Shown piece by piece: positions 1-55,767 of a stretch of DNA of 55,767 nucleotides. The position numbers were made by a program, and so were the translations under genes. The DNA comes from a virus. Lineage: Duplodnaviria > Caudoviricetes. The notes below the pieces were generated by a model. The model did no database searches, had not been told where the DNA came from, and was given only the letters and a program-made list of their open reading frames with translations. The DNA is taken from IMG/VR virus record IMGVR_UViG_3300012943_000007, positions 1 through 55,767 of that record; one strand, written 5' to 3'. How positions within the stretch are numbered: the stretch's first letter is position 1; each line of letters begins with the position of its first letter.

Positions 1-123
1 AACTTATGCGCGTTGGCTCGCGCCGTGCAAGTGGATCAGCCCGAACGGTCGGATCATGTTGCAGATGCGAACGACGCACATTCCGGCGGATCGCGTGCCC
101 GATAAGCTTCCGGCGTTTCTCTG
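1..123. repeat. 123-bp direct terminal repeat (left copy), probably circular-assembly overlap
   Basis: Identical to 55645-55767; a reading frame runs uninterrupted through the junction. Confidence 0.95.
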
Positions 124-235
124 TGATACGAAATGGGAGAATTTCGGCATGTTGAACGGACGGATCGTTGCGCACGATTATCCGCAAATCAATTCGAGCC
201 TGCCGAAACGACTGCGCAAGGCACATATGATATGA
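2..235 (+). CDS. 3' part of a junction-spanning kinase-like protein (starts at 55442)
   Basis: Frame reads TYARWLAPCKW...CDTKWENFGMLNGRIVAHDY...HMI, stop TGA 233-235 overlapping next ATG at 232. Confidence 0.75.
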   Translation, partial: TYARWLAPCKWISPNGRIMLQMRTTHIPADRVPDKLPAFLCDTKWENFGMLNGRIVAHDYPQINSSLPKRLRKAHMI

Positions 236-450
236 TGACACTGGCGCGCGATCAGAGCGGTAATTTCTGGCAAATCGACGGGCTCGGTCCGTTGATCGAA
301 GTCGATATGAAATATGATCGACGTGAAAATATGTGGCTGATCGATAGCGCTTGGCAGAACGACGTTCCATATTTCATGCCGGACGATCAGCGCGAAGAAA
401 TCGAGCGTTGGCACGATGCTAACATTCCGTATGAATACGATCCGACATGA
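232..450 (+). CDS. hypothetical protein
   Basis: ORF 133..450 re-started at ATG 232 (ATGA coupling on both sides). Confidence 0.6.
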   Translation: MMTLARDQSGNFWQIDGLGPLIEVDMKYDRRENMWLIDSAWQNDVPYFMPDDQREEIERWHDANIPYEYDPT

Positions 451-671
451 AAGCGCCCGCGCTAGTGTTCATCAACGGTAAATGCTTAGCGCTCGGTAAT
501 GTTATCGGCGGTTGGTTGTTTCCGCACATGGCCGAAATCTATCAGGTTGAAATGCCGGGGATAACGTTCGATATTTTTCGCGCGATCAGCAATTGGGGTG
601 CTGCGCCGTCGACAATCTATCCGCGATATCTTCGTGATCCTGAAACGGGTGATTGGGATGATCCACGATGA
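447..671 (+). CDS. hypothetical protein
   Basis: ATGA overlaps with both neighbours. Confidence 0.6.
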   Translation: MKAPALVFINGKCLALGNVIGGWLFPHMAEIYQVEMPGITFDIFRAISNWGAAPSTIYPRYLRDPETGDWDDPR

Positions 672-820
672 AAGTGAAGATCGAACGGACGCCAATGACG
701 TTCGACGAATTGTGCGCTGATTTGAACGTCAAGCCTGATGAACGTGCTAAATTGGCGTTCTATCTGGCGGTATTGCGTGCGTTCCGAACATTCGAAAAGC
801 TAGGCCATGCTCCGGGGTGA
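668..820 (+). CDS. small hypothetical protein (50 aa, MKVKIERTPMTFDELC...)
   Basis: Read manually; fills the gap between 671 and terL with ATGA coupling. Confidence 0.5.
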   Translation: MKVKIERTPMTFDELCADLNVKPDERAKLAFYLAVLRAFRTFEKLGHAPG

Positions 821-2654
821 TTTATTCGAATGGATCGAGCCGCCTGCGCCTATCGAGCCGTTGCGGCCCGATGCGCTGAGTATTGCGCAATGGCGTGCGC
901 AAGGCGGTCCGGATTATAAGCGCATTCTGGCTTGGCGGATTAACGAAATCGACGCTATGCGCGCGAGCGTTAGAGCGGAAAACGAACGACGTTCCAAAAA
1001 CTTTCAATCCGGCCCGCAACCGACATTGCTCGATATGGCAAAGGCGTATTACGCCAAGCCTGAGAATGCCGGGCGGTTCATTATGGATTGGATGGATACT
1101 TACGATCCGCGCAAAAAGTCTATGCGATGGATGCCGTTCGTATTTTTCCAACGGCAAAACGAGTTCATCGATTTTCTAACTGAAATGTATCTGACCGACG
1201 AGAACGGGCTTGTCGAAAAAGCGCGTGATATGGGTCTGACATGGCTTTGCGTTGCGTGGTCCGTTTGGGCGTGGCTATTCGTTCCGGGTGTCGCAATCGG
1301 TTGGGGCTCGCGCAAGCAAGAGCTAGTCGACCGGCGCGGCGATTTCGACAGTATTTTTGAAAAGATTAGGCAAGTCGTTCAGCGTTTACCGCGTGAGTTC
1401 TGGCCGAAAGGGTTCGATCCGTCGAAACACGCGACGGAAATGAAGCTGATCAATCCTGAGAATGGCGCGTCGATCACTGGCGAAATTGGCGATAACATCG
1501 GTCGCGGCGGTCGAAAGACGATCTACTTTAAGGATGAAAGCGCCCATTACGAACATCCCGAGTTGGTTGAAGCGGCGCTAGGCGATAACACGAATTGCCA
1601 GATCGATATTAGCTCGGTCAACGGGCTTGGAAACGTGTTCCAGAGGCGCGCGGAAAGCGCAGAGCTTTGGACGCCGAATAGACCCGCGCCAATCTACTCC
1701 GGCGTGGTCCGAAAGTTTATTGTTGATTGGCGCGATCATCCTGAAAAAACACAAGAATGGTACGAACGGCGGAAAGCGCGAGCGGAAGCCGAAGGATTGC
1801 TCGCTAAATTCTTGCAGGAAGTGGAACGCGATTATAGCGGGTCGCTGTCTGGCGTAATCATCTTACGCGAATGGGTTGAAGCGGCGATTGACGCTCATTT
1901 GAAGCTTGTCGATTGGAAAGATAGTCGAGGCGTGCCGATTGATTGGCTTTCCGGAGGTTGGGCGGGCGGGCTCGATATCGCCGACAGTGACGACGGTGAT
2001 AGGAACGCGCTTGTCTATCGCAAGGGGATTGTTCTTTGCGATGCTGACGAATGGGGCGGCGCTCGCGATCCGGGGGTTACGACACGCAAAGCGATTGCGA
2101 CGTTGATCGCATTGGGTGAATATATAGAATGCTATTACGATAGCGTCGGAATGGGTTCGAACGTTAAGTCGGAATGGAACCGTCTAACAATCGATGATGA
2201 AACGGGCGGATTGCGTAAAGATGCACCGAAAGGTATCGAGCGCGTCCGGATGGTTGGATGGAATGCAGGCGATAGCGTTCAAAATCCATATTATCATTTG
2301 GTCGAGGATGACGATGAAACGCCGCTTAATCGTGAATTCTTTCAGAACATGAAGGCTCAAGCGTGGTGGTCGCTTAAAATGCGGTTCTATCGGACATGGC
2401 AAGCGGTCGTTCAAGGCTTGCGCTTCGATCCCGACAGCATGATCAGCATTCATTCCGGATTGCGCCTATTGGAACAGATCAAAAAAGAGCTATGCCAACC
2501 CGTCATGGTTCAAAGCGCGGGATCGTTAAAACAGATGGTCGATAAAAAGCCCGCTAATACCAAGTCGCCGAACGTTGCCGATGCAATCGTTATGTGTTAT
2601 TTCCCGGTCGACAATGGCGGCGCAACGGCGACAAGTGGCACTCATGGGACTTAG
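807..2654 (+). CDS. terL: terminase large subunit
   Basis: Walker A-like EKARDMGLTW, Walker B YFKDESAH, nuclease motifs GLDIAD and SPNVADA; precedes portal. Confidence 0.93.
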   Translation: MLRGDLFEWIEPPAPIEPLRPDALSIAQWRAQGGPDYKRILAWRINEIDAMRASVRAENERRSKNFQSGPQPTLLDMAKAYYAKPENAGRFIMDWMDTYDPRKKSMRWMPFVFFQRQNEFIDFLTEMYLTDENGLVEKARDMGLTWLCVAWSVWAWLFVPGVAIGWGSRKQELVDRRGDFDSIFEKIRQVVQRLPREFWPKGFDPSKHATEMKLINPENGASITGEIGDNIGRGGRKTIYFKDESAHYEHPELVEAALGDNTNCQIDISSVNGLGNVFQRRAESAELWTPNRPAPIYSGVVRKFIVDWRDHPEKTQEWYERRKARAEAEGLLAKFLQEVERDYSGSLSGVIILREWVEAAIDAHLKLVDWKDSRGVPIDWLSGGWAGGLDIADSDDGDRNALVYRKGIVLCDADEWGGARDPGVTTRKAIATLIALGEYIECYYDSVGMGSNVKSEWNRLTIDDETGGLRKDAPKGIERVRMVGWNAGDSVQNPYYHLVEDDDETPLNREFFQNMKAQAWWSLKMRFYRTWQAVVQGLRFDPDSMISIHSGLRLLEQIKKELCQPVMVQSAGSLKQMVDKKPANTKSPNVADAIVMCYFPVDNGGATATSGTHGT

Positions 2655-4206
2655 CAGACTGGCGCTAATGGCGGCATTCGACGGCGCAGCGGCGCCAACG
2701 CTGCTAGAGGATTTGGACAAGCCCGGCGCTGATAATTCAGTCATGCGCCCGTACTGGCAGCTAGTCGACGCCATTCTAGGCGGCGTCGAAACAATGCGGC
2801 TCGCAAAAGACATGACGTTGCCGCAATTGCCTGCCGAAGATGACGACGATTACAAATTTCGGGTGAACACTTCGAAGTTTACGAATGTGTTCGGTGATAT
2901 CATCGAAGATTTGTCGAGCCGTCCGTTCTCTGAGGAAGTCAAGGTTGAGGGCGAGAATACGCCCGCCGAAATCGAGGTGTTTTGCGACGACGTTGACGGC
3001 GCCGGAACGTCGCTGACGATGTTCGCAGCGGAACAGTTTTATAACGCCGTTGCGTACACTATCGATTGGACGTTCGTCGATTTCCCGAACGTTCCACCGA
3101 AATCCGATGGTACGGTTCGCACTCGCGAAGATGACAAACGCGACGGTAATCGCCCGTATTGGTCGCATGTTCGGGCGATCAACGTTCTAGAAGTTCGAAC
3201 CAAAATCATCAATGGTCGCGAAACGATCATTTATTTCCGTCTGTTCGAACCTGCGGCGAATGGGATCAAGGATCGCGTTCGTATCATGGAGCTAATCAAC
3301 GGCGTTGCCAGTTGGAAGCTTTACGAAAAGTCGGATCGTGCGTCGAATACCGCCAATGCGACGACATGGGTCGGCGTCGACGAAGGTATTTTTTCCATCG
3401 GCAGCATTCCGCTCTATCCGTTCGCAACGGGTCGCCGGAAGGGTCGGACTTGGCAGTTTCATTCGCCGATGAAGTCGGCGGCGGAATTGCAGGTTCAGCT
3501 ATTCCAAGATGAAAGCGCGCTGAAACATTCTAAGATCATGTCGGCGTTCGTAATGATCGCCGCGAACGGGGTGAAGCCTGAGAAAACCGGCGTCGGTAAC
3601 GCACAGACGATCAAGCCGCTTAAGACCGGTCCGGGTCGCGTTCTTTACGGCGGCGTTGACGGCAGCGGAACGGCAGGCACGTTCGAATTGCTAGAGCCGT
3701 CTGCGTCGACGATGGAGTTCCAAGCCAAAGACAACGAACGCACGATCAACCAATTGCGCGAGCTAGGACGCCAGCCGTTGACGGCGCAGTCTGGTAACCT
3801 CACGGTGATTACGACGACGGTTGCCGCGATGAAGGGCAACAGCGCTTGCCAGCAATGGGCGATCATCGAAGGTAAGGCGCTCGAAAGCGCGCTGGAAGCA
3901 ACCGCGCGTTGGTACGGTATCCAGAATTACAAACCGTCCGTTGAAGTGTTCCATGATTTCGACGTTGACGGCGAGGGCAAGGATATGACGCTTATTCTTG
4001 ACGCTCGAAAGAATGGCGATCTATCGCAGGGCACGCTTTGGCATGAAATGCGCCGTCGCGGCGTGTTGAGTGCTGAGTTCGATCCAGAAAATGAAAAGAA
4101 AGCTTTGTTGGACGAAACGCCCGACGAAACGGATATCGACGACGAAATAACCAAGCCCGGCGCGAACGTCGTTCCGATTAAACAGCCGGTGAAACCCCCT
4201 GTCTAA
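2644..4206 (+). CDS. portal protein (DUF4055-like)
   Basis: About 520 aa directly after terL; start set at ATG 2644 (MGLSRLALMAAFDG); acidic C-terminus. Confidence 0.85.
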   Translation: MGLSRLALMAAFDGAAAPTLLEDLDKPGADNSVMRPYWQLVDAILGGVETMRLAKDMTLPQLPAEDDDDYKFRVNTSKFTNVFGDIIEDLSSRPFSEEVKVEGENTPAEIEVFCDDVDGAGTSLTMFAAEQFYNAVAYTIDWTFVDFPNVPPKSDGTVRTREDDKRDGNRPYWSHVRAINVLEVRTKIINGRETIIYFRLFEPAANGIKDRVRIMELINGVASWKLYEKSDRASNTANATTWVGVDEGIFSIGSIPLYPFATGRRKGRTWQFHSPMKSAAELQVQLFQDESALKHSKIMSAFVMIAANGVKPEKTGVGNAQTIKPLKTGPGRVLYGGVDGSGTAGTFELLEPSASTMEFQAKDNERTINQLRELGRQPLTAQSGNLTVITTTVAAMKGNSACQQWAIIEGKALESALEATARWYGIQNYKPSVEVFHDFDVDGEGKDMTLILDARKNGDLSQGTLWHEMRRRGVLSAEFDPENEKKALLDETPDETDIDDEITKPGANVVPIKQPVKPPV

Positions 4207-4221
4207 AGAAAGGTTCTAGAA

Positions 4222-5052
4222 ATGCACATTCGTAACTTGTTCGGAATTTCGCATGTCGCTCTCATGGCGGCGTTCGAAGGCGAGAACGTTCCGACGTTGG
4301 CGCAACAGCCGGTCCGCGACGGCAAGCTTGTGTTCATCAACGGCGACAAAGAGGAACTTGTTGACCCCGGTGAATATTGGACGGGTCGCAGCAAGATCAC
4401 GGCGCTGAACAGTGAAGCGGCGGGCCATAGGCGCGAGAAAGAAACGCTCGCCGAAAAGCTGAAACCGTATGAAGGGATCGACCCGGTGAAAGCGCGCGAA
4501 GCGCTCGGGATCGTCGAAAAGCTCGATCAGAAAAAGCTTTTGGACGCCGGGGAAGTCGACCGGGTGAAAGCGACTATCGAGGAAGGCTATAAGGGTCAGC
4601 TTACCGAAGCGCAGAAGCGCGGCGATACGCTGCAAGCCCGGCTGAACGAAAAGGTACTGACAGAAGCGTTCACTGGCTCGAAATGGGTCGACGACACGTT
4701 GGCGATCCCGAAAGATATCGTTCAATCAACGTTTGGTCGGTTCTTTACCGTCGACGACGCGACCGGCAATATCAGCGCCAAGGATCATACTGGTAATCCG
4801 ATCCTGTCGCGCGCCACGGAACGGCTCGGGCAACCGGCGCCATTCGAGGAAGCGCTAAAGGTGCTGGTTGAAGCCTATCCGAACAAAGACGCCATTATGA
4901 AGGGCAACGCCAATCGTGGCGGCGGCAACACTGGCGGCGGCGGTAATCCGGGCGGCGGCGCGCGGATCGTTCGGCGCGCTGATTTCGACAGTTGGTCGCC
5001 TGCCGAAAAGGCAAAGGCGGCGACTGATCCGAATATCAAGATCGTCGATTAA
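4222..5052 (+). CDS. capsid scaffolding protein
   Basis: Charged coiled-coil, Gly-rich linker, short C-terminal helix; lies between portal and coat. Confidence 0.8.
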   Translation: MHIRNLFGISHVALMAAFEGENVPTLAQQPVRDGKLVFINGDKEELVDPGEYWTGRSKITALNSEAAGHRREKETLAEKLKPYEGIDPVKAREALGIVEKLDQKKLLDAGEVDRVKATIEEGYKGQLTEAQKRGDTLQARLNEKVLTEAFTGSKWVDDTLAIPKDIVQSTFGRFFTVDDATGNISAKDHTGNPILSRATERLGQPAPFEEALKVLVEAYPNKDAIMKGNANRGGGNTGGGGNPGGGARIVRRADFDSWSPAEKAKAATDPNIKIVD

Positions 5053-5102
5053 CGGGCTCGCTGGCGCGTCGTTTCGAGCGGGCGGCGCAATAGCTGAGAG
5101 GG

Positions 5103-5142
5103 CGGGGCGGCTTGAAGGGGTTTCAGCCGCCCCGTTTGTTTT
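5103..5142 (+). terminator. intrinsic terminator between scaffold and convergent island
   Basis: cggggcggcttgaa/tttcagccgccccg stem followed by tttgtttt. Confidence 0.6.
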
Positions 5143-5338
5143 CAGGACCGGCGAAATCGATCCGTCGATCATCGTCGAAAAGTTCGACCGTATATTGCGA
5201 TCCTAAACCGCGTTCCATACCGCGCGCCCATTCGATAGCGGCTTGTTCGTCTTTAGGTTGATGGATCGCAAGCGGTGTTTCGGTTCCGGACCAAGGGCGT
5301 TCATTCGAGTTGAAACGGACGCGAAGTTGATACGTCAT
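5123..5338 (-). CDS. hypothetical protein (island 1)
   Basis: Start ATG 5338 coupled to upstream stop. Confidence 0.55.
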   Translation of the reverse strand: MTYQLRVRFNSNERPWSGTETPLAIHQPKDEQAAIEWARGMERGLGSQYTVELFDDDRRIDFAGPENKRGG

Positions 5339-5604
5339 TCCGTTTCCTTTCTTCCGCCAGTTTCGAGGAACCATTTCCGAATGCCGACTTCCGCCATTGC
5401 CTTAGCGTCGTCGACCGACGTGTAATGGTTGTTCGCCGCGCTGATCGAAATGCCGGGCAGGTAGAAATTCACCTGATGCCAAACGGCTTCATTCTTGCGC
5501 AACAATGGTTGCGTGACGCTGGCGACGCGATAGCCGCCAACCTTGGCGGAATGGACGGCGGTCCCAAGGCGCGGAACCTCATGGCTCCAAAGGATCGGTT
5601 TCAT
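5335..5604 (-). CDS. hypothetical protein (island 1)
   Basis: Start ATG 5604 (MKPILW), ATGA coupling. Confidence 0.55.
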   Translation of the reverse strand: MKPILWSHEVPRLGTAVHSAKVGGYRVASVTQPLLRKNEAVWHQVNFYLPGISISAANNHYTSVDDAKAMAEVGIRKWFLETGGRKETE

Positions 5605-5695
5605 TGAACCCTCACAAGGCGGTTGAGAATGAGCGCGGCGAATAGGATCGCGCTCGGATAGGTTGCAAGATCGATAGCGGCGAACAGGGCGGTCA

Positions 5696-5914
5696 TTAGC
5701 GCGCTCGCACGAACAGCGGTTCGACAAGCATTTCGCGCCCGGTATCCGGGAATGAAATGCGAATGCGCTTGGTTGTAACCTTGATAACGGTCGCGTCGAA
5801 ATCTTTCCAGATCGCGCGGCGAGTTGATCCCGTGCGGATAAACCCCTGTTTGACATGAACGCGAACGGCGTCGCCGGGGTGAAACTGCGCTGCGTGCTGG
5901 CTGGTAATACCCAA
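5696..5914 (-). CDS. small beta-rich (SH3-like) hypothetical protein
   Basis: GGAGG SD before TTG; promoter just upstream. Confidence 0.6.
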   Translation of the reverse strand: MGITSQHAAQFHPGDAVRVHVKQGFIRTGSTRRAIWKDFDATVIKVTTKRIRISFPDTGREMLVEPLFVRAR

Positions 5915-5943
5915 TCAATCCTCCATCGGTTGAATACCGTCTG

Positions 5944-5971
5944 ATATAAGCGCGCTAATCAGCCGGGTCAA
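5944..5971 (-). promoter_or_regulatory. sigma70-type promoter TTGAC-N17-TTATAT
   Basis: Spacing counted; 5943-5971 is 26/29 nt identical to 34351-34379. Confidence 0.75.
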
Positions 5972-6192
5972 GTGGCTAAATGGAAAATCGCTCGATAATT
6001 TTTCAAATTCAGCATTCCGTTCAGCATTTCAGGAAACGGAATGATATCATCGATCACGTAACGTTCATGCCAGATCAGCACGCCGTCGTTCCGATCAGCT
6101 AGCAGGCGATCCGCGAGCGCTAGCTGATCTTCGGGGAATTGCATTGTCGCCCGATAGTCGGAATGTCGGACGAATAGAAATAGCCGTTTCAT
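5968..6192 (-). CDS. hypothetical protein
   Basis: ORF in coupled minus-strand run. Confidence 0.55.
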   Translation of the reverse strand: MKRLFLFVRHSDYRATMQFPEDQLALADRLLADRNDGVLIWHERYVIDDIIPFPEMLNGMLNLKNYRAIFHLAT

Positions 6193-6455
6193 TCGTCGTT
6201 ACAATCGTCGCAAAGGTTTTCGTCGGTATCGTTGTTTAGTTCCTCGGTTGAACAGTACCAACCGCAACCGTCGCAGCAAAAATACAGTTCGTCGCAGGCG
6301 GCGGCAAACTGCATACTTTTCGCTTCCTCTGCTGTTAGTGCAAGTTCCTCGCAAACGTTTTCGATGACGCGAACGTCGGGCGGATTTGCCGTTCCGATCA
6401 CTTGATCAGCGATGGTTTGTGCGGCTTGTTGAATTAGCTCGCTGCGCATGGTCAT
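6189..6455 (-). CDS. small Cys-rich (zinc-binding) protein
   Basis: CDGCGW...CDDC motif. Confidence 0.65.
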   Translation of the reverse strand: MTMRSELIQQAAQTIADQVIGTANPPDVRVIENVCEELALTAEEAKSMQFAAACDELYFCCDGCGWYCSTEELNNDTDENLCDDCNDE

Positions 6456-6688
6456 TCCGCCGCGACCAATGTCGGCAACGGCTTTTTAGCAGTCGGCGGG
6501 TTGATCAGGGTTTCGATTGTGTCGGTTCGGCGTCCGTATAGAACGCCGTTACGAAATGCAATCTCGCGCAGGGCGTTCACGCGTTTGATTGCGCCCGGTC
6601 CCCATTGACCATGAACATAGCCGATAGAGAAACCAATTCCGCCAGCGATTGCGGCGATAACAAAAACAAGAGCGGTATAAAAGAGCAT
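6452..6688 (-). CDS. small membrane protein
   Basis: N-terminal hydrophobic helix. Confidence 0.55.
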   Translation of the reverse strand: MLFYTALVFVIAAIAGGIGFSIGYVHGQWGPGAIKRVNALREIAFRNGVLYGRRTDTIETLINPPTAKKPLPTLVAAE

Positions 6689-6783
6689 GGCGGATACTCG
6701 CTTCGAATGATCAGCCTATTTAGCGCCGTCTGTTATTTTCCACAAGAGCCCTATTGCAAATTTCCGCGAAGCATTTTAACGGT

Positions 6784-6840
6784 TGGATTAGTTCGGGCGA
6801 GACGCCCAAAGATCGAGCGCGACGCTCAACCCCCAATCCA
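6784..6840 (+). promoter_or_regulatory. structured 5' leader of the coat gene (twin hairpins)
   Basis: GGGCGAGACGCCC (6795-6807) and GAGCGCGACGCTC (6815-6827) enclosed by TGGATT/AATCCA. Confidence 0.5.
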
Positions 6841-6862
6841 TTCCAAATCAGAGGGCTATCCC

Positions 6863-8086
6863 ATGCGCAAGGCTTCCTTGCTCGCGTCGGTCGCGCTAAT
6901 CGGCGTTATCGGCGTCGCCCCGTCCTATGCGGCGGCGAACACTCTTACCGGGCTCATTCCCGACATTTACGCGGCGCTCGACGTTGTGTCGCGCGAACTG
7001 ATCGGCTTCATCCCGTCCGTCAATCGCAATACCGGCGCCGAACGTGCGGCAAAGGGCGAGGCGGTCAAATGGCCGGTTTCGCGCACCACTACGGCGACCG
7101 ATATCACGCCGTCCATGACGATCCCGAACCCTGCGGATCGAACGACTGATACTGCGTCGATCACGATCACCGAAGCGAAGTCGGCCCGGTTCGGCTATAC
7201 CGGCGAGGAACAGAAAGGGCTGAACAATTCCGTCGGCTATCTTTCGGTTCAGGCGCAGGAAATCGCGCAGGCGTTTCGTTCAATCGCGAACGAAGTCGAA
7301 CAGGATATCGCCGACGTGGCGCTCGTTCATGGCTCGCGCGCTTACGGCACGTCGGGAACGACGCCGTTCGCAACCGATCTTTCCGACGCGGCGAACATCA
7401 AGAAAATCCTTGATGATAACGGCGCCCCGTCCGGTGAACGTTCGCTGATCATCAACACTACGGCAGGCGTTAAGGTTCGCACTTTGACGCAGTTGACCAA
7501 GGTCAACGAGGCCGGAACGTCGATGACGCTGCGGGACGGCGAACTGCTTTCGATCTTCGGTCTGTCGATGAAAGAAAGCGCCGCCAACACGTCGCATACC
7601 AAGGGAACCGGCGCGTCGGCGACGACGAATAACGCGGGTTATGCGGTCGGCGCGACGACGATCACGCTTGCATCTGCGGGCACCGGGACGATTGTCGCGG
7701 GCGATGTGATCACCATTGCGGGCGATACGAACAAGTACGTCGTTCTTTCCGGCGACGCCGACGTTTCGAACGGCGGCACGATTACGATTGGCGCACCGGG
7801 TCTGCGTGTGGCAATCGCGGCGTCGGCGACGGCGATCACTGTGCTGAATTCGTTCAGTGCGTCGTTCGGTTTCTCGCGCAATGCGCTTGCGCTTGCGGCT
7901 CGCCCGCCTGCCGTTCCGGAAGGTGGCGATGCTGCCGTCGAAAGCATGTTGGTTACCGACGTGCGTTCGGGTATCACCTTTGATATCCGTCGTTACAACG
8001 GTTACCATATGTCGGAATACGAAGTTGGTCTGGCGTGGGGTGTCGCCGCGACCAAAGACGAGCATATCGCGACGCTGCTCGGCTAA
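6863..8086 (+). CDS. major capsid protein, P22 coat-like, with N-terminal leader
   Basis: ANTLTGLIPDIYAALDVVSRE start of fold, Thr/Ala-rich insertion domain, C-terminal GLAWGV; GAGGG SD before ATG 6863. Confidence 0.9.
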   Translation: MRKASLLASVALIGVIGVAPSYAAANTLTGLIPDIYAALDVVSRELIGFIPSVNRNTGAERAAKGEAVKWPVSRTTTATDITPSMTIPNPADRTTDTASITITEAKSARFGYTGEEQKGLNNSVGYLSVQAQEIAQAFRSIANEVEQDIADVALVHGSRAYGTSGTTPFATDLSDAANIKKILDDNGAPSGERSLIINTTAGVKVRTLTQLTKVNEAGTSMTLRDGELLSIFGLSMKESAANTSHTKGTGASATTNNAGYAVGATTITLASAGTGTIVAGDVITIAGDTNKYVVLSGDADVSNGGTITIGAPGLRVAIAASATAITVLNSFSASFGFSRNALALAARPPAVPEGGDAAVESMLVTDVRSGITFDIRRYNGYHMSEYEVGLAWGVAATKDEHIATLLG

Positions 8087-8114
8087 TCGGTTCATCCGGT
8101 TGGAACGATGATCT

Positions 8115-8152
8115 AAGGGCCGCGTTTAGGTTATCCTAGACGTGGCCCTTTC
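8115..8152 (+). terminator. hairpin/terminator after coat gene
   Basis: aagggccgcgtttagg-ttat-cctagacgtggccctt then tt. Confidence 0.6.
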
Positions 8153-8177
8153 CGCATAATCGGAACGGGGTTCTACT

Positions 8178-8621
8178 TTGAGCGAATTAAGCCAAACTGG
8201 AACGGGCGATACCGTGCTGACGCTAAAAAAATCTTGGTGGCGTCGTATAGCGCAGAATTGGGTTGTCACTTTGACGGCTCGGATCGCGCTAGTATTGCTC
8301 GCGCTTGTCTGCGGTTGGATATTATCCTATGCGCAGTCGTTTGATCGACGTTTGGTCGCGGTGAATGATCGGATCGTTCGCATCGAAGCGGTCGGCGTGA
8401 CGAATATTCCCGGCATGGCAAGCGATATCGACACGCTTCAAGATCAGATGGAAGCGCAGGAAGTTCGCGGCGACGCGGCGCGCGAAGATCGTCAACGTCA
8501 GTTAGATTTGCTCGATAAGATCGTTTCGCAGCAAACCGAACTTTTGAAAGAACAGGCGGCGCAGGCGGCGACGCTTAGAGGGATCGACAACCGACTAATT
8601 CGGATCGAAAACAAGGGGTGA
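8178..8621 (+). CDS. membrane protein with C-terminal coiled coil
   Basis: One TM segment then heptad-rich region. Confidence 0.6.
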   Translation: MSELSQTGTGDTVLTLKKSWWRRIAQNWVVTLTARIALVLLALVCGWILSYAQSFDRRLVAVNDRIVRIEAVGVTNIPGMASDIDTLQDQMEAQEVRGDAAREDRQRQLDLLDKIVSQQTELLKEQAAQAATLRGIDNRLIRIENKG

Positions 8622-8625
8622 CGAA

Positions 8626-9126
8626 ATGACTAATCGGGCGAGTATCAACGCGAACCTAACGGTTCATCAGGAAGGCAGCGCGAGCGGGGGAACACTCGCG
8701 TTCGATGGATCGATGAATTACGCGAAAGAACTGGCGGCTGGTATCGGCGCCGATCAGTTCGATATCGCTTATGTGGCGGAACGTACCGTTGCAGACGGCG
8801 CAAACGACGATATCGATCTTGCGGGTGTTCTGACCGACGCATTCGGCGCGACGATCACGGCAGCGGAAGTTATCGCCGTTATGATCATCAACCGTAAAAA
8901 GAACGGTCAGGCGAACACAACCAATTTGACGCTTGGCGGCGGCTCGAACCCGATCACCGGGTTTTCCACTGCCGTTCTAAAGCCCGGCGATATGCTGCTT
9001 ATGTCGGCGACAACTGCGACCGGCCTATTTGCCGTTACTGGCGGGTCTGCCGACAATCTGCGGATCGCCAACAGCGCCGGGGCGCAGAATAAATACCAAA
9101 TCGCCATTCTTGCGCGTTCCGCCTAG
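8626..9126 (+). CDS. putative virion structural/decoration protein
   Basis: Beta-rich, G/A/T-rich; in head module. Confidence 0.6.
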   Translation: MTNRASINANLTVHQEGSASGGTLAFDGSMNYAKELAAGIGADQFDIAYVAERTVADGANDDIDLAGVLTDAFGATITAAEVIAVMIINRKKNGQANTTNLTLGGGSNPITGFSTAVLKPGDMLLMSATTATGLFAVTGGSADNLRIANSAGAQNKYQIAILARSA

Positions 9127-9134
9127 GGCGCGTA

Positions 9135-9165
9135 TCCTCTAGAGGTTCGAACAACCTCTAGAGGA
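9135..9165. repeat. inverted repeat with self-palindromic arms (CCTCTAGAGG x2)
   Basis: tcctctagaggtt-cgaac-aacctctagagga. Confidence 0.8.
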
Positions 9166-9176
9166 ACATTCTAGCT

Positions 9177-9662
9177 ATGGCACATGAAAGACTTGCAACC
9201 GTTCTCGTGAATACGCCGGGCGGTCCCGTTCGCATGAACAAAGCGGACGTTGAAAAGGCGAATGAAGAAAAGGCCGGATCGTTCGATATCGTCGCAGATA
9301 GCGAACTTGATCCCGACAGCCCGATCAGCGTTCCGGTTCCGTCGCCCGGTCGACCCGCACCGGCAATGCCGGAGGGCGTTCAGCCGCCCGTCGCGACGAA
9401 CGTCGTTGATCCGGCTAATCCGGGCGTTGCCCGGCAGGAAGGTCAGCCGTATGAATACGCCGATCCTGCCGACGCTAAGTTTACGGCGCAGATCGGTTCG
9501 CGTTGGTACGTCGTCAACCAAAAGGGACAGAGGTTCCTTAAGGGTCAGTCGGCGGCTGGCTATGCCGATCAGGACGCGGCCAATGCGGCGGCGCTCAAGA
9601 TGACTGCCGATCATGCCGCCAACGAACAGCAGAGCGGCAACGCTGGCGGCGGTCAGACGTAA
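9177..9662 (+). CDS. hypothetical protein, Pro-rich linker
   Basis: SD GAGGA; ORF in late operon. Confidence 0.65.
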   Translation: MAHERLATVLVNTPGGPVRMNKADVEKANEEKAGSFDIVADSELDPDSPISVPVPSPGRPAPAMPEGVQPPVATNVVDPANPGVARQEGQPYEYADPADAKFTAQIGSRWYVVNQKGQRFLKGQSAAGYADQDAANAAALKMTADHAANEQQSGNAGGGQT

Positions 9663-9669
9663 TCAAACC

Positions 9670-9697
9670 TAACCGGGCGGATCGATCCGCCCGGTTA
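9670..9697. repeat. perfect 28-bp palindrome
   Basis: taaccgggcggatc|gatccgcccggtta. Confidence 0.85.
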
Positions 9698-9717
9698 CTC
9701 GCTTGGAGGGCGGCAAA

Positions 9718-10218
9718 ATGAGCGATGATTTTTACGGTTCGGTCGACAGCTACAAGCTTTATTGGCAGGGTCGCGGATCGACGGTCGCCGATGAAGATAG
9801 CGCTATCGAAGCGGCGCTGTTAGTCGCGTCCGAATATATCGACGCAAATTATCGCGGATTGTTTCCGGGTGAAAAAACCGGCTTGCGGGCGCAACGTCGG
9901 GAATGGCCGCGAACCGGCGCATACGACGTTGATCGCAACACTATCGAAGCGGATGAAATTCCGTTCGAACTGGAGTATGCGACGTATGAAGCCGCGAGCC
10001 GTCAGCTTGCCGCGCCGGGCTCATTGCGCAGCGATGCGACAATGGCGACGGCGATCAAGAGCGTGTCGGTTGAGGGCGCCGTCAGTGTGACGTATGCGGG
10101 CGCTGGATCGGTCGCCGATTTGCAGCTTTCAATTCCTGCCGTCGACGCCATGCTAGGGCCGATCCTTACCGGGACGGCGGGCGTATCGAGCTTGTCCGGT
10201 CCGAGCGTGCGAGGTTGA
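9718..10218 (+). CDS. head-tail adaptor (DnaT-like phage family)
   Basis: ALLVASEYID...Q.REWPR...IPFELEYA.YE pattern; GGAGG SD. Confidence 0.75.
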   Translation: MSDDFYGSVDSYKLYWQGRGSTVADEDSAIEAALLVASEYIDANYRGLFPGEKTGLRAQRREWPRTGAYDVDRNTIEADEIPFELEYATYEAASRQLAAPGSLRSDATMATAIKSVSVEGAVSVTYAGAGSVADLQLSIPAVDAMLGPILTGTAGVSSLSGPSVRG

Positions 10219-10241
10219 TCCCGCACGCTCGATTGTTGACG

Positions 10242-10553
10242 TTATGACTGGCGGAATGCCTCATCGCCGGTAACGATCAGGATCGGCCCTAGCAGATAAT
10301 CAAACGTGCCGCCTTGTTCGGCCCAAAGTTCGGTTGCCTTGCGGTTCAACGGCAGATCGTTGATCTTTCCCATTTCATTGCACCATGCAACGCACGGTTC
10401 GCCGTGAAACGTTGTGAACATGGGAACTAGCTCGATATAACCGCCGACAGCGGCTTGAATAAAATCGAGCGTTAGCATTTCGGAATGTTCCTGCGACGTC
10501 TCTGTTCCGTCGCTCGCGATGATCGTCGTTTTACCTTGCAAAATTGCCTCCAT
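10242..10553 (-). CDS. DUF3846-like protein
   Basis: IQAAVGGYIELV...NEMGK..LPLNRKAT...GPILI motif. Confidence 0.7.
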   Translation of the reverse strand: MEAILQGKTTIIASDGTETSQEHSEMLTLDFIQAAVGGYIELVPMFTTFHGEPCVAWCNEMGKINDLPLNRKATELWAEQGGTFDYLLGPILIVTGDEAFRQS

Positions 10554-10575
10554 TGGACGGGTTGAACGAACATGG

Positions 10576-10603
10576 ATATAGGCGGATTAATTAAACGTGT
10601 CAA
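10576..10603 (-). promoter_or_regulatory. sigma70 promoter TTGAC-N17-CTATAT
   Basis: Matches the rhizobial housekeeping promoter consensus. Confidence 0.8.
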
Positions 10604-10607
10604 ATAG

Positions 10608-10634
10608 AAAAACCCCGGCATTTCTGCCGGGGTT
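10608..10634 (-). terminator. intrinsic terminator
   Basis: aaccccggca-tttc-tgccggggtt; A-run gives U-tract on minus strand. Confidence 0.75.
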
Positions 10635-10666
10635 CTCGGGCCGCTTGGAAGCGGGGGTTTGCCCGA

Positions 10667-11218
10667 TTACGACTTGCGCCAGACGCGAACCTCTGCCTTG
10701 TCAGGATCGGTTTTCGGATCGACCGGCGACGCGAAGAACACGCGTTCCGGGCCGCGAGCGCGAACCGGCGTAGTAACGCCCGGCTGACCGGGAACCGGAA
10801 CGTCGATCATCTTCGGCGTACCGTCCGGGTTCGACAGATCGACAAGCTTATCGGGCTTTGCCCAACGCTTGTTGGCGCTGGCGACGGTCGAATTGACGTT
10901 TTTGAACGTCTTACCGACGACGCCGAAGCTTTCGCCGATTTCCATCTTTTCGAACGGATAGATCGACTTGCCGCCGCGCTTGCCGGACGACGGGCGCTTG
11001 TCCGGGATCGGAATTGCCTTGGTCAGCGAAGTGAACGGGGTGTCATTGCTAGCAGGGGCGGCAGCGGTTGCGGGCTGCGGGATGGAAGCGCCGCCGCCGG
11101 CAGGAACGGGAACAGGCGTGGGAGCGCCGCCAGTCTTACCGCCAGCGGCGGCGAAAAGCAGCGGCGACGCCGACAGAGCGGCGAGCGCAATCATAGAACG
11201 GAACTGACGGTGAGACAT
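10667..11218 (-). CDS. putative small DNA-binding protein with hydrophobic leader
   Basis: IPIP...RGGKSIYPFEKMEIGESF...VRVWR pattern seen in phage proteins; flanked by own promoter and terminator. Confidence 0.65.
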   Translation of the reverse strand: MSHRQFRSMIALAALSASPLLFAAAGGKTGGAPTPVPVPAGGGASIPQPATAAAPASNDTPFTSLTKAIPIPDKRPSSGKRGGKSIYPFEKMEIGESFGVVGKTFKNVNSTVASANKRWAKPDKLVDLSNPDGTPKMIDVPVPGQPGVTTPVRARGPERVFFASPVDPKTDPDKAEVRVWRKS

Positions 11219-11460
11219 TCGGATTTTCCTTTTGCTGTTGACAGGGGGTTTAGTTGACTGTCGGAACGGGATTTAAGACCGTTGGTTCCGCCTGTCAATC
11301 CCCATTTTTCGAGTTGGTTGATTGCTTGTGCGTAAGCGTCCGGACCGTCGCGGTTGATGATTGACCATGAAATATCGGCACGGCGCCAAATCATTGCGGC
11401 GGCGGCGTAATCGGTCCCGGTATCGCTGGCGTTCTCGATAATCAGTTGATCTAGACGCAT
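11191..11460 (-). CDS. hypothetical protein
   Basis: ORF in island 2. Confidence 0.4.
   Translation of the reverse strand: MRLDQLIIENASDTGTDYAAAAMIWRRADISWSIINRDGPDAYAQAINQLEKWGLTGGTNGLKSRSDSQLNPLSTAKGKSECLTVSSVL
11271..11298 (-). promoter_or_regulatory. sigma70-type promoter TTGAC-N17-TTAAAT
   Basis: Spacing counted; upstream of ATG 11218. Confidence 0.65.
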
Positions 11461-11589
11461 GAGAACAACGTTACAATCGCGACGACGAACAGAGTAAGTG
11501 CGAGCGCTTCGCAGAGGGTTTTGAACATGGCGGGTTCCCTTTCTCGGACGGGTCAGCTATAAGGCGGAAACCCTTAAGGAACCGTTACT

Positions 11590-11997
11590 ATGGCGCAATT
11601 CGATTACGGCAGTATGCAAACGCTGGCGTCCGGGTTGTTGGCGGATTTCAAGCAAGGTCGAATGTTTATCGAGCGCAACACGCCGGGCGGCGGGCGTTCG
11701 TTTGACGCTGGCGACGGCATTAAATCGTTCGTCGAAATCAACGCGGTCGGTAAGGGCGTTAACGAATATTTCAAAGCCGCTGGATTGGCCGATGCGAGCG
11801 AGATACGCGTTACGACTGCCGTTCATGCGTCGTTCGTTCCCAACATTGCGACCGATTGGTTGATCATCGGCGGCGAACCGACTGGCGATCCTATCACGGC
11901 GATCACTGGCGGAATTCGAATGAAAATTGTCGAATGGAACAAGGTTCCACCGGCAGGAACGGCTATCGTCTGGAAATTCAAAGTCAGGAAAGGTTAG
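11590..11997 (+). CDS. head-closure/head-tail joining protein
   Basis: Size, position and C-terminal VPPAGTAIVWKFKVR. Confidence 0.65.
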   Translation: MAQFDYGSMQTLASGLLADFKQGRMFIERNTPGGGRSFDAGDGIKSFVEINAVGKGVNEYFKAAGLADASEIRVTTAVHASFVPNIATDWLIIGGEPTGDPITAITGGIRMKIVEWNKVPPAGTAIVWKFKVRKG

Positions 11998-12001
11998 CGC
12001 G

Positions 12002-12394
12002 TTGCAAATCGCTCGAATTGAAAACGCCACACGGGTTATCGGTAAATCACAAGGTTATTATGGTTTGCCGGTGCGCGACGAATTGCGCGCTCGCGAACCG
12101 TCACTAATGGAAACCGTTAAAGCCGCGCGCCAATGGGCGGCGGCGCCAGCGGTCCGGGGATCGTCGTCGGCGCAAATTATCGAGGGACTGTGCGACGCAC
12201 TCGAATTACTGCCGGTGCAAGATATGGTTGCCCATTTCACAGTGCCCGGTCCGGACACGCCGGTTATGGTCACGGCATGGCAACCGAACCCCGGTGAGTT
12301 GATCGCGCTGAACGCTGGCGCGTCGATACACGTCGAATTGCTAGGCATTAGTCATCCGCCGATCATGCTTAAGGTTGGGCCGCTTCCAATATGA
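12002..12394 (+). CDS. conserved phage hypothetical protein
   Basis: TTG start; IENATRVIGKSQGY.GLPVRD...MVTAWQP..GEL.ALNAGA...HPPI pattern. Confidence 0.6.
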   Translation: MQIARIENATRVIGKSQGYYGLPVRDELRAREPSLMETVKAARQWAAAPAVRGSSSAQIIEGLCDALELLPVQDMVAHFTVPGPDTPVMVTAWQPNPGELIALNAGASIHVELLGISHPPIMLKVGPLPI

Positions 12395-13431
12395 AACGCC
12401 GTCGCACTCTCAATCAACGTTTGGATGATGCAATCGAGCGGTTCACGCCGACGATTGCCGAAGCGTTTCGGAGTGCGATCCAAGGCGTTAAAGATACCGT
12501 TCTAATTACCGATCTTGTCGGCGCGCTTGAAGCTGGCGACCCGATCCGCGCGTTGCGGGTTCTCGGGTTCAATGACGCGGCAATGCGTCCGTTGACGGCA
12601 GCAATCGAACAAGCGTTTGAGAATGGCGGAATTACCGCCGCGAGCGCATTCCCGCGTCTGACTGACGGGCTCGGAACTAGAGCGGTATTCCGGTTTGACG
12701 TTCGCAACAGCCGGGCGGAAGCTTGGTTGCGGGATCGTTCATCCCGGCTTGTCTCGCGGATTAACGAACAGACGCTTGAAAATATCCGCAATACGCTGAA
12801 CGACGGGATGCGGCTCGGAACGAACCCGCGCGAGACTGCGCTAAATATCGTCGGGCGGCTTGATCCTGCCACCGGTCAACGTGCGGGCGGGATCATCGGA
12901 TTAACGCCGATGCAAGAGCGCTGGATTTCGAGCGCTCGCGCTGAACTAGCCGATCCGGAAACGGCGAGCAATTGGTTCACGCGCAAACGTCGCGATAAGC
13001 GGTTCGATAGTATCGTAAGGAAGTCAATCGAGGATAACGTTCCGCTCGATACCGTCACGATCAACAAGCTAACAACGCGCTATTCCGACAGCATGTTAAA
13101 ATTACGCGGCGATACGATTGCACGCACGGAAAGCATTGCGGCGTTGAACCAATCCGCGCAAGAGAGTTTGCAACAAGCGGTCGATAACGGCTCTATCGAT
13201 AAGAGCGCCGTCAAACGCATTTGGGATAGCGCAGGCGACGACGGTCGCACGCGTGAAAGCCATTTGATAATGGACGGGCAAGCGGTCGGATTGAACGAAC
13301 CGTTCACGGCGCCCGATGGCTCGCGCATGATGTATCCCGGCGACACGTCGCTAGGCGCGAGCGCCGAAGAAACGATTAATTGCCGTTGCCGGGTTCGCCT
13401 GTCGGTCGATTGGTTGGCGGGCGCTGGCTAA
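12391..13431 (+). CDS. phage Mu gpF-like head morphogenesis protein
   Basis: TIARTE, KRIW, RTRESH, INCRC motifs. Confidence 0.85.
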   Translation: MKRRRTLNQRLDDAIERFTPTIAEAFRSAIQGVKDTVLITDLVGALEAGDPIRALRVLGFNDAAMRPLTAAIEQAFENGGITAASAFPRLTDGLGTRAVFRFDVRNSRAEAWLRDRSSRLVSRINEQTLENIRNTLNDGMRLGTNPRETALNIVGRLDPATGQRAGGIIGLTPMQERWISSARAELADPETASNWFTRKRRDKRFDSIVRKSIEDNVPLDTVTINKLTTRYSDSMLKLRGDTIARTESIAALNQSAQESLQQAVDNGSIDKSAVKRIWDSAGDDGRTRESHLIMDGQAVGLNEPFTAPDGSRMMYPGDTSLGASAEETINCRCRVRLSVDWLAGAG

Positions 13432-13709
13432 CCGCCGCTTGTGTCGATATCTGCAAACCAATGCTTATCGTCGGTCGGTTGGTTCGGACTGATATCCGGA
13501 TGATCGATTATGAAACCAATAATCTCGCGCGCTAGGTGCGATCCCATGCTAACGATGTTCTCGCGATCCAAACAATATCGGCGCATGTAATGGGATTGCA
13601 AACCGAACGCTTTCGCCAGCACATCGGCTCGATATTCCCGGTGTGTTTGGCTAAGCGGTTCATGGCACCATGCCATGATGATCCGACGATCAAACGGAAC
13701 CCAAATCAT
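13428..13709 (-). CDS. hypothetical protein (island 3)
   Basis: ORF; start uncertain. Confidence 0.45.
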   Translation of the reverse strand: MIWVPFDRRIIMAWCHEPLSQTHREYRADVLAKAFGLQSHYMRRYCLDRENIVSMGSHLAREIIGFIIDHPDISPNQPTDDKHWFADIDTSGG

Positions 13710-14064
13710 CAAACGATCTCGCTCGCGCTTCCGGAACGGTCGGCCCCAACATACAACGGAACCCCTTCCAATTGACACTGGTATAACCGCGCCGTTCGAA
13801 ATACGGGATCAGTCGGGGGTTGATGACGTTTTCGATGCTGAACCGATAGTGCGGTTCCCAACGATCTAAGAACGCGGTCAACGCGCCTTTGCCGGGCTTG
13901 CGCGCCTCCATATTGGCTAGCACGTAATCGCCATGCGTCGCGAGCCAGCCTTTGCGAATGTAGATGCGAATGCCCGGCTCGCTGATCCATGCTGACGACG
14001 GCAAGAGGCGCTTGCTTGCCCATTCGTCGAACTGCAAGAATGTCGGATTGGCAATCGGGATCAT
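13690..14064 (-). CDS. GNAT-like acetyltransferase
   Basis: RKPGKGALT motif-A-like; ENVINPRL..YFERRGY motif-B-like; ATG 14064 coupled. Confidence 0.55.
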   Translation of the reverse strand: MIPIANPTFLQFDEWASKRLLPSSAWISEPGIRIYIRKGWLATHGDYVLANMEARKPGKGALTAFLDRWEPHYRFSIENVINPRLIPYFERRGYTSVNWKGFRCMLGPTVPEARARSFDDLGSV

Positions 14065-14531
14065 AGCGGTTCCTGCTTTCCATTGACGGGTTGAGCGCTC
14101 GAAACAAGCCGCTGACCATGCCAGCCGAACGGCAGTCGGAACGCCGGGTCTAGAAAAACCCAAAGGTGATATTGGTTCGCCGTGTCGACTTCATCGGCGC
14201 GAGCCGGAAAGATTTGGACGGCTTCATATTCCGGCCCGCAAATTTCGTCTTTGATCCGCATGAAATCGCGATAGCCCGCCGCACTGATCGGCTCTTTATC
14301 GAGCCGCTTAATCGACAGGTGTCCGATATCGGGAAAGCCTGGCGCGCGAAGCTTGCGGCAATTCACCTGATACACGTCATTTCGAAAAATCATGTCGTTA
14401 TCAAGATCGTCGATTATCGCGGCGGCTTGCGCTTCTGTCATGGTCGGATCAGTGCGCAGGCAATCGGCTATGATTGCCGCCCGGCGTTCGGACGTAATCG
14501 GTTCTAGGGTGGCGGGCATTAGGGGTTTCAT
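14061..14531 (-). CDS. conserved phage protein
   Basis: HLSIKR...IKDEICG.E.EAVQIFP....VD.AN.YHLW pattern. Confidence 0.7.
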   Translation of the reverse strand: MKPLMPATLEPITSERRAAIIADCLRTDPTMTEAQAAAIIDDLDNDMIFRNDVYQVNCRKLRAPGFPDIGHLSIKRLDKEPISAAGYRDFMRIKDEICGPEYEAVQIFPARADEVDTANQYHLWVFLDPAFRLPFGWHGQRLVSSAQPVNGKQEPL

Positions 14532-15634
14532 TTCAGGGTCACCGGGAAGTTGTCAGGGATGATAGTTTCGAAAGTCTGGCTGATACGCTGTTCTAATGTT
14601 CCGTAAGTATTTTCGTTAAGGCGGTCAAGCATGAATGCGTTAACCGGAACTTCATGTTCGTCGCTGAATGCGTCCATTGGCGAACCATAAGACCCGCTGT
14701 TCATTGTGGTTAGATCGTCGCACGATGCGACCGTGGCAAAATAGAAACGCCGCAACATAGAAGGGTGACCAAGGCCGAACACAAGATCGTTTAGGTTCAG
14801 CGGATCGCCGGGCTGTTTGAGTGTGACGGCGTTGATCATGCTAACGTCCATGCGGCTCGAAATAGTCACAACGATTTCAGTTGAATAACCATTCTGTTCT
14901 AGCAGATCGGAAATTGCGCCGACACAAGCCGCGCGGATCGCGATTGTTTTCGGATTGATGTTTGCTGACATGCCAAGTTCGGTGAACAGTGTCACGATCT
15001 TTTTCGCAGGCATACGAACGCGCGCTTTCATATGAACCGGTGAACCCGCCAGCATCTTGCCGACGTTCACGCGCCCGCCAGCGACGCCGTAACGGCTTTC
15101 GCGAGCCGTGGCTTGTTCGCCGTTGATGAATTCGAGCGCCTGCTTTGCAGTGTCAACGCCTTCTTCCCAACCGTTGCGAGCGATGGAAACGGCGTGATCA
15201 AAATCGTCCGTACCAGTGAATTCATGGCGGTGTGCGCTAGTTCCCCATGCCGCGCCGCGACCGTTTTCGCCGTTGCCGTAAACCCGAACGGATTTGACGA
15301 AATCGACGTAAGCGGGAAGCGATGAAAAACCGGCGAATACCGTCGTCGGACGGAACGTTCCCAAATGGGTTTGGTCGTCGCCAATGAAGCGCGTTTTGAT
15401 TTCTTCGCTGGTAGTAACAACGGCAGCGGGACGGACGTTCTCGCGCGGTGCCGGGATCATTTTGTTGGGTTCTTTGCCGTCAAGCGTGACGACGCAACCG
15501 ATCAGATTGCGCACGGTATCGAGCGCCGGGGAATTGTCGGAAAGCTTCCAACCCTTGCGGTTGCCGTCCCAAATCGCGCCAAGGCGTTTCAGCGTTTCTT
15601 TGTGACCGAACGTTTTGCCAGAGATAAAAGCCAT
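14528..15634 (-). CDS. vWA-like partner of AAA+ ATPase
   Basis: Adjacent to MoxR-type ATPase; beta-strand plus degenerate MIDAS (TLFTELGMSANI), HPSMLRR. Confidence 0.6.
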   Translation of the reverse strand: MAFISGKTFGHKETLKRLGAIWDGNRKGWKLSDNSPALDTVRNLIGCVVTLDGKEPNKMIPAPRENVRPAAVVTTSEEIKTRFIGDDQTHLGTFRPTTVFAGFSSLPAYVDFVKSVRVYGNGENGRGAAWGTSAHRHEFTGTDDFDHAVSIARNGWEEGVDTAKQALEFINGEQATARESRYGVAGGRVNVGKMLAGSPVHMKARVRMPAKKIVTLFTELGMSANINPKTIAIRAACVGAISDLLEQNGYSTEIVVTISSRMDVSMINAVTLKQPGDPLNLNDLVFGLGHPSMLRRFYFATVASCDDLTTMNSGSYGSPMDAFSDEHEVPVNAFMLDRLNENTYGTLEQRISQTFETIIPDNFPVTLK

Positions 15635-15660
15635 TCATTCCTCCATTTCCGATCCGCCTT

Positions 15661-15688
15661 ATGTAAGGGCGGATCGGATCGTTGTCAA
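15661..15688 (-). promoter_or_regulatory. promoter TTGAC-N17-TTACAT overlapped by 11-bp inverted repeat
   Basis: tccgatccgcc 15648-15658 / ggcggatcgga 15668-15678. Confidence 0.6.
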
Positions 15689-15691
15689 CGG

Positions 15692-16837
15692 TCAGATGAT
15701 CTTTTTGCGGTCGCTTTCCGACATGCCTTTGAACAAATACATTTCCTCAACGTTCGCTTGGGAAATACCCGCCGCAAGAGCCTGCGAACCCATGATAATT
15801 GCGCGGGTCGAAACGACGTGGCGGATATTCTTTGCCCGGCATTCCATGCGAACATCGGTCACGCGGTCAAGCCAGAGTTCGTTTCCGCCGCTCAAAGCAA
15901 CTTCAAGATCGCGGTCGTAATCGATAGCGATCACGGCGAAACGATCCAGCGAAGCGGCGTCAAGCTGATTACGCCCGACATAGACGCGATCCGCGCCGTG
16001 ACCGTAAGTGTTGGCTGTGGCGACGATCCGGAAATTAGCATGGCGCAGCACCGGAACCGGCGTGTCGGGGAACGTCGCGAAACCGTTGGCAAGGGCGCTA
16101 TTGGCCGCGAGCAACGCGGCGGCGTCCCATGCGTCGATTTCGTCGGCAACCCATACGCCGCCATGCTCGAAAGCCTGCCGGAACGCGGTCGAATGATAAT
16201 TGCCCATACCGTCGACGAACCCCAACAATTCGTGAGTGTCGAACACGGTCGACGTGATATAGAGAGGCAGGTTCAGCGCGGTCGCGACAGTCGAGCAAAT
16301 CGACGTTTTGGACGCACCGGCAGGGCCGACCAACATAACCGGGTGCGCGAGCGATGCGACCCGGATAACCATTCCGGTTGACGCATGAACGACCCCTTCA
16401 ATTTTGGTCAAGCCAGCCGGGCCGGAAATTTCGAGCCGGGTCACCTTAACGGCAGGTTCGATCTTGCCGATTTCGTCGGCGACGATGGCGCGAACCTTGC
16501 TTTCGTCAACGATAGCTTCCGGATTGCCCATAAGCAGGCGCAGGGCGTTGGCGAACTGTTCAGCGGCGGTATTGGTCACCGGGGCGGGCGGCGTTGCAGC
16601 AGGGGCGCCGTAGTACGTCGGCGCGGGTTCCGAACGGGTTTGCCAAGCGGCGTAAGTGGCGTAAAGGTTCATAAGCTCGACGTTCGACATTTTGTAAACG
16701 TCGGCGGAAACATAACCCTTGGCGGTCGCCCATTTCCGAAGCAACGGACGGTTGGTTCCGTCGACGCGAATAAGTTCGCTTGCCGGGCCGATCATGCTTT
16801 CGGCTTCATTGACGGTCATGGAAGGGGTGCGGGCCAT
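15692..16837 (-). CDS. MoxR/CbbQ/CobS-like AAA+ ATPase
   Basis: Walker A GPAGASKT, Walker B VADEID, ATANT, LDAASLDRF, STR. Confidence 0.85.
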   Translation of the reverse strand: MARTPSMTVNEAESMIGPASELIRVDGTNRPLLRKWATAKGYVSADVYKMSNVELMNLYATYAAWQTRSEPAPTYYGAPAATPPAPVTNTAAEQFANALRLLMGNPEAIVDESKVRAIVADEIGKIEPAVKVTRLEISGPAGLTKIEGVVHASTGMVIRVASLAHPVMLVGPAGASKTSICSTVATALNLPLYITSTVFDTHELLGFVDGMGNYHSTAFRQAFEHGGVWVADEIDAWDAAALLAANSALANGFATFPDTPVPVLRHANFRIVATANTYGHGADRVYVGRNQLDAASLDRFAVIAIDYDRDLEVALSGGNELWLDRVTDVRMECRAKNIRHVVSTRAIIMGSQALAAGISQANVEEMYLFKGMSESDRKKII

Positions 16838-16869
16838 TTCGAAAACTCCGGTTTGAATTTCTTTCCGAT

Positions 16870-16897
16870 ATCTAGACCAATCCGACACGGCAATCAA
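16870..16897 (-). promoter_or_regulatory. promoter TTGAT-N17-CTAGAT
   Basis: Spacing counted; upstream of ATPase start. Confidence 0.5.
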
Positions 16898-16923
16898 CCC
16901 CCTAAATGGCGGAATAGAAAAGA

Positions 16924-17346
16924 ATGGTGAAAAAATTTTCTGTTCAACTCGACGAATGGGCCGCGAAATCGAAAAATCGAATGGTCGCGATCAACCGACA
17001 ATCTATTCAAGATACCGTCGACGCCGCGCAATTACCGGTTGCAAAGGGCGGTAATATGCGGGTCGATACCGGATTTATGCGCGCCAGTGGGCAAGCGTCC
17101 CATTCTGGAATGCCAACCGGGCCGGTCCGGGGCGATAGCGACGTTCCGAATTATTACGCCCCGGATAGCGCAGCGGTCGAAACGACGATTGCGACAACCG
17201 AGCTAGGTACGCCGTTCTTTTTTGGTTGGACGGCTGGATATGCCCGGTTCCGTGAATACAAAGATGCATTTTTGCGGCTCGCGGCGCAGCGTTGGCCGCA
17301 GACGGTCAGAGACAACGTTAGGAAAGCAAAGGAACGGTTCAAATGA
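16924..17346 (+). CDS. HK97 gp10-like tail completion protein
   Basis: MRVDTGFMRAS and YARFREY motifs. Confidence 0.75.
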   Translation: MVKKFSVQLDEWAAKSKNRMVAINRQSIQDTVDAAQLPVAKGGNMRVDTGFMRASGQASHSGMPTGPVRGDSDVPNYYAPDSAAVETTIATTELGTPFFFGWTAGYARFREYKDAFLRLAAQRWPQTVRDNVRKAKERFK

Positions 17347-17762
17347 CAAGCCAAGTGAAAATCAACTATCTGTTGCTCGATAAAGCTGAAACGCTGTTAT
17401 ACTCGCTCGGCTTTACCGGTTTGATCGACATGCCGGATAGAGCATTCACTGTTCCGGACGCGCCGACGGAATATTGCGAGGTTCGGATTTTTCCGAATAC
17501 GCCAGACGGTCCGTTATGGGGCGCCGAAGAAATTCACTTCGGCATTCTGCAAATCGCGTTGATCAGCTATGAACAAAAAGGGTCGATCAAACCGATGAAA
17601 ACTTGTGATGCGATCCGCGCCGGGTTCGTCAAGGGCACCGTTCTAGAAGCCGATGGAACCCGCGTCCGTATCCATCGCCCGCCCGGTGCATTGGCACTAA
17701 TTCAAGATGGACACAAATCGACTTATCCGGTATCCATCCCGTATCGAGCGACAGGCTCTTAA
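17343..17762 (+). CDS. tail terminator protein
   Basis: GILQI...G.G..F.KG...PVSIPYR pattern; precedes tail tube. Confidence 0.7.
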   Translation: MTSQVKINYLLLDKAETLLYSLGFTGLIDMPDRAFTVPDAPTEYCEVRIFPNTPDGPLWGAEEIHFGILQIALISYEQKGSIKPMKTCDAIRAGFVKGTVLEADGTRVRIHRPPGALALIQDGHKSTYPVSIPYRATGS

Positions 17763-17781
17763 CACCCAAAGGGGAACGGTT

Positions 17782-18267
17782 ATGAAGGGAATTAGCGCCG
17801 TCGCGCTTATGGCGGCAATGGCGAATGATGGCGTTATCGGCACGCATGAGGGCGGAACGCTTCATGTTTGTGCGACGCCAGCGACAACCGATCTTGACGC
17901 GGCGGGATTTGCCGCGCTGACGTGGGTTGCGGTCGGCAAGGTCGGTTCAGTCGGCGAATTCGGTATCGTTCAGAATATCGTCGATTACGACACTTGGGCC
18001 GGAACGACGCTCAAGGGCAAGGGCTCGAAACGTCCGGGTGATCCGGAAGTCGAATACGCCCGCGATGAAACCGATGCCGGGCAGGACGTATTGCGCACGG
18101 CTTGCGATCTTGCGACGGCGCACGCTGTCAAAGTGACCAAGCAGGATGGAACAATCTTCTATTCTCGCGCGCTGGTCGCTGGTCCGTCCATGCCGCAGGG
18201 TCGCGGCGAGGACGCCGACATTGAAGTTGTAACGCTCGGGCTTGTTCAGAAGCCCGTTCGCGTGTAA
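17782..18267 (+). CDS. major tail tube protein
   Basis: LTWVAVGKVGSVGEFG, KGKG, DAGQ..LR; start ATG 17782 with GGGGA SD. Confidence 0.85.
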   Translation: MKGISAVALMAAMANDGVIGTHEGGTLHVCATPATTDLDAAGFAALTWVAVGKVGSVGEFGIVQNIVDYDTWAGTTLKGKGSKRPGDPEVEYARDETDAGQDVLRTACDLATAHAVKVTKQDGTIFYSRALVAGPSMPQGRGEDADIEVVTLGLVQKPVRV

Positions 18268-18290
18268 TTCGCCGGTAGAACGGCGTTTTG

Positions 18291-18318
18291 AAAGGCGGGC
18301 AATCACGCCCGCCTTTTT
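18291..18318 (+). terminator. intrinsic terminator
   Basis: aaaggcgggc-aatcac-gcccgccttttt. Confidence 0.75.
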
Positions 18319-18341
18319 CGTATCGAAAGGAAACCCCTAAA

Positions 18342-18746
18342 TTGGCACGCGCTCCCATTAATACCGCTTCGAACGATCTTGCCGCGATCAGCGCTCATTC
18401 AATCAAGTATGCGGTTAAGCATCCGAAAACCGATGCTGAAACCGGCCTGATCCTTCATCTGCGTTGGTTCGGCGATGAAAAGGTGAAATCCGTTCAACGC
18501 GACATTACGAATAAGCAACTGAAACTTTCGCAACGTCGTAAGACGTTCACGGCGAAAGAACTGGAAGCGTCGACGGTCGATCAGCTTGTTGCTGCAATCG
18601 AGGGTTGGGAATGGACGAACGGCGCGACGTGGCACGGCGAAGCGCTCGACTTCAACGAACACAACGTTCGAAAGGTTCTGACCGAAGCGGCGTGGCTTAT
18701 GCGGCAGGTTGATGAAGCGTTGGCGAACGACGCGGATTTTTTCTAA
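18342..18746 (+). CDS. tail assembly chaperone (gpG-like)
   Basis: Between tube and tape measure; ends in slippery T TTT TTC TAA. Confidence 0.8.
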   Translation: MARAPINTASNDLAAISAHSIKYAVKHPKTDAETGLILHLRWFGDEKVKSVQRDITNKQLKLSQRRKTFTAKELEASTVDQLVAAIEGWEWTNGATWHGEALDFNEHNVRKVLTEAAWLMRQVDEALANDADFF

Positions 18747-19156
18747 GCCTAAACGCCGATCTCTGTTTTGCAGTGTCGATGTTCGTCCGGTATGACATGC
18801 CGGATGTTACGGGCGAAACTCGCGAGGAACGCAATAAGCGTTTCAAAATTCCAGAGGCGACCGTTGATTGGGACATTCCCGACGACGGTATGTATCTTTG
18901 GGGTTGGTATTGGCGAGTTTCCGCCCGAAAGAAACGTGTATCCGAAGGCGTCGCCGTCCCGCTAGAGTGGAACGATTTTCTAGCGTGGGCGGCGGCAACC
19001 GGGGAGATTGTAAAACCCTTCGAATATGATATTTTAGCGGATATGGACGACGCGTTTGTAACCGAGACCAACGCAGAGTTATCGCGGTCGCGGGCGATCC
19101 TTAAGGATCAGGCGGAAAAAGACGCCAAGGCGGCGGCTAAAAAGCGGGGCAAGTAA
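18737..19156 (+). CDS. tail assembly chaperone -1 frameshift extension (gpGT-like)
   Basis: The -1 frame is open from the slippery heptamer 18737-18743 into ORF 18773..19156. Confidence 0.75.
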   Translation, partial: FFLSLNADLCFAVSMFVRYDMPDVTGETREERNKRFKIPEATVDWDIPDDGMYLWGWYWRVSARKKRVSEGVAVPLEWNDFLAWAAATGEIVKPFEYDILADMDDAFVTETNAELSRSRAILKDQAEKDAKAAAKKRGK

Positions 19157-21421
19157 TTGGATAACGATATTGCTCAACTCGGGTTCGAGGTTGACAGTAG
19201 CGAACTTGCCCGCGCCAATGAGGAACTAGAACAGCTTCCGAAATCTGGCGCAAAGGCGGAACGCGCGACCGAACGGTTTAGCCGTGCGATGCAAGGCGCT
19301 GAACGCGCTGCAATGCGCTTTTATACGAACCTTGAAAAACTGGCGACACGGACCGGCAATTTTATCGGCGAAAACTTGCGTCAAATCGCGCTCGGGTTCG
19401 CCGCTGTTTTCGGCGTTGGCGCATTGGTTCAAAAGATCGGCGCGATTTCGAATGCGCTTGACGCCGTGTCGAAAGCGGCGCGAGCAACCAATTCAGCCGT
19501 TGCGGATATGCAAGCGCTGGCGACGGCTGGCGAGCTAGCCGGGTTGAGCGCTGATTATGTAGCGTCGGCGTCCCGGCGCATGAACCGCGTTCTAGGACAG
19601 GCGATCCAGCAAGGCAAAGGAACGCAGGGCGTATTTCAGCAACTTGGCGTAAGCGCGTCCGAACTGGCAGCATTGCCGGTTGACGAACGGTTCGCTAAGA
19701 TCGCGGATCGCATTCAAGAGCTAGGGCTTGACGCGTCGCAGACAACGGCGATCCTGTCGGCGCTCGGGGATCGTGGCGGCGCGCTTATCTCGCTGCTAGG
19801 TGAAGGCGGCGAGCAAATCCGACAGGCGGCGGGCGACGTTGATCGTTTCAATCTGGCGATCACAAACACGCAAGGCTTGCAGATCGAGGAAATGAACGAC
19901 AATTGGACGCGGTTCGGTTACGCGGTCAATGGTGCGTTTACTCAGTTCATTGCGTTTATTGCGCCGAGTGTAAGTTCGTTGCTGGCGAACCTCGCAAATG
20001 GAATAGCATTCTTAGTCGATAATATCGGCTATCTGGAACCGGTGATTAAAATCGTCGGGCCGATGTTGCTCGCGGCATTCGCTCCGATTGTGATCGGAAG
20101 CGTGATCAGTCTCGCAGCAGCGGTTGGAACAAACCTAGTTGGCGCATTCGTTACGCTTGGCGCTATCATCATGGCTAATCCGCTTATAGCGCTGGCAACG
20201 TTGCTAGTTGGCGTAATCGCGGCGGTTTGGCATTTCCGCGACGAAATCAGTAAAGCGATTGGTGTCGACGTTACGCAGATTTTCAAAGACGTTGCGAATA
20301 CGATCATTCGCGTGTTGATCACGGCGTTTGAAACCGCCAAAGATATTTGGATGAACTTCCCGTCCGTCATGGGTTCCGCTGCTATCGGCGCGGCGAACGC
20401 CGTGATCGAAGCTGTTAACGGGATGATCAATAGTTCGTTAGAGGGTATCCGAAAAATCGGCTATGCGTTGCGCATGTCGGGATTACCGGGCTTGTCTCAA
20501 ATGGGGCTCGGGCTCGAAACAATGGCGCCGTCCGATATCCCGACGCTGACCGATCCGAACGCAGATGCGAACGCAGCGAGCGCAGCGGCATTCCAAGCGC
20601 GGCTGAAAGAAATTTGGTCGACCGATTACGCCGGGCAAATCGCAACTGGTATGACGACGCTTTCGGAAAAAACCGATCTAGCGAGTGACAGTCTCGATAA
20701 CTTCAACACGGTCGGCAGTGGTACGCCCGGCGCGTCAAAAGCTGTTACCGACAGCATGAAGGCAATTCAGGATCAGGCGGAAGCGACGCAACGCGCGGTT
20801 GATGAAGTACGCGACGCTTTGAAAGATGCGTTCGGTAGTGCGCTTAAGACATTCGTTCAGGGCTTGCGCGAAGGCAAATCGTTTGTCGACAGTCTAACCG
20901 GTGCGCTCGATAATCTCGCCGATAAGCTGATGGATATGGTTCTGAACAATATCATTAGCGGGTTCGTCGGATCGCTGTTCGGCGGTGGCGGCGGTCTAGG
21001 CGGATTGTTCGGGGGCGGTGGCGTCGGTATGGGGCTCACTGGCGCGGCAACGTATGGTTTCACTGGAAACGGGTTCTACGGTATTCCAAAGCTCGCCAGC
21101 GGCGGGGTTCTCAATCGTCCGACAATGGCGATAGCCGGTGAAGCCGGGCCGGAAGCGGTGCTACCGTTGATGCGCGGTCCGGGCGGCAACCTTGGCGTGA
21201 TCGCGGCGAACGATAATCGCGGCGCGACAAGTGGCTTGCAGATCAATATTTTCAACAATACCGCCAATGATAACGACGTTACAGTTTCGGAAAATTCCGA
21301 CGGCTCGCTCGATATCATCATTGATCGTAAAATGGCCGAAAATGTCACTAAAGACGGCTCGCGGTTCGATAACGCCATGCGCGCGAAGTATGGTTTGAAC
21401 GCCGCAGTCAAGCAGAGGTAA
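19157..21421 (+). CDS. tape measure protein
   Basis: Long helical Ala-rich protein; DIAQLGFEVDS start; AGEAGPEAVLPL C-terminal motif. Confidence 0.9.
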   Translation: MDNDIAQLGFEVDSSELARANEELEQLPKSGAKAERATERFSRAMQGAERAAMRFYTNLEKLATRTGNFIGENLRQIALGFAAVFGVGALVQKIGAISNALDAVSKAARATNSAVADMQALATAGELAGLSADYVASASRRMNRVLGQAIQQGKGTQGVFQQLGVSASELAALPVDERFAKIADRIQELGLDASQTTAILSALGDRGGALISLLGEGGEQIRQAAGDVDRFNLAITNTQGLQIEEMNDNWTRFGYAVNGAFTQFIAFIAPSVSSLLANLANGIAFLVDNIGYLEPVIKIVGPMLLAAFAPIVIGSVISLAAAVGTNLVGAFVTLGAIIMANPLIALATLLVGVIAAVWHFRDEISKAIGVDVTQIFKDVANTIIRVLITAFETAKDIWMNFPSVMGSAAIGAANAVIEAVNGMINSSLEGIRKIGYALRMSGLPGLSQMGLGLETMAPSDIPTLTDPNADANAASAAAFQARLKEIWSTDYAGQIATGMTTLSEKTDLASDSLDNFNTVGSGTPGASKAVTDSMKAIQDQAEATQRAVDEVRDALKDAFGSALKTFVQGLREGKSFVDSLTGALDNLADKLMDMVLNNIISGFVGSLFGGGGGLGGLFGGGGVGMGLTGAATYGFTGNGFYGIPKLASGGVLNRPTMAIAGEAGPEAVLPLMRGPGGNLGVIAANDNRGATSGLQINIFNNTANDNDVTVSENSDGSLDIIIDRKMAENVTKDGSRFDNAMRAKYGLNAAVKQR

Positions 21422-21424
21422 GCA

Positions 21425-21796
21425 ATGGTCGATTGGCCCGCAGGATTACCGAACGTTCAGTTGGTCGGGATGACTGATCAGCGGGGCGCGACGCGCGTCC
21501 GATCCAGTGTCGACGTTGGTCCGGCTATCGTTCGTCGTCGTTATACGTCGGGCGTGCGCGACGTGAATGTTCCTGTCACTTTCACCAATACCGAGCGCGT
21601 CGTATTTGACGCTTGGTATCAGGACGATTTAGACGAGGGTTCTATTTCCTTCGTTTGGACTGATCCGGTCACGGGCTCGAATGTGACGTTCCGTTTCCGC
21701 GAAGATAGCGGGCCGCAGTTCAAGGCGGCGGTCGGCGCGGATAACGACGATGAAAAGCGTTGGGATACTGTTCTAGCGCTGGAAATCATTCCATGA
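21425..21796 (+). CDS. distal tail protein
   Basis: WPAGLP...VGPA..RRRYT...F.WTDP; follows TMP. Confidence 0.75.
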   Translation: MVDWPAGLPNVQLVGMTDQRGATRVRSSVDVGPAIVRRRYTSGVRDVNVPVTFTNTERVVFDAWYQDDLDEGSISFVWTDPVTGSNVTFRFREDSGPQFKAAVGADNDDEKRWDTVLALEIIP

Positions 21797-22269
21797 CGCT
21801 AACCGATACGGCTCGCGGTCAGGTATTTCAGCAAGAGGGCGGCGGCTTTCTTGTGTTACTGACGATTACGCATTCGACACTTTTGACGCCGTTGCGGTTC
21901 GTCAACAATACCGAGAACATCGTTTCGAACGGCGAAGATTTTATCGCCTATCCGTTCAAGATGAAACCGCCAGAGGATCGGCAGGGCGTGAAGCCGGTCG
22001 CGCGGCTCACTATCGACAATATCAATCGACAGATCGTCGAAGTCGTCAGACAGATCGCGGCAACAAGCCCATTGTTCGTTCAGATTGACGTTGTTCGGAT
22101 CGACGATTGCGACGTAATCGAAACGACGTTACCGCAATTCAAGCTGCGAAACGTCGATTGGGACGCTGGCGTTTTGAGCGGCGATCTATCGATTGACGAT
22201 ATCACAAAGGAACCGTTTCCCGCTCGCACGTTCACGCCGTCTGAATATCCCGGCGTATTCGCTATCTAG
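21793..22269 (+). CDS. minor tail protein (DUF1833-like)
   Basis: LLTITH..L..PLRFV...F.AYPF...LTIDNI...F.P..YPG.F. Confidence 0.75.
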   Translation: MTLTDTARGQVFQQEGGGFLVLLTITHSTLLTPLRFVNNTENIVSNGEDFIAYPFKMKPPEDRQGVKPVARLTIDNINRQIVEVVRQIAATSPLFVQIDVVRIDDCDVIETTLPQFKLRNVDWDAGVLSGDLSIDDITKEPFPARTFTPSEYPGVFAI

Positions 22270-22270
22270 A

Positions 22271-22678
22271 ATGACATTCGAAGAATTCCGAAATGCCGCG
22301 ATAACCGTCCCGTATAGGATCGGCGGTCGGAATTGGGATGGTTGGGATTGTTGGGGGTTGGTATATCGGGCGTTCGCCGACATTCCAGAGTTAGGCGGCG
22401 CCGTCAAATCATATGCAACCGAGTACGATAAAGAACTGTCGTATCCGGAGCTAGCCGACATGATTGATCGCGAAAAAGTAGAATGGCGATCCATCAATGA
22501 ACGCCCGGCGCCCGGCGATCTTGCGTTATTCCGTGTCGGCAGACATGCGTCCCATGTGGCGCTTGTCGTTCCGGGGCGGCAAATGCTACATTGTGAGGCA
22601 AGGGTCGGCACGATCATCGAGCCGCTAACGTCGATTGTATGGGCAAGGCGGAATGTCGGATATTATCGACACACTTAA
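22271..22678 (+). CDS. NlpC/P60 tail-tip protein
   Basis: GWDCWGLV, PGDLALF, HVALV, MLHC. Confidence 0.85.
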   Translation: MTFEEFRNAAITVPYRIGGRNWDGWDCWGLVYRAFADIPELGGAVKSYATEYDKELSYPELADMIDREKVEWRSINERPAPGDLALFRVGRHASHVALVVPGRQMLHCEARVGTIIEPLTSIVWARRNVGYYRHT

Positions 22679-25600
22679 AGTCACGGCGGTTCTAAATCCG
22701 TTTAACGCTGAACGCGTGGTCAGCGGAGAGAACGACGTTCCGGTTGTGCCGCATGGTTTGACCATTACGGAAATTTTGGAAGTCATGGGAACCGATCCGG
22801 CGGTTCGAATGCACTTCCATATTTTCATCGGTGATCAATACATTTCGCCCGACTATTGGCGCTTGGTTAAGCCGCGCGCTGGCGCGATGATTTCGATCCG
22901 TGCATTCCTGCCGCCTGCCGGTGGCGACGCGGGCGGCGGTGGCAAGGATATTTTGCGCACGGTCGCGATTATCGCAGTGGCAGCGGCGGCGCTCGCGTTC
23001 GGTCCGGCATTGGGCGGCGCGCTCGGGCTGACAGGTGCGTTCGCGGCGTCCGTTGGTCAAGCGATCATCGGCATTGGCGGAATGCTGCTAGTCAATGCGC
23101 TCGTTCCGCCACGGTCGAACGCTGGCGTTAAACCAAGCGCAGCGGAAGCGGAAAGCCCGACCAAGTTTATCGAGGGTGCGACGAACCGGTTAGGACCATT
23201 CGAACCGGTCGACGTTCCGTTCGGACGGCATCGGATCGTGCCGAAACTGGCGGCTCAAACTTATACGGAATTAGTTGGCGACGATCAATATCTAAGAATG
23301 CTGTTCCATTGCGGCATTGGTCCCGTTGCGTTTAGCTTGCCTAAGATCGGTGATACCGATCTAGAGGATTTCGATGGCGTTGATATCGAATATTTTCAAG
23401 GGTTCCCATCCGATGGAACGCCGACATTGTATCCTGCAACTGTTGCGCAGGATAATTTTCAGATCGAGCTTAAAGAGGTTGACGGTTATACCATTCGAAC
23501 GTCAGCGCTCGAAGCGGATGAACTGAGTATCGACATTCTATTTCCGGAAGGTCTGATTACCGTTCTCGACGACGGCACGCGAACAACGTCGTCGGTTACG
23601 GTTCAGTTAGAATATTCGGTTGCAGGTGCAAATATCTGGCAAGCGATCCCGGTTGCAGGCGGTCAACAGACGTTTCCGCTCGCATGGTCGAATTCGAATG
23701 GAACAGCGTTCAACGTTGTCACGTTCACGCAACAGAAAACCGCCGCGATCCGTCACGGTATTACGTGGCGCGTCCCGTCGCGCGGTCAATATGATATTCG
23801 GATCAAACGCGCGTCGGCTGATACAGTTTCCGAGAACGTGCGTGATGGTCTGTATTGGACGGCTTTGCGCACGTTCACGAATGAAAGCCCGGTCAATTCG
23901 CCCGTACCTGTCGCATTGATCGCAATGCGGATCAAGGCAACCGGTCAGCTTAACGGCGTGATTAATAATTTCTCGATTGTCGTTCAGCGCATTGCGAAAG
24001 ATTGGAACGGCGTTGCATGGATCGAGCAAGCGACGCGCAACCCCGGATCGGCGTTCCGATATGCGTTGCAGGGGAACGCGCTACAAAACCCGAAACTCGA
24101 TAGTGAGATTGATCTAGATAGTATTGAGCATTTAGCCGAAGTTTGCACGGCGAACGGTTGGACGTTCGATCAGAACAGAGACTTTCCGTCCGGGCTTTGG
24201 GATTTGCTCCATGATATCGCGTCTGCCGGTCGCGCTAGCCCGCAGCTAATCAATGGCAAGTATGGCGTCGTTCTAGACGAACCGAAAGACCCGGTGACGA
24301 TGGTCACGCCGCGCAACTCATGGGGGTTCCGCGCGAGCAAAGCTTTCCTAGATATGCCGCACGCGATCCGCGTCCAATTCAACAATGAGGATCAGGATTG
24401 GCGGAACGATGAAGTTCGCGTGTATCTCAACGGTTATACCGAAGATACGGCGACGCTTTTCGAAACGATGGAATTTCCGGGTCGGACGAACGTCGATCAG
24501 GTTGTTAAAGACGTGCTGTTCAGCGTTGCATGTGCTGTTCAGCGCCCCGAACAATGGCAGTTCCAAATGGAAATGGAACGGCTTGTGTTCAAACGCGGTG
24601 ACGTTGTTCTAGTTGCCCATGATGTTCTGTTAGTCGGGCTCGCGCAAGGGCGTATTAAGTCGCTCGAAACGGACGGCAGCGGCAATGTGATCGCGATCAC
24701 GTCAGACGAAAAATTGCCGATGATTACCGATGGTAATTATGGATTGTCGATCCGCAATCCGAACGATGTTGCGATTACGGCGCAGGTGATAACAGAAATC
24801 GGCGAACCGAAAACCGTCGCGCTGTTGAACCCCATTCTAGCAGCGAACGCGCCACGGATCGGCGATCTTCTCGCATTCGGTACGCTCGGGCTCGAAACCG
24901 ACAAGGCGATCATTCTAGGCGTCGATCCGACTGACAACGCCAATATGAGCGCAACTATAACCTGCGTACCGTATCGCTTGGAAGTTTATTCGGCGGATAG
25001 CGGTCCGATCCCGCCTTTCAATAGTCACCTAACACGCCTGCCGGAAATTCCGCCCGTCTCGATCCTTAGCATTCGTTCCGACGAAACGGTTCTAACGCTT
25101 GGCGCTGGCAATTCGTTGAATGTGAATATCGCCGTCAAGGTGCGCGGACTTGAACATATGGACGGGCGGTTGCGCGTTCAAATCCGTCCGTCGACAACGA
25201 ACGAACCCTATCTAGACGCTAAGGTTGAACTTCAATCCGCCAATGAGATTTATATCGGCAGCGTTCGCAGCGGCGAATATGTCGATTTGCGGTTCCGTTG
25301 GGAAGTACCGGGCCGCACGCCGGGCGCATGGTCCGAACAGAGTAATTACCGTGTCGTCGGTAAAACGACGCCGCCGCAACCGCTTTCCGGGCTCACGATT
25401 TCGACGTTCGGAAATAACGCTTATCTGCGTTGGGATCAGCCGGGCGAGCTTGACGTTCAGTTCGGCGGATCAGTGCTGTTCCGTCATAGTGAAGCCGATC
25501 CGGCGGAATGGTCGAACAGCGTTTCAATCGGCAATGCGGCGCAAGCTAATACACTGTTCGCACCCCTGCCGTTGAAGCCGGGAACGTATCTAGCTCGTGT

Positions 25601-26213
25601 CGTCGATAGCGCCGGGCTGCAATCAACCGTTGTGAGTGTCAACACAAAGCAGGCGAACGTTCTGCTTTTCAATTTGGTTGATGAAATTTTCGAAAGCCCG
25701 GATTTCGACGGGACGAAAACCGGAGTGATCGCGGTCGACGTTGGCGGTCAAAATCGTCTGTTTCTCGAAGCGGTCGGATTGTTTGACGACATTCCGGATT
25801 TAGATTTGTATCTCGACGATGTTGACGTGTTCGGCGGTGTTTCGACAGTCGCAGGCGTTTACGAATTCGAACTAGGTTTTGATTTCGGCACGGTTAGCCG
25901 TATGCGTTTGACGACGGTTATCGAAAGCTTCAACGCGTCGGTTTATGACGTAATCGATAGTTGGGGAAACATTGATGATCGCGAAGATTGGGACGGGACA
26001 CAATCCGCTAATTGCGACTGTCTCGTTTACGTCAGCTTGACCGACGACGATCCATCCGGGCCGTCGTCGGAATGGTCGACTTATGAGCGCCTAGACAGCG
26101 CGGAAGTTGAGGCGCGAGGCTGTAGGTTCCGCGCGATACTAACTAGCAACAGTTCCGATTATAATATATACGTCGGCACGCTAGGGGTTCGGGCTGAGGA
26201 AGTCGTGACATGA
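22653..26213 (+). CDS. central tail fibre / host specificity protein (gpI+gpJ-like)
   Basis: About 1190 aa; ubiquitin-like N-terminus, hydrophobic Gly/Ala segment, TRNP motif, FnIII-like repeats. Confidence 0.85.
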   Translation: MSDIIDTLKVTAVLNPFNAERVVSGENDVPVVPHGLTITEILEVMGTDPAVRMHFHIFIGDQYISPDYWRLVKPRAGAMISIRAFLPPAGGDAGGGGKDILRTVAIIAVAAAALAFGPALGGALGLTGAFAASVGQAIIGIGGMLLVNALVPPRSNAGVKPSAAEAESPTKFIEGATNRLGPFEPVDVPFGRHRIVPKLAAQTYTELVGDDQYLRMLFHCGIGPVAFSLPKIGDTDLEDFDGVDIEYFQGFPSDGTPTLYPATVAQDNFQIELKEVDGYTIRTSALEADELSIDILFPEGLITVLDDGTRTTSSVTVQLEYSVAGANIWQAIPVAGGQQTFPLAWSNSNGTAFNVVTFTQQKTAAIRHGITWRVPSRGQYDIRIKRASADTVSENVRDGLYWTALRTFTNESPVNSPVPVALIAMRIKATGQLNGVINNFSIVVQRIAKDWNGVAWIEQATRNPGSAFRYALQGNALQNPKLDSEIDLDSIEHLAEVCTANGWTFDQNRDFPSGLWDLLHDIASAGRASPQLINGKYGVVLDEPKDPVTMVTPRNSWGFRASKAFLDMPHAIRVQFNNEDQDWRNDEVRVYLNGYTEDTATLFETMEFPGRTNVDQVVKDVLFSVACAVQRPEQWQFQMEMERLVFKRGDVVLVAHDVLLVGLAQGRIKSLETDGSGNVIAITSDEKLPMITDGNYGLSIRNPNDVAITAQVITEIGEPKTVALLNPILAANAPRIGDLLAFGTLGLETDKAIILGVDPTDNANMSATITCVPYRLEVYSADSGPIPPFNSHLTRLPEIPPVSILSIRSDETVLTLGAGNSLNVNIAVKVRGLEHMDGRLRVQIRPSTTNEPYLDAKVELQSANEIYIGSVRSGEYVDLRFRWEVPGRTPGAWSEQSNYRVVGKTTPPQPLSGLTISTFGNNAYLRWDQPGELDVQFGGSVLFRHSEADPAEWSNSVSIGNAAQANTLFAPLPLKPGTYLARVVDSAGLQSTVVSVNTKQANVLLFNLVDEIFESPDFDGTKTGVIAVDVGGQNRLFLEAVGLFDDIPDLDLYLDDVDVFGGVSTVAGVYEFELGFDFGTVSRMRLTTVIESFNASVYDVIDSWGNIDDREDWDGTQSANCDCLVYVSLTDDDPSGPSSEWSTYERLDSAEVEARGCRFRAILTSNSSDYNIYVGTLGVRAEEVVT

Positions 26214-26548
26214 AGTATAGCGCCGTTCTAGATGACAGCGGGCATTTGATCGGTCGCGAGACTATCGACGACGATCAGAAAGACGGCATTGATCCCGGTG
26301 ATTTGCCGTTGAATGGCACTTACAAATGGGACGACGTTAACAAGATGTTTTTCCCGCTTGGTCATGGGTTCGGGAAAGTGACCAAGCCGCAACCGCCCTT
26401 TTCGAATGATTTCGTCCTAGCTCGGATCATCGAAAGCATGGGCGACGCTGCGCCTTATGAGGCGGTTGAATGGCTCAAATGGTTCGATGGTGATTTGCGT
26501 CGGCGTGAGGAAGAATTAAACCTTGGTCGGCATCGCCGGGGCAAATAA
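26210..26548 (+). CDS. hypothetical tail-region protein
   Basis: ATGA coupled. Confidence 0.6.
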   Translation: MKYSAVLDDSGHLIGRETIDDDQKDGIDPGDLPLNGTYKWDDVNKMFFPLGHGFGKVTKPQPPFSNDFVLARIIESMGDAAPYEAVEWLKWFDGDLRRREEELNLGRHRRGK

Positions 26549-26551
26549 CGC

Positions 26552-27640
26552 ATGTCGCAGCACGATTACAATATCGCCAATGCGCCGGGTGCGACCGTCC
26601 GAGCCGACGTTAACGCGCTCGCGGAAGCAATCGCGTCTCTGAATGGTGGTGCTAGCTCGCCGTCCGTGACGTTCGCCAATATGTTTTGGATGGACGAAAC
26701 GAACGATCTTCTAAAGATGCGCAACCGGACTAACTCCGGTTGGATCACGCTCGCGTCCGTTGTTGGATCGACGTTCAAGCTTGCGCTTAGTGCGATCAAT
26801 ACGCCAGCGTCCGGAAGTTGGTTCGGGACTAGCGAGCGCTTCCCGTTCATTGCGACCGATGGTGTTATGGAAGTCGGCGCTAGTCTCGATTTCCATCCGG
26901 ACGCGGCGGGAACCGAAGATTATCGAGCACGGGTCAATCGCGCGACCGGCACGAACGGCATTCTAAATATCGTCAATACCGGTAACGGCGGTATTGAAAT
27001 TACGACGGATACCGGAACGTTCCGGGTGAATTCGAACGTCATTGCGCCTATTCCGATTGGCGCTCTTATGCCGTATGGCGGAACGACTGCGCCGACGAAC
27101 TGGCTAATGCTTTATGGTCAGAACGTTAGCCGGACGACTTACGCCGGTTTGTTCGCGATCTTTGGAACGACGTTCGGCGTCGGAAACGGAACGACGACGT
27201 TCACGCTTCCCGATCTTCGCGGGCGTGTGATCGCTGGCAAGGATAACATGGGCGGCGTGTCGGCGGATCGTCTGACGACTTACGCGCTCGACGGCGACGT
27301 TCTAGGTGCATATGGCGGTTTGGAATATCACACTCTTACCGCTGCACAATTGGCGTCACACGCGCACGTTGTCGATCCGCCGAATACCGGCACGTCGGGC
27401 GTTGGCGATCACGCGCACGCATATACGTTTACCGATCCGGGCTTTGCCGCTATGGGTACTTGGCCTAGCGCGTCGTCGAATTTTGTTAGCCCGACAGGGC
27501 TTGCAACAAGCGGCGCGGGCGCGCACTCGCACGCCGTTGATATCGGTGCGTTTGCTTCTGGATCAGCCGGTTCGGATGGCGCGCATAACAACGTTCAGCC
27601 GACGTTGGTCCTTAATTACATCGTTTACGCGGGTGCATGA
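26552..27640 (+). CDS. tail fibre 1 with tail-collar domain
   Basis: PIGALMPY...WLM.YGQ.VSRTTYA.LF...TF.LPDLRGR collar; HxH metal motifs; HNNVQP. Confidence 0.88.
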   Translation: MSQHDYNIANAPGATVRADVNALAEAIASLNGGASSPSVTFANMFWMDETNDLLKMRNRTNSGWITLASVVGSTFKLALSAINTPASGSWFGTSERFPFIATDGVMEVGASLDFHPDAAGTEDYRARVNRATGTNGILNIVNTGNGGIEITTDTGTFRVNSNVIAPIPIGALMPYGGTTAPTNWLMLYGQNVSRTTYAGLFAIFGTTFGVGNGTTTFTLPDLRGRVIAGKDNMGGVSADRLTTYALDGDVLGAYGGLEYHTLTAAQLASHAHVVDPPNTGTSGVGDHAHAYTFTDPGFAAMGTWPSASSNFVSPTGLATSGAGAHSHAVDIGAFASGSAGSDGAHNNVQPTLVLNYIVYAGA

Positions 27641-28296
27641 TGGCTCTTAAAATCGCTCGCGAAATCATCGAACAAGGCGGCGGAACAAAGACGCTTGATA
27701 AAGCGATCAAGGATTTCGCCAAGGCGCTTAAGCTGCATGAAAAAACGGTCGACGTTCCGGCGCCGACAGCGCACCCTATGGTTATGGAAATCGTCCGGGC
27801 GCACGGTGGCGAATATGAAATCGTGGAACCGCCAGCGCCGCCCGAATTGCGCAAGCCCGCGCCGCTCGAAACAATCGAAGAAATCCGCGCTCGGGAAGCT
27901 AAGGCGAATGAGGAAGCCGCCGAAAAGCTTTCGATTGACGATCATCGGAATATGACGCTCGCGCGTTTGTCAGCGTTCAAATGGAGCAAGGTCGGCGAGG
28001 GTGTCGACTATAACGGCATTCGCTATTGGTCGGATCGAGCGTCGGAATTCGATATCGTCGCGGCGATCCTTGACGGTGAATTGCAAGGCGAAACGTTCGC
28101 GATCAAATGGAAGTCGGCAGACGGTCAATATCCAATTCTAGGGTTGGACGATCTTCGCGCGATCCTGCGTTTGATCCGCGCTCATAAGCAGACGTGTTTC
28201 AATCGCGAACAGCGCGTTGCGGAAAAGATCAATGGTTTGAAGTCTGCGAAAGCATTGCGAGAATTCGAATACGCCGGGCAATGGGATAAGGTCTGA
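27637..28296 (+). CDS. tail fibre assembly chaperone (DUF4376-like)
   Basis: Follows fibre; WKSADG...H.Q.CF.RE pattern. Confidence 0.65.
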   Translation: MMALKIAREIIEQGGGTKTLDKAIKDFAKALKLHEKTVDVPAPTAHPMVMEIVRAHGGEYEIVEPPAPPELRKPAPLETIEEIRAREAKANEEAAEKLSIDDHRNMTLARLSAFKWSKVGEGVDYNGIRYWSDRASEFDIVAAILDGELQGETFAIKWKSADGQYPILGLDDLRAILRLIRAHKQTCFNREQRVAEKINGLKSAKALREFEYAGQWDKV

Positions 28297-28298
28297 TC

Positions 28299-29516
28299 AT
28301 GGCGCAGCACGATTATTCCATTGCGAACGGTTCAGGCGCGGCGGTCCGAGCGGATATCAACGCGCTTGCCGGTGCTATCGCGTCGCAGAACAGCGGTTCT
28401 AGCGCGCCGTCTGTTACGTTCGCTTATATGTTTTGGGCGGATACCGCTAATGATCTAATGAAACAACGCAACGCGGCTAATACCGCTTGGGTTGATCTTT
28501 GGACAATGAGTACGGGTCAGCCTGTCACGGCTGGTAATCCGCTCACTGTCACAGTTCACAAATGGACGGCGACGGCAGGTCAGTTGACGTTCAACGGTGC
28601 GAGTGCGACGCCTGCGCTTAGCGCGGCGCCTGCGTCCGATAATCTCGTTATCATCAATCGCAACGGTCGCCCGCTGTTGCGCGATGAATACACGTTCGGC
28701 GGCACGGTCAATTTTACGACGACGATCACGGATATCGAGGCTGGCGAAATCATCGAAGCGATGGTTTTCGCGTCCGGTACGGCATCGCTCGCGCCTAGCG
28801 CCGGTTCAATCGGCACGGCGGCTTTCGGAACGAACAGCGTTACGAATACCGTTCTAGCCGATATGGCGGCGGATACGATCAAGGGTCGCGCGAATGGCGC
28901 GGGCACCGGCGATCCAACCGATTTGACCGCTGCGCAGGTTCGGACGATTATCGGCTTACCGGCAATCGGAACAGCCGGGCAGAGGTTGCAGAGCGACGGA
29001 ACCGCGTTGACTAATGTTTCCGATTGGGAAGCGATTGAAATCAATACGGCGCTTACGGCGACCAGTTCATGGGCACGAACCGGATTGAGTGCGTATAGTT
29101 CATTAAAACTAGAAGGTTTTATTCTTCCAGCCACAAACTCCGCAGGCGTTGGTTTAAGAACAAGTTCTAACAACGGTTCATCGTACGGTACTAGCTATTA
29201 CCGTCAGTATCTTGCAGGTTCGACGGCAACGGCATCAGCCGGGCAAGCTGGTGAGACAAGTATGTTGCTTTCCAACAGTGTTTATAACCACACAACCGAA
29301 GGCGGGATTACGTTTTCGCTGCTTATGGAAAATTTTAATAAATCCCGTCGAGCAAATGCTATAGTTACAGCCGGATTTGCGGATGGTACCAGCGGCGCTA
29401 ACGTTCTTATTTCTTGGTTTCAAGTGCTAGACAACACAGCGAGAGACGCGATCCAGTTGCTTGCGAGTTCCGGTAATATATCCGGTCGCATTTCGCTTTG
29501 GGGATTGAGAGGTTAG
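28299..29516 (+). CDS. tail fibre 2
   Basis: First ~65 aa paralogous to fibre 1 (M.QHDY.IAN..GA.VRAD.NALA.AIAS.N). Confidence 0.85.
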   Translation: MAQHDYSIANGSGAAVRADINALAGAIASQNSGSSAPSVTFAYMFWADTANDLMKQRNAANTAWVDLWTMSTGQPVTAGNPLTVTVHKWTATAGQLTFNGASATPALSAAPASDNLVIINRNGRPLLRDEYTFGGTVNFTTTITDIEAGEIIEAMVFASGTASLAPSAGSIGTAAFGTNSVTNTVLADMAADTIKGRANGAGTGDPTDLTAAQVRTIIGLPAIGTAGQRLQSDGTALTNVSDWEAIEINTALTATSSWARTGLSAYSSLKLEGFILPATNSAGVGLRTSSNNGSSYGTSYYRQYLAGSTATASAGQAGETSMLLSNSVYNHTTEGGITFSLLMENFNKSRRANAIVTAGFADGTSGANVLISWFQVLDNTARDAIQLLASSGNISGRISLWGLRG

Positions 29517-29520
29517 AACG

Positions 29521-29898
29521 ATGGTTCATTTCGTCAACGGCAAACCGGTCGATGAACCGCCGCAGGGTATCGAAGCATTCGAACGTCAGCGCGAAATCGA
29601 CGCCCGTCCGGTTCCGCCGACTGTTGCGCAGACGAAAGCAGAAGCGGCTCGCCGGATCGAGGCAATCTTGCCGGACTACAAACAACGTAACGCGCTCGCG
29701 CTCGCGCTTGAAACGACGCAAGAGCATGGCGCTGATCCGTCCAAATGGCCTGCCGATTTGAAGGCGGAAAATACCGCCTATATGACGCAATGGAAAAAGA
29801 TCAAACGCATTCGTAAGCGGTCGGACGAAATCGAATTACAGATTAAAGCGGGCACGTTCACCGGCTCGCTAACTGACGATGGGGTTTGGAATGATTGA
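29521..29898 (+). CDS. tail fibre chaperone-like protein
   Basis: KAEAARRI...P.YKQRN...W..I..IR..SD.IE. Confidence 0.6.
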   Translation: MVHFVNGKPVDEPPQGIEAFERQREIDARPVPPTVAQTKAEAARRIEAILPDYKQRNALALALETTQEHGADPSKWPADLKAENTAYMTQWKKIKRIRKRSDEIELQIKAGTFTGSLTDDGVWND

Positions 29899-30787
29899 TC
29901 CGGGTCGCGTAGTCGGCAGTATCCTTTCCGGGCTCGCGCTCGCGGCGGCGATGGATTTTCGTCTGTCGCTTGAAAGCGGCGTCCCGGTCAGCACAACCGA
30001 TCAAACCGCTAAAACAACGCTCTATTTGACGCCCTATTGCGGCAATCGGATCGGCCTATACAACGGCTCGAAATGGGTTCTGCGCGAAACCGCCGAATTG
30101 TCGATTTCGCTCGCGGGTCTGACTTCCGGGCTTGTCTATGATGTTTTCGTTTATGACAACGCCGGGACGCCGACGCTCGAATTGCTCGCTTGGACAAACG
30201 CGACGACGCGTGCAACAGCGCTAACACGTCAGAATGGTATTCTCGTCAAGAGCGGCGCAGCAACGCGGCGTTATGCCGGTTCAATCGTTATGTCGGCGAC
30301 GGGACAGAGCCAGATTAAATTCGGCGGGTCGGCGGCTGGTGGTTCGGAAGCTTATATCGGTATTTGGAATTTCTATAATCAAAAAGACCTTAAACCTTTT
30401 GTCCGTGATACAACTGACAATTGGACTTACGGAACCGGCACTTGGCGCAATTCCAACAATTCAGCAGGAATGCGCGTTTCGATGGTCCGCGGCTTCGACG
30501 AGGATTGGGTGCGCGCGTCGTTCAGCGAGCACATGACCAACGGCGCCGGCTCGGCGGGCCACGTTGGCGTGGGACTCGACGGCACAACCAACATCGGCAG
30601 CGCAAACGAGGGCGTGCCCAACACCTCAGGTGCCCAGGCGACGTTCGCCAATCTCCTTCCGGGTCTCGGCTTTCACTATCTGCAAGCGCTCGAATTCGTG
30701 GCGGGCAGTGGGAACGTGACTTTTTACGGGGACAACGGTAATCAACAGAATTTTGGGAATGGATTTGGAGTTGATCTTAAATGGTAA
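29891..30787 (+). CDS. tail fibre/spike 3
   Basis: RLSLESGVPV..TD...LY.TPY.GN.I..Y.G; beta-rich; in fibre cluster. Confidence 0.7.
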   Translation: MIDPGRVVGSILSGLALAAAMDFRLSLESGVPVSTTDQTAKTTLYLTPYCGNRIGLYNGSKWVLRETAELSISLAGLTSGLVYDVFVYDNAGTPTLELLAWTNATTRATALTRQNGILVKSGAATRRYAGSIVMSATGQSQIKFGGSAAGGSEAYIGIWNFYNQKDLKPFVRDTTDNWTYGTGTWRNSNNSAGMRVSMVRGFDEDWVRASFSEHMTNGAGSAGHVGVGLDGTTNIGSANEGVPNTSGAQATFANLLPGLGFHYLQALEFVAGSGNVTFYGDNGNQQNFGNGFGVDLKW

Positions 30788-31137
30788 ACACTAATCGTTT
30801 ACACGATTTGATCGCAGCACTCGCCCCAATCGACGGCGTTTCCATCGGCAAGCGTTCCGACAAAACGACATGGCGGATCGACTTCAAGCCCGAAGCGACA
30901 GAGCAACAGAAAGCAGCGGCACAAGCCGCGCTTGACGCGTTCGATATCGACGCGCCGCCCGATCTTTCAAAGATCGATACCGACACGCTGAACGCCGCGC
31001 TCGCACAAGAGGGTTCGGTTGTCCGTGCGCTCGCTGAAATCATGTTTGCTGAAATCAACAAACTGCGCGTCAAGGGCGGCGATCCGGCCTATACGAAAGC
31101 GCAGTTCGTTGCAGCGCTCAAAGGGAAAATGCGATGA
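30781..31137 (+). CDS. hypothetical fibre-associated protein
   Basis: PIDGVSIG...WRIDF...AT..Q..AAQ. Confidence 0.6.
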   Translation: MVNTNRLHDLIAALAPIDGVSIGKRSDKTTWRIDFKPEATEQQKAAAQAALDAFDIDAPPDLSKIDTDTLNAALAQEGSVVRALAEIMFAEINKLRVKGGDPAYTKAQFVAALKGKMR

Positions 31138-32126
31138 ACATTACCGCCGATATCATCTATGCGATTGCGCCGTCCGCTCGCGCTGAAATCGTCAACGGCA
31201 TTGTCGAAGCGGCTAAAACACTGTTTGACAAATACAAGATCAGTGACCGCAAGCATGTCGCTTGGATGCTCGGACGGATCGCCGTCGAAACTGGCGGGTT
31301 CAATCGGCTCGAAGAAAATCTGTTCTATACGTCGGTAAAACGACTTCGGCAGGTTTGGCCGTCGCGCTTCAAATCCGACGCGAGCGCGGCGCCATACGTG
31401 CGTAATCCGCAAAAGCTTGCCAATCTCGTTTATGGCGGGCGGCTCGGGAACGTCGGTCCGAACGACGGTTGGCTTTATCGCGGTTCGGGCGATATGCAAA
31501 CGACAGGGTTTTTCAATTTCCGTGAGGTTCAGAACGCGAGCGGCGTCCCGTGCGTTGAATATCCGGACAATCTGCGCAGTCATCCCGGCGCACTGATCGC
31601 CGCGCTTGTCTATTGGACGAAACGCAATCTCGGGCGTTTCGTCGACGCGAACGATATTGCCGGGCTCTGCAAAGCGATCCAAGGCGGAACGCTCGGGCTC
31701 GCCGATCAGAAGCTATACACGGATCGCGCCATGAGGGCGCTAGACGGCACGGTGACGCCGCGTCGGAATACGGACGGATGGTTGCGCCGTGGCGATAGCG
31801 GACCGGCTGTTGAACGGTTGCAGCGTCGCTTGCAGGTGAAAGGCTATTACGACGGCGGCGCGGTCGACGGTATTTTCGGTGAAGGCACTGAGGATGCTGT
31901 TAAACACTTCCAGCGCCAAGGCGGGCTGATCGCTGATGGTGTCGTCGGCCCGGCGACAAGCGCCGCCCTAGAAGCGCCCGTGAACCCGTCTGCGCCTGAT
32001 CCGCACAAGGCGCCAGCCGACGCCGATCCGGTGACGGTCCCGGCTAAGCCAGAAGATGCTTTCTCGATTGGCGCATTGCTGGCGGCAATTTTCCGCGCTA
32101 TATTGTCGCTGTTGCAGCGGAGATAA
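31134..32126 (+). CDS. endolysin, GH19 domain plus peptidoglycan-binding domain
   Basis: ETGGF..LEENL.Y, DGWLYRGSG..QTTG..N; PG_binding_1 LRRGDSG..V..LQ..L...DG.FG..T..AV..FQ. Confidence 0.92.
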   Translation: MNITADIIYAIAPSARAEIVNGIVEAAKTLFDKYKISDRKHVAWMLGRIAVETGGFNRLEENLFYTSVKRLRQVWPSRFKSDASAAPYVRNPQKLANLVYGGRLGNVGPNDGWLYRGSGDMQTTGFFNFREVQNASGVPCVEYPDNLRSHPGALIAALVYWTKRNLGRFVDANDIAGLCKAIQGGTLGLADQKLYTDRAMRALDGTVTPRRNTDGWLRRGDSGPAVERLQRRLQVKGYYDGGAVDGIFGEGTEDAVKHFQRQGGLIADGVVGPATSAALEAPVNPSAPDPHKAPADADPVTVPAKPEDAFSIGALLAAIFRAILSLLQRR

Positions 32127-32133
32127 TTTAGCC

Positions 32134-32466
32134 ATGACGAATACGCCTGAAACCCCGAATAAAACGCCGGTTCAGTTCATCACAAAGACGCCGGTCGGAA
32201 ACGAAATCGAAATTCGTTTGCGTCGCTGGTTTCAGACGCGCGAATTCTGGCTGAACCTCGCCGGTTGGGTCGCGTCGATATTTCCGATCATGTTGCAATT
32301 GCTCGGGACGCTTAATCTATCGCCTTGGGCGTTCGTCATTTGGACGGTCACGCTTCAAACGGCGTTGTTCTTTGCGAACCAATATCTCAAAAACACGTCG
32401 AAATCGATTGTCGTCGACAAATCGACGATGATCGACGAACGCGCGGCAATCGAGCGGCAGGAATAG
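32134..32466 (+). CDS. putative holin (2 TM)
   Basis: Follows endolysin; RRWFQTREFWLN then two hydrophobic helices. Confidence 0.6.
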   Translation: MTNTPETPNKTPVQFITKTPVGNEIEIRLRRWFQTREFWLNLAGWVASIFPIMLQLLGTLNLSPWAFVIWTVTLQTALFFANQYLKNTSKSIVVDKSTMIDERAAIERQE

Positions 32467-32468
32467 CG

Positions 32469-32672
32469 ATGGCGCAGTTCATCGCGTTTCTAGTCTGCTA
32501 TCTCGGGGCAATCGTTGCGGCGGCGTTTATCGTTCTGTCGGTTCTGACGAATGGGATCGCACGAACGAAAAATCCCGACGCCGTATCATGGCACGGAACG
32601 CAAGCGGCATGTCTCGTTCTGATCGTTTGCGTTGCCGGGGTCGTTTTCATGCATCTGACCGGAGGGCGTTAG
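32469..32672 (+). CDS. small 2-TM membrane protein
   Basis: ATG 32469; two hydrophobic segments. Confidence 0.55.
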   Translation: MAQFIAFLVCYLGAIVAAAFIVLSVLTNGIARTKNPDAVSWHGTQAACLVLIVCVAGVVFMHLTGGR

Positions 32673-32673
32673 A

Positions 32674-33096
32674 ATGGGCGGCTTTGGCGCGTGGCTGTTT
32701 AACCTGCTAACTGGCGGATTGCCGGATAAAATCATCGGCGCTTGGCAGACGCACGAACAGCGTAAGCTTGACGCTATGAATGACGAACAGAAACGCGCGC
32801 ATGAAGCTATGTTGCAAGCGCGGCAGGATGCGCTTGCGGTCCGGCTCGCGACGGCTGGCTTTTGGGAAATGCGTCTATTGACGTTCCTGATCGCTCTGCC
32901 GTTCCTGATCCATCTTTGGTTGGTTACGTTCGATACCAATTGGCCGCAACCTTGGAACGTGGCGAGCTTCCCGGCGCCGTTCGACGAATGGGAAGGCGCA
33001 ATTCTGCTTTCTTTCTTCGGTATCGCTGGCGGCGTATCGAGCGTGCGAGCTATCGCCGGGGCGGTCGCGACGCGCAAGAAACGAACTTCCGACTAA
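32674..33096 (+). CDS. holin-like membrane protein
   Basis: Amphipathic N-terminus, coiled segment, two TMs, P.PFDEW.G.I..SFF. Confidence 0.6.
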   Translation: MGGFGAWLFNLLTGGLPDKIIGAWQTHEQRKLDAMNDEQKRAHEAMLQARQDALAVRLATAGFWEMRLLTFLIALPFLIHLWLVTFDTNWPQPWNVASFPAPFDEWEGAILLSFFGIAGGVSSVRAIAGAVATRKKRTSD

Positions 33097-33163
33097 TCGG
33101 TTTGGCGGTCCGAAAGGTCGGTTGACATGGCGGCGAGCCATGCGGTTTCCTCCCAAGGGCCGG

Positions 33164-33214
33164 ACGCCGGGCAGAGGGTTCATTGCCCAAACTGCCCGGC
33201 GTTTCTTTATTTTA
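33164..33214 (+). terminator. terminator ending the late operon
   Basis: acgccgggcag...ctgcccggcgt then ttctttatttt. Confidence 0.7.
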
Positions 33215-33536
33215 TTACTCTGTAGATATCCGCCAGCACGTCGGCGAGTTCGATCCGTGCTTTTTCTTCGCCGCCAGCCTTGACTTGAATATTTACGCTT
33301 TCGGCGTCCGTGTCGAGGTAGTCGAGTAGCACTTTGATAAAAATCGCCGAACGCGACAGGGTAAGACGCGCGTCGGAATGCGCGTCGATCACGGATTGCG
33401 CCACTAGAACGGCACTTTTGATTTCGCCGCTATCGTCCCATTGGCCGGATCGATAGCGTTCGGCGGTATCGGACGCGCCACGGTTGGCGGCTTGCTGCGC
33501 GAGCGTTTCGCGTGCGAATTCGAGGGCGGTTTTCAC
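33207..33536 (-). CDS. hypothetical protein
   Basis: GTG 33536 coupled to upstream stop. Confidence 0.55.
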   Translation of the reverse strand: MKTALEFARETLAQQAANRGASDTAERYRSGQWDDSGEIKSAVLVAQSVIDAHSDARLTLSRSAIFIKVLLDYLDTDAESVNIQVKAGGEEKARIELADVLADIYRVIK

Positions 33537-33736
33537 GATGGTTGAACCTCTGAATAATCGGGGTTGATGCGATGAACCTTGGCAATTAAATCGGGCGGCT
33601 CGCCGGGTCGACAAATTACCGATTGACTGCCGACACTGCCGGTAACGCGCGCCATTGCGATTTCGTCGAGGGCGGCTTGACGAGACACGGCGTCACAGAG
33701 CCAGCGCGTCCCGTCGATTGTGATGATCCGTTTCAT
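33533..33736 (-). CDS. hypothetical protein
   Basis: ATGA coupling. Confidence 0.5.
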   Translation of the reverse strand: MKRIITIDGTRWLCDAVSRQAALDEIAMARVTGSVGSQSVICRPGEPPDLIAKVHRINPDYSEVQPS

Positions 33737-33984
33737 TCGTTGAACCATGCGGCAGTCGCTTCCGGAAAACGAAATGCCATGATCGCTTTGATAATGGCGG
33801 CGTGGCGGCTCGCATGTTCGCCCTTGACGACTTCGCTCGCGTTCGTCGACTTGGCGTTTTCGGAGTAATGAGTAACAGCCGTTTCGATCAGGTGATCATG
33901 CTCGCGCGCCAGTTCGGCGAACGACGCGTCGGCGGCATGAACCAAGCTTTCGAATTCGGCGGCGGTGGAACGATCCTGCGACAT
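33733..33984 (-). CDS. hypothetical protein
   Basis: SD AAAGG; ORF. Confidence 0.55.
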   Translation of the reverse strand: MSQDRSTAAEFESLVHAADASFAELAREHDHLIETAVTHYSENAKSTNASEVVKGEHASRHAAIIKAIMAFRFPEATAAWFNE

Positions 33985-34035
33985 TCTAGAAACCTTTCTG
34001 CCGGGGATTGAGCGCCCCGGCTCGCTTGGAGTTGG

Positions 34036-34323
34036 TTATTCGGTGAAACCTTCGCGCCAGTCGGCGACAGGTGCCTTGCCATTGGCTTTGCGTTCGGCGT
34101 TGCGACGTTCGAGGGCGATCACTTCGCAGTGAGCGCAAACCGTTTCGCGGGGAAGTTTCGCGGCGTCGCGGATGCTGACAATTTCCGATCCCATGTTCGC
34201 GTAGGTATTGCGACCGTTGTAAATTACCAAACCGTTGCCAATCTGGCGCGACGCACAAAGCGCCTTGGGCGCGTTCGTGCCGGTCAGCTTGTTAGCACGG
34301 ATATGAACTTTGCGGTTGGACAT
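34036..34323 (-). CDS. small His/Cys (zinc-binding?) early protein
   Basis: H..., ALC, CAHC; GGAG SD; promoter upstream. Confidence 0.6.
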   Translation of the reverse strand: MSNRKVHIRANKLTGTNAPKALCASRQIGNGLVIYNGRNTYANMGSEIVSIRDAAKLPRETVCAHCEVIALERRNAERKANGKAPVADWREGFTE

Positions 34324-34351
34324 GGCGGAAACTCCGTTTCAATGAACAGAG

Positions 34352-34379
34352 ATATAAGCCGGTTAATCAGCCGGGTCAA
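34352..34379 (-). promoter_or_regulatory. promoter TTGAC-N17-TTATAT
   Basis: Near copy of 5944-5971. Confidence 0.75.
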
Positions 34380-34392
34380 TAGGCGTTTTGAA

Positions 34393-34728
34393 TTATTTTC
34401 GAAGATCGGCGATTAACTCCAGCCAATGAATAGCGCTGGCTAAATTATCGTGATCGGCAGTGCGGTAATTTCTGACCGTGCGGCTATGGATCGTCCAAAG
34501 CGGCCCGTATTTGTCGGTAAGGATCGCGCCAGCGGCGAGCGCCTTAGCCTTGACGCTCAAAGTAACGTCGTAATGCTCCCATGACGCAGCGGGCGGGCAC
34601 TGGAACCATTCGCGGCGCAATCCTAGACGCGCCGCGAAATCGTGTAATTCGGAAATATCGCCATCCGTCCATAAATGACACATTACCATGCGCCGGAAAT
34701 TATGGCGAACATCGTCGACGTAGATCAT
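34393..34728 (-). CDS. DUF4031-like protein
   Basis: YVDD...MCHL..D...ELH.FA.RLGLRREWFQ...HYD...A...GA. Confidence 0.8.
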   Translation of the reverse strand: MIYVDDVRHNFRRMVMCHLWTDGDISELHDFAARLGLRREWFQCPPAASWEHYDVTLSVKAKALAAGAILTDKYGPLWTIHSRTVRNYRTADHDNLASAIHWLELIADLRK

Positions 34729-35492
34729 TCCGGATCAGTCCCGTGATCGTTGGCAAGCGCCCCGGCTGGCGTCGGCGCAGCGGCGCGTTCGACGGCCTTT
34801 TGTTCCTCAGATTTGAACGTGTCAGGATGCAAGCCAATCGCCCGCGCGAATGTTTCCGGTCCGTCACTGCCGCTTGCAGGTTGTTGAGTAATTATTCCGC
34901 CTGAAACCGGCGTCGGCGGCGGATCGAGCGTTTTCAGCAAGGCTTGATATCCGGCGCGCTTGCTCGCCAATTCGTCGCTTTGAGTGCGTAGTTCCCGGAC
35001 GCGTTCGTTATGCGCCTGATCTTCGGCGTCCGTCATTTCGCGGTGACGTTTGGTTTCAGCTTCAACGGCGTCGGTATGACGGCGATTTTCATCGGCGAGC
35101 GCGGTGCGATTGGCGTTATCCATCTTGTCGAATTCTTCGATCATTTGTTGCGCCAAAATACGATGTTCGTTGATCCCTGATAGAGCGGTGATCGGCGGCA
35201 ATGCGAGTTCGTCAGACACGGCGGTTCCCCTTTCGGAATTGATAGCATTATCGACGGCGGCTAATAGCTCGCGCTCGGACGCGGGCGGCGGTGACGTTGG
35301 TTCGATCAGCATACGCTTAGGCGCGAGCGCGGCGCGTAGTTCTCGGGATAGCGGTTCACCGTCGTCGAACGTGCGCGGCTTGGCGTTTACGCGGTCGACG
35401 GCAGTCGCTAAATCCTGTCCGTCGTATTGCAGTTCTGGCGGTAACGGTAAACGGCTAATGAACCGTCGCACGCTCTGAGGTAACAGGTTCAT
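34725..35492 (-). CDS. hypothetical coiled-coil protein
   Basis: ATGA coupled to polymerase. Confidence 0.65.
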   Translation of the reverse strand: MNLLPQSVRRFISRLPLPPELQYDGQDLATAVDRVNAKPRTFDDGEPLSRELRAALAPKRMLIEPTSPPPASERELLAAVDNAINSERGTAVSDELALPPITALSGINEHRILAQQMIEEFDKMDNANRTALADENRRHTDAVEAETKRHREMTDAEDQAHNERVRELRTQSDELASKRAGYQALLKTLDPPPTPVSGGIITQQPASGSDGPETFARAIGLHPDTFKSEEQKAVERAAAPTPAGALANDHGTDPE

Positions 35493-37468
35493 TTTATGAT
35501 CAGCTTTCTAGCTTCCTCTATATAGAATTGATGATTGACGTTCGACCAATCGAATTGATCGGCGCGGTTGCATTCTACGACGTTCCATCCGGCTTGAAAA
35601 GCCATTTCGCGGTCGTCGTATTTGCTCTTATTCGCCGTGTGAATGCGCGCGTCCCATTGACCGGTTGGTATGGAATGTAGAACGGCGTAATATTCGCCGT
35701 CGCTAATCTTGCTTTTGCGCTTCCAATCGCCGGGCGTGGCGCCAGCGACAGGTGGCGAGCGCTTGACCATTGGTTCGCCTTGCTTGGCGACATAGTAGCG
35801 CGTAATTCGTTGCATCGGACGATTGCCGATATAGACCTTTGAACCGGACGGCGCTTTGGCTCGCAACATGAAATCGAACGGCTCGCGGTGCATGGCGATG
35901 AATATCGCCGGATCAACGCCGTTGAATAGCGCCATTTCGGCAGCGCGCTGGATCACGTAAGAGCTATGATCTTTATACCATGCGCTCGGGCTCGCTTCGC
36001 TGATATCCTTTTCGTAATCCTTTGGATACCAGTAAGCGCCTTTCAGTTTGCGCTTTCCCTTGGGCGTTTCGGCGGCGTAGTTGTTTACGTCGCGAATGAA
36101 CATGCGCGAGTATTCCGCATATTCCAGCACAAGGCGCGTTGCGGTTTCCCATTGCTTGCAGATCGCGCGAGCCTGATCAACATAGTTGCGATGGATGCGG
36201 TACGTTATGCCGTCCGTGTTGATTTGGATTAGCTCGATTGTTGGGACCAACATAAGCCGATCCGCGAGCATACAAAGCAGCAATTGACCGTTCAGTGTGA
36301 TCGACAAAAGAAACTGCGGATCATAGAGCGGTGAATATTGCGATCCGCTGTCGCCATAAGCGCCATTCGCGGAAAGTTTTAGAGCGCCGTTCATAACAGT
36401 TCCCTTGGCGTATTTCTTACGTTCGTCCCGGACGCCGCGATAAACGTTCACAAAGGTTTGTCCAAGGTGCGCGGGATATAGACCGTTCTCGATTGCTATC
36501 GATGGATAGAGCGCCGCAACGTCGATATCTTCGATAACGAACTGATCGTCGGCGATCACGCGCCGGGCGCTGACCGATCCGTGAATTCCGCCAGTGCCAA
36601 ATGAGAACGTGAACCCGTTGATCGTCGCGGTTACGTCAGTGAATACGCCCTTAGTTCCTTCGACGGTCTGACCACGAAAGAATTCTAGAACGCGGTTAAA
36701 TTCGGCGTGGTAAAACGTGATATACGGAAAGATGATATCGGCGAGGCGGATTTCGTTGCGCCATGTTTGGTTCGGAACTTTCCGCCCGTTCTCGCGCTTG
36801 TAACAAAGCTGTTCGCCTAGCCGCTGCTCGATAAGCTGTTTGCCGATCTTCGTATCATTGAAGTTCAGCACGTCGCCCTTGACGATGGTGCGCAGTTCGC
36901 GACGGAATTCGATATTCGGTTTCGATATGATCGCGAACCGGTCCGTTTCTAGAACGTCATGGCGGTTGTATGGTATTAGATACTGGTCGATTTGCTCGTT
37001 TGTTAGATACGTGCCGACCTGAACCGGCATATCTTCGATGCTCGGCGAGCGCATGGCGAATTGCAGCGCTTTAAGCGACGTGCGTTTCGCTTGGTTATCG
37101 AAGTGATGGATTTTATATAGGTCTATCTGCGGCGCGAAGCGGTCCGATTGCCAGATTGAAAAGCGGCTGAATTTTTCATCGTTGGACGATGCTATTATTT
37201 GTTGCGCGAGCGCATAGATTTGTTCGACGGTAATCCATCGATCCATGAACATAGCGTGTAAGATCGGATAGTCGAAATTCAGGTTGTTAAAACCTGTCAT
37301 GTCGAGTTGGTTCAAAGCGAGCCAATCGAGCCATTGGAAAAACGCCGTTCTATCGTCACGGCGGAATGAGATTTCCCAAGTAAACATATCGGACGGATTG
37401 CCGGTCGAGCAAGCCGAACAGGTGAAGCAGTTTGGAAATGTCTCGATATCGTAAGTTACGCCTAGCAT
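35489..37468 (-). CDS. DNA polymerase, family B-like, with 3'-5' exonuclease
   Basis: Exo YDIETF, GFNNLNFD; pol DIDVAALYPS, KLSANGAYG, INTDGI. Confidence 0.9.
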   Translation of the reverse strand: MLGVTYDIETFPNCFTCSACSTGNPSDMFTWEISFRRDDRTAFFQWLDWLALNQLDMTGFNNLNFDYPILHAMFMDRWITVEQIYALAQQIIASSNDEKFSRFSIWQSDRFAPQIDLYKIHHFDNQAKRTSLKALQFAMRSPSIEDMPVQVGTYLTNEQIDQYLIPYNRHDVLETDRFAIISKPNIEFRRELRTIVKGDVLNFNDTKIGKQLIEQRLGEQLCYKRENGRKVPNQTWRNEIRLADIIFPYITFYHAEFNRVLEFFRGQTVEGTKGVFTDVTATINGFTFSFGTGGIHGSVSARRVIADDQFVIEDIDVAALYPSIAIENGLYPAHLGQTFVNVYRGVRDERKKYAKGTVMNGALKLSANGAYGDSGSQYSPLYDPQFLLSITLNGQLLLCMLADRLMLVPTIELIQINTDGITYRIHRNYVDQARAICKQWETATRLVLEYAEYSRMFIRDVNNYAAETPKGKRKLKGAYWYPKDYEKDISEASPSAWYKDHSSYVIQRAAEMALFNGVDPAIFIAMHREPFDFMLRAKAPSGSKVYIGNRPMQRITRYYVAKQGEPMVKRSPPVAGATPGDWKRKSKISDGEYYAVLHSIPTGQWDARIHTANKSKYDDREMAFQAGWNVVECNRADQFDWSNVNHQFYIEEARKLIIK

Positions 37469-37491
37469 TCAAATCCGCCGCTTGAATGAAT

Positions 37492-37527
37492 AGGCGCACC
37501 GGCTGGCGTCAAACAACCGGTGCGCCC
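37492..37527. terminator. hairpin between SSB and polymerase genes
   Basis: ggcgcaccgg...ccggtgcgcc. Confidence 0.5.
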
Positions 37528-37554
37528 CTTTCGCTTAATCCGTGTTGAGCCGGG

Positions 37555-38568
37555 CTAAGCGAGTTCGATAACCATAGACCCGTCGGGATTATTTGCAACG
37601 TGGCGATAACCCTGCGGGATTGCCGATCCCATTGGCAACGCCCATTGCTGTTTAACCGGTGCAACGGGTGCTGGCGGCGGCGTCTGTATTGCCGCCTGAA
37701 CGAAATCCGGGGCGGGCGCATAGGCTGGCGCTGGCATCGGATTAGAAGGGGAGGCAATCGGCGGAACGAAACCACCGGGCATTATAGTCGGGGGCGCGGC
37801 AGGGGGCGCCATAGGGGGCGCCGCAACGGGCGCAGGCATGACGGGCGCCGGAGGGTTTCCCGGAACCATTGCCATCGGCGGCGCCATCGGGGCGGGCGCT
37901 GGCATCGGCATCGGAGCCGGTGCGGCGCTCGGGATCGGCAGAGGCGCAGCGCTGGCGGGTGGCATCGATCCGATAGGACGGGCGCCGGGCGGTAGAGCGA
38001 CGTTCTGTCCGCCGAATACGGAAGTCGGATCGGCGCCGCTGACGATTTCGTCACCTTGGCCGACGAATTCGACAAGCGTCGGATTGACGTAAAGACCGGC
38101 TTGCGATCCGGGCGCCTGCGGGTTCGGTCCGTGCGGCTTGATATCCAAACCGACGCGCACGAAATCGCCCGTTTTGATTTCGTTTTCGGCAACCTGAACA
38201 TAAGCGCCGTTGACGAGCCGGACGACACGCGGGGCGAACGCTTCCGTCGAAATCGCGAGAACGATGCAACCTTTATAGCCTTCGCGATTGGCGAACGATT
38301 GTCCCTTGCTGTCGATCCCGTCGCCGTCGTCATACTTCCATGCGAAACCGGGCGGGAACTGACCGCTCGGAAATAGCGTCATGGCTTGCTGTTGCATGAT
38401 TTGCCATACGCCGCCGAATTCATTCTTTGGGAAGGCGACGCCGAACGCCCATTGAATGACTTGTTTGCCGTCTTTCATTACCGGCTGTTTTTGCTGGTTG
38501 GTTTTGCCGCGACCTTTCAGGGGGTGACCCCAAACGATGCGCCCAACGCCGCTAGTAATTTCCGCCAT
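37555..38568 (-). CDS. single-stranded DNA-binding protein with Pro/Ala-rich tail
   Basis: GRIVWG.P, K..DGD, IK.GD.VRV, GLYVNP..V..VG.G.EI OB-fold pattern; between nuclease and polymerase. Confidence 0.75.
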   Translation of the reverse strand: MAEITSGVGRIVWGHPLKGRGKTNQQKQPVMKDGKQVIQWAFGVAFPKNEFGGVWQIMQQQAMTLFPSGQFPPGFAWKYDDGDGIDSKGQSFANREGYKGCIVLAISTEAFAPRVVRLVNGAYVQVAENEIKTGDFVRVGLDIKPHGPNPQAPGSQAGLYVNPTLVEFVGQGDEIVSGADPTSVFGGQNVALPPGARPIGSMPPASAAPLPIPSAAPAPMPMPAPAPMAPPMAMVPGNPPAPVMPAPVAAPPMAPPAAPPTIMPGGFVPPIASPSNPMPAPAYAPAPDFVQAAIQTPPPAPVAPVKQQWALPMGSAIPQGYRHVANNPDGSMVIELA

Positions 38569-38580
38569 TGTAACCCCTTT

Positions 38581-39705
38581 CTAGGTTAGCAGTTTTTTCG
38601 CGATTTTATCGATATCGCGACGCACTAGTTTAACCCCTAGATACGGCGCTTTAGCGAATAGGTTGATAGTCGTTTCGGACGCGCCAGCTTTTTCAGCGCG
38701 AGCCGGTGAAACGAGTTTAGCGGGTTCGGTCAGCTTGTCGGCTGGAACGCCGGTCAGCATTTCGAGCGCACCGGGTGTCAGCGACGCGGGGAACTTGCGC
38801 TTTCCATAATGGTTTTCCAAAACCCAACCGTCGCCGACAATAGCGCCGTTCTTTACGCGATGCGTTGCCATTTCCTTATAGGCGTCGCGCATGGTTTCCA
38901 GATGATCTATCGCGCGATCAATGGCTGTCAACGTGTGTCCGAGCGCGTCGTTATCGAGTTGATCGACGATCACGCCTTCATAAGACATATCGATTGCGTT
39001 CATGCCCGCTTCGCGAGCGGCGGGACAATGGAAGCGAGCCGGGCAAGTGTCGCACTGCGGACCGGTCGTTAGAACGTTGCTCGGGACGGCAAGCTTTGTC
39101 TGTAGGTCAATCAGGTATTCTTGCAACTGATCGCCGCTTATTTCCCAAGGGCGCGACATTCCGAGCGGGTGAAACGGTTGCGGTTGATGGATCGTGAAAA
39201 CAATCCGACGCGGCGCGATCCGGTGCAAACTGACGTAGCCGATAGCGTGTGCGATCAGCGTCCAATTTTCATCGGGTTCAACATACCGCCAGCCGAATTT
39301 CGCGTCGTCGATATACAGAGTAGCGGTGAATTCATCCCAAACGATGATATCGGCGCGACCGTGAATTTCGACGTTCGGATTGACGCTAAAATCAGTGTTA
39401 TATTCGACGTGTGCGATTGGCATCGTTGCGAACGTGCGGTTTGCAGCGCTAACAACTTCATCAACCCATTCCGCCATGTCGGACGTGATGAATATTCCGC
39501 CCGGCGATTGCTTGCCGACGCGCTCGAATGGCGTCGGGAACACGCCCGTTAGAACGTTGCTCAATAGCCAATGACAGGCGGTTCCCTCGCGAGCGGCGTC
39601 CGATTGCTCGGCGACGGGCAAGCCTTCCGGCCTGTCCATCGCCAGCGAACCAACGCAGGCCATTACGCGCGGTAATTCGTCTGCGGTGATTATCGTTTTC
39701 GTCAT
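38581..39705 (-). CDS. Cas4-like (DUF2800) exonuclease
   Basis: C.GS, A.EGT..H, GRAD, DDAKFG, C..CP....C. Confidence 0.8.
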   Translation of the reverse strand: MTKTIITADELPRVMACVGSLAMDRPEGLPVAEQSDAAREGTACHWLLSNVLTGVFPTPFERVGKQSPGGIFITSDMAEWVDEVVSAANRTFATMPIAHVEYNTDFSVNPNVEIHGRADIIVWDEFTATLYIDDAKFGWRYVEPDENWTLIAHAIGYVSLHRIAPRRIVFTIHQPQPFHPLGMSRPWEISGDQLQEYLIDLQTKLAVPSNVLTTGPQCDTCPARFHCPAAREAGMNAIDMSYEGVIVDQLDNDALGHTLTAIDRAIDHLETMRDAYKEMATHRVKNGAIVGDGWVLENHYGKRKFPASLTPGALEMLTGVPADKLTEPAKLVSPARAEKAGASETTINLFAKAPYLGVKLVRRDIDKIAKKLLT

Positions 39706-40481
39706 GCGACGTAACGCCCATCCTGAGCAATCTTTTCGTATGCCTGCCAGCACTTCGCGTTGTCGCCGTTCAACTGGGTGAGATCGGTGATTTGCAGATG
39801 CGCGGCAAGCTGACCGAGATAATTCACGTCGATCAACGGCGGGTTCGCCGTCATCCCGCGATTGATCGCGTTCATAACGAACGTAAAGTCGACGACGACG
39901 GTATCAGAGGCAGGCGGGGGCGGCGGTGCGACAGGCGCCGGGGGTGCGACCGGGACCGGCGCGGGCATAACCGGCATTGGAACCGGTGCGGCGGCGACAG
40001 GTGCGGGCGGCTGGATCGGCATCGGTGCGGGTTGCGGTGCGACGGGCATCGGGATCGGCGCCGGAACTGGCGGCTGGATCGGCATCGGTGCGGGTTGCGG
40101 TGCAACGGGAACCGGCGCACGCGAACGCAATTCTTGTTCGACGGCGACGACTAGTGTCTGATCGACGCCGCGTTTCGCGCGCCATGATCCATCGGCGTTC
40201 TTTGCTCGGGTTGACGCATGAATGCGTTCGTCCCAAGGCAAACCGTTGCGGTCGACTTCACCGGGTGCGACCGGTTGAACCGGGCCGCTGTCGTCGTCGG
40301 CTTCGGTTGTGGCGGCGGGCGGCAATGGCATCGGAACCGGTGCGCTGATCGCTGGTGCGGGTGATGCGGTTGCCACGGCGCCGCTCGATACGCCTGAATT
40401 TAAGATGGCTGAGATTTCGCGAAGAATGCGCATGTCGGCGGCAACGGTGCTGTCGCCTTCGATAGTCAGATGAAATTTCAT
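39702..40481 (-). CDS. conserved phage protein with Pro/Ala repeats
   Basis: D.NGLPWDERIH.....NADG.W..KRGV motif. Confidence 0.7.
   Translation of the reverse strand: MKFHLTIEGDSTVAADMRILREISAILNSGVSSGAVATASPAPAISAPVPMPLPPAATTEADDDSGPVQPVAPGEVDRNGLPWDERIHASTRAKNADGSWRAKRGVDQTLVVAVEQELRSRAPVPVAPQPAPMPIQPPVPAPIPMPVAPQPAPMPIQPPAPVAAAPVPMPVMPAPVPVAPPAPVAPPPPPASDTVVVDFTFVMNAINRGMTANPPLIDVNYLGQLAAHLQITDLTQLNGDNAKCWQAYEKIAQDGRYVA
40006..40103. repeat. 35-bp direct repeat (period 63) within duplicated PVAPQPAPMPIQPP
   Basis: ggcggctggatcggcatcggtgcgggttgcggtgc at 40006 and 40069. Confidence 0.9.
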
Positions 40482-40589
40482 GGGATTGGATTTCCTTTCG
40501 GAGTGAAGCGGGACCGGTGTTCTAAAACAGCTTGACAAGAGACGCAAGCAAATTTTATCAGTTACTCAGTTTTAAGGATCGCGCGCCCC

Positions 40590-41195
40590 ATGTCAATCTC
40601 TATCCCTTGCGCCGTTTTTCAACGGCTCTCGCACTGCGCTTTTCGCCCGACAGACGTAACCGGAAATATCGCGCCGCGTCCCGCGCTAGCGTGCGTCCGG
40701 ATCGAAATCGAAAATCGGACGAAACTAGCAATCGCCGCGAACGGTCACATAATGGCGATTGAAAATCTCGGCGATACGGACGAACCCGACGCTATGTTCA
40801 ATATCGGGATTACGCCGACGTTGTTAGAGCGGTGCGGGCAAGAGGCACCTTATAACGGTGTGATTACCGTTGCGAACCTAGTCGCTAAAACGACGTTCGG
40901 CTTTACTGAAATGTCTATATCGTCGCAAGATTATGTCGACTGGCGCAAAGCGGTCCCGACGTTCCTTCCAAAGAAATCGCTCGGGGGTGTGATGTTCGAC
41001 GGCGAGCAAATCAACCGGCTTGTTAAATCGTCGCCGTCCGGGTTCATCGTTCTGCAACAGCATTTCGATAAATCGCGACCGGTGATCGCGCGAGATATCG
41101 CCGATCCAAATTGGCTTGGGGTGTTCATGGTGCAAGACCCTGAAACAGATACGCCCGCCGAACTGCCGAAATGGATCAGCCATGCGAGCGCTTAA
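40590..41195 (+). CDS. beta-clamp-like protein (partial fold)
   Basis: RPAL..V.IE...AIAANGHIM and YVDWRKAVP resemble DnaN central-domain motifs. Confidence 0.55.
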   Translation: MSISIPCAVFQRLSHCAFRPTDVTGNIAPRPALACVRIEIENRTKLAIAANGHIMAIENLGDTDEPDAMFNIGITPTLLERCGQEAPYNGVITVANLVAKTTFGFTEMSISSQDYVDWRKAVPTFLPKKSLGGVMFDGEQINRLVKSSPSGFIVLQQHFDKSRPVIARDIADPNWLGVFMVQDPETDTPAELPKWISHASA

Positions 41196-41607
41196 GCAGA
41201 CGGGACCGGATGACTGTTTTAGAACGGCAATCGCTTGCTTGCTTGATTGCGAGCGCCCGGACGACGTGCCGCATTTCATGGAGGATCGCGAAAATCTAGG
41301 CGACGCTTATTCGCGGTTGCGCAAGTGGCTCGCCGGTCGCGGTTTGGCTTATGCATTCTTCGGCGTTCATGGCGATATTGGATCGCCTGCCGACGCTCGC
41401 GAAGTCGTCGCGTTCAACAATCCCGATCTTTACTATGTGATGATTGGAACGAATTCACGCGGTGAAAATCACGCAACGGTCTGTTGCGGTCGGTATGAAA
41501 TCCATGATCCGGCATGGGCAGGATCGGGATTACAAGGGCCGGGAAACAACGGTAACGAACATTACGGCATTCTAGTTCTCGTTCCGCTTGGTCAGGTTTC
41601 GGATTGA
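41182..41607 (+). CDS. C39-like cysteine peptidase-fold protein
   Basis: Q....DC..TAIA.LL, HATVC, IHDP: candidate Q/C/H/D residues. Confidence 0.5.
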   Translation: MRALKQTGPDDCFRTAIACLLDCERPDDVPHFMEDRENLGDAYSRLRKWLAGRGLAYAFFGVHGDIGSPADAREVVAFNNPDLYYVMIGTNSRGENHATVCCGRYEIHDPAWAGSGLQGPGNNGNEHYGILVLVPLGQVSD

Positions 41608-43256
41608 TCACGCTTAGAGCCGATCAGGCGACACTTAAAAACAACGTCTATACCGCATGGCAAGAGCCGGGCGTTCGTAACGTGTTGGCGGTTCTGCCGA
41701 CTGGCGGCGGTAAGTCTGTTATCGCGTCTGATATCGTTGGCGACTTCACGCGGCTCAATACGAACAGCGCCGTCATTGCGCACCGGCAAGAATTGGTCGG
41801 TCAGCTATCTTTGCACGTCGGACGCGCGGCAGTGAAACATAGGATCATTGCGCCGCGTCCGGTGATCGGTTTTATAACGGCGTTACATCGCGAAGAATTC
41901 GGACGGTCGTTCATCGATCCGAACGCGCGAACTGCCGTCGTCGGCGTCGACACTCTCGTTAGTCGGAAAGATCAGTTAGCGCCGTGGTGCGCGCAAGTCG
42001 GTCATTGGATGATTGATGAAGCGCACCATGTTTTGCAAACGAACAAATGGGGGATCGCTGCGGCGATGTTCCCCAATGCGTTTGGGCTCGGAGTGACGGC
42101 GACGCCAGAGCGTGCGGACGGTCGAGGGCTCGGGCGTGATAACGACGGCGTATTTGATCGGATGGTTATCGGTCCGACGATGCGCGAGCTAATCGACGCT
42201 GGATATCTTACTGATTATTCGATTGTCGTTCCACAATCCGATTTCGACGTTTCGAACCTTAAGATCACGGACACGGGCGATTTCTCGCAAAAGCAAATGC
42301 GCGAGGAAGCCAAGCGGTCGCATATCGTCGGCGACGCTGTAGAACAGTATATCAAATTTGCGAATGGCAAGCTTTGTGTCGTCTTTGCGATTGACGTTGA
42401 AACGGCGCGCGAGACGGCAGAAGCGTTCAACGCGGCAGGGATTGCGGCGGTTTCGATATCCGCCAAAACAGACGATGCGGTTCGCGTCGAATATCTGCGC
42501 AGGTTCCGACGCGGTGAAATCCGCGTATTGGTCAACGTCGATCTATTCGGCGAGGGTTTCGACTTACCGGCGATTGAATGTGTGATTATGGCACGCCCTA
42601 CGGCGTCGCTCGCGGTCTATCTGCAACAGTTCGGGCGAGCCTTGCGAACCCTATCGGGCAAAACAATCGGATTGGTGATCGATTTAGTCTCGAATGTGAA
42701 GCGCCACGGCTTGCCGGATAAAACGCGGTTCTGGTCGCTGGATCGGCGCGACAAGCGAGCGCGTCGGATGCGCGATCCCGAAGATATTCCGGTTAAGACG
42801 TGTCGGAATGCGGCTTGCCTGCGATCCTATCCCGGCGAGCTTCGATCTTGCCCATACTGCGGATTTGTTCCGGTCCCGGCTGGCGGCGGTCGCAGTGTTC
42901 AGGAAGTCGACGGCGATTTGATGTTGCTCGATGCGAACGTTTTGAACGCCATGCGCAAGGCGGCGCAATTGGTTGATCCGGGTCAGATTGCAGCACGGCT
43001 TGCAGGCGGTCGATTGCCTAACGGCGCTGTTGTTGGTCAGGTGAACCGACAGATCGAGCGCATTGAAGCGCAGCGGCGGCTTAGCGATACAATTGCGCTT
43101 TGGGCTGGTTATCAGCGCTCACTAGGGCGCGAAGATAGCGAAATTCATCGGCGGTTCTATCACGGGACAGGTGGCGTTGACGTTGTTAGCGCGCTCGGGT
43201 TGCCGCGTGTCGATATGGACAAACTAGATGCAATGGTGCGCGAATGGCTGGCTTAG
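41604..43256 (+). CDS. SF2 DEAH helicase with zinc ribbon
   Basis: PTGGGKS, DEAHH, TATP, EGFD, QQFGRALR, C..C...CPYC. Confidence 0.93.
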   Translation: MITLRADQATLKNNVYTAWQEPGVRNVLAVLPTGGGKSVIASDIVGDFTRLNTNSAVIAHRQELVGQLSLHVGRAAVKHRIIAPRPVIGFITALHREEFGRSFIDPNARTAVVGVDTLVSRKDQLAPWCAQVGHWMIDEAHHVLQTNKWGIAAAMFPNAFGLGVTATPERADGRGLGRDNDGVFDRMVIGPTMRELIDAGYLTDYSIVVPQSDFDVSNLKITDTGDFSQKQMREEAKRSHIVGDAVEQYIKFANGKLCVVFAIDVETARETAEAFNAAGIAAVSISAKTDDAVRVEYLRRFRRGEIRVLVNVDLFGEGFDLPAIECVIMARPTASLAVYLQQFGRALRTLSGKTIGLVIDLVSNVKRHGLPDKTRFWSLDRRDKRARRMRDPEDIPVKTCRNAACLRSYPGELRSCPYCGFVPVPAGGGRSVQEVDGDLMLLDANVLNAMRKAAQLVDPGQIAARLAGGRLPNGAVVGQVNRQIERIEAQRRLSDTIALWAGYQRSLGREDSEIHRRFYHGTGGVDVVSALGLPRVDMDKLDAMVREWLA

Positions 43257-43522
43257 CATACATCGCCAAAACAGAGGCGCGGCGGTTGACTTTAGAGCGC
43301 TGGAAAATATCGGTTCAAGACTTATCGGTTAGAACGCTGTTCAAAGAATTCAATATCGACGTTCGACACGGGTCTAGCAATGATCGGATCGTTCGCGAGG
43401 TTTTCCGGTGTCTCAATATCGAGTTTCGGCGCGATCAATACCGGTTGCAATGGGGCGCGGCATATCTTCGGATCAGCATTCTAGACGGCGGTCTGATCGA
43501 TTGCAGAAAGGTTCACAAATGA
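43244..43522 (+). CDS. hypothetical protein
   Basis: Coupled ORF. Confidence 0.5.
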   Translation: MAGLAYIAKTEARRLTLERWKISVQDLSVRTLFKEFNIDVRHGSSNDRIVREVFRCLNIEFRRDQYRLQWGAAYLRISILDGGLIDCRKVHK

Positions 43523-43911
43523 GCGAATACGAAAGCGAAGCACAAGCGTTGATCCGGGCCGATGCTGGCGCATTGGACGCGCCGTTGTGGAGGAACAATT
43601 CGGGGGCATTTCAACATAGCGTCGGGCGTTGGGTTCGGTTCGGGCTCGGGAACGATAGCAAGCAACTAAACGACGTGATGAAATCGAGCGATTTAATCGG
43701 GGTTACGCCGGTTCTGATCATGCCGAACATGATCGGTCGCGTCGTCGGCGTATTCACTGCTATCGAGTGCAAGCCGTCCGATTGGCACTTGACGCCGGGC
43801 GATCATCGTGGGCAAGCGCAACTGAACTATATCGAGCTAGTGCGGCGACATGGCGGATATGCCGGGTTCGCGCGTTCGGTCGACGAATATCGAAGGATCA
43901 TCGGGCGATGA
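43519..43911 (+). CDS. VRR-NUC nuclease
   Basis: WRNNSG, RFGL, SSDLIG, AIECK, AQ..Y...V...GG. Confidence 0.85.
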   Translation: MSEYESEAQALIRADAGALDAPLWRNNSGAFQHSVGRWVRFGLGNDSKQLNDVMKSSDLIGVTPVLIMPNMIGRVVGVFTAIECKPSDWHLTPGDHRGQAQLNYIELVRRHGGYAGFARSVDEYRRIIGR

Positions 43912-44213
43912 CAAAACGCAGCAAAGGCGACGGAACGCGAGCGCTGATCATAACGCAGGGTTTGAAGCTGTTGAAGCGCGGCGGGCTCGCGCGGATCACA
44001 ACGGCAGAGTTAATGCATGGGACCGGTCTAAGCGGTCCGGTGATCTTCTATCATTACCAAACACTCGATAAGCTTCGCGAGCGTGTCGCATTCGCCGCGA
44101 TCAAACGGGATGATAAGGTTGCTGTCGCCCGGCTGATCGTCGACCGACATAAGAGCGTGCGCGAATTTACTGCGGCGCAACGGGCGGAATATCTCGCAAC
44201 GCTGGCGGATTAA
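43908..44213 (+). CDS. TetR-like HTH protein
   Basis: IITQGLKL..RGG...IT..EL...TGLS...IFYHY. Confidence 0.7.
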   Translation: MTKRSKGDGTRALIITQGLKLLKRGGLARITTAELMHGTGLSGPVIFYHYQTLDKLRERVAFAAIKRDDKVAVARLIVDRHKSVREFTAAQRAEYLATLAD

Positions 44214-44455
44214 TCCAGCCAATACATTCGGTCGCGGCGCACGGCTGGAACGCCGTTCTCTAGCTCGCGGCCCGTGTAGCGCTCGCGCTTGTCGCCCATG
44301 CGCGGGATGATCGAGCCGGGCGGCGGCGCTGGCTTGTGGAAATCGGCAACCGGTCCCGTATAGCCGCACGTCAGACATTCGTTTCCGACATATGTTCGTG
44401 GGTTCTGGCGATAGTTGCTCGAATGGCAGTTCGGACAAGCGCCGTTAGTCGACAT
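44210..44455 (-). CDS. small zinc-ribbon protein
   Basis: CPNC...CLTCG. Confidence 0.6.
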   Translation of the reverse strand: MSTNGACPNCHSSNYRQNPRTYVGNECLTCGYTGPVADFHKPAPPPGSIIPRMGDKRERYTGRELENGVPAVRRDRMYWLD

Positions 44456-44621
44456 ACCAAATATCCCTTCCGTAACGGTCGTTCCAAAAGCGGCGCATAT
44501 GTTTGACAGTATGCATATTTTTGACGCCCATTAAAGCGTCGCCTGCTTTGGCGTCTTTGACGATTTGCGCCGCTGCCATTGGAGTATAACCGGCGCGGGT
44601 TAGAGCCTGATAGTCGGTCAT
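44445..44621 (-). CDS. small hypothetical protein (58 aa, MTDYQALTRAGYTP...)
   Basis: Read manually; ATGA coupled. Confidence 0.5.
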   Translation of the reverse strand: MTDYQALTRAGYTPMAAAQIVKDAKAGDALMGVKNMHTVKHMRRFWNDRYGRDIWYVD

Positions 44622-44911
44622 TTCGAAAACCTCTTGAATTCGAGTTCGAACCGGACGGGCACGGCGACGGCGGTTTCATATTCATTGCCGTCAGCTTCCG
44701 GGATGGAAAAGAAATCGGGCAATTTGCCGTCTTTGACATACGCCCATGAACGCCCGGCGTCGTCGTCACGGACGAGAACTAGCCGTTCATTCATTGCGAG
44801 CGCTTTGCTGGAATGGCCGAATTCCGACAAACGGTCGGCGAAATTGTGATCGATGATATCGCCCGTTGCCGGGTCAAATATCTCGATATCCCATTCGTAA
44901 GTGACTGCGAT
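44618..44911 (-). CDS. hypothetical protein with apparent ATC start
   Basis: AGGAGG 5 nt before ATC; frame open to 44618; in-frame TAG just upstream. Confidence 0.55.
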   Translation of the reverse strand: MAVTYEWDIEIFDPATGDIIDHNFADRLSEFGHSSKALAMNERLVLVRDDDAGRSWAYVKDGKLPDFFSIPEADGNEYETAVAVPVRFELEFKRFSK

Positions 44912-44912
44912 T

Positions 44913-45179
44913 TTATCCTCCTATTAACATTTCGCGAATGTATTCGCGGCTGAAAGTTTCGACGGGGCGGATCGGTTTGCGTTCGGTGACGTGTAAGATC
45001 GTTGCGACCGGTCCGGCGAGTTTGCAGATTTCAGCGCGGAAATCGGCGTTATGTCCCATGTATGCATAGGACGGACCGGCTTCCGACGGATAGCCTTTCG
45101 GCCAGTAAGCGACAATCATTTCGATGCATTCGCAACCAACCGCCGCTAGCTGACGCTCTGAACAGGTGCAACCGATCAT
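44913..45179 (-). CDS. hypothetical protein
   Basis: CTC...VGCEC; GAGG SD; promoter upstream. Confidence 0.6.
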   Translation of the reverse strand: MIGCTCSERQLAAVGCECIEMIVAYWPKGYPSEAGPSYAYMGHNADFRAEICKLAGPVATILHVTERKPIRPVETFSREYIREMLIGG

Positions 45180-45206
45180 TTGAAAACCTCGCTGTTGATA
45201 CTGTCT

Positions 45207-45234
45207 ATTTAGGCGGGCGGATCGGCGTTGTCAA
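45207..45234 (-). promoter_or_regulatory. promoter TTGAC-N17-CTAAAT
   Basis: Spacing counted. Confidence 0.65.
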
Positions 45235-45910
45235 TAGGCGGGCCTAATTTCTTTTTGAACAAGAAGTCTGACCAACCGGGCCATTTCTTCGACATTAGGT
45301 CAACGTCGCCGGATCGGAAGTCGCGGAAGAAATCGGCGGCGGCGGTATCGTTCAGCTTATCCATGAATTCGCCGACGACGGCAAACGCGGCTAGGCGACT
45401 TGTCGTAATGCGCAAATCTTCCTCTAGCTGCGTATTCGCTCGGGTTGTGGCAGTCACGCCAGCCGACAGCGAGCTTTCGAGCGCGGCTTGCATCTTTGCC
45501 ATTGGCTCTTTGAACGCCTCTTGCATCCAGCCCGACGCCCAATGGTTATGATCGACGCTCTGCCGTTGGTTCGGATTGTCATAGATCGATTTACCGGCCC
45601 GGCAGGCATCCCGCCCGTTTTGAATAGCAACGTTCAGTAGAACGGCATTATTGGATTTGGCGAATTGCGGTTGCGCGTAGAAATAGCGTTCCGCTTCGGC
45701 GAGTGCGTCCGGTCGCTTGGTATGTGTCAAGCCGGAAATACGCGTGTCGTTATGATAGACGGCGAAATTAGTATGCTGCGGCTCGCGCGGCGTCTGACGG
45801 CGAACGGTCAGCTTGCCGAACGTGTCGTCGATTACAAGTTCAACGTCGAGTTTGGTAAAGCCGCTAGCAGCGCTGACAGGTTGCCACGGCAAAAGAGCTT
45901 CGATGTTCAT
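45209..45910 (-). CDS. hypothetical protein
   Basis: ATGA coupled; includes GR.A...G....NP....W..GW (Rmf/CrpP-like) segment. Confidence 0.6.
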   Translation of the reverse strand: MNIEALLPWQPVSAASGFTKLDVELVIDDTFGKLTVRRQTPREPQHTNFAVYHNDTRISGLTHTKRPDALAEAERYFYAQPQFAKSNNAVLLNVAIQNGRDACRAGKSIYDNPNQRQSVDHNHWASGWMQEAFKEPMAKMQAALESSLSAGVTATTRANTQLEEDLRITTSRLAAFAVVGEFMDKLNDTAAADFFRDFRSGDVDLMSKKWPGWSDFLFKKKLGPPIDNADPPA

Positions 45911-46371
45911 TCCAGTATCCGGGTTGCAGGGAAGGGTTCGGGGTTGAGCGCGTGTTTGATCCCTTGGATCATGTAGCGCGCGGCGATATGTGGCGGAACC
46001 TGACCAGTAAGGGTTCCCATGCCGGGCATGTTGACAGTTTCGACGCCAGCATTCAAGGCGGCTCGAATCGCGGCTCGGGTTGAAAGATAAACGTCGGTTG
46101 GATCATGGATCGGCGCCGGGACGCGCATTGTCGGCGCAACGATCAACGGTTTCAGAACGAACGCTTGACCGACTAGTAATTCGCCGTCGAACTTGTTAAC
46201 GATCCGATGTTGAATGGCTTTGTCGATACCGGGAAAGCGGTTCACATAGACGCTATCGATCCCGCCGCGCACTGGCGGCATATCGCCAAACGAATTCGCC
46301 GGGCTAACGTATGCGTCGCATGGCAAATCGAAGATATCGCCGAAGTGAACGCGGATCGAATGATACGGCAT
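45907..46371 (-). CDS. macrodomain (ADP-ribose-processing) protein, main part
   Basis: GDIFDLPCDAYVSPANSFG, GGID, APTMRVP, PGMGTLTG. Confidence 0.85.
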   Translation of the reverse strand: MPYHSIRVHFGDIFDLPCDAYVSPANSFGDMPPVRGGIDSVYVNRFPGIDKAIQHRIVNKFDGELLVGQAFVLKPLIVAPTMRVPAPIHDPTDVYLSTRAAIRAALNAGVETVNMPGMGTLTGQVPPHIAARYMIQGIKHALNPEPFPATRILE

Positions 46372-46541
46372 TATGTACCTATCGGTGTCGGTAATTTCAG
46401 CCGTCCGACAGGTTCGACGGCGCGACGGATTGGAAGGCGCCATTCTGTTTGTAGGTGACGATATGGAGTTTGATTAATCGGCAGCGCCTGTGCCCAAGCT
46501 AGCGCTAAATCATGGTTCCTATCGACTAGATTGATTTGCAT
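46371..46541 (-). CDS. 56-aa ORF carrying a macrodomain-like N-terminal strand and helix
   Basis: MQINLVDRNHDLALAWAQAL...; TAATG overlap with 46371 start; AAAGG SD. Confidence 0.6.
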   Translation of the reverse strand: MQINLVDRNHDLALAWAQALPINQTPYRHLQTEWRLPIRRAVEPVGRLKLPTPIGT

Positions 46542-46779
46542 TTACGCGTGCCTTTCGGTCTAGAGCGTTCTGGAAATCTTCCGGCGAATATTTCGCCATA
46601 AAATCCATGATCGCGGCGCTGTTCAGATGAACGCGCGCGACGGTGACGCGTTCGCCGCAACGTTGACAACGTGCCGTAACAGCGCCGTGCAACGTGCCGA
46701 TGTTATCGTAAGTGCCGAGCGATATTTCGCGATATTCGTTGATCGGAACGTTATGTCCGAACATCATGCATCTGAACAC
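46519..46779 (-). CDS. small zinc-binding protein
   Basis: C..FGH...CQRCG. Confidence 0.6.
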   Translation of the reverse strand: MFRCMMFGHNVPINEYREISLGTYDNIGTLHGAVTARCQRCGERVTVARVHLNSAAIMDFMAKYSPEDFQNALDRKARVNANQSSR

Positions 46780-47023
46780 GGTTGATATCCTCTTGCATCT
46801 GGCACGCGTCGGGCGAGCGTGCGGGACGTGGCGGGTTGAGCGGTTGAAGGCGTGGCGGCAATCGGACGGGAATGCTCGATTGCATTTGTTTAAGGATGGC
46901 GTTCATATCGCACCGGCAATAATTACCATTGCGACATAGACGCGTCCGAACCAAAAGCAGATCGTGCCGAAATTATCGACGACGGTTTGCGTGATCAGAA
47001 AGACGCCAGCGCCTTCGATGAAG

Positions 47024-47293
47024 TTACGCAAGGGGCACGCTGACGGCAGCGCGGCGAGCGTCCCGGCGCAATTCGGACGGGCTCTTGTGGCGCGGCCCGG
47101 TGCGCTCGGGATCGGGCGTGAACCGGCGTGCGAAAAACCGCGTCTGATCGGTCAGATCGTCGGCGCTCTTGCGCGAGCGGCGGGCGCCTTCGATGGTCGC
47201 GCGCTTGATCAGTTCGCCAAACGCTTTCGAATTGCCGCGACCGGCGAGAATTTCAAGATCGTGGGTTGAATATTTGCGGATAGGCTTAGGCAT
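47024..47293 (-). CDS. basic hypothetical protein
   Basis: AAAGGA SD. Confidence 0.55.
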   Translation of the reverse strand: MPKPIRKYSTHDLEILAGRGNSKAFGELIKRATIEGARRSRKSADDLTDQTRFFARRFTPDPERTGPRHKSPSELRRDARRAAVSVPLA

Positions 47294-47358
47294 GTCGGAT
47301 TATCCTTTCTAATCGTCCGAATACCGCCACGGCGCAATCCGTGGCGGCGGTGAGACGG

Positions 47359-47838
47359 TCAGAGCGCTTTGTAGGCTTTCGCAGCGCCCTCCATTGCGGT
47401 ATATTCGGACCGGTAACGTTCGCCGATCAAGGCTTTGTCGATGTACGCCGAATACGTGCTCCCGCTATGGTTGCGGTGGATTGTGATGAAATGAGTTGGA
47501 ATTTCCGCGACCCATTTGAACGAACCGATCCCGTGACGTGTTTTATACGCGCGCCATTCGATACCGCCTTGCGCGACGGCTTTGCGATGCGTCCTAGCAT
47601 ATCCCTCGGGAAGCGGCGCGACGGACGGCGTTTCGGTTTCCGACGGGTGCGGGGTGCGCGGGATCGGTTCGTTCCGTTCGACGATATCGAGGCAACGCAC
47701 TAGCTGATTTCGCACGTCGGCGAATGAACGCGTCCGACATTCTTCGGCGAACCAATCATGGATCACGCTCGAAACGTCGTTCAGTTCGGCGAGTTGGGCG
47801 GCTTGGAATTCGGTCAGTTCTGGCAATAGTTCCTCCAT
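47359..47838 (-). CDS. hypothetical protein
   Basis: ORF in early cluster. Confidence 0.55.
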   Translation of the reverse strand: MEELLPELTEFQAAQLAELNDVSSVIHDWFAEECRTRSFADVRNQLVRCLDIVERNEPIPRTPHPSETETPSVAPLPEGYARTHRKAVAQGGIEWRAYKTRHGIGSFKWVAEIPTHFITIHRNHSGSTYSAYIDKALIGERYRSEYTAMEGAAKAYKAL

Positions 47839-47880
47839 TGGAAGGGTTGCCGGGGATAGCGCCCCGGCTCGCGTGGCGGA

Positions 47881-48126
47881 TTAGTCGAGTTCGAAGTTCC
47901 CGAACGCTTCCTTAGCGCTATCGAGCGCGTCGCGAAGTGCGTCAAGGTTGTCACATTCTTCGCTTGCAGCTTCCCCCTTCTCGGTTTCTTGCCAGCGGTC
48001 GGAACGTTCGTCGAACTTGTCGCGATATTCCTGAGCCATTGTTTCGATGGTCGAATAAATTTCTTCGATCTTCGAAAGAGCTTCGCGGAGTTCCTTGGTA
48101 TCAGTTTTGTTAATCTGATCCTCCAT
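47881..48126 (-). CDS. acidic coiled-coil protein
   Basis: FDERSDRWQE.EKGE pattern; promoter upstream. Confidence 0.65.
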   Translation of the reverse strand: MEDQINKTDTKELREALSKIEEIYSTIETMAQEYRDKFDERSDRWQETEKGEAASEECDNLDALRDALDSAKEAFGNFELD

Positions 48127-48148
48127 TCGGCGCGGGATTGCGCCTCTG

Positions 48149-48664
48149 TTAGCTAGGTGATTTGGCGTCGGGTGTCAACTGCTTAATTGACTGGTATTTT
48201 TTCAGAGCGTCGAACATGGGATAAACCGGTTCGGACGCGCCGACTTTGATCATTTCCGGTTGGACGGTCAGCCATGCGGCGAAATCGTCGGCGGAACCGA
48301 GCGGCAATGGCGTATTCCGACGTTCTTTCAGTTCGGTCAGAAGTCGGATCGCGGTATCGATAGCGCCTTGAGACTGCGACGGCTCGCCGATATCCAGCGA
48401 AACGATATGCGTCGCGAGCCGTTGAACTTGGCTTTCGAGCGGTTCGTTATCAGCGAATACCGCTCCGGGGTTGTCGACGGTGACAGTTACCGGCGCATAT
48501 TTGTTGATCGTCACTTGCGGAGTTGTCATCTTTTCGAGCGCGTCGGCGATCCGGTGAAGGTCGGTCAGGGCGCCGCTTAGAACTGGCGCAATGGTGTCGG
48601 TCACTTCATGTGATGCGTTCAGAGCGGACAGCATGGTTAGAACGGCGTTATCGATTTTCGGCAT
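48149..48664 (-). CDS. hypothetical protein
   Basis: GAGGG SD. Confidence 0.6.
   Translation of the reverse strand: MPKIDNAVLTMLSALNASHEVTDTIAPVLSGALTDLHRIADALEKMTTPQVTINKYAPVTVTVDNPGAVFADNEPLESQVQRLATHIVSLDIGEPSQSQGAIDTAIRLLTELKERRNTPLPLGSADDFAAWLTVQPEMIKVGASEPVYPMFDALKKYQSIKQLTPDAKSPS
48151..48178 (-). promoter_or_regulatory. promoter TTGAC-N17-CTAGCT
   Basis: Spacing counted. Confidence 0.5.
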
Positions 48665-48684
48665 GGTAGGGGTTCCCTCAGTGG

Positions 48685-48975
48685 TTAGCAGACTTCATCG
48701 AAGTAGCGGTTTAGAAGATCATCGGTAAACGGCGGCGCGCTCGCTAGGATCGCTTGCCCTTCCGTATGCTCGCCGCAACAAACGGTTTCCAGATCGTCGC
48801 GAGACAATCCGTCTAACCATTCATCGATTGCGAAAAGAATGTCGTCGCTTTCCGGTTGGCGTTTTAGCCAGCGTGTGAATTGCTTGAATTGCTTTTCAAT
48901 CGAGCGGTCGCGATTAATACCGCCATTATCGAGTGCAATCAAACGACAGGCGCGAGCGATGTTCAGATATCTCAC
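48685..48975 (-). CDS. hypothetical protein
   Basis: GTGA coupling. Confidence 0.6.
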   Translation of the reverse strand: MRYLNIARACRLIALDNGGINRDRSIEKQFKQFTRWLKRQPESDDILFAIDEWLDGLSRDDLETVCCGEHTEGQAILASAPPFTDDLLNRYFDEVC

Positions 48976-49394
48976 TTAAAGACCCCTTGGGGTTTGATGA
49001 TATGGACGGGTTGAGGCGGGTTGCAAGAATTGTATTCTTCGATCAATGTTAGCATGTCGCCGGTTCCGTATTGACCGGGGAAGGCGATTAGAACGTTCGG
49101 ACGGATACGGTTGAACATATCACGATTGCGGATCGGTCCGGCGTCATTACCGAACATTAGCCAATTCGCTTCAATCTGCGCATGGCGTCCGGCTGGCAAA
49201 TATTCGTCGGCGTAAAGCCCGCACCCTTCATCGCCGCCCGTTTGGTTCCCTTCGGCTAGAACGGCAATCTCCCATTGCCCGGCGCCGAACAGCCGGTCGA
49301 GTTCGAACGTCAGACGCGACGCGAGCCAGTCGCGCACCTTGTAAGGGTTGAGCGAGCGCCCGCCGCAACCGACGATGCGAACGTGTTGGATCAT
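48972..49394 (-). CDS. SLOG / DUF2493 (YspA-like) protein
   Basis: VGCGGR, EG...GGD, ANW...G..AGPIRN..M, IAFPG..GT.DM. Confidence 0.8.
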   Translation of the reverse strand: MIQHVRIVGCGGRSLNPYKVRDWLASRLTFELDRLFGAGQWEIAVLAEGNQTGGDEGCGLYADEYLPAGRHAQIEANWLMFGNDAGPIRNRDMFNRIRPNVLIAFPGQYGTGDMLTLIEEYNSCNPPQPVHIIKPQGVFK

Positions 49395-49684
49395 AGCGAA
49401 CGGCTAATTCTCACGTCGGTAATACTGATGATCGTTGGCCTGCGAGCGCGGCGCGGGGCTTGCTCGATCCCTAGATCGTCGAGCATGGTCGCCATGTCGG
49501 GTGATATTGGCGCTTTGCGGATCGGCCAAGTGAACCGGGCGAACGACGTTCTATCGGCGCCGGGTCTGGCTAGGTCAAATGCGCCGATGTAATCGAACGG
49601 CTTATGTAGATCAATTTTGCCGCCTTCTGCGAACCTGCGGCGCAAGTCGTCCCATAGCGGCGATCCGGGCGGTGGGGTTGCCAT
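49391..49684 (-). CDS. hypothetical protein
   Basis: Coupled ORF. Confidence 0.45.
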   Translation of the reverse strand: MATPPPGSPLWDDLRRRFAEGGKIDLHKPFDYIGAFDLARPGADRTSFARFTWPIRKAPISPDMATMLDDLGIEQAPRRARRPTIISITDVRISRSL

Positions 49685-49685
49685 G

Positions 49686-49883
49686 TTACCAATACCGCCA
49701 TGATAGACGGATCAGAGCGACAAGCCCGCCAAGCAATGCGAACGTCGTCAGGTCGCGCCAGATGATCACGGCGGCGAGTGTCAGGACGATGATCGCGAGC
49801 GACCAACCGAGATATTGGTTCCCGGTCAACGGGTTCGGGTTACCGCGATGACCGCGCATGAATAGGCCGACGATTGCGTTCAT
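49686..49883 (-). CDS. small membrane protein
   Basis: Two hydrophobic segments. Confidence 0.55.
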   Translation of the reverse strand: MNAIVGLFMRGHRGNPNPLTGNQYLGWSLAIIVLTLAAVIIWRDLTTFALLGGLVALIRLSWRYW

Positions 49884-50380
49884 TCCGGGTTCAGCTTTCC
49901 AAGCGACTTGGCAAACGCCAGCGGGTCGAATATTTGCGCGTTGAGGGATTGAGCGAGCGCGAGCGGATCGAATGCCGGGGCGGCTGGCGGATGGTCGCGA
50001 CCATTGTCAAAACCCGTATCGTTACTGGCAGCGTCGGCATGGGATACGACACGCGTCGGCTTGCTTTCGTATTTCTCGCGATAGGAATGATCCCATTGAA
50101 TTTTACTGGCGGTATTCTCGCCGCCCCATTCGTGCCATGGTTGCGCACGCTGTTCATCCGATGGAACCGTTACGAGTTGGTTCGTTTCGAGCCAGCGGCG
50201 AACGGCTTCCATCGCCCCGGCGCGGAATTCAAACGATACGTCGAACATCGGCGACATGGTTGATCCGTCGAGCGAACGGTTCGGTTCGAAACCGAAGTCG
50301 GTCTTGATCAGAAAGATGGTTGATCCATCCGACAAATGCATAATGTCGATATCATCTTGAACGGTGATCCATTCTTTCAT
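49880..50380 (-). CDS. hypothetical protein
   Basis: ATGA coupled. Confidence 0.55.
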   Translation of the reverse strand: MKEWITVQDDIDIMHLSDGSTIFLIKTDFGFEPNRSLDGSTMSPMFDVSFEFRAGAMEAVRRWLETNQLVTVPSDEQRAQPWHEWGGENTASKIQWDHSYREKYESKPTRVVSHADAASNDTGFDNGRDHPPAAPAFDPLALAQSLNAQIFDPLAFAKSLGKLNPE

Positions 50381-50712
50381 TTCGGTTCCTCTAGAATGTC
50401 GTAAAGCCTTCCGCGAAGATCAGGCATACGGAACGCTTCGGCGATATGCCCATCTTTGCCGGTCAGCGCTTTTCCAAGTTCCGGATAATGCATACGCAAG
50501 AGCGCTTGCCCACGCGCTAAAAGCCATTCGGAACCCGTGAACATCTTGTAAACGACAAAGCCGTTTGGTTGAACGAATGGGAGAATGGTTCCCGCCACTG
50601 GTAGCACGATCAGACGCGGCGCTGCGATCCGCATGATATTATCAGCGCGGACGACGGCAGGCGCGGCGAGCGTTGCACCTAGACCTAGCAGGAATGCGCG
50701 GCGGTTAGTCAT
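50377..50712 (-). CDS. Tat-like leader fused to tail-collar-like domain
   Basis: MTNRRAFLLGLGATLAAPAVVRA; PVAGTILPF...WLLARGQALLR.HYPEL...FRMPDLRGR. Confidence 0.65.
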   Translation of the reverse strand: MTNRRAFLLGLGATLAAPAVVRADNIMRIAAPRLIVLPVAGTILPFVQPNGFVVYKMFTGSEWLLARGQALLRMHYPELGKALTGKDGHIAEAFRMPDLRGRLYDILEEPK

Positions 50713-50860
50713 TTAAACCGCTCCAATAGCTTTTTCGTTTCGAGCGCGGCTTGACGGCATTCGCTGTTACCGACGACGGGTTTGCCGTTATGGATTAGCA
50801 ATTGCGTCATACCGTCTAGAATGACGCTTTGATTGCGCAGGATTTGCAGAAGCAAAGCTT

Positions 50861-51184
50861 TCATTTCCGATACTTCCGAATGTTGCCAGCGCGAGCGGCT
50901 TGCGATTGCTGGAAGCGCTCTAGCGGTGTGCGTTTATGGGATGGTTTCTCGCGCGGTTCGAAGCGCAGGGGTTCGATGGGATCGGGGCTCGATAGAATGA
51001 AAACGGGCTGACCGTGTTTGTCGACAGTTTCGATATCGAGAATGCGTCCGGCTTTGCCGCTGGTGATGATTATGAAATGATCGCCTTTTTCTATGCGACC
51101 GTATTCTAAACGTTCGTCCCGATCAGCCGCGTCAAGTATCTCGCGGATTTTCGCTAGTTCGTTCGGATCAGGTATGCCGCTCAA
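50861..51184 (-). CDS. hypothetical protein
   Basis: GGAGGA SD before TTG. Confidence 0.6.
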   Translation of the reverse strand: MSGIPDPNELAKIREILDAADRDERLEYGRIEKGDHFIIITSGKAGRILDIETVDKHGQPVFILSSPDPIEPLRFEPREKPSHKRTPLERFQQSQAARAGNIRKYRK

Positions 51185-51227
51185 TCATTCCTCCGTTAAG
51201 TACCGCCCGGACCGATGATCCGGGCGG

Positions 51228-51280
51228 CTTGGCGCAACCCCTTACGGATGCGTCTTGGCGCAACCCCTTACCGGATGCGT
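51228..51280. repeat. tandem 26/27-bp direct repeat in divergent intergenic region
   Basis: cttggcgcaacccctta(c)cggatgcgt x2. Confidence 0.85.
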
Positions 51281-51402
51281 CGCCCTTGTCGCTCTAGGCT
51301 TGCGAGGTGTCAAGCGGTTTTTGTCACTATTGTCAAGATTGTAACATTGCCAAATCAGCGGGGGTTATCGTATCGCTCGGGACAGGTAGCGGGAAACCCC
51401 AT

Positions 51403-51606
51403 ATGTTATCAGTGGTTAGCGAAACGGACGTTGCGGAAGCAACGTTGCGGATCGGCGATTTGACGACGCGATTTCGCGTTAAACGACAAACCATTTATCG
51501 TTGGATGAAATTTAACGGGTTTCCTAAACCCGTGACGATCAATCCGCGCGTTATCCGCTGGAAGCCGTCCGACGTTGATGCATGGGCGGTACTCCATGCA
51601 TATTGA
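51403..51606 (+). CDS. AlpA/excisionase-like HTH protein
   Basis: LRIGDL..RF.V.RQTIYRWMK...FPKPV......RW..SDV.AW. Confidence 0.85.
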   Translation: MLSVVSETDVAEATLRIGDLTTRFRVKRQTIYRWMKFNGFPKPVTINPRVIRWKPSDVDAWAVLHAY

Positions 51607-53902
51607 TCATACTATTGCATTTCTAGACGCGCTTGCCGGTCGCGATACGGTCTATGACTGGCGCTTGATCCATGATGTTGATCGGTCCCGTGCTGGCGTA
51701 TCGTTGCGCGGAACGTTTGAACAGGTTGTCGGTTCGCTCGATCAGTATAACGCCGCTGGCTATGGCGTGTTTATCGTCGTCAATGAGACGGACGGGCGCG
51801 GGGCGCTTACTGAGAACGTCACGGCGATCCGCGCACATATCGTTGATGTTGATAGCGATGCGGATTGGACGACATGGCGGGCGCTCGGGCAATGGGATTT
51901 GCCGCCTAGTTTCTTTGTGGTTTCCAGCGCTGGCAAGTATCATGCTTACTGGCTTATGGAACGTTATTCCGATAACGCTCGATACGAACAGCTACAGCGC
52001 AAGTTAGTGACGCGCTGGAATTCCGATCCGTCCGTCATTGATCCGCCGCGCGTTATGCGTGTTCCGGGTTCAATGCATATGAAGGTTCCGGCGTCGCCGG
52101 TAATCGTGCAATATGTCGCGGGCTCGGGCAAGCGCTACAGCTTAGGTCAAATCGAATGGCCGCTGGCGAGTGTGCAAGCGGCTGGCGGTGGTGCTGATAC
52201 GGTTGAGCTAGGTGCGGCAGGGCTTGCGGCGCCGTCGTTCGAATGGGCGAAATATGCGCTATCGAAAGTCGATCCTAATCAGCTAGATCGCGCCGAATGG
52301 ATCAAGCTAACAGCGGCGTTCAAACAGGCGGCTTGGTCCCATGCGGATGAAGCCAGCATAACGAATGCTTGGTTAGAATGGTGCGCGCAGTATCAGGAAA
52401 ACGATCCCGGCGAGAATAATAAGCAGTGGCGTTCGATCCGGCAGACGAAAACCGGTTGGGGTTATCTGGCTAGGGTATCTGGCGCCGATGCTGATTATAA
52501 GTTCGGACCGGCGAGCGAGCGGGTCGTTACGCCGATGGTGCCCGCTAGCGGTCCGGTCAGTGGTCAACCGGTTATTCCGACGCCGCAATTGCGCTCGGGA
52601 TCGGCGCTACTAACGCCGCAGGAACAGCTTAATTATTTCGCCGGGTGCGTCTATGTCGAAATGCTGGATCGCATTCTAACGCCAAATATGCGGTTCATGG
52701 GACCGGGCGGGTTCAACGCGTCGTACGGTGGCTATAGCTTTATCATTACGTCGGATGGTAAGGCGAGCGATGAACCTTGGAAAGCGGCGACGCGCGGGCA
52801 AGTGTTTCAGGTTCCCAAGGTCGATCATATCCGGTTCATTCCGACAATCGAGCCGGGTGCGGTTCTAGAGGATGAACTAGGGCGCAAGGGGATCAACGTT
52901 TATCGTCCGGCGAATGTGGTTTTAGAGGAAGGCGACGCGTCGGCGTTCGTCACATTCCTGCGGGTGTTTCTCGCCGATGAATTAGACGTTCGGATTATGC
53001 TTTCGTATCTGGCGCATTGTGTGCAACGTCCGGGTGTGAAAGCGCGTTGGGCGCCAGTCATTCAATCGATGGAAGGCGGCGGCAAGGGCTTGATCAGTGA
53101 GGCGCTATCGTATGCGGTCGGATCGATCTATACATATCAGCCGAACGCGCAGCTACTCAGTGATAGCGGATCGAAGTTCAACGCATGGATGCGCAATCGG
53201 CTGTTGATCATTGCGAATGAGATACGCACGGATGATCGGCGCGACATGCTCGAAATCCTGAAACCGTTGATTACCGAAGAAAGGATCGAGGTTCAGGGTA
53301 AGGGTGTTGATCAGGATATGGAAGATATGCCCGCCAATTGGATCATGTTTACCAATTGGAAAGATGCGATCCCGATCAAGCGCGACAGTCGGCGTTATGC
53401 GATCATGTATTCGAAATTACAGGACGTGAGCGATCTTGCAAAATACGGCGTCGACGGGGATTATTTCCCGGCGATGTATAAATGGCTTCGCGCTGACGGT
53501 AAGCGCGTGGTCGCTTGGTTCCTAAAGAACTATCCAATCGAGCCGGAGTTTGATCCTATGGTCAAGGCACATAGAGCGCCCGCAACGTCGTCGCTGGTTG
53601 AAGCGCTGGCGCAGTCGCACGGGCCGATAGAACAGCGCATTGCAGAGGCGGTCAGCGAGGGTTGGCCGGGGTTCCGGAACGGCTGGCTTTCGTCCGTCAT
53701 GGTCAAAAAGATGCTTGACGATGCTAAAATTCGTTATGCGCCTGCAACGCTAAAAAATGCGTATTATAATTTGGGATATTTTGAAATTGGTCGGGCTCCG
53801 AGGGCGTATTTTCAGGAAGATGGAAAACAGCCGGGATTATATAATTTGGAAAAATCGGCTAAAGTTGGGGATTATGCTCGGGCGCAGGGTTATGACGTGT
53901 GA
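51596..53902 (+). CDS. primase-helicase (RepB-like AEP, PriCT-2, SF3-like NTPase)
   Basis: VDVD, S.GKYHAYW, D..RVMRVPG; EWIKL..A.K; EGGGKG, IANE, MFTN, SRRY. Confidence 0.88.
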   Translation: MHIDHTIAFLDALAGRDTVYDWRLIHDVDRSRAGVSLRGTFEQVVGSLDQYNAAGYGVFIVVNETDGRGALTENVTAIRAHIVDVDSDADWTTWRALGQWDLPPSFFVVSSAGKYHAYWLMERYSDNARYEQLQRKLVTRWNSDPSVIDPPRVMRVPGSMHMKVPASPVIVQYVAGSGKRYSLGQIEWPLASVQAAGGGADTVELGAAGLAAPSFEWAKYALSKVDPNQLDRAEWIKLTAAFKQAAWSHADEASITNAWLEWCAQYQENDPGENNKQWRSIRQTKTGWGYLARVSGADADYKFGPASERVVTPMVPASGPVSGQPVIPTPQLRSGSALLTPQEQLNYFAGCVYVEMLDRILTPNMRFMGPGGFNASYGGYSFIITSDGKASDEPWKAATRGQVFQVPKVDHIRFIPTIEPGAVLEDELGRKGINVYRPANVVLEEGDASAFVTFLRVFLADELDVRIMLSYLAHCVQRPGVKARWAPVIQSMEGGGKGLISEALSYAVGSIYTYQPNAQLLSDSGSKFNAWMRNRLLIIANEIRTDDRRDMLEILKPLITEERIEVQGKGVDQDMEDMPANWIMFTNWKDAIPIKRDSRRYAIMYSKLQDVSDLAKYGVDGDYFPAMYKWLRADGKRVVAWFLKNYPIEPEFDPMVKAHRAPATSSLVEALAQSHGPIEQRIAEAVSEGWPGFRNGWLSSVMVKKMLDDAKIRYAPATLKNAYYNLGYFEIGRAPRAYFQEDGKQPGLYNLEKSAKVGDYARAQGYDV

Positions 53903-53909
53903 ACCGTTG

Positions 53910-54270
53910 GTTTGACTTCGACAAACGGGTCGTTGCCGCTAGGTTACCGTTATTCTTACCGTTATTCGTTGGTTCAATTCGTAACCCTTTGATTTTGTTA
54001 GCGTTTTAGACGTGTATAATTTAAAAACTGAGTAAAACTCGGTAAACTCGGTAAAAACTCCCCTTTTCGCTCATAAACGCGCTTATAATTATATAACGCG
54101 TATTATCGCGGGCGCCGCTCGATCTTCTATATTTTCTCCTTTTTATTATATCTCTAACTATAGAGTTCTTACCGAAGTTACCGAGTTGAAACCCTGTGTC
54201 CCTAGAGAAACCTAGGGAAAATGACTTCGACAGAGAAACGTTTTTTACGAGTTCTTACCGAAGTTTGCCG
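53910..54270. other. putative replication origin (or packaging-initiation region)
   Basis: AT-rich noncoding stretch with TTACCG/CGGTAA-core repeats in both orientations and an IHF consensus at 53982-53994. Confidence 0.6.
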
Positions 54271-54384
54271 TTGAACGACGTTTTGAATAGCGTTCTAATT
54301 CGTCCGGATTGATCAGATCGTGAATTGTGGAATTCTGTTTTAGAGGTTGACGGATCAGTGATCCGCGTCCATACGTCGGGAACT

Positions 54385-55005
54385 ATGGGTAATCAGGTTG
54401 CTATCGTTGAAGGGATCAAGGCGCGTTCGGCTTACGACAGTTTGTCGCGGGCTAAGCAAGCGTTCGTCGATAACTTCATTGCCTGCGGCGACGCGGCGAC
54501 GGCTTACGGTCAAGTGTTCCCCGGTGCGTCGAGTTCGACGGCTATCGCATGGGCTCGCGACCCGGTAATTCAGGCGGCACTATACGAACGGCTGATGGTC
54601 CTAAGCGAGCGCGCGGACGTGACGCTAGAGCGTGTGCTAGCTGAGATTGGCCGGATCGCGACAAGCAATATCAAGCGGTTTCTAAAGGTCGACGCGAGCG
54701 ATAAAGTCGTTATCGACGCCAAGGGTAATCCGACATGGGATTTTGCCAAGGTATCGGATGATGATTGGTCGAACGTTAAATCGCTTAAAATCAAAACGAG
54801 CGATAAAGGCGTGACGGAAACGACGCTTGAATTGTATTCTAAACTTGACGGTTTGGATAAGCTGATGAAACGTTACGGCGCTTATGCGCCTGAACGTCAT
54901 ATTCATACGGGCTCGATTGAAGTCACGAACATGAACGTTTCGATGACGCCGGAACAATTGGCGGAAATGTATGCGGCTCGGTTGCAGGGTGGATCAGAGG
55001 AATGA
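54385..55005 (+). CDS. terS: terminase small subunit
   Basis: KQAFVDNF...DA..AY...P.IQ...VTLERVLAEI.RIA...LYSKLDGLDKL. Confidence 0.85.
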   Translation: MGNQVAIVEGIKARSAYDSLSRAKQAFVDNFIACGDAATAYGQVFPGASSSTAIAWARDPVIQAALYERLMVLSERADVTLERVLAEIGRIATSNIKRFLKVDASDKVVIDAKGNPTWDFAKVSDDDWSNVKSLKIKTSDKGVTETTLELYSKLDGLDKLMKRYGAYAPERHIHTGSIEVTNMNVSMTPEQLAEMYAARLQGGSEE

Positions 55006-55310
55006 ATTTACCGCCAGACTTCAAACAGTTCGAACAGTTCAGCGGCCCGGCGCGTTGCTCCCATGAGGATTGCATTGCGCCCGCTCGGTTCATCCTTGAA
55101 ATTACGATGTGGGCAAAGGGTTATCCGAAAACGTCGACGCCGTTGAAATCGCGTTTCAGTATCAAGGTTTGTCCGAACCATACTTACGATGTGAAAGCAA
55201 CGGGGTTTTGGACGGATGAAGGGAAAGACATGATCCGACAGGCGATAAAAGCAGTCGGAACGGCTGAACCGGATTTCGACACGGCAGAATTCGAATGGGT
55301 GCCTCTGTAA
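55002..55310 (+). CDS. small Cys-containing protein
   Basis: C...C...CP.H; GAGGA SD. Confidence 0.6.
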   Translation: MNLPPDFKQFEQFSGPARCSHEDCIAPARFILEITMWAKGYPKTSTPLKSRFSIKVCPNHTYDVKATGFWTDEGKDMIRQAIKAVGTAEPDFDTAEFEWVPL

Positions 55311-55311
55311 A

Positions 55312-55524
55312 ATGGAACGTCGTTATACGATGGCGGAAATTACCGCTGCGATGGCACCTGCGTTAGAGCGTGCTAAAAAAGAACAGTCGGTCGAACGTGC
55401 GTTGTTTCTGTTCAGTGATACGACAATCGAGGGTTTGAAGGGTGAACAATTACGAACTGAACATCATCGCTCAAGAGGCGCTGAACCTGCTTTGCGGAAA
55501 AGAGCTAGGCGCGGGAATTCATAG
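55312..55524 (+). CDS. hypothetical protein
   Basis: ORF; 3' part overlaps next gene. Confidence 0.4.
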   Translation: MERRYTMAEITAAMAPALERAKKEQSVERALFLFSDTTIEGLKGEQLRTEHHRSRGAEPALRKRARRGNS

Positions 55525-55767
55525 AACAGTATTCCTTTGCGCCATTGATCCGACGTTGGTCGTTAAGATCGAGCGCGACACGGATTATTTCGTTGGCGCG
55601 AACGCGGCGGAATGGCGTTGGTGGGACGAACTGCAATATGCGCCAACTTATGCGCGTTGGCTCGCGCCGTGCAAGTGGATCAGCCCGAACGGTCGGATCA
55701 TGTTGCAGATGCGAACGACGCACATTCCGGCGGATCGCGTGCCCGATAAGCTTCCGGCGTTTCTCTG
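55442..55767 (+). CDS. minimal protein-kinase-like fold protein (145 aa, continues to 235 after circularisation)
   Basis: GTG 55442; LGAGIHRTVF, VVKIE, N..EW, D.K.EN, V..DY. Confidence 0.7.
   Translation, partial: MNNYELNIIAQEALNLLCGKELGAGIHRTVFLCAIDPTLVVKIERDTDYFVGANAAEWRWWDELQYAPTYARWLAPCKWISPNGRIMLQMRTTHIPADRVPDKLPAFL
55645..55767. repeat. 123-bp direct terminal repeat (right copy)
   Basis: Identical to 1-123. Confidence 0.95.

What the first reader, a model, noticed from the sequence alone, without database searches (positions are those of the whole stretch)
2644..29956. Shared N-terminal leader peptide on unrelated virion proteins: candidate processing or targeting system
Seen: four non-homologous late proteins begin with the same motif. 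Portal (2644) M-GLSRLALMAAFDG; scaffold (4222) MHIRNLF-GISHVALMAAFEG; tail tube (17782) MK-GISAVALMAAMANDG; fibre 3 (29891) MIDPGRVVGSI-LSGLALAAAMD. Consensus [IL]-S-x-[VL]-A-L-[MA]-A-A-[FM]. Codons differ at synonymous positions (Ser AGC/TCG/TCC, Leu CTA/CTC/CTT), so the constraint looks protein-level rather than a DNA or RNA site. Looser versions start the coat protein (LASVALIG) and the 11218 protein (RSMIALAA). No prohead protease gene is recognisable. Established analogy: Staphylococcus phage 80alpha capsid and scaffold carry an N-terminal motif copied from ribosomal protein L27 and are cleaved by the host protease Prp. Inference: this phage tags head and tail parts with a common leader read by a host or phage protease, or by a membrane-associated assembly factor. 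I know of no such motif described for alphaproteobacterial phages.
Basis: partly seen in the sequence, partly recalled or inferred. Interest (0 to 1): 0.88.

Follow-up and report, generated by a model that had tools for sequence, protein, structure and literature searches.

The report
Shared leader peptide on phage virion proteins
A whole group of soil and water phages puts the same short detachable peptide on the front of its head and tail building blocks, and carries a small protease-like gene that probably reads it.

Summary
The A-L-M-A-A core occurs 3 times in all six frames, each time at the N-terminus of portal, scaffold or tail tube. The major capsid protein (ATG 6863), the DUF7303 protein (11218, minus strand) and, weakly, the 29891 protein carry variants.

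Relatives (Rhizobium phages P106B and RHph_X2_24, and many uncultured contigs) carry a different, genome-specific leader on the same proteins. Every leader ends small-Ala-[Phe/Tyr] followed by [Ala/Asp]-Asn. Leaderless homologues begin exactly at that junction.

Leaders of different proteins co-vary within a genome. No prohead protease or Prp is encoded.

The best candidate reader is the 141-aa product of 41182-41604:
- It has an invariant Cys and His.
- Its predicted fold is closest to C39 leader peptidases.
- All 18 assessable leader-bearing clade genomes have it.
- The one leaderless clade genome keeps 19 of 21 core genes but lacks it.

Cleavage itself is not shown. Verdict: a new, phage-encoded variant of the Prp-type leader system. 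It can be tested in cultured phages.

The parts
2644..2679 (+). Leader of the portal protein (12 residues if ATG 2644 is the start; an in-frame ATG at 2614 would make it 22). Portal gene 2644-4206.
   Evidence: (phrog_145 portal, match starts at residue 27). Cross-genome junction matrix score 13.3, the best N-terminal score in the window.
4222..4275 (+). Leader of the scaffolding protein (18 residues). Gene 4222-5052, DUF6651 / phrog_206.
   Evidence: Good SD upstream. Homologues carry genome-specific leaders, and the leaderless form starts 3 residues before the conserved Trp.
6863..6934 (+). Leader of the major capsid protein (22-24 residues, the longest and most signal-peptide-like). Gene 6863-8086, P22-coat-like, phrog_283.
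   Evidence: start, SD; 111 of the 120 closest homologues carry an extension before the conserved A/D-N-T-L-T, and 9 start at it.
11153..11218 (-). Leader of the DUF7303 protein (22 residues), followed by an Ala/Pro/Gly-rich linker and a conserved C-terminal domain. Gene 10667-11218.
   Evidence: Relatives in P106B, RHph_X2_24 and several contigs carry leaders ending Ala-Phe then Ala. Other members have no leader.
17782..17820 (+). Leader of the tail tube protein (13 residues, ends in Met instead of Phe/Tyr). Gene 17782-18267, phrog_158.
   Evidence: In the AlphaFold model, residues 1-25 have low confidence and no secondary structure, and the first strand starts at residue 26.
29891..29953 (+). 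Possible leader (21 residues) of a 298-aa tail-region protein of unknown family. This is the weakest member.
   Evidence: No Pfam or PHROG match. No homologue in the other loci at the thresholds used. Matrix score only 3.3.
41182..41607 (+). Candidate leader peptidase: a stand-alone 141-aa papain-like (C39-like) cysteine peptidase between the 40590 gene and the helicase gene.
   Evidence: Invariant C12, H97 and P110 with Asp/Asn before the Pro. Model pLDDT 93.3. VIA Z 9.3-8.2 to PCAT1, ComA and LahT150 peptidase domains. Co-occurrence with leaders.

Best explanation
The motif is the core of a modular N-terminal leader peptide of about 10-30 residues. Most leaders begin with a Lys or Arg near the start. 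All continue into an Ala/Leu/Ile-rich stretch that ends small-Ala-[Phe/Tyr, rarely His/Met]. A clade of Rigallicvirus-like siphophages fuses this leader to its main self-assembling virion proteins: portal, scaffold, major capsid protein, tail tube, the DUF7303 protein and perhaps one tail-fibre-region protein. Shown: the leader is translated, lies outside the folds, is gained and lost gene by gene, and co-varies among the proteins of one genome, so one genome-specific factor reads it. Inferred: that factor is the phage's own C39-like cysteine peptidase (41182-41604). It would remove the leader at [Phe/Tyr] | [Ala/Asp/Glu]-[Asn/Gly], leaving the same mature N-termini that leaderless relatives make directly. 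Speculative: by analogy with 80alpha, the uncut leader may help folding or hold back assembly, with the peptidase releasing the proteins for assembly.
For: (1) Reality and translation.
(2) Same four proteins, different leader. P106B and RHph_X2_24 and 23 loci that hold all four genes show it, and five further full genomes do too.
(3) Junction. In 68 non-redundant leaders P2 is Ala in 49, P1' is Ala in 36 and Asp in 21, and P2' is Asn in 52 (P1 aromatic is by construction). The leaderless genome L031/L033 = G015 starts capsid and tube with Met directly before the A-N-T residues that follow the junction elsewhere, and its scaffold 3 residues before the conserved Trp.
(4) Covariation of P8-P1 within genomes. 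Scaffold-tube scored 16.0 against 7.3 between genomes, permutation p = 5e-5, n = 11. Scaffold-capsid scored 4.9 against 0.8, p = 0.002, n = 18.
(5) No known protease. None of 86 window ORFs matches a prohead-protease or Prp family in Pfam at E <= 0.01. Prp was found in 0 of 61 genomes of the order of a Mesorhizobium genome, while the controls rang.
(6) The peptidase. Cys and His are invariant in 14 sequences. Its fold is closest to C39 leader-peptidase domains.
(7) Co-occurrence. It was found in 12 of 13 leader-bearing full records and in 0 of 14 records without a type-A leader (local profile). The one miss, G008, is a contig that begins inside the adjacent helicase gene. Five more clade genomes have both.
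(8) The natural knock-out. G015 keeps 19 of 21 core genes, including both flanking genes, but has an unrelated 70-aa ORF in the peptidase slot.
(9) Not a host gene in the sample: the peptidase profile was found in 0 of 61 genomes of that order.
Against: No cleavage has been observed. The link rests on one in-clade loss event (G015), so shared descent could produce it. G015 also lacks detectable homologues of 54325, 10667 and 11927. The peptidase family is much wider than the leader clade: 7,536 cluster representatives at E <= 0.001, and 24 of 32 long peptidase-bearing viral contigs have no P22-like capsid gene. In 12 such genomes I found neither type-A leaders above the level of control genomes nor any shared N-terminal motif. 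G034 has the peptidase but a leaderless capsid protein and portal. The substrate site is not the Gly-Gly site of C39 enzymes. The gene sits in the replication module, not among the late genes. Tube-capsid leaders do not co-vary (p = 0.31). Foldseek E-values to C39 domains are weak (0.017-0.2), and there is no sequence-level match to Pfam or to PDB chains.
Confidence: 0.5

Rival explanations
1. The leader is read by a host factor, not by the phage peptidase. This could be a host protease, as Prp is in staphylococci, or a host chaperone that handles all major assembling proteins. The 41182 product would then do something else.
For: There is a precedent: Prp cleaves 80alpha capsid and scaffold proteins between F and A, and the motif also sits on a major tail protein of phi13 (PMC5744158, passages). 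The peptidase family occurs in many phages without such leaders. Leaders look like generic chaperone or signal-type hydrophobic peptides.
Against: Prp was not found in 61 of 61 sampled genomes of the presumed host order, nor in the window. Leaders co-vary genome by genome, which a conserved host reader does not predict. The leaderless clade member has lost the phage peptidase.
Confidence: 0.2
2. The leader is not cleaved. It is a permanent or transient docking helix that brings the proteins to the inner membrane, to the scaffold or to each other during assembly.
For: The composition is hydrophobic and Ala-rich. The capsid leader has a 16-residue hydrophobic core. In 80alpha the scaffold leader is needed for assembly while cleavage is dispensable. 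Other lineages carry a different, roughly 35-61 residue hydrophobic capsid extension.
Against: The junction is sharply conserved, and leaderless homologues start exactly at it. Some leaders are only 10 residues long. The tube leader is unstructured in the model. A tail tube N-terminus carrying a hydrophobic tag in the virion would be unusual (inference).
Confidence: 0.15
3. The leaders are genuine Sec signal peptides, and the proteins, or a fraction of them, are exported and cut by signal peptidase I.
For: The capsid leaders of the window, P106B and RHph_X2_24 have a basic start, a hydrophobic core and small residues before the junction.
Against: Heads and tails of tailed phages assemble in the cytoplasm (established knowledge). 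Portal, scaffold and tube leaders can be 10-13 residues long. 24 of 68 junctions have Asp or Glu right after the aromatic residue, and the aromatic residue is the conserved feature.
Confidence: 0.03
4. It is an artefact. Translation would start at the internal Met of the core, and the shared letters would reflect a DNA or RNA site (ribosome-binding context, promoter, or recent gene conversion).
For: All three core copies contain an in-frame ATG followed by GCG GC.
Against: Good SD sites precede the outer, not the inner, ATGs of scaffold and tube. Related leaders have no internal Met. Ser is coded AGC/TCG/AGC/TCC. The capsid leader has no usable in-frame start between the leader (ATG 6863, TTG 6878) and the conserved N-arm; the next start, GTG 6986, would truncate the N-arm.
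Confidence: 0.02

Closest known systems
Prp / ribosomal protein L27-type leaders of staphylococcal phages (80alpha capsid and scaffold proteins; major tail protein of phi13)
   Same: A short N-terminal leader is shared by non-homologous head and tail proteins. It ends in Phe followed by Ala. About 13-14 residues are removed. These are phages with a separate scaffold and no prohead protease (PMC5744158, passages read).
   Different: There the protease is the host's essential Prp, and the leader copies host L27. Here Prp is not found in the window or in 61 sampled genomes of the presumed host order. The leader varies from genome to genome, the portal is also tagged, and the candidate enzyme is phage-encoded with a different (papain-like) fold.
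Peptidase C39 domains of bacteriocin exporters (ComA, PCAT1, LahT150)
   Same: They are dedicated leader-peptide peptidases of about 140 residues with a Cys/His/Asp triad. The model of the 41182 product superposes on them with Z 9.3-8.2 and rmsd 2.8-3.0 A over 109-116 residues. Atlas structure neighbours include Peptidase_C39 clusters at TM 0.64.
   Different: There is no Pfam PF03412 match and no fused ABC transporter. The presumed site has an aromatic residue, not Gly-Gly. The substrates would be large cytoplasmic structural proteins, not small exported peptides.
T4 capsid-targeting sequences and prohead proteases (T4 gp21, HK97 gp4, lambda C); recalled knowledge, not checked in a paper here
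   Same: N-terminal propeptides on several unrelated virion proteins are removed during maturation.
   Different: Those act inside the prohead on head proteins only, and the protease gene lies in the head module. Here the tail tube is tagged too, no such protease family is found, and the candidate enzyme lies in the replication module.

Membership tests
Prp/L27-mimic leader system | Same N-terminal leader on non-homologous virion proteins | tested here: met
Prp/L27-mimic leader system | Cleavage between Phe and Ala | not testable with these tools
   The junction [F/Y] | [A/D] fits, but no protein data exist.
Prp/L27-mimic leader system | Prp (PF04327) present in host or phage | tested here: not met
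   None among 86 window ORFs. 0 of 3 and 0 of 61 genomes of the Mesorhizobium order, while controls rang in B. subtilis, T. maritima and L. lactis. The window's own host is unknown.
Prp/L27-mimic leader system | Leader copies the N-terminus of host L27 | not tested
   Host unknown. The L27 sequences of rhizobia were not examined.
Peptidase C39 (PF03412) | Papain-like fold of the C39 peptidase domain | tested here: met
   Model pLDDT 93.3. VIA Z 9.3-8.2 to PCAT1, ComA and LahT150. Foldseek E-values are weak, 0.017-0.2.
Peptidase C39 (PF03412) | Conserved Cys, His and Asp/Asn | tested here: met
   C12, H97 and P110 are invariant, with Asp/Asn before P110, in 14 sequences. That these superpose on the C39 triad was not checked residue by residue.
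Peptidase C39 (PF03412) | Match to the family's sequence profile | tested here: not met
   No Pfam family at E <= 10 for the window protein. None of 10 relatives matched a peptidase family at E <= 1. No PDB sequence match to a peptidase.
Peptidase C39 (PF03412) | Substrate leader ending in Gly-Gly | tested here: not met
   P2-P1 is mostly Ala-[Phe/Tyr].
Sec signal peptide | Basic start, hydrophobic core of 7-15 residues, small residues at -3/-1 | tested here: inconclusive
   Met by the capsid leaders. Leaders of 10-13 residues and junctions with Asp/Glu do not fit. No signal-peptide predictor was available.
Known prohead protease families (HK97 S78, T4 U9, lambda S49, Mu U35, ClpP) | Pfam match of any window protein | tested here: not met
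   (86 ORFs, E <= 0.01). The only peptidase-type hits were NlpC/P60 and CHAP.

The most novel reading that the evidence does not exclude
A self-contained 'leader plus leader-peptidase' maturation system of tailed phages. A new, very large family of stand-alone C39-like cysteine peptidases (7,536 cluster representatives) would process genome-specific N-terminal leaders on head AND tail proteins, with leader and enzyme co-evolving. It would be the Gram-negative, phage-encoded counterpart of the host Prp system. In other phage lineages the same enzyme family may mature other, still unrecognised, leader-tagged proteins.
Probability: 0.45. Interest if true: 0.85.

Novelty: new variant of a known kind. 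Interest (0 to 1): 0.8.

Why it matters
Why some phages put a removable tag on proteins that assemble well without it is still unresolved for 80alpha/Prp. Here the tag, its natural loss and a candidate dedicated enzyme all lie in one small phage genome. Close cultured relatives exist (P106B, RHph_X2_24), so the question becomes testable by simple genetics and N-terminal proteomics. It would also give a first function to a very large uncharacterised phage protein family. It would correct gene annotation and structure modelling for thousands of capsid, portal, scaffold and tube proteins whose first 10-30 residues are not part of the mature protein. I found no paper describing this: searches for 'P106B', 'C39 + bacteriophage + capsid + leader peptide' and 'Rigallicvirus' returned nothing on it.

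Tried and rejected
It is found in 23 of 46 loci with an extension and in 0 of 36 without. But it has no conserved Cys or His, several members carry the leader themselves, and others lack one. I read it as a substrate, not an enzyme.

- The AAA_5 + DUF7192 + DUF7694 cassette (14064-16897, minus strand). It is present in only 4 of 12 full leader-bearing genomes, so I rejected it.

- The Mbeg1-like 40590 product. It is also present in leaderless G015, so I rejected it.

- Independent test in other lineages. In 12 complete or near-complete peptidase-bearing genomes without the P22-like capsid gene, a junction matrix gave 0-2 hits >= 12 per genome against 0-4 in leaderless controls. A de novo N-terminal pair test showed no convincing shared motif. 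This is inconclusive: gene calling was crude, and the motif may differ in those lineages.

- The cross-genome matrix discriminates poorly inside the window: portal 13.3, tube 10.8, capsid 7.8, scaffold 6.4, against a best internal window of 11.5.

- Complex prediction of the peptidase with the tube protein gave no verdict (score 0.00, controls not run). This is not evidence either way.

- A single-sequence homologue search for the peptidase found only 2 relatives. The profile search was needed.

- The paper first describing P106B was not in the library: 6 of 8 'P106B' papers were listed and none is that paper. Any virion mass spectrometry it holds, and all supplements, were not seen.

- The Wall et al. 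2015 paper on Prp was not read. It is known only from the reference list.

Full report
**What the window is.** It is a complete 55,767-base virus record with direct terminal repeats. It is a siphophage. Its nearest cultured relatives are Rhizobium phages vB_RglS_P106B and RHph_X2_24, genus Rigallicvirus. Gene identities:
- 807-2654 large terminase
- 2644-4206 portal (phrog_145, DUF4055)
- 4222-5052 scaffold (DUF6651, phrog_206)
- 6863-8086 P22-coat-like major capsid protein (phrog_283)
- 12391-13431 Mu F-like protein
- 17782-18267 tail tube (phrog_158)

The A-L-M-A-A core occurs three times in all six reading frames, each time inside the first 18 codons of portal, scaffold or tube. Codon choices differ: Ser is AGC/TCG/AGC/TCC and Leu is CTA/CTC/CTT/CTC. 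I compared the first 50 residues of 69 called genes pair by pair. Portal-scaffold (36) and scaffold-tube (33) beat every pair of internal segments (maximum 30). Only two true fibre paralogues scored higher. Good ribosome-binding sites precede the outer ATGs of scaffold and tube. The capsid gene starts at ATG 6863 behind GAGGG. Its 22-24 residue leader is longer and looks like a signal peptide, as the scan's own note e1-6332669 also says.

**The comparative picture.** P106B and RHph_X2_24 carry a leader on the same four proteins, but with a different sequence that is again shared within each genome. The more distant Salicola phage CGphi29 and Caulobacter phage DMCA have none, and their capsid proteins start exactly where the leader ends. 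The capsid family is very large: 7,498 proteins at E <= 1e-20 among 8,000 scored. Of the 120 closest members, 111 have an extension before the conserved A/D-N-T-L-T and 9 begin at it. On a quick tree this needs at least 5 changes of state.

Eighty viral contigs were fetched. In the 23 loci that hold all four genes, leaders differ between genomes but resemble each other within a genome. All end the same way. In 68 non-redundant capsid, scaffold and tube leaders:
- P2 is Ala in 49.
- P1 is Phe in 35, Tyr in 28 and His in 5 (aromatic by construction of the rule used to find the junction).
- P1' is Ala in 36 and Asp in 21.
- P2' is Asn in 52.

The leader is modular. Some genomes lack it on the portal (L043, L046, L051) or on the tube (L025, L055, L057). 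One lineage (L031/L032/L033) lacks it everywhere. There, tube and capsid proteins start with Met directly before the residues that follow the junction elsewhere. Prophage copies of the capsid gene in bacterial genomes are almost all leaderless: 1 of 79 loci (L171) has a type-A leader. The AlphaFold model of the tube protein has no confident structure before residue 26.

The DUF7303 protein (10667-11218, minus strand) is a further tagged family. Its relatives in P106B, RHph_X2_24 and several contigs carry clear leaders, while others carry none.

**One reader per genome.** I compared leaders of different proteins over P8-P1. Those from the same genome are more alike than those from different genomes.

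| Pair | Same genome | Different genomes | Permutation p | n |
|---|---|---|---|---|
| scaffold-tube | 16.0 | 7.3 | 5e-5 | 11 |
| scaffold-capsid | 4.9 | 0.8 | 0.002 | 18 |
| tube-capsid | 3.0 | 2.2 | 0.31 (not significant) | 13 |

Synonymous differences argue against recent gene conversion in the window. A reader that evolves with the phage explains this better than a conserved host factor.

**Who reads it.** No window ORF (86 scanned) matches a prohead protease or Prp family. Prp was not found in 61 of 61 sampled genomes of the order that holds a Mesorhizobium prophage host, while it rang in the Firmicute and Thermotoga controls.

It folds with pLDDT 93.3. Its best structural matches are the C39 leader-peptidase domains of PCAT1, ComA and LahT150 (Z 9.3-8.2, rmsd 2.8-3.0 A, 109-116 residues). 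The Foldseek E-values are weak. Atlas neighbours include Peptidase_C39 clusters. It matches no Pfam family and no PDB sequence. By sequence it is therefore a new family, with 7,536 cluster representatives at E <= 0.001.

Among 30 full records, the gene is in 12 of 13 with type-A leaders, 1 of 3 with the other (type-B) capsid extension, and 0 of 14 without a type-A leader. For two of those 14 only the tube homologue could be judged. The single miss, G008, is a contig that starts inside the neighbouring helicase gene, so the slot is simply off the end. Five more clade genomes have both leaders and peptidase. That makes 18 of 18 assessable, counting the window.

The leaderless G015 is a true clade member. 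It keeps 19 of the 21 window genes that are conserved in at least 9 of 11 leader-bearing full genomes, including both genes that flank the peptidase. The slot itself holds an unrelated 70-residue Cys-rich ORF. The peptidase profile was not found in 61 sampled genomes of the host order.

**Limits.** Nothing shows cleavage, and the scissile bond is inferred. I place it after the aromatic residue for two reasons. It yields the N-termini of leaderless relatives. A cut before it would also expose Phe or Tyr, which are destabilising N-terminal residues in bacteria (established N-end rule; inference). The association rests on one in-clade loss. The peptidase family reaches far beyond this clade: 24 of 32 long peptidase-bearing contigs have another capsid type. 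In 12 of those genomes I could detect no such leaders. G034 has the gene but a leaderless capsid protein and portal. In those phages the enzyme may have other substrates, or the link may be wrong.

**Comparison with what is known.** The closest known system is Prp in staphylococci. Prp cuts between F and A and removes 13-14 residues from the 80alpha capsid and scaffold proteins. The same motif sits on a major tail protein of phi13. The scaffold leader is needed for assembly, but cleavage is dispensable (PMC5744158, passages read). The present case works alike in outline. It fails the membership test on the enzyme: there is no Prp, and the candidate is phage-encoded with a different fold. It also adds the portal to the tagged set and shows genome-specific leaders. 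I rate it a new variant of a known kind, with high interest, because cultured relatives make it directly testable.

Noticed in passing
L068, L070, L077, L081, L087, L091, L095 (viral contigs); L115 (Caldimonas) and L130 (Pandoraea) prophages: A second, unrelated kind of N-terminal capsid extension ('type B'). It is about 35-61 residues with a transmembrane-like hydrophobic stretch before the same conserved A-N-T-L-T. The portal and scaffold of these genomes are leaderless. Only 1 of 3 full records has the peptidase.
   Followed up: partly
window 10667-11218 (-): The DUF7303 protein consists of a leader, an Ala/Pro/Gly-rich linker and a conserved roughly 120-residue C-terminal domain. It is encoded against the direction of the head genes. 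It is found in 23 of 46 loci with extensions and in 0 of 36 without. Its function is unknown.
   Followed up: partly
window 14064-16897 (-): A cassette of an AAA_5 (CobS/MoxR-like) ATPase, DUF7192 and DUF7694 sits between the head and tail modules on the opposite strand. It is shared with P106B and a few relatives only.
   Followed up: partly
G015 contig, about 39,670-39,880 (loci L193-L195): In the leaderless relative, the peptidase slot holds an unrelated 70-residue Cys-rich ORF.
   Followed up: no
window 2575-2654: The portal reading frame is open upstream of ATG 2644 and holds an in-frame ATG at 2614. That start would give a 22-residue leader with two Arg and would overlap the terminase gene by 41 bases. 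The true start is undecided.
   Followed up: no
window 50377-50712 (-): A small protein with a Tat-like N-terminus (Pfam TAT_signal E 0.065, below the cut-off) and a phage tail collar domain (E 2e-5), lying in the early region. The scan's own note e1-6332671 reported the same.
   Followed up: no
window 32131-55723 (ORF set A2): Pfam hits to RMF (ribosome modulation factor, E 8.1e-5), Macro, DUF4031 and WXG100 among the early-region ORFs. I did not trace which ORF gives the RMF hit.
   Followed up: no

Follow-up and report, generated by a model that had tools for sequence, protein, structure and literature searches.

In phage T4, internal proteins carry a capsid targeting sequence that is removed by the prohead protease gp21. 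C39 peptidases remove N-terminal leaders of 15 to 30 residues, and they cut after Gly-Gly rather than after an aromatic residue. To our knowledge, there is only one well-studied case in which virion proteins are trimmed by an enzyme other than a prohead protease, that of the staphylococcal phage 80alpha and the host protease Prp. In 80alpha, cleavage between F and A takes 13 to 14 N-terminal residues off the capsid and scaffold proteins, and a tail protein of phage phi13 has this motif as well; the leader copies ribosomal protein L27 and is removed by Prp, which is essential to the host (PMC5744158). Assembly is reported to require the 80alpha scaffold leader, whose cleavage is dispensable (PMC5744158).

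We analyzed a window of 55,767 nucleotides from a tailed virus (Caudoviricetes; IMG/VR record IMGVR_UViG_3300012943_000007), whose major capsid protein begins with a hydrophobic N-terminal extension. By analogy, the closest precedent is the 80alpha leader removed by Prp. Our preferred reading, to which we assign a probability of about 0.55, is that a lineage-specific leader is carried by the four main self-assembling virion proteins and is removed in the cytoplasm, with the phage protein P0126 as the most likely enzyme.

The capsid gene start and its N-terminal extension

The open reading frame at 6863..8086 (+) encodes MRK, a hydrophobic run of 15 residues and APSYAA, followed by ANTLTGLIP, as originally read. 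The protein matches the phrog_283 (major head protein) profile with an E-value of 1.6e-91, with residues 25-407 aligned to profile positions 2-383 of 385. Because this alignment starts only at residue 25, the 24 N-terminal residues are extra to the capsid family. In the AF2 model, residues 1-25 have a pLDDT below 50, while the remainder of the protein folds. Among relatives, M-(A/S)NTLT follows an in-frame stop codon in most of 80 viral loci and in nearly all of 80 prophage loci, which bears out the start M-ANTLT that the original prediction gave for relatives. Almost all of these prophage loci lack a leader, and a few of them have other, long in-frame extensions upstream.

The capsid frame is open upstream as far as 6605, and it contains a TTG at 6878-6880 (codon 6), so that the original statement that no in-frame ATG, GTG or TTG precedes ANTLT was wrong. 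This TTG is what could be invoked for a mis-called start codon, in which case the extension would be untranslated. We consider such an error next to impossible: the ATG at 6863 has a good ribosome-binding site, there is no in-frame ATG, GTG or TTG from 6881 to the ANTLT core, the extension is present in 111 of 120 homologues, and in two Rhizobium phages, P106B and RHph_X2_24, the corresponding MRK begins the capsid gene and is preceded by no further in-frame start codon. The claim that the extension is translated still holds, because the TTG lacks a ribosome-binding site and because a start there would keep the hydrophobic run. Judged from the sequence, the 24-residue extension is real. The first observation is accordingly confirmed in its reading frame, its extension and the start of the relatives, and it fails only on the absence of in-frame start codons. 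The segment first described has 24 residues and ends at 6934; the leader as we define it ends earlier, at Y22 (6928). The features of the window are collected in Table 1.

Table 1. Leaders, predicted junction and candidate peptidase in the window
Feature	Position	Strand	Basis
Portal leader (MGLSRLALMAAF), then DGAAAP	2644..2679	+	Leader pattern match
Scaffold leader (MHIRNLFGISHVALMAAF), then EGENVP	4222..4275	+	phrog_784/phrog_206 head scaffolding protein
Shine-Dalgarno-like AGAGGG, 7 nt upstream of the capsid ATG at 6863	6850..6855	+	Read from sequence
Capsid leader M1-Y22 (MRKASLLASVALIGVIGVAPSY)	6863..6928	+	Translation; outside phrog_283; junction motif; low pLDDT
Predicted capsid cut, between Y22 and A23	6926-6928 / 6929-6931	+	Junction motif
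Predicted mature P22-type (phrog_283) major capsid protein, including stop codon	6929..8086	+	Translation; phrog_283 profile; annotated homologues
Major tail protein leader (MKGISAVALMAAM), then ANDG	17782..17820	+	phrog_158 major tail protein
Candidate leader peptidase P0126, 141 aa	41182..41607	+	phrog_5845; no Pfam family

Related leaders on four virion proteins

A related leader (…ALMAA[F/M]) begins three further proteins of the window, namely portal, scaffold and major tail protein. In a six-frame translation of the whole window, the strict pattern '...ALMAAF' has only three matches, which are the N-termini of these three proteins, and all four leaders stop just where the leaderless relatives start. 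The ATG of the tail gene at 17782 is preceded by AGGGGA (17770-17775) and by the stop codon of the tail-terminator gene (17760-17762). For the portal protein, the phrog_145 match begins at residue 50 of the long portal ORF; the true portal start may be further upstream, at ATG 2614 or 2581 or at TTG 2575, which would place it within the last part of the terminase gene. Because the DNAs of the portal, scaffold and tail leaders differ at synonymous sites, leader conservation acts on the protein. The same synonymous differences led us to reject recent gene conversion between the leaders. The capsid extension is a copy of the leader that the portal, scaffold and tail proteins also carry, which fits the original suggestion of a cleaved propeptide related to a shared leader.

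The same pattern, a short and mostly hydrophobic leader that ends in a small residue and F or Y and is followed by A, D, E or N, was found in P106B, RHph_X2_24 and all 15 other related genomes that we examined. In these 17 other leader-bearing genomes, which include the two cultured phages and were examined whole, the scaffold and the capsid protein both bear the leader without exception. The tail protein bears it in all but one (G162), and the portal protein in several. Close homologues sharing the capsid segment had been named beforehand, together with its retention in the mature coat, as speaking against the original prediction; such homologues were found. One group member (G156) has no leader on its portal, scaffold, capsid or tail protein, and the capsid and scaffold proteins of Acinetobacter phage qsb1 are leaderless as well. 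A literature search that covered work other than the original P106B paper returned no description of these leaders or of the candidate peptidase family.

The junction was compared in the 111 capsid leaders present among the 120 best homologues. An aromatic-type residue (F, Y, H or W) followed by A, D or E occurs at the junction in 102 of them; F, Y, H or W lies at -1 in 78 and at -3, the arrangement of the window, in 24. Position P2 is Ala in 78 leaders and Gly in 15. On this comparison of leader sequences, the conserved element is a motif that ends in an aromatic residue, and not general hydrophobicity. Leaders also resemble one another within a genome, with a similarity score of 7.37 compared to 5.62 +/- 0.58 for shuffled genomes (the observed value was reached in 10 of 5000 shuffles), a likeness to which the amino-acid composition of the individual genomes (G+C 43-55%) may contribute. 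Examples are G201, where P2 is Gly in all four leaders, and G192, whose leaders carry FPVAF, FPVAF and FPGAF.

A candidate leader peptidase and its distribution

The virion module is fully syntenic between the leader-bearing genomes and the leaderless G156, and we found no leader-specific gene within it. A search for prohead protease families across the window found none and returned only weak partial matches on the Mu-F-like protein. The gene of P0126 lies outside this module, among replication genes, with an ORF at 40590..41195 on one side and a helicase gene at 41604..43256 on the other. Its AF2 model has a pLDDT of 90.9 and a papain-like fold. In a structural search of 48,161 chains, the four best matches were all C39 double-glycine leader peptidase domains (rmsd 2.9-4.1 A across 109-121 residues), with Z-scores of 8.2-8.9, where values of 8-9 are near background for this search. 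Foldseek returned the same C39 domains (probability 0.90-0.99, E = 0.02-0.07), and the ESM Atlas returned five C39 clusters with a TM-score of 0.64. Cys12, His97 and Asp109 form its putative catalytic set. Across 55 diverse members of the family, D11, C12 and H97 never vary (55 of 55). All 17 orthologues retain the Cys motif; in one of them (G161) a pattern for the His motif hit elsewhere, and the true His motif is present.

Sequence comparison did not show kinship to C39. None of the 55 family members matched a Pfam model, including PF03412 and PF13529, or an NCBIfam model, and a PDB sequence search with P0126 returned nothing relevant. Profile alignment (hhalign) of the family with 11 C39 domains from alphaproteobacterial genomes gave a probability of 2.3%; its single alignment paired the Cys and HDP motifs of P0126 with the Cys and DP motifs of C39. 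A complex prediction that combined the peptidase alignment with capsid residues 1-45 scored 0.00, which we count neither for nor against the proposed pairing. The family itself is large, with 6527 representatives at E<=0.001; a word-based homologue search found 2 relatives only. For phrog_5845, an unannotated phage family of more than 6000 representatives, these results offer a first structural and functional hypothesis.

The peptidase gene is present in 16 of the 17 other leader-bearing genomes and in all 16 informative ones; in the sole miss (G157), the contig breaks exactly at the peptidase locus. Twenty window genes occur in at least 15 of the 17 genomes. Nineteen of them are also found in the leaderless G156, where the peptidase gene is the sole absentee and the genes that flank its position are 220 bp apart. 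The gene is likewise absent from two sets of near-complete leaderless genomes with this capsid family (0 of 5 and 0 of 6). Sampling from the peptidase side yielded 10 further genomes with this capsid family, 9 of them with the leader. A peptidase homologue also occurs in Me-ZS1, which has this capsid family and no leaders, in the leaderless phages AXL3 and Mallos, in a provirus with a leaderless capsid protein (G230) and in phage MW202621, and 31 of 41 peptidase-bearing contigs of at least 40 kb have another capsid family. Because it is also present in leaderless phages, the peptidase family has some other or broader job. The co-distribution of leader and peptidase comes largely from one clade, in which a single gain and a single loss are the independent events; the nesting of the leaderless lineage depends on two branches with an SH-aLRT of 85 in a quick tree. 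A TetR-like gene (43767..44213) at first showed a peptidase-like presence and absence in five genomes, and was dropped because it is present in only 8 of the 17 leader-bearing genomes.

Alternative readings and comparison with known systems

By simple measures, the capsid leader of the window does look like a Sec signal peptide. Its n-region is basic (R2 and K3), its h-region has a best nine-residue Kyte-Doolittle (KD) mean of 2.93 and an uncharged run of 16 residues, and small residues are available at -3/-1 as S21/A23 (S21-Y22-A23) or A23/A25 (A23-A24-A25). A working Sec or Tat signal would target the protein to the inner membrane or for export and be cut by signal peptidase I, and further points agree with it: the best KD mean is at least 2.0 in 46 of the 111 capsid leaders, A-x-A sites can be made out at many junctions, and one homologue (P0109) has a twin-arginine-like RRHFLG. 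Yet the KD mean is 1.5-2.0 in 21 leaders and below 1.5 in 44. The latter, about two-fifths of the total, are too polar or too short to form a Sec h-region; some leaders have a length of just 11-13 residues or are highly charged. At some scaffold junctions in relatives, the would-be signal peptidase site has Pro at -3 and Arg at -2. Moreover, Sec signals need no aromatic motif, which is the element conserved here, and portal, scaffold, capsid and tail tube proteins meet DNA and terminase in the cytoplasm. The co-variation of leaders within genomes is a further difference from Sec signal peptides. Because the leader pattern is common across relatives and 44 of 111 leaders are more polar than a Sec h-region allows, export is unlikely; a working Sec or Tat signal is, in our estimate, very improbable, and trimming inside the cell is the more likely fate of the leader. 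The conserved aromatic motif, the polar or short leaders and the cytoplasmic carriers leave two other original proposals, membrane-tethered assembly and masking of the coat from immune sensors, without support. What survives of the original interpretation is a signal-like appearance and a propeptide related to the shared leader, and not export, tethering or masking. Programs that predict signal peptides will probably take these capsid, tail and portal proteins for secreted ones.

If the leader is trimmed in the cytoplasm, a host protease might do so by a logic like that of Prp, and the job of the phage Cys/His protein would then be unrelated. The 80alpha precedent uses a host enzyme (PMC5744158), and both the homologues of P0126 in phages without leaders and the place of its gene among replication genes agree with such a division of labor. 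Prp (PF04327) itself was found in 0 of 151 genomes of the order that holds Phyllobacterium and in 0 of 5 other alphaproteobacterial genomes, in a search whose controls Bacillus subtilis, Thermotoga maritima and Lactococcus lactis were positive (3 of 14 named genomes), and it had no match among the ORFs of the window. A host protease would also leave unexplained why G156, which has lost the leaders, has lost the peptidase gene and no other core gene with them, and why there are genome-specific variants such as the P2 Gly shared by the G201 leaders. We therefore judge host processing unlikely. The leader might instead never be removed, and serve as a tag for assembly or chaperone binding or as an extra piece of the N-arm on the mature proteins. 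Proteolysis is indeed our reading of the sequences, and in 80alpha, assembly needs the scaffold leader but not its cleavage (PMC5744158). Against retention, the leader ends exactly at the start of leaderless relatives in four unrelated proteins, its junction resembles a processing site, AF2 gives it no structure, and by our reckoning several hundred hydrophobic peptides would have to be accommodated per capsid and per tail. Retention is, on balance, quite unlikely.

We consequently favor cytoplasmic trimming of a leader by an enzyme of the phage. These leaders open with Met, usually accompanied by a basic residue, continue with 8-25 mostly hydrophobic residues, and end in a small residue and Phe or Tyr, with Ala, Asp, Glu or Asn following. 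The cut would be made in the cytoplasm, directly behind the aromatic residue, in the window most likely at Y22 | A23, and the mature protein would begin no more than two residues away from where leaderless relatives begin (AAANTLT compared to ANTLT in the window). The phage's own small Cys/His protein, with its predicted fold like that of a C39 leader peptidase, is most likely the enzyme. As for the leader's role, our guess is that it blocks or guides assembly or folding for a time. A more ambitious version, which we put forward tentatively and hold to be somewhat less probable than not, is that the stand-alone C39-like peptidase and the hydrophobic leader co-evolve as a self-contained maturation system that acts on four polymerizing proteins and has, as a kind, not been reported in tailed phages. 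The leader would then keep these proteins soluble, unassembled or associated with chaperones or the membrane until it is trimmed, and Sec-like leaders such as that of the window might briefly engage the host targeting machinery. Because the cultured phages P106B and RHph_X2_24 exist, the purpose of such leaders would be directly testable if this reading holds.

Known systems share parts of this arrangement. The capsid body, residues 25-407, is an ordinary member of the P22-type coat family phrog_283 and comes with a separate scaffold, but ordinary members start with M-ANTLT and have no leader, and we know of no processing of them. Like T4 internal proteins, several virion proteins here have a common N-terminal tag that would be cleavable; the T4 tag, however, brings cargo into the prohead core, where the tag is cut off, whereas here the tail tube protein is tagged too. 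The Sec signal peptide shares with the window leader its n/h/c layout and A-x-A-like sites, but the cargo here is cytoplasmic. C39 peptidases (the ComA, PCAT1 and LahT domains) share with P0126 the Cys...His...Asp order and a length of about 140 residues. In contrast to them, P0126 stands alone without a fused ABC exporter, has no significant sequence or profile match to them, and would act on large cytoplasmic virion proteins whose leaders end in a small residue and F or Y, not in the Gly-Gly of C39 substrates. The 80alpha system is alike in several respects: virion proteins that are not homologous to each other (the capsid and scaffold proteins and, in phi13, one of the tail) have a short N-terminal leader in common, the carriers are large self-assembling structures, and a protease other than the prohead protease cuts between an aromatic residue and Ala. 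Unlike the 80alpha leader, the leader described here is hydrophobic and signal-like, is found on the portal protein too, and has a phage-encoded, C39-like candidate enzyme. If our reading is true, it would be a second, independent case of such trimming, in phages of Gram-negative hosts; the substrates would number four, the motif would differ, and the phage itself would carry the candidate enzyme.

The capsid extension in its genomic setting

At 55.8 kb and with terminal repeats, the window represents a complete phage genome. Among cultured phages, its nearest relatives are Rhizobium phage vB_RglS_P106B and Sinorhizobium phage RHph_X2_24, both of the genus Rigallicvirus, with capsid proteins 59% and 55% identical to that of the window. 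PHROG annotation yielded the virion and replication genes listed in the table, and no prohead protease family was found among the window's ORFs by PHROG or family annotation.

Features of the window, by position
Feature	Position	Strand	Annotation
Large terminase	807..2654		PHROG
Portal	about 2644..4206		PHROG
Scaffold	4222..5052		PHROG
Four small ORFs	5335-6688	-	between scaffold and capsid genes
Cys-rich 88-aa protein (one of the four)	6189..6455	-	phrog_2855
78-aa membrane-like protein (one of the four)	6452..6688	-
P22-type major capsid protein	6863..8086		PHROG
Connectors, Mu-F-like head protein			PHROG
DUF7303 protein, amid connector genes	10667-11218	-	signal-peptide-like N-terminus
DUF7192 protein and AAA_5/MoxR-like ATPase, within virion module	14528-16897	-	ATPase: phrog_249
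Major tail protein	17782..18267		PHROG
Tail terminator, tape measure protein			PHROG
Replication arm: DNA polymerase, helicase, primase			PHROG
P0126, candidate peptidase, 141 aa	41182..41607	+	phrog_5845; no Pfam or NCBIfam family
111-aa ORF, twin-arginine-like start (RRAFLLGLG...AVVRA)	50377-50712	-	phage tail collar domain, PF07484, E 2e-5

The capsid ORF opens with MRKASLLASVALIGVIGVAPSYAA, after which ANTLTGLIP comes next, and AGAGGG precedes its ATG at 6863 by 7 nt. The 24-residue extension described in the original prediction is thus real. The accompanying statement that no in-frame ATG, GTG or TTG lies between this start and the ANTLTGLIP core was mistaken, as a TTG is present at 6878-6880; this codon lacks a ribosome-binding site, and a start there would leave the hydrophobic run intact. 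The profile of the P22-type major capsid family, phrog_283, begins to align only at residue 25 (E = 1.6e-91; positions 2-383 of the 385 in the profile), and the 24 residues are therefore an addition to the family. The start M-ANTLT, which the original prediction gives for relatives, was recovered as a stop codon followed by M-(A/S)NTLT at most of 80 viral loci and at almost all of 80 prophage loci.

The scaffold and capsid genes adjoin in most relatives; P106B and RHph_X2_24 likewise have reverse-strand genes between them, and none of the window's four intervening ORFs was found in 17 other leader-bearing genomes. Of 17 related genomes, only 8 contain the DUF7192 and ATPase genes, and 7 contain the DUF7303 gene. 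The 111-aa ORF is, by its sequence, possibly an exported collar-domain protein in the early region. At betaproteobacterial prophage loci (L097, L130, L136, L117, L124, L139, L128, L140, L143 and L159, in Caldimonas, Cupriavidus, Variovorax, Duganella, Janthinobacterium and Paraburkholderia), long in-frame stretches of another kind lie upstream of the ANTLT core of the capsid homologues; they may represent a further type of N-terminal extension, or else a fusion. In related genomes, the DNA polymerase of G158 (16755-19289) matched as two segments, separated by about 530 bp, with a single TGA inside, and the helicase matches of G156 (39883-42519), G159 and G201 are likewise divided, with about 1 kb between the two parts. 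In each case the cause may be an insertion, such as an intein, an intron or a homing endonuclease.

A leader shared by four virion proteins

We surveyed the best 120 of 7498 capsid homologues (E ≤ 1e-20), counting as a leader at least 8 residues ahead of the core. Leaders were present on 111 (median 24 residues, range 11-60), and the other 9 begin at the core; P106B and RHph_X2_24 carry the equivalent of the window's extension. Length and sequence differ among the leaders, but their ends are alike. F, Y, H or W stands immediately ahead of the core in 78 of the 111, and an aromatic lies two residues earlier in 24, which is the AYAx-ANTLT arrangement of the window and P106B; 78 leaders have Ala ahead of the aromatic, and 15 have Gly. 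The best 9-residue hydropathy mean is at least 2.0 in 46 leaders, 1.5-2.0 in 21 and below 1.5 in 44, and some leaders are only 11-13 residues long or rich in Lys/Arg. By the same simple measures the window's segment does look signal-like, with a value of 2.93, two basic residues and 16 consecutive uncharged residues. Across these sequences, the end motif rather than hydrophobicity is the constant feature of the family, and the window leader sits at its hydrophobic extreme.

Three other virion proteins of the window carry a leader at their start: in the portal, ...MGLSRLALMAAF precedes DG; in the scaffold, MHIRNLFGISHVALMAAF precedes EG; and in the major tail protein, MKGISAVALMAAM precedes AN. 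A strict motif pattern, run against the six-frame translation of all 55.8 kb, matched only these three N-termini. The leaders' coding DNA differs at synonymous positions, indicating conservation at the protein level and not recent copying. P106B and RHph_X2_24 have leaders on all four proteins; among the 17 leader-bearing genomes besides the window that were examined whole, these two included, scaffold and capsid leaders occur in all 17, the tail-protein leader in all except G162, and the portal leader in several.

Each leader ends at the point where the leaderless version of its protein begins. G156, the leaderless member of the group, has M-ANTNAASK (tail), M-ANTLT (capsid), MKTWK (scaffold) and a portal without a leader; the capsid protein and scaffold of Acinetobacter phage qsb1 are both leaderless. 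Leaders of different proteins are more alike within a genome than across genomes (score 7.37 versus 5.62 ± 0.58, with 10 of 5000 shuffles reaching 7.37), although genome composition may account for part of this likeness. The likeness is clear in G201, where Gly stands ahead of the aromatic in all four leaders, and in G192, whose leaders contain FPVAF, FPVAF and FPGAF. We assign a probability of about 0.8 to the extension being a functional shared leader. The capsid extension is one of four copies of this leader, which is probably removable.

Export or removal of the leader

The portal, scaffold, capsid and tail tube proteins all function in the cytoplasm, which makes the export role implied by a Sec-like signal improbable for their common leader. 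The strong hydrophobicity of the window leader would suit engagement of the Sec or Tat machinery, as would the start of a metagenome capsid homologue, P0109, where a twin-arginine-like RRHFLG opens a leader of about 40 residues ending in the usual ...Y-DNTLT junction. However, about two in five leaders (the 44 with means below 1.5) lack a Sec-grade hydrophobic core, and the conserved aromatic residue has no known role in Sec signals. At some scaffold junctions (...PRAF then ES), Pro would fall at position -3 of a signal peptidase site. The AF2 capsid model has pLDDT below 50 for residues 1-25 and no secondary structure in residues 1-20; the remainder of the protein adopts the expected fold (mean 75.5). 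Together these leave true Sec or Tat engagement a small probability. The suggestion of a cleaved propeptide akin to a shared leader fared better: the sharing is borne out in four window proteins and in relatives, and cleavage is predicted with fair assurance.

A candidate processing enzyme and the 80alpha precedent

We sought the enzyme by whole-genome comparison, as a gene travelling with the leaders. Twenty window genes recur in 15 or more of these 17 genomes with leaders, among them the gene for P0126 (16 of 17). The exception, G157, is a linear contig ending inside the neighbouring helicase and SSB-like genes, so that the locus is simply unassembled there. Every leader-bearing genome has the order neighbour gene, peptidase, helicase. 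Leaderless G156 retains the other 19 core genes and lacks the peptidase, its two neighbours lying 220 bp apart. In a quick capsid-core tree, its lineage falls inside a clade of 14 leader-bearing rows (SH-aLRT 98; the nesting depends on two branches at 85), and the state of G156 therefore appears to be a loss. Among near-complete leaderless genomes with a phrog_283-type capsid, the gene was found in 0 of 5 and 0 of 6, with one weak partial match in 20; among 41 peptidase-bearing contigs of at least 40 kb, 10 have the P22-type capsid family and 9 of these have leaders.

Asp11, Cys12 and His97 are invariant in 55 of 55 diverse P0126 relatives; the Cys motif is kept in 17 of 17 group orthologues, where the H...[H/Y][D/N]P motif is also seen (G161 included). 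When the AF2 model (pLDDT 90.9, pTM 0.86) was searched against 48,161 chains, C39 double-glycine leader peptidase domains took the first four places (ComA, Z 8.9; PCAT1, Z 8.8 and 8.2; LahT, Z 8.2), ahead of other papain-like proteases. Foldseek returned the same domains at probability 0.90-0.99 but E 0.02-0.07, and the ESM Atlas gave five C39 clusters at TM 0.64. Sequence and profile comparison of P0126 with C39 gave nothing significant.

Against a link between enzyme and leader stand the size of the family (6527 representatives at E ≤ 0.001) and its leaderless carriers, namely Me-ZS1, AXL3 and Mallos (31-38% identity) and provirus G230, whose capsid protein is leaderless. These homologues indicate another or wider role for the family, and the link, if real, is specific to the window's phage group. 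The gene also lies in the replication arm, and the independent events behind the co-distribution amount to a single gain and a single loss. In Xanthomonas phage Mallos, the homologue is the C-terminal part of the 223-aa gp15 (L184 6690-7361), encoded between DNA ligase and portal genes; the AXL3 homologue also adjoins a DNA ligase gene. At present the phage-encoded C39-like protein is the strongest candidate for the enzyme that would process the leaders, and we give even odds that P0126 does the cutting.

Staphylococcal phage 80alpha offers the closest comparison. According to the published account (PMC5744158), the host protease Prp removes 13-14 N-terminal residues from its capsid and scaffold proteins, cutting between F and A at a motif that is shared with ribosomal protein L27 and found likewise on the phage 80 capsid protein and the phi13 major tail protein; the scaffold leader is needed, whereas capsid cleavage is dispensable. 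Set beside that account, the window-group leaders show the same layout and an aromatic-then-Ala junction. However, a search for Prp (PF04327) that recovered its positive controls found it in 0 of 5 alphaproteobacterial genomes and in 0 of 151 from the order to which Phyllobacterium belongs. The shared and probably removable leader represents a variation on the 80alpha/Prp theme, here among phages that infect Gram-negative bacteria.
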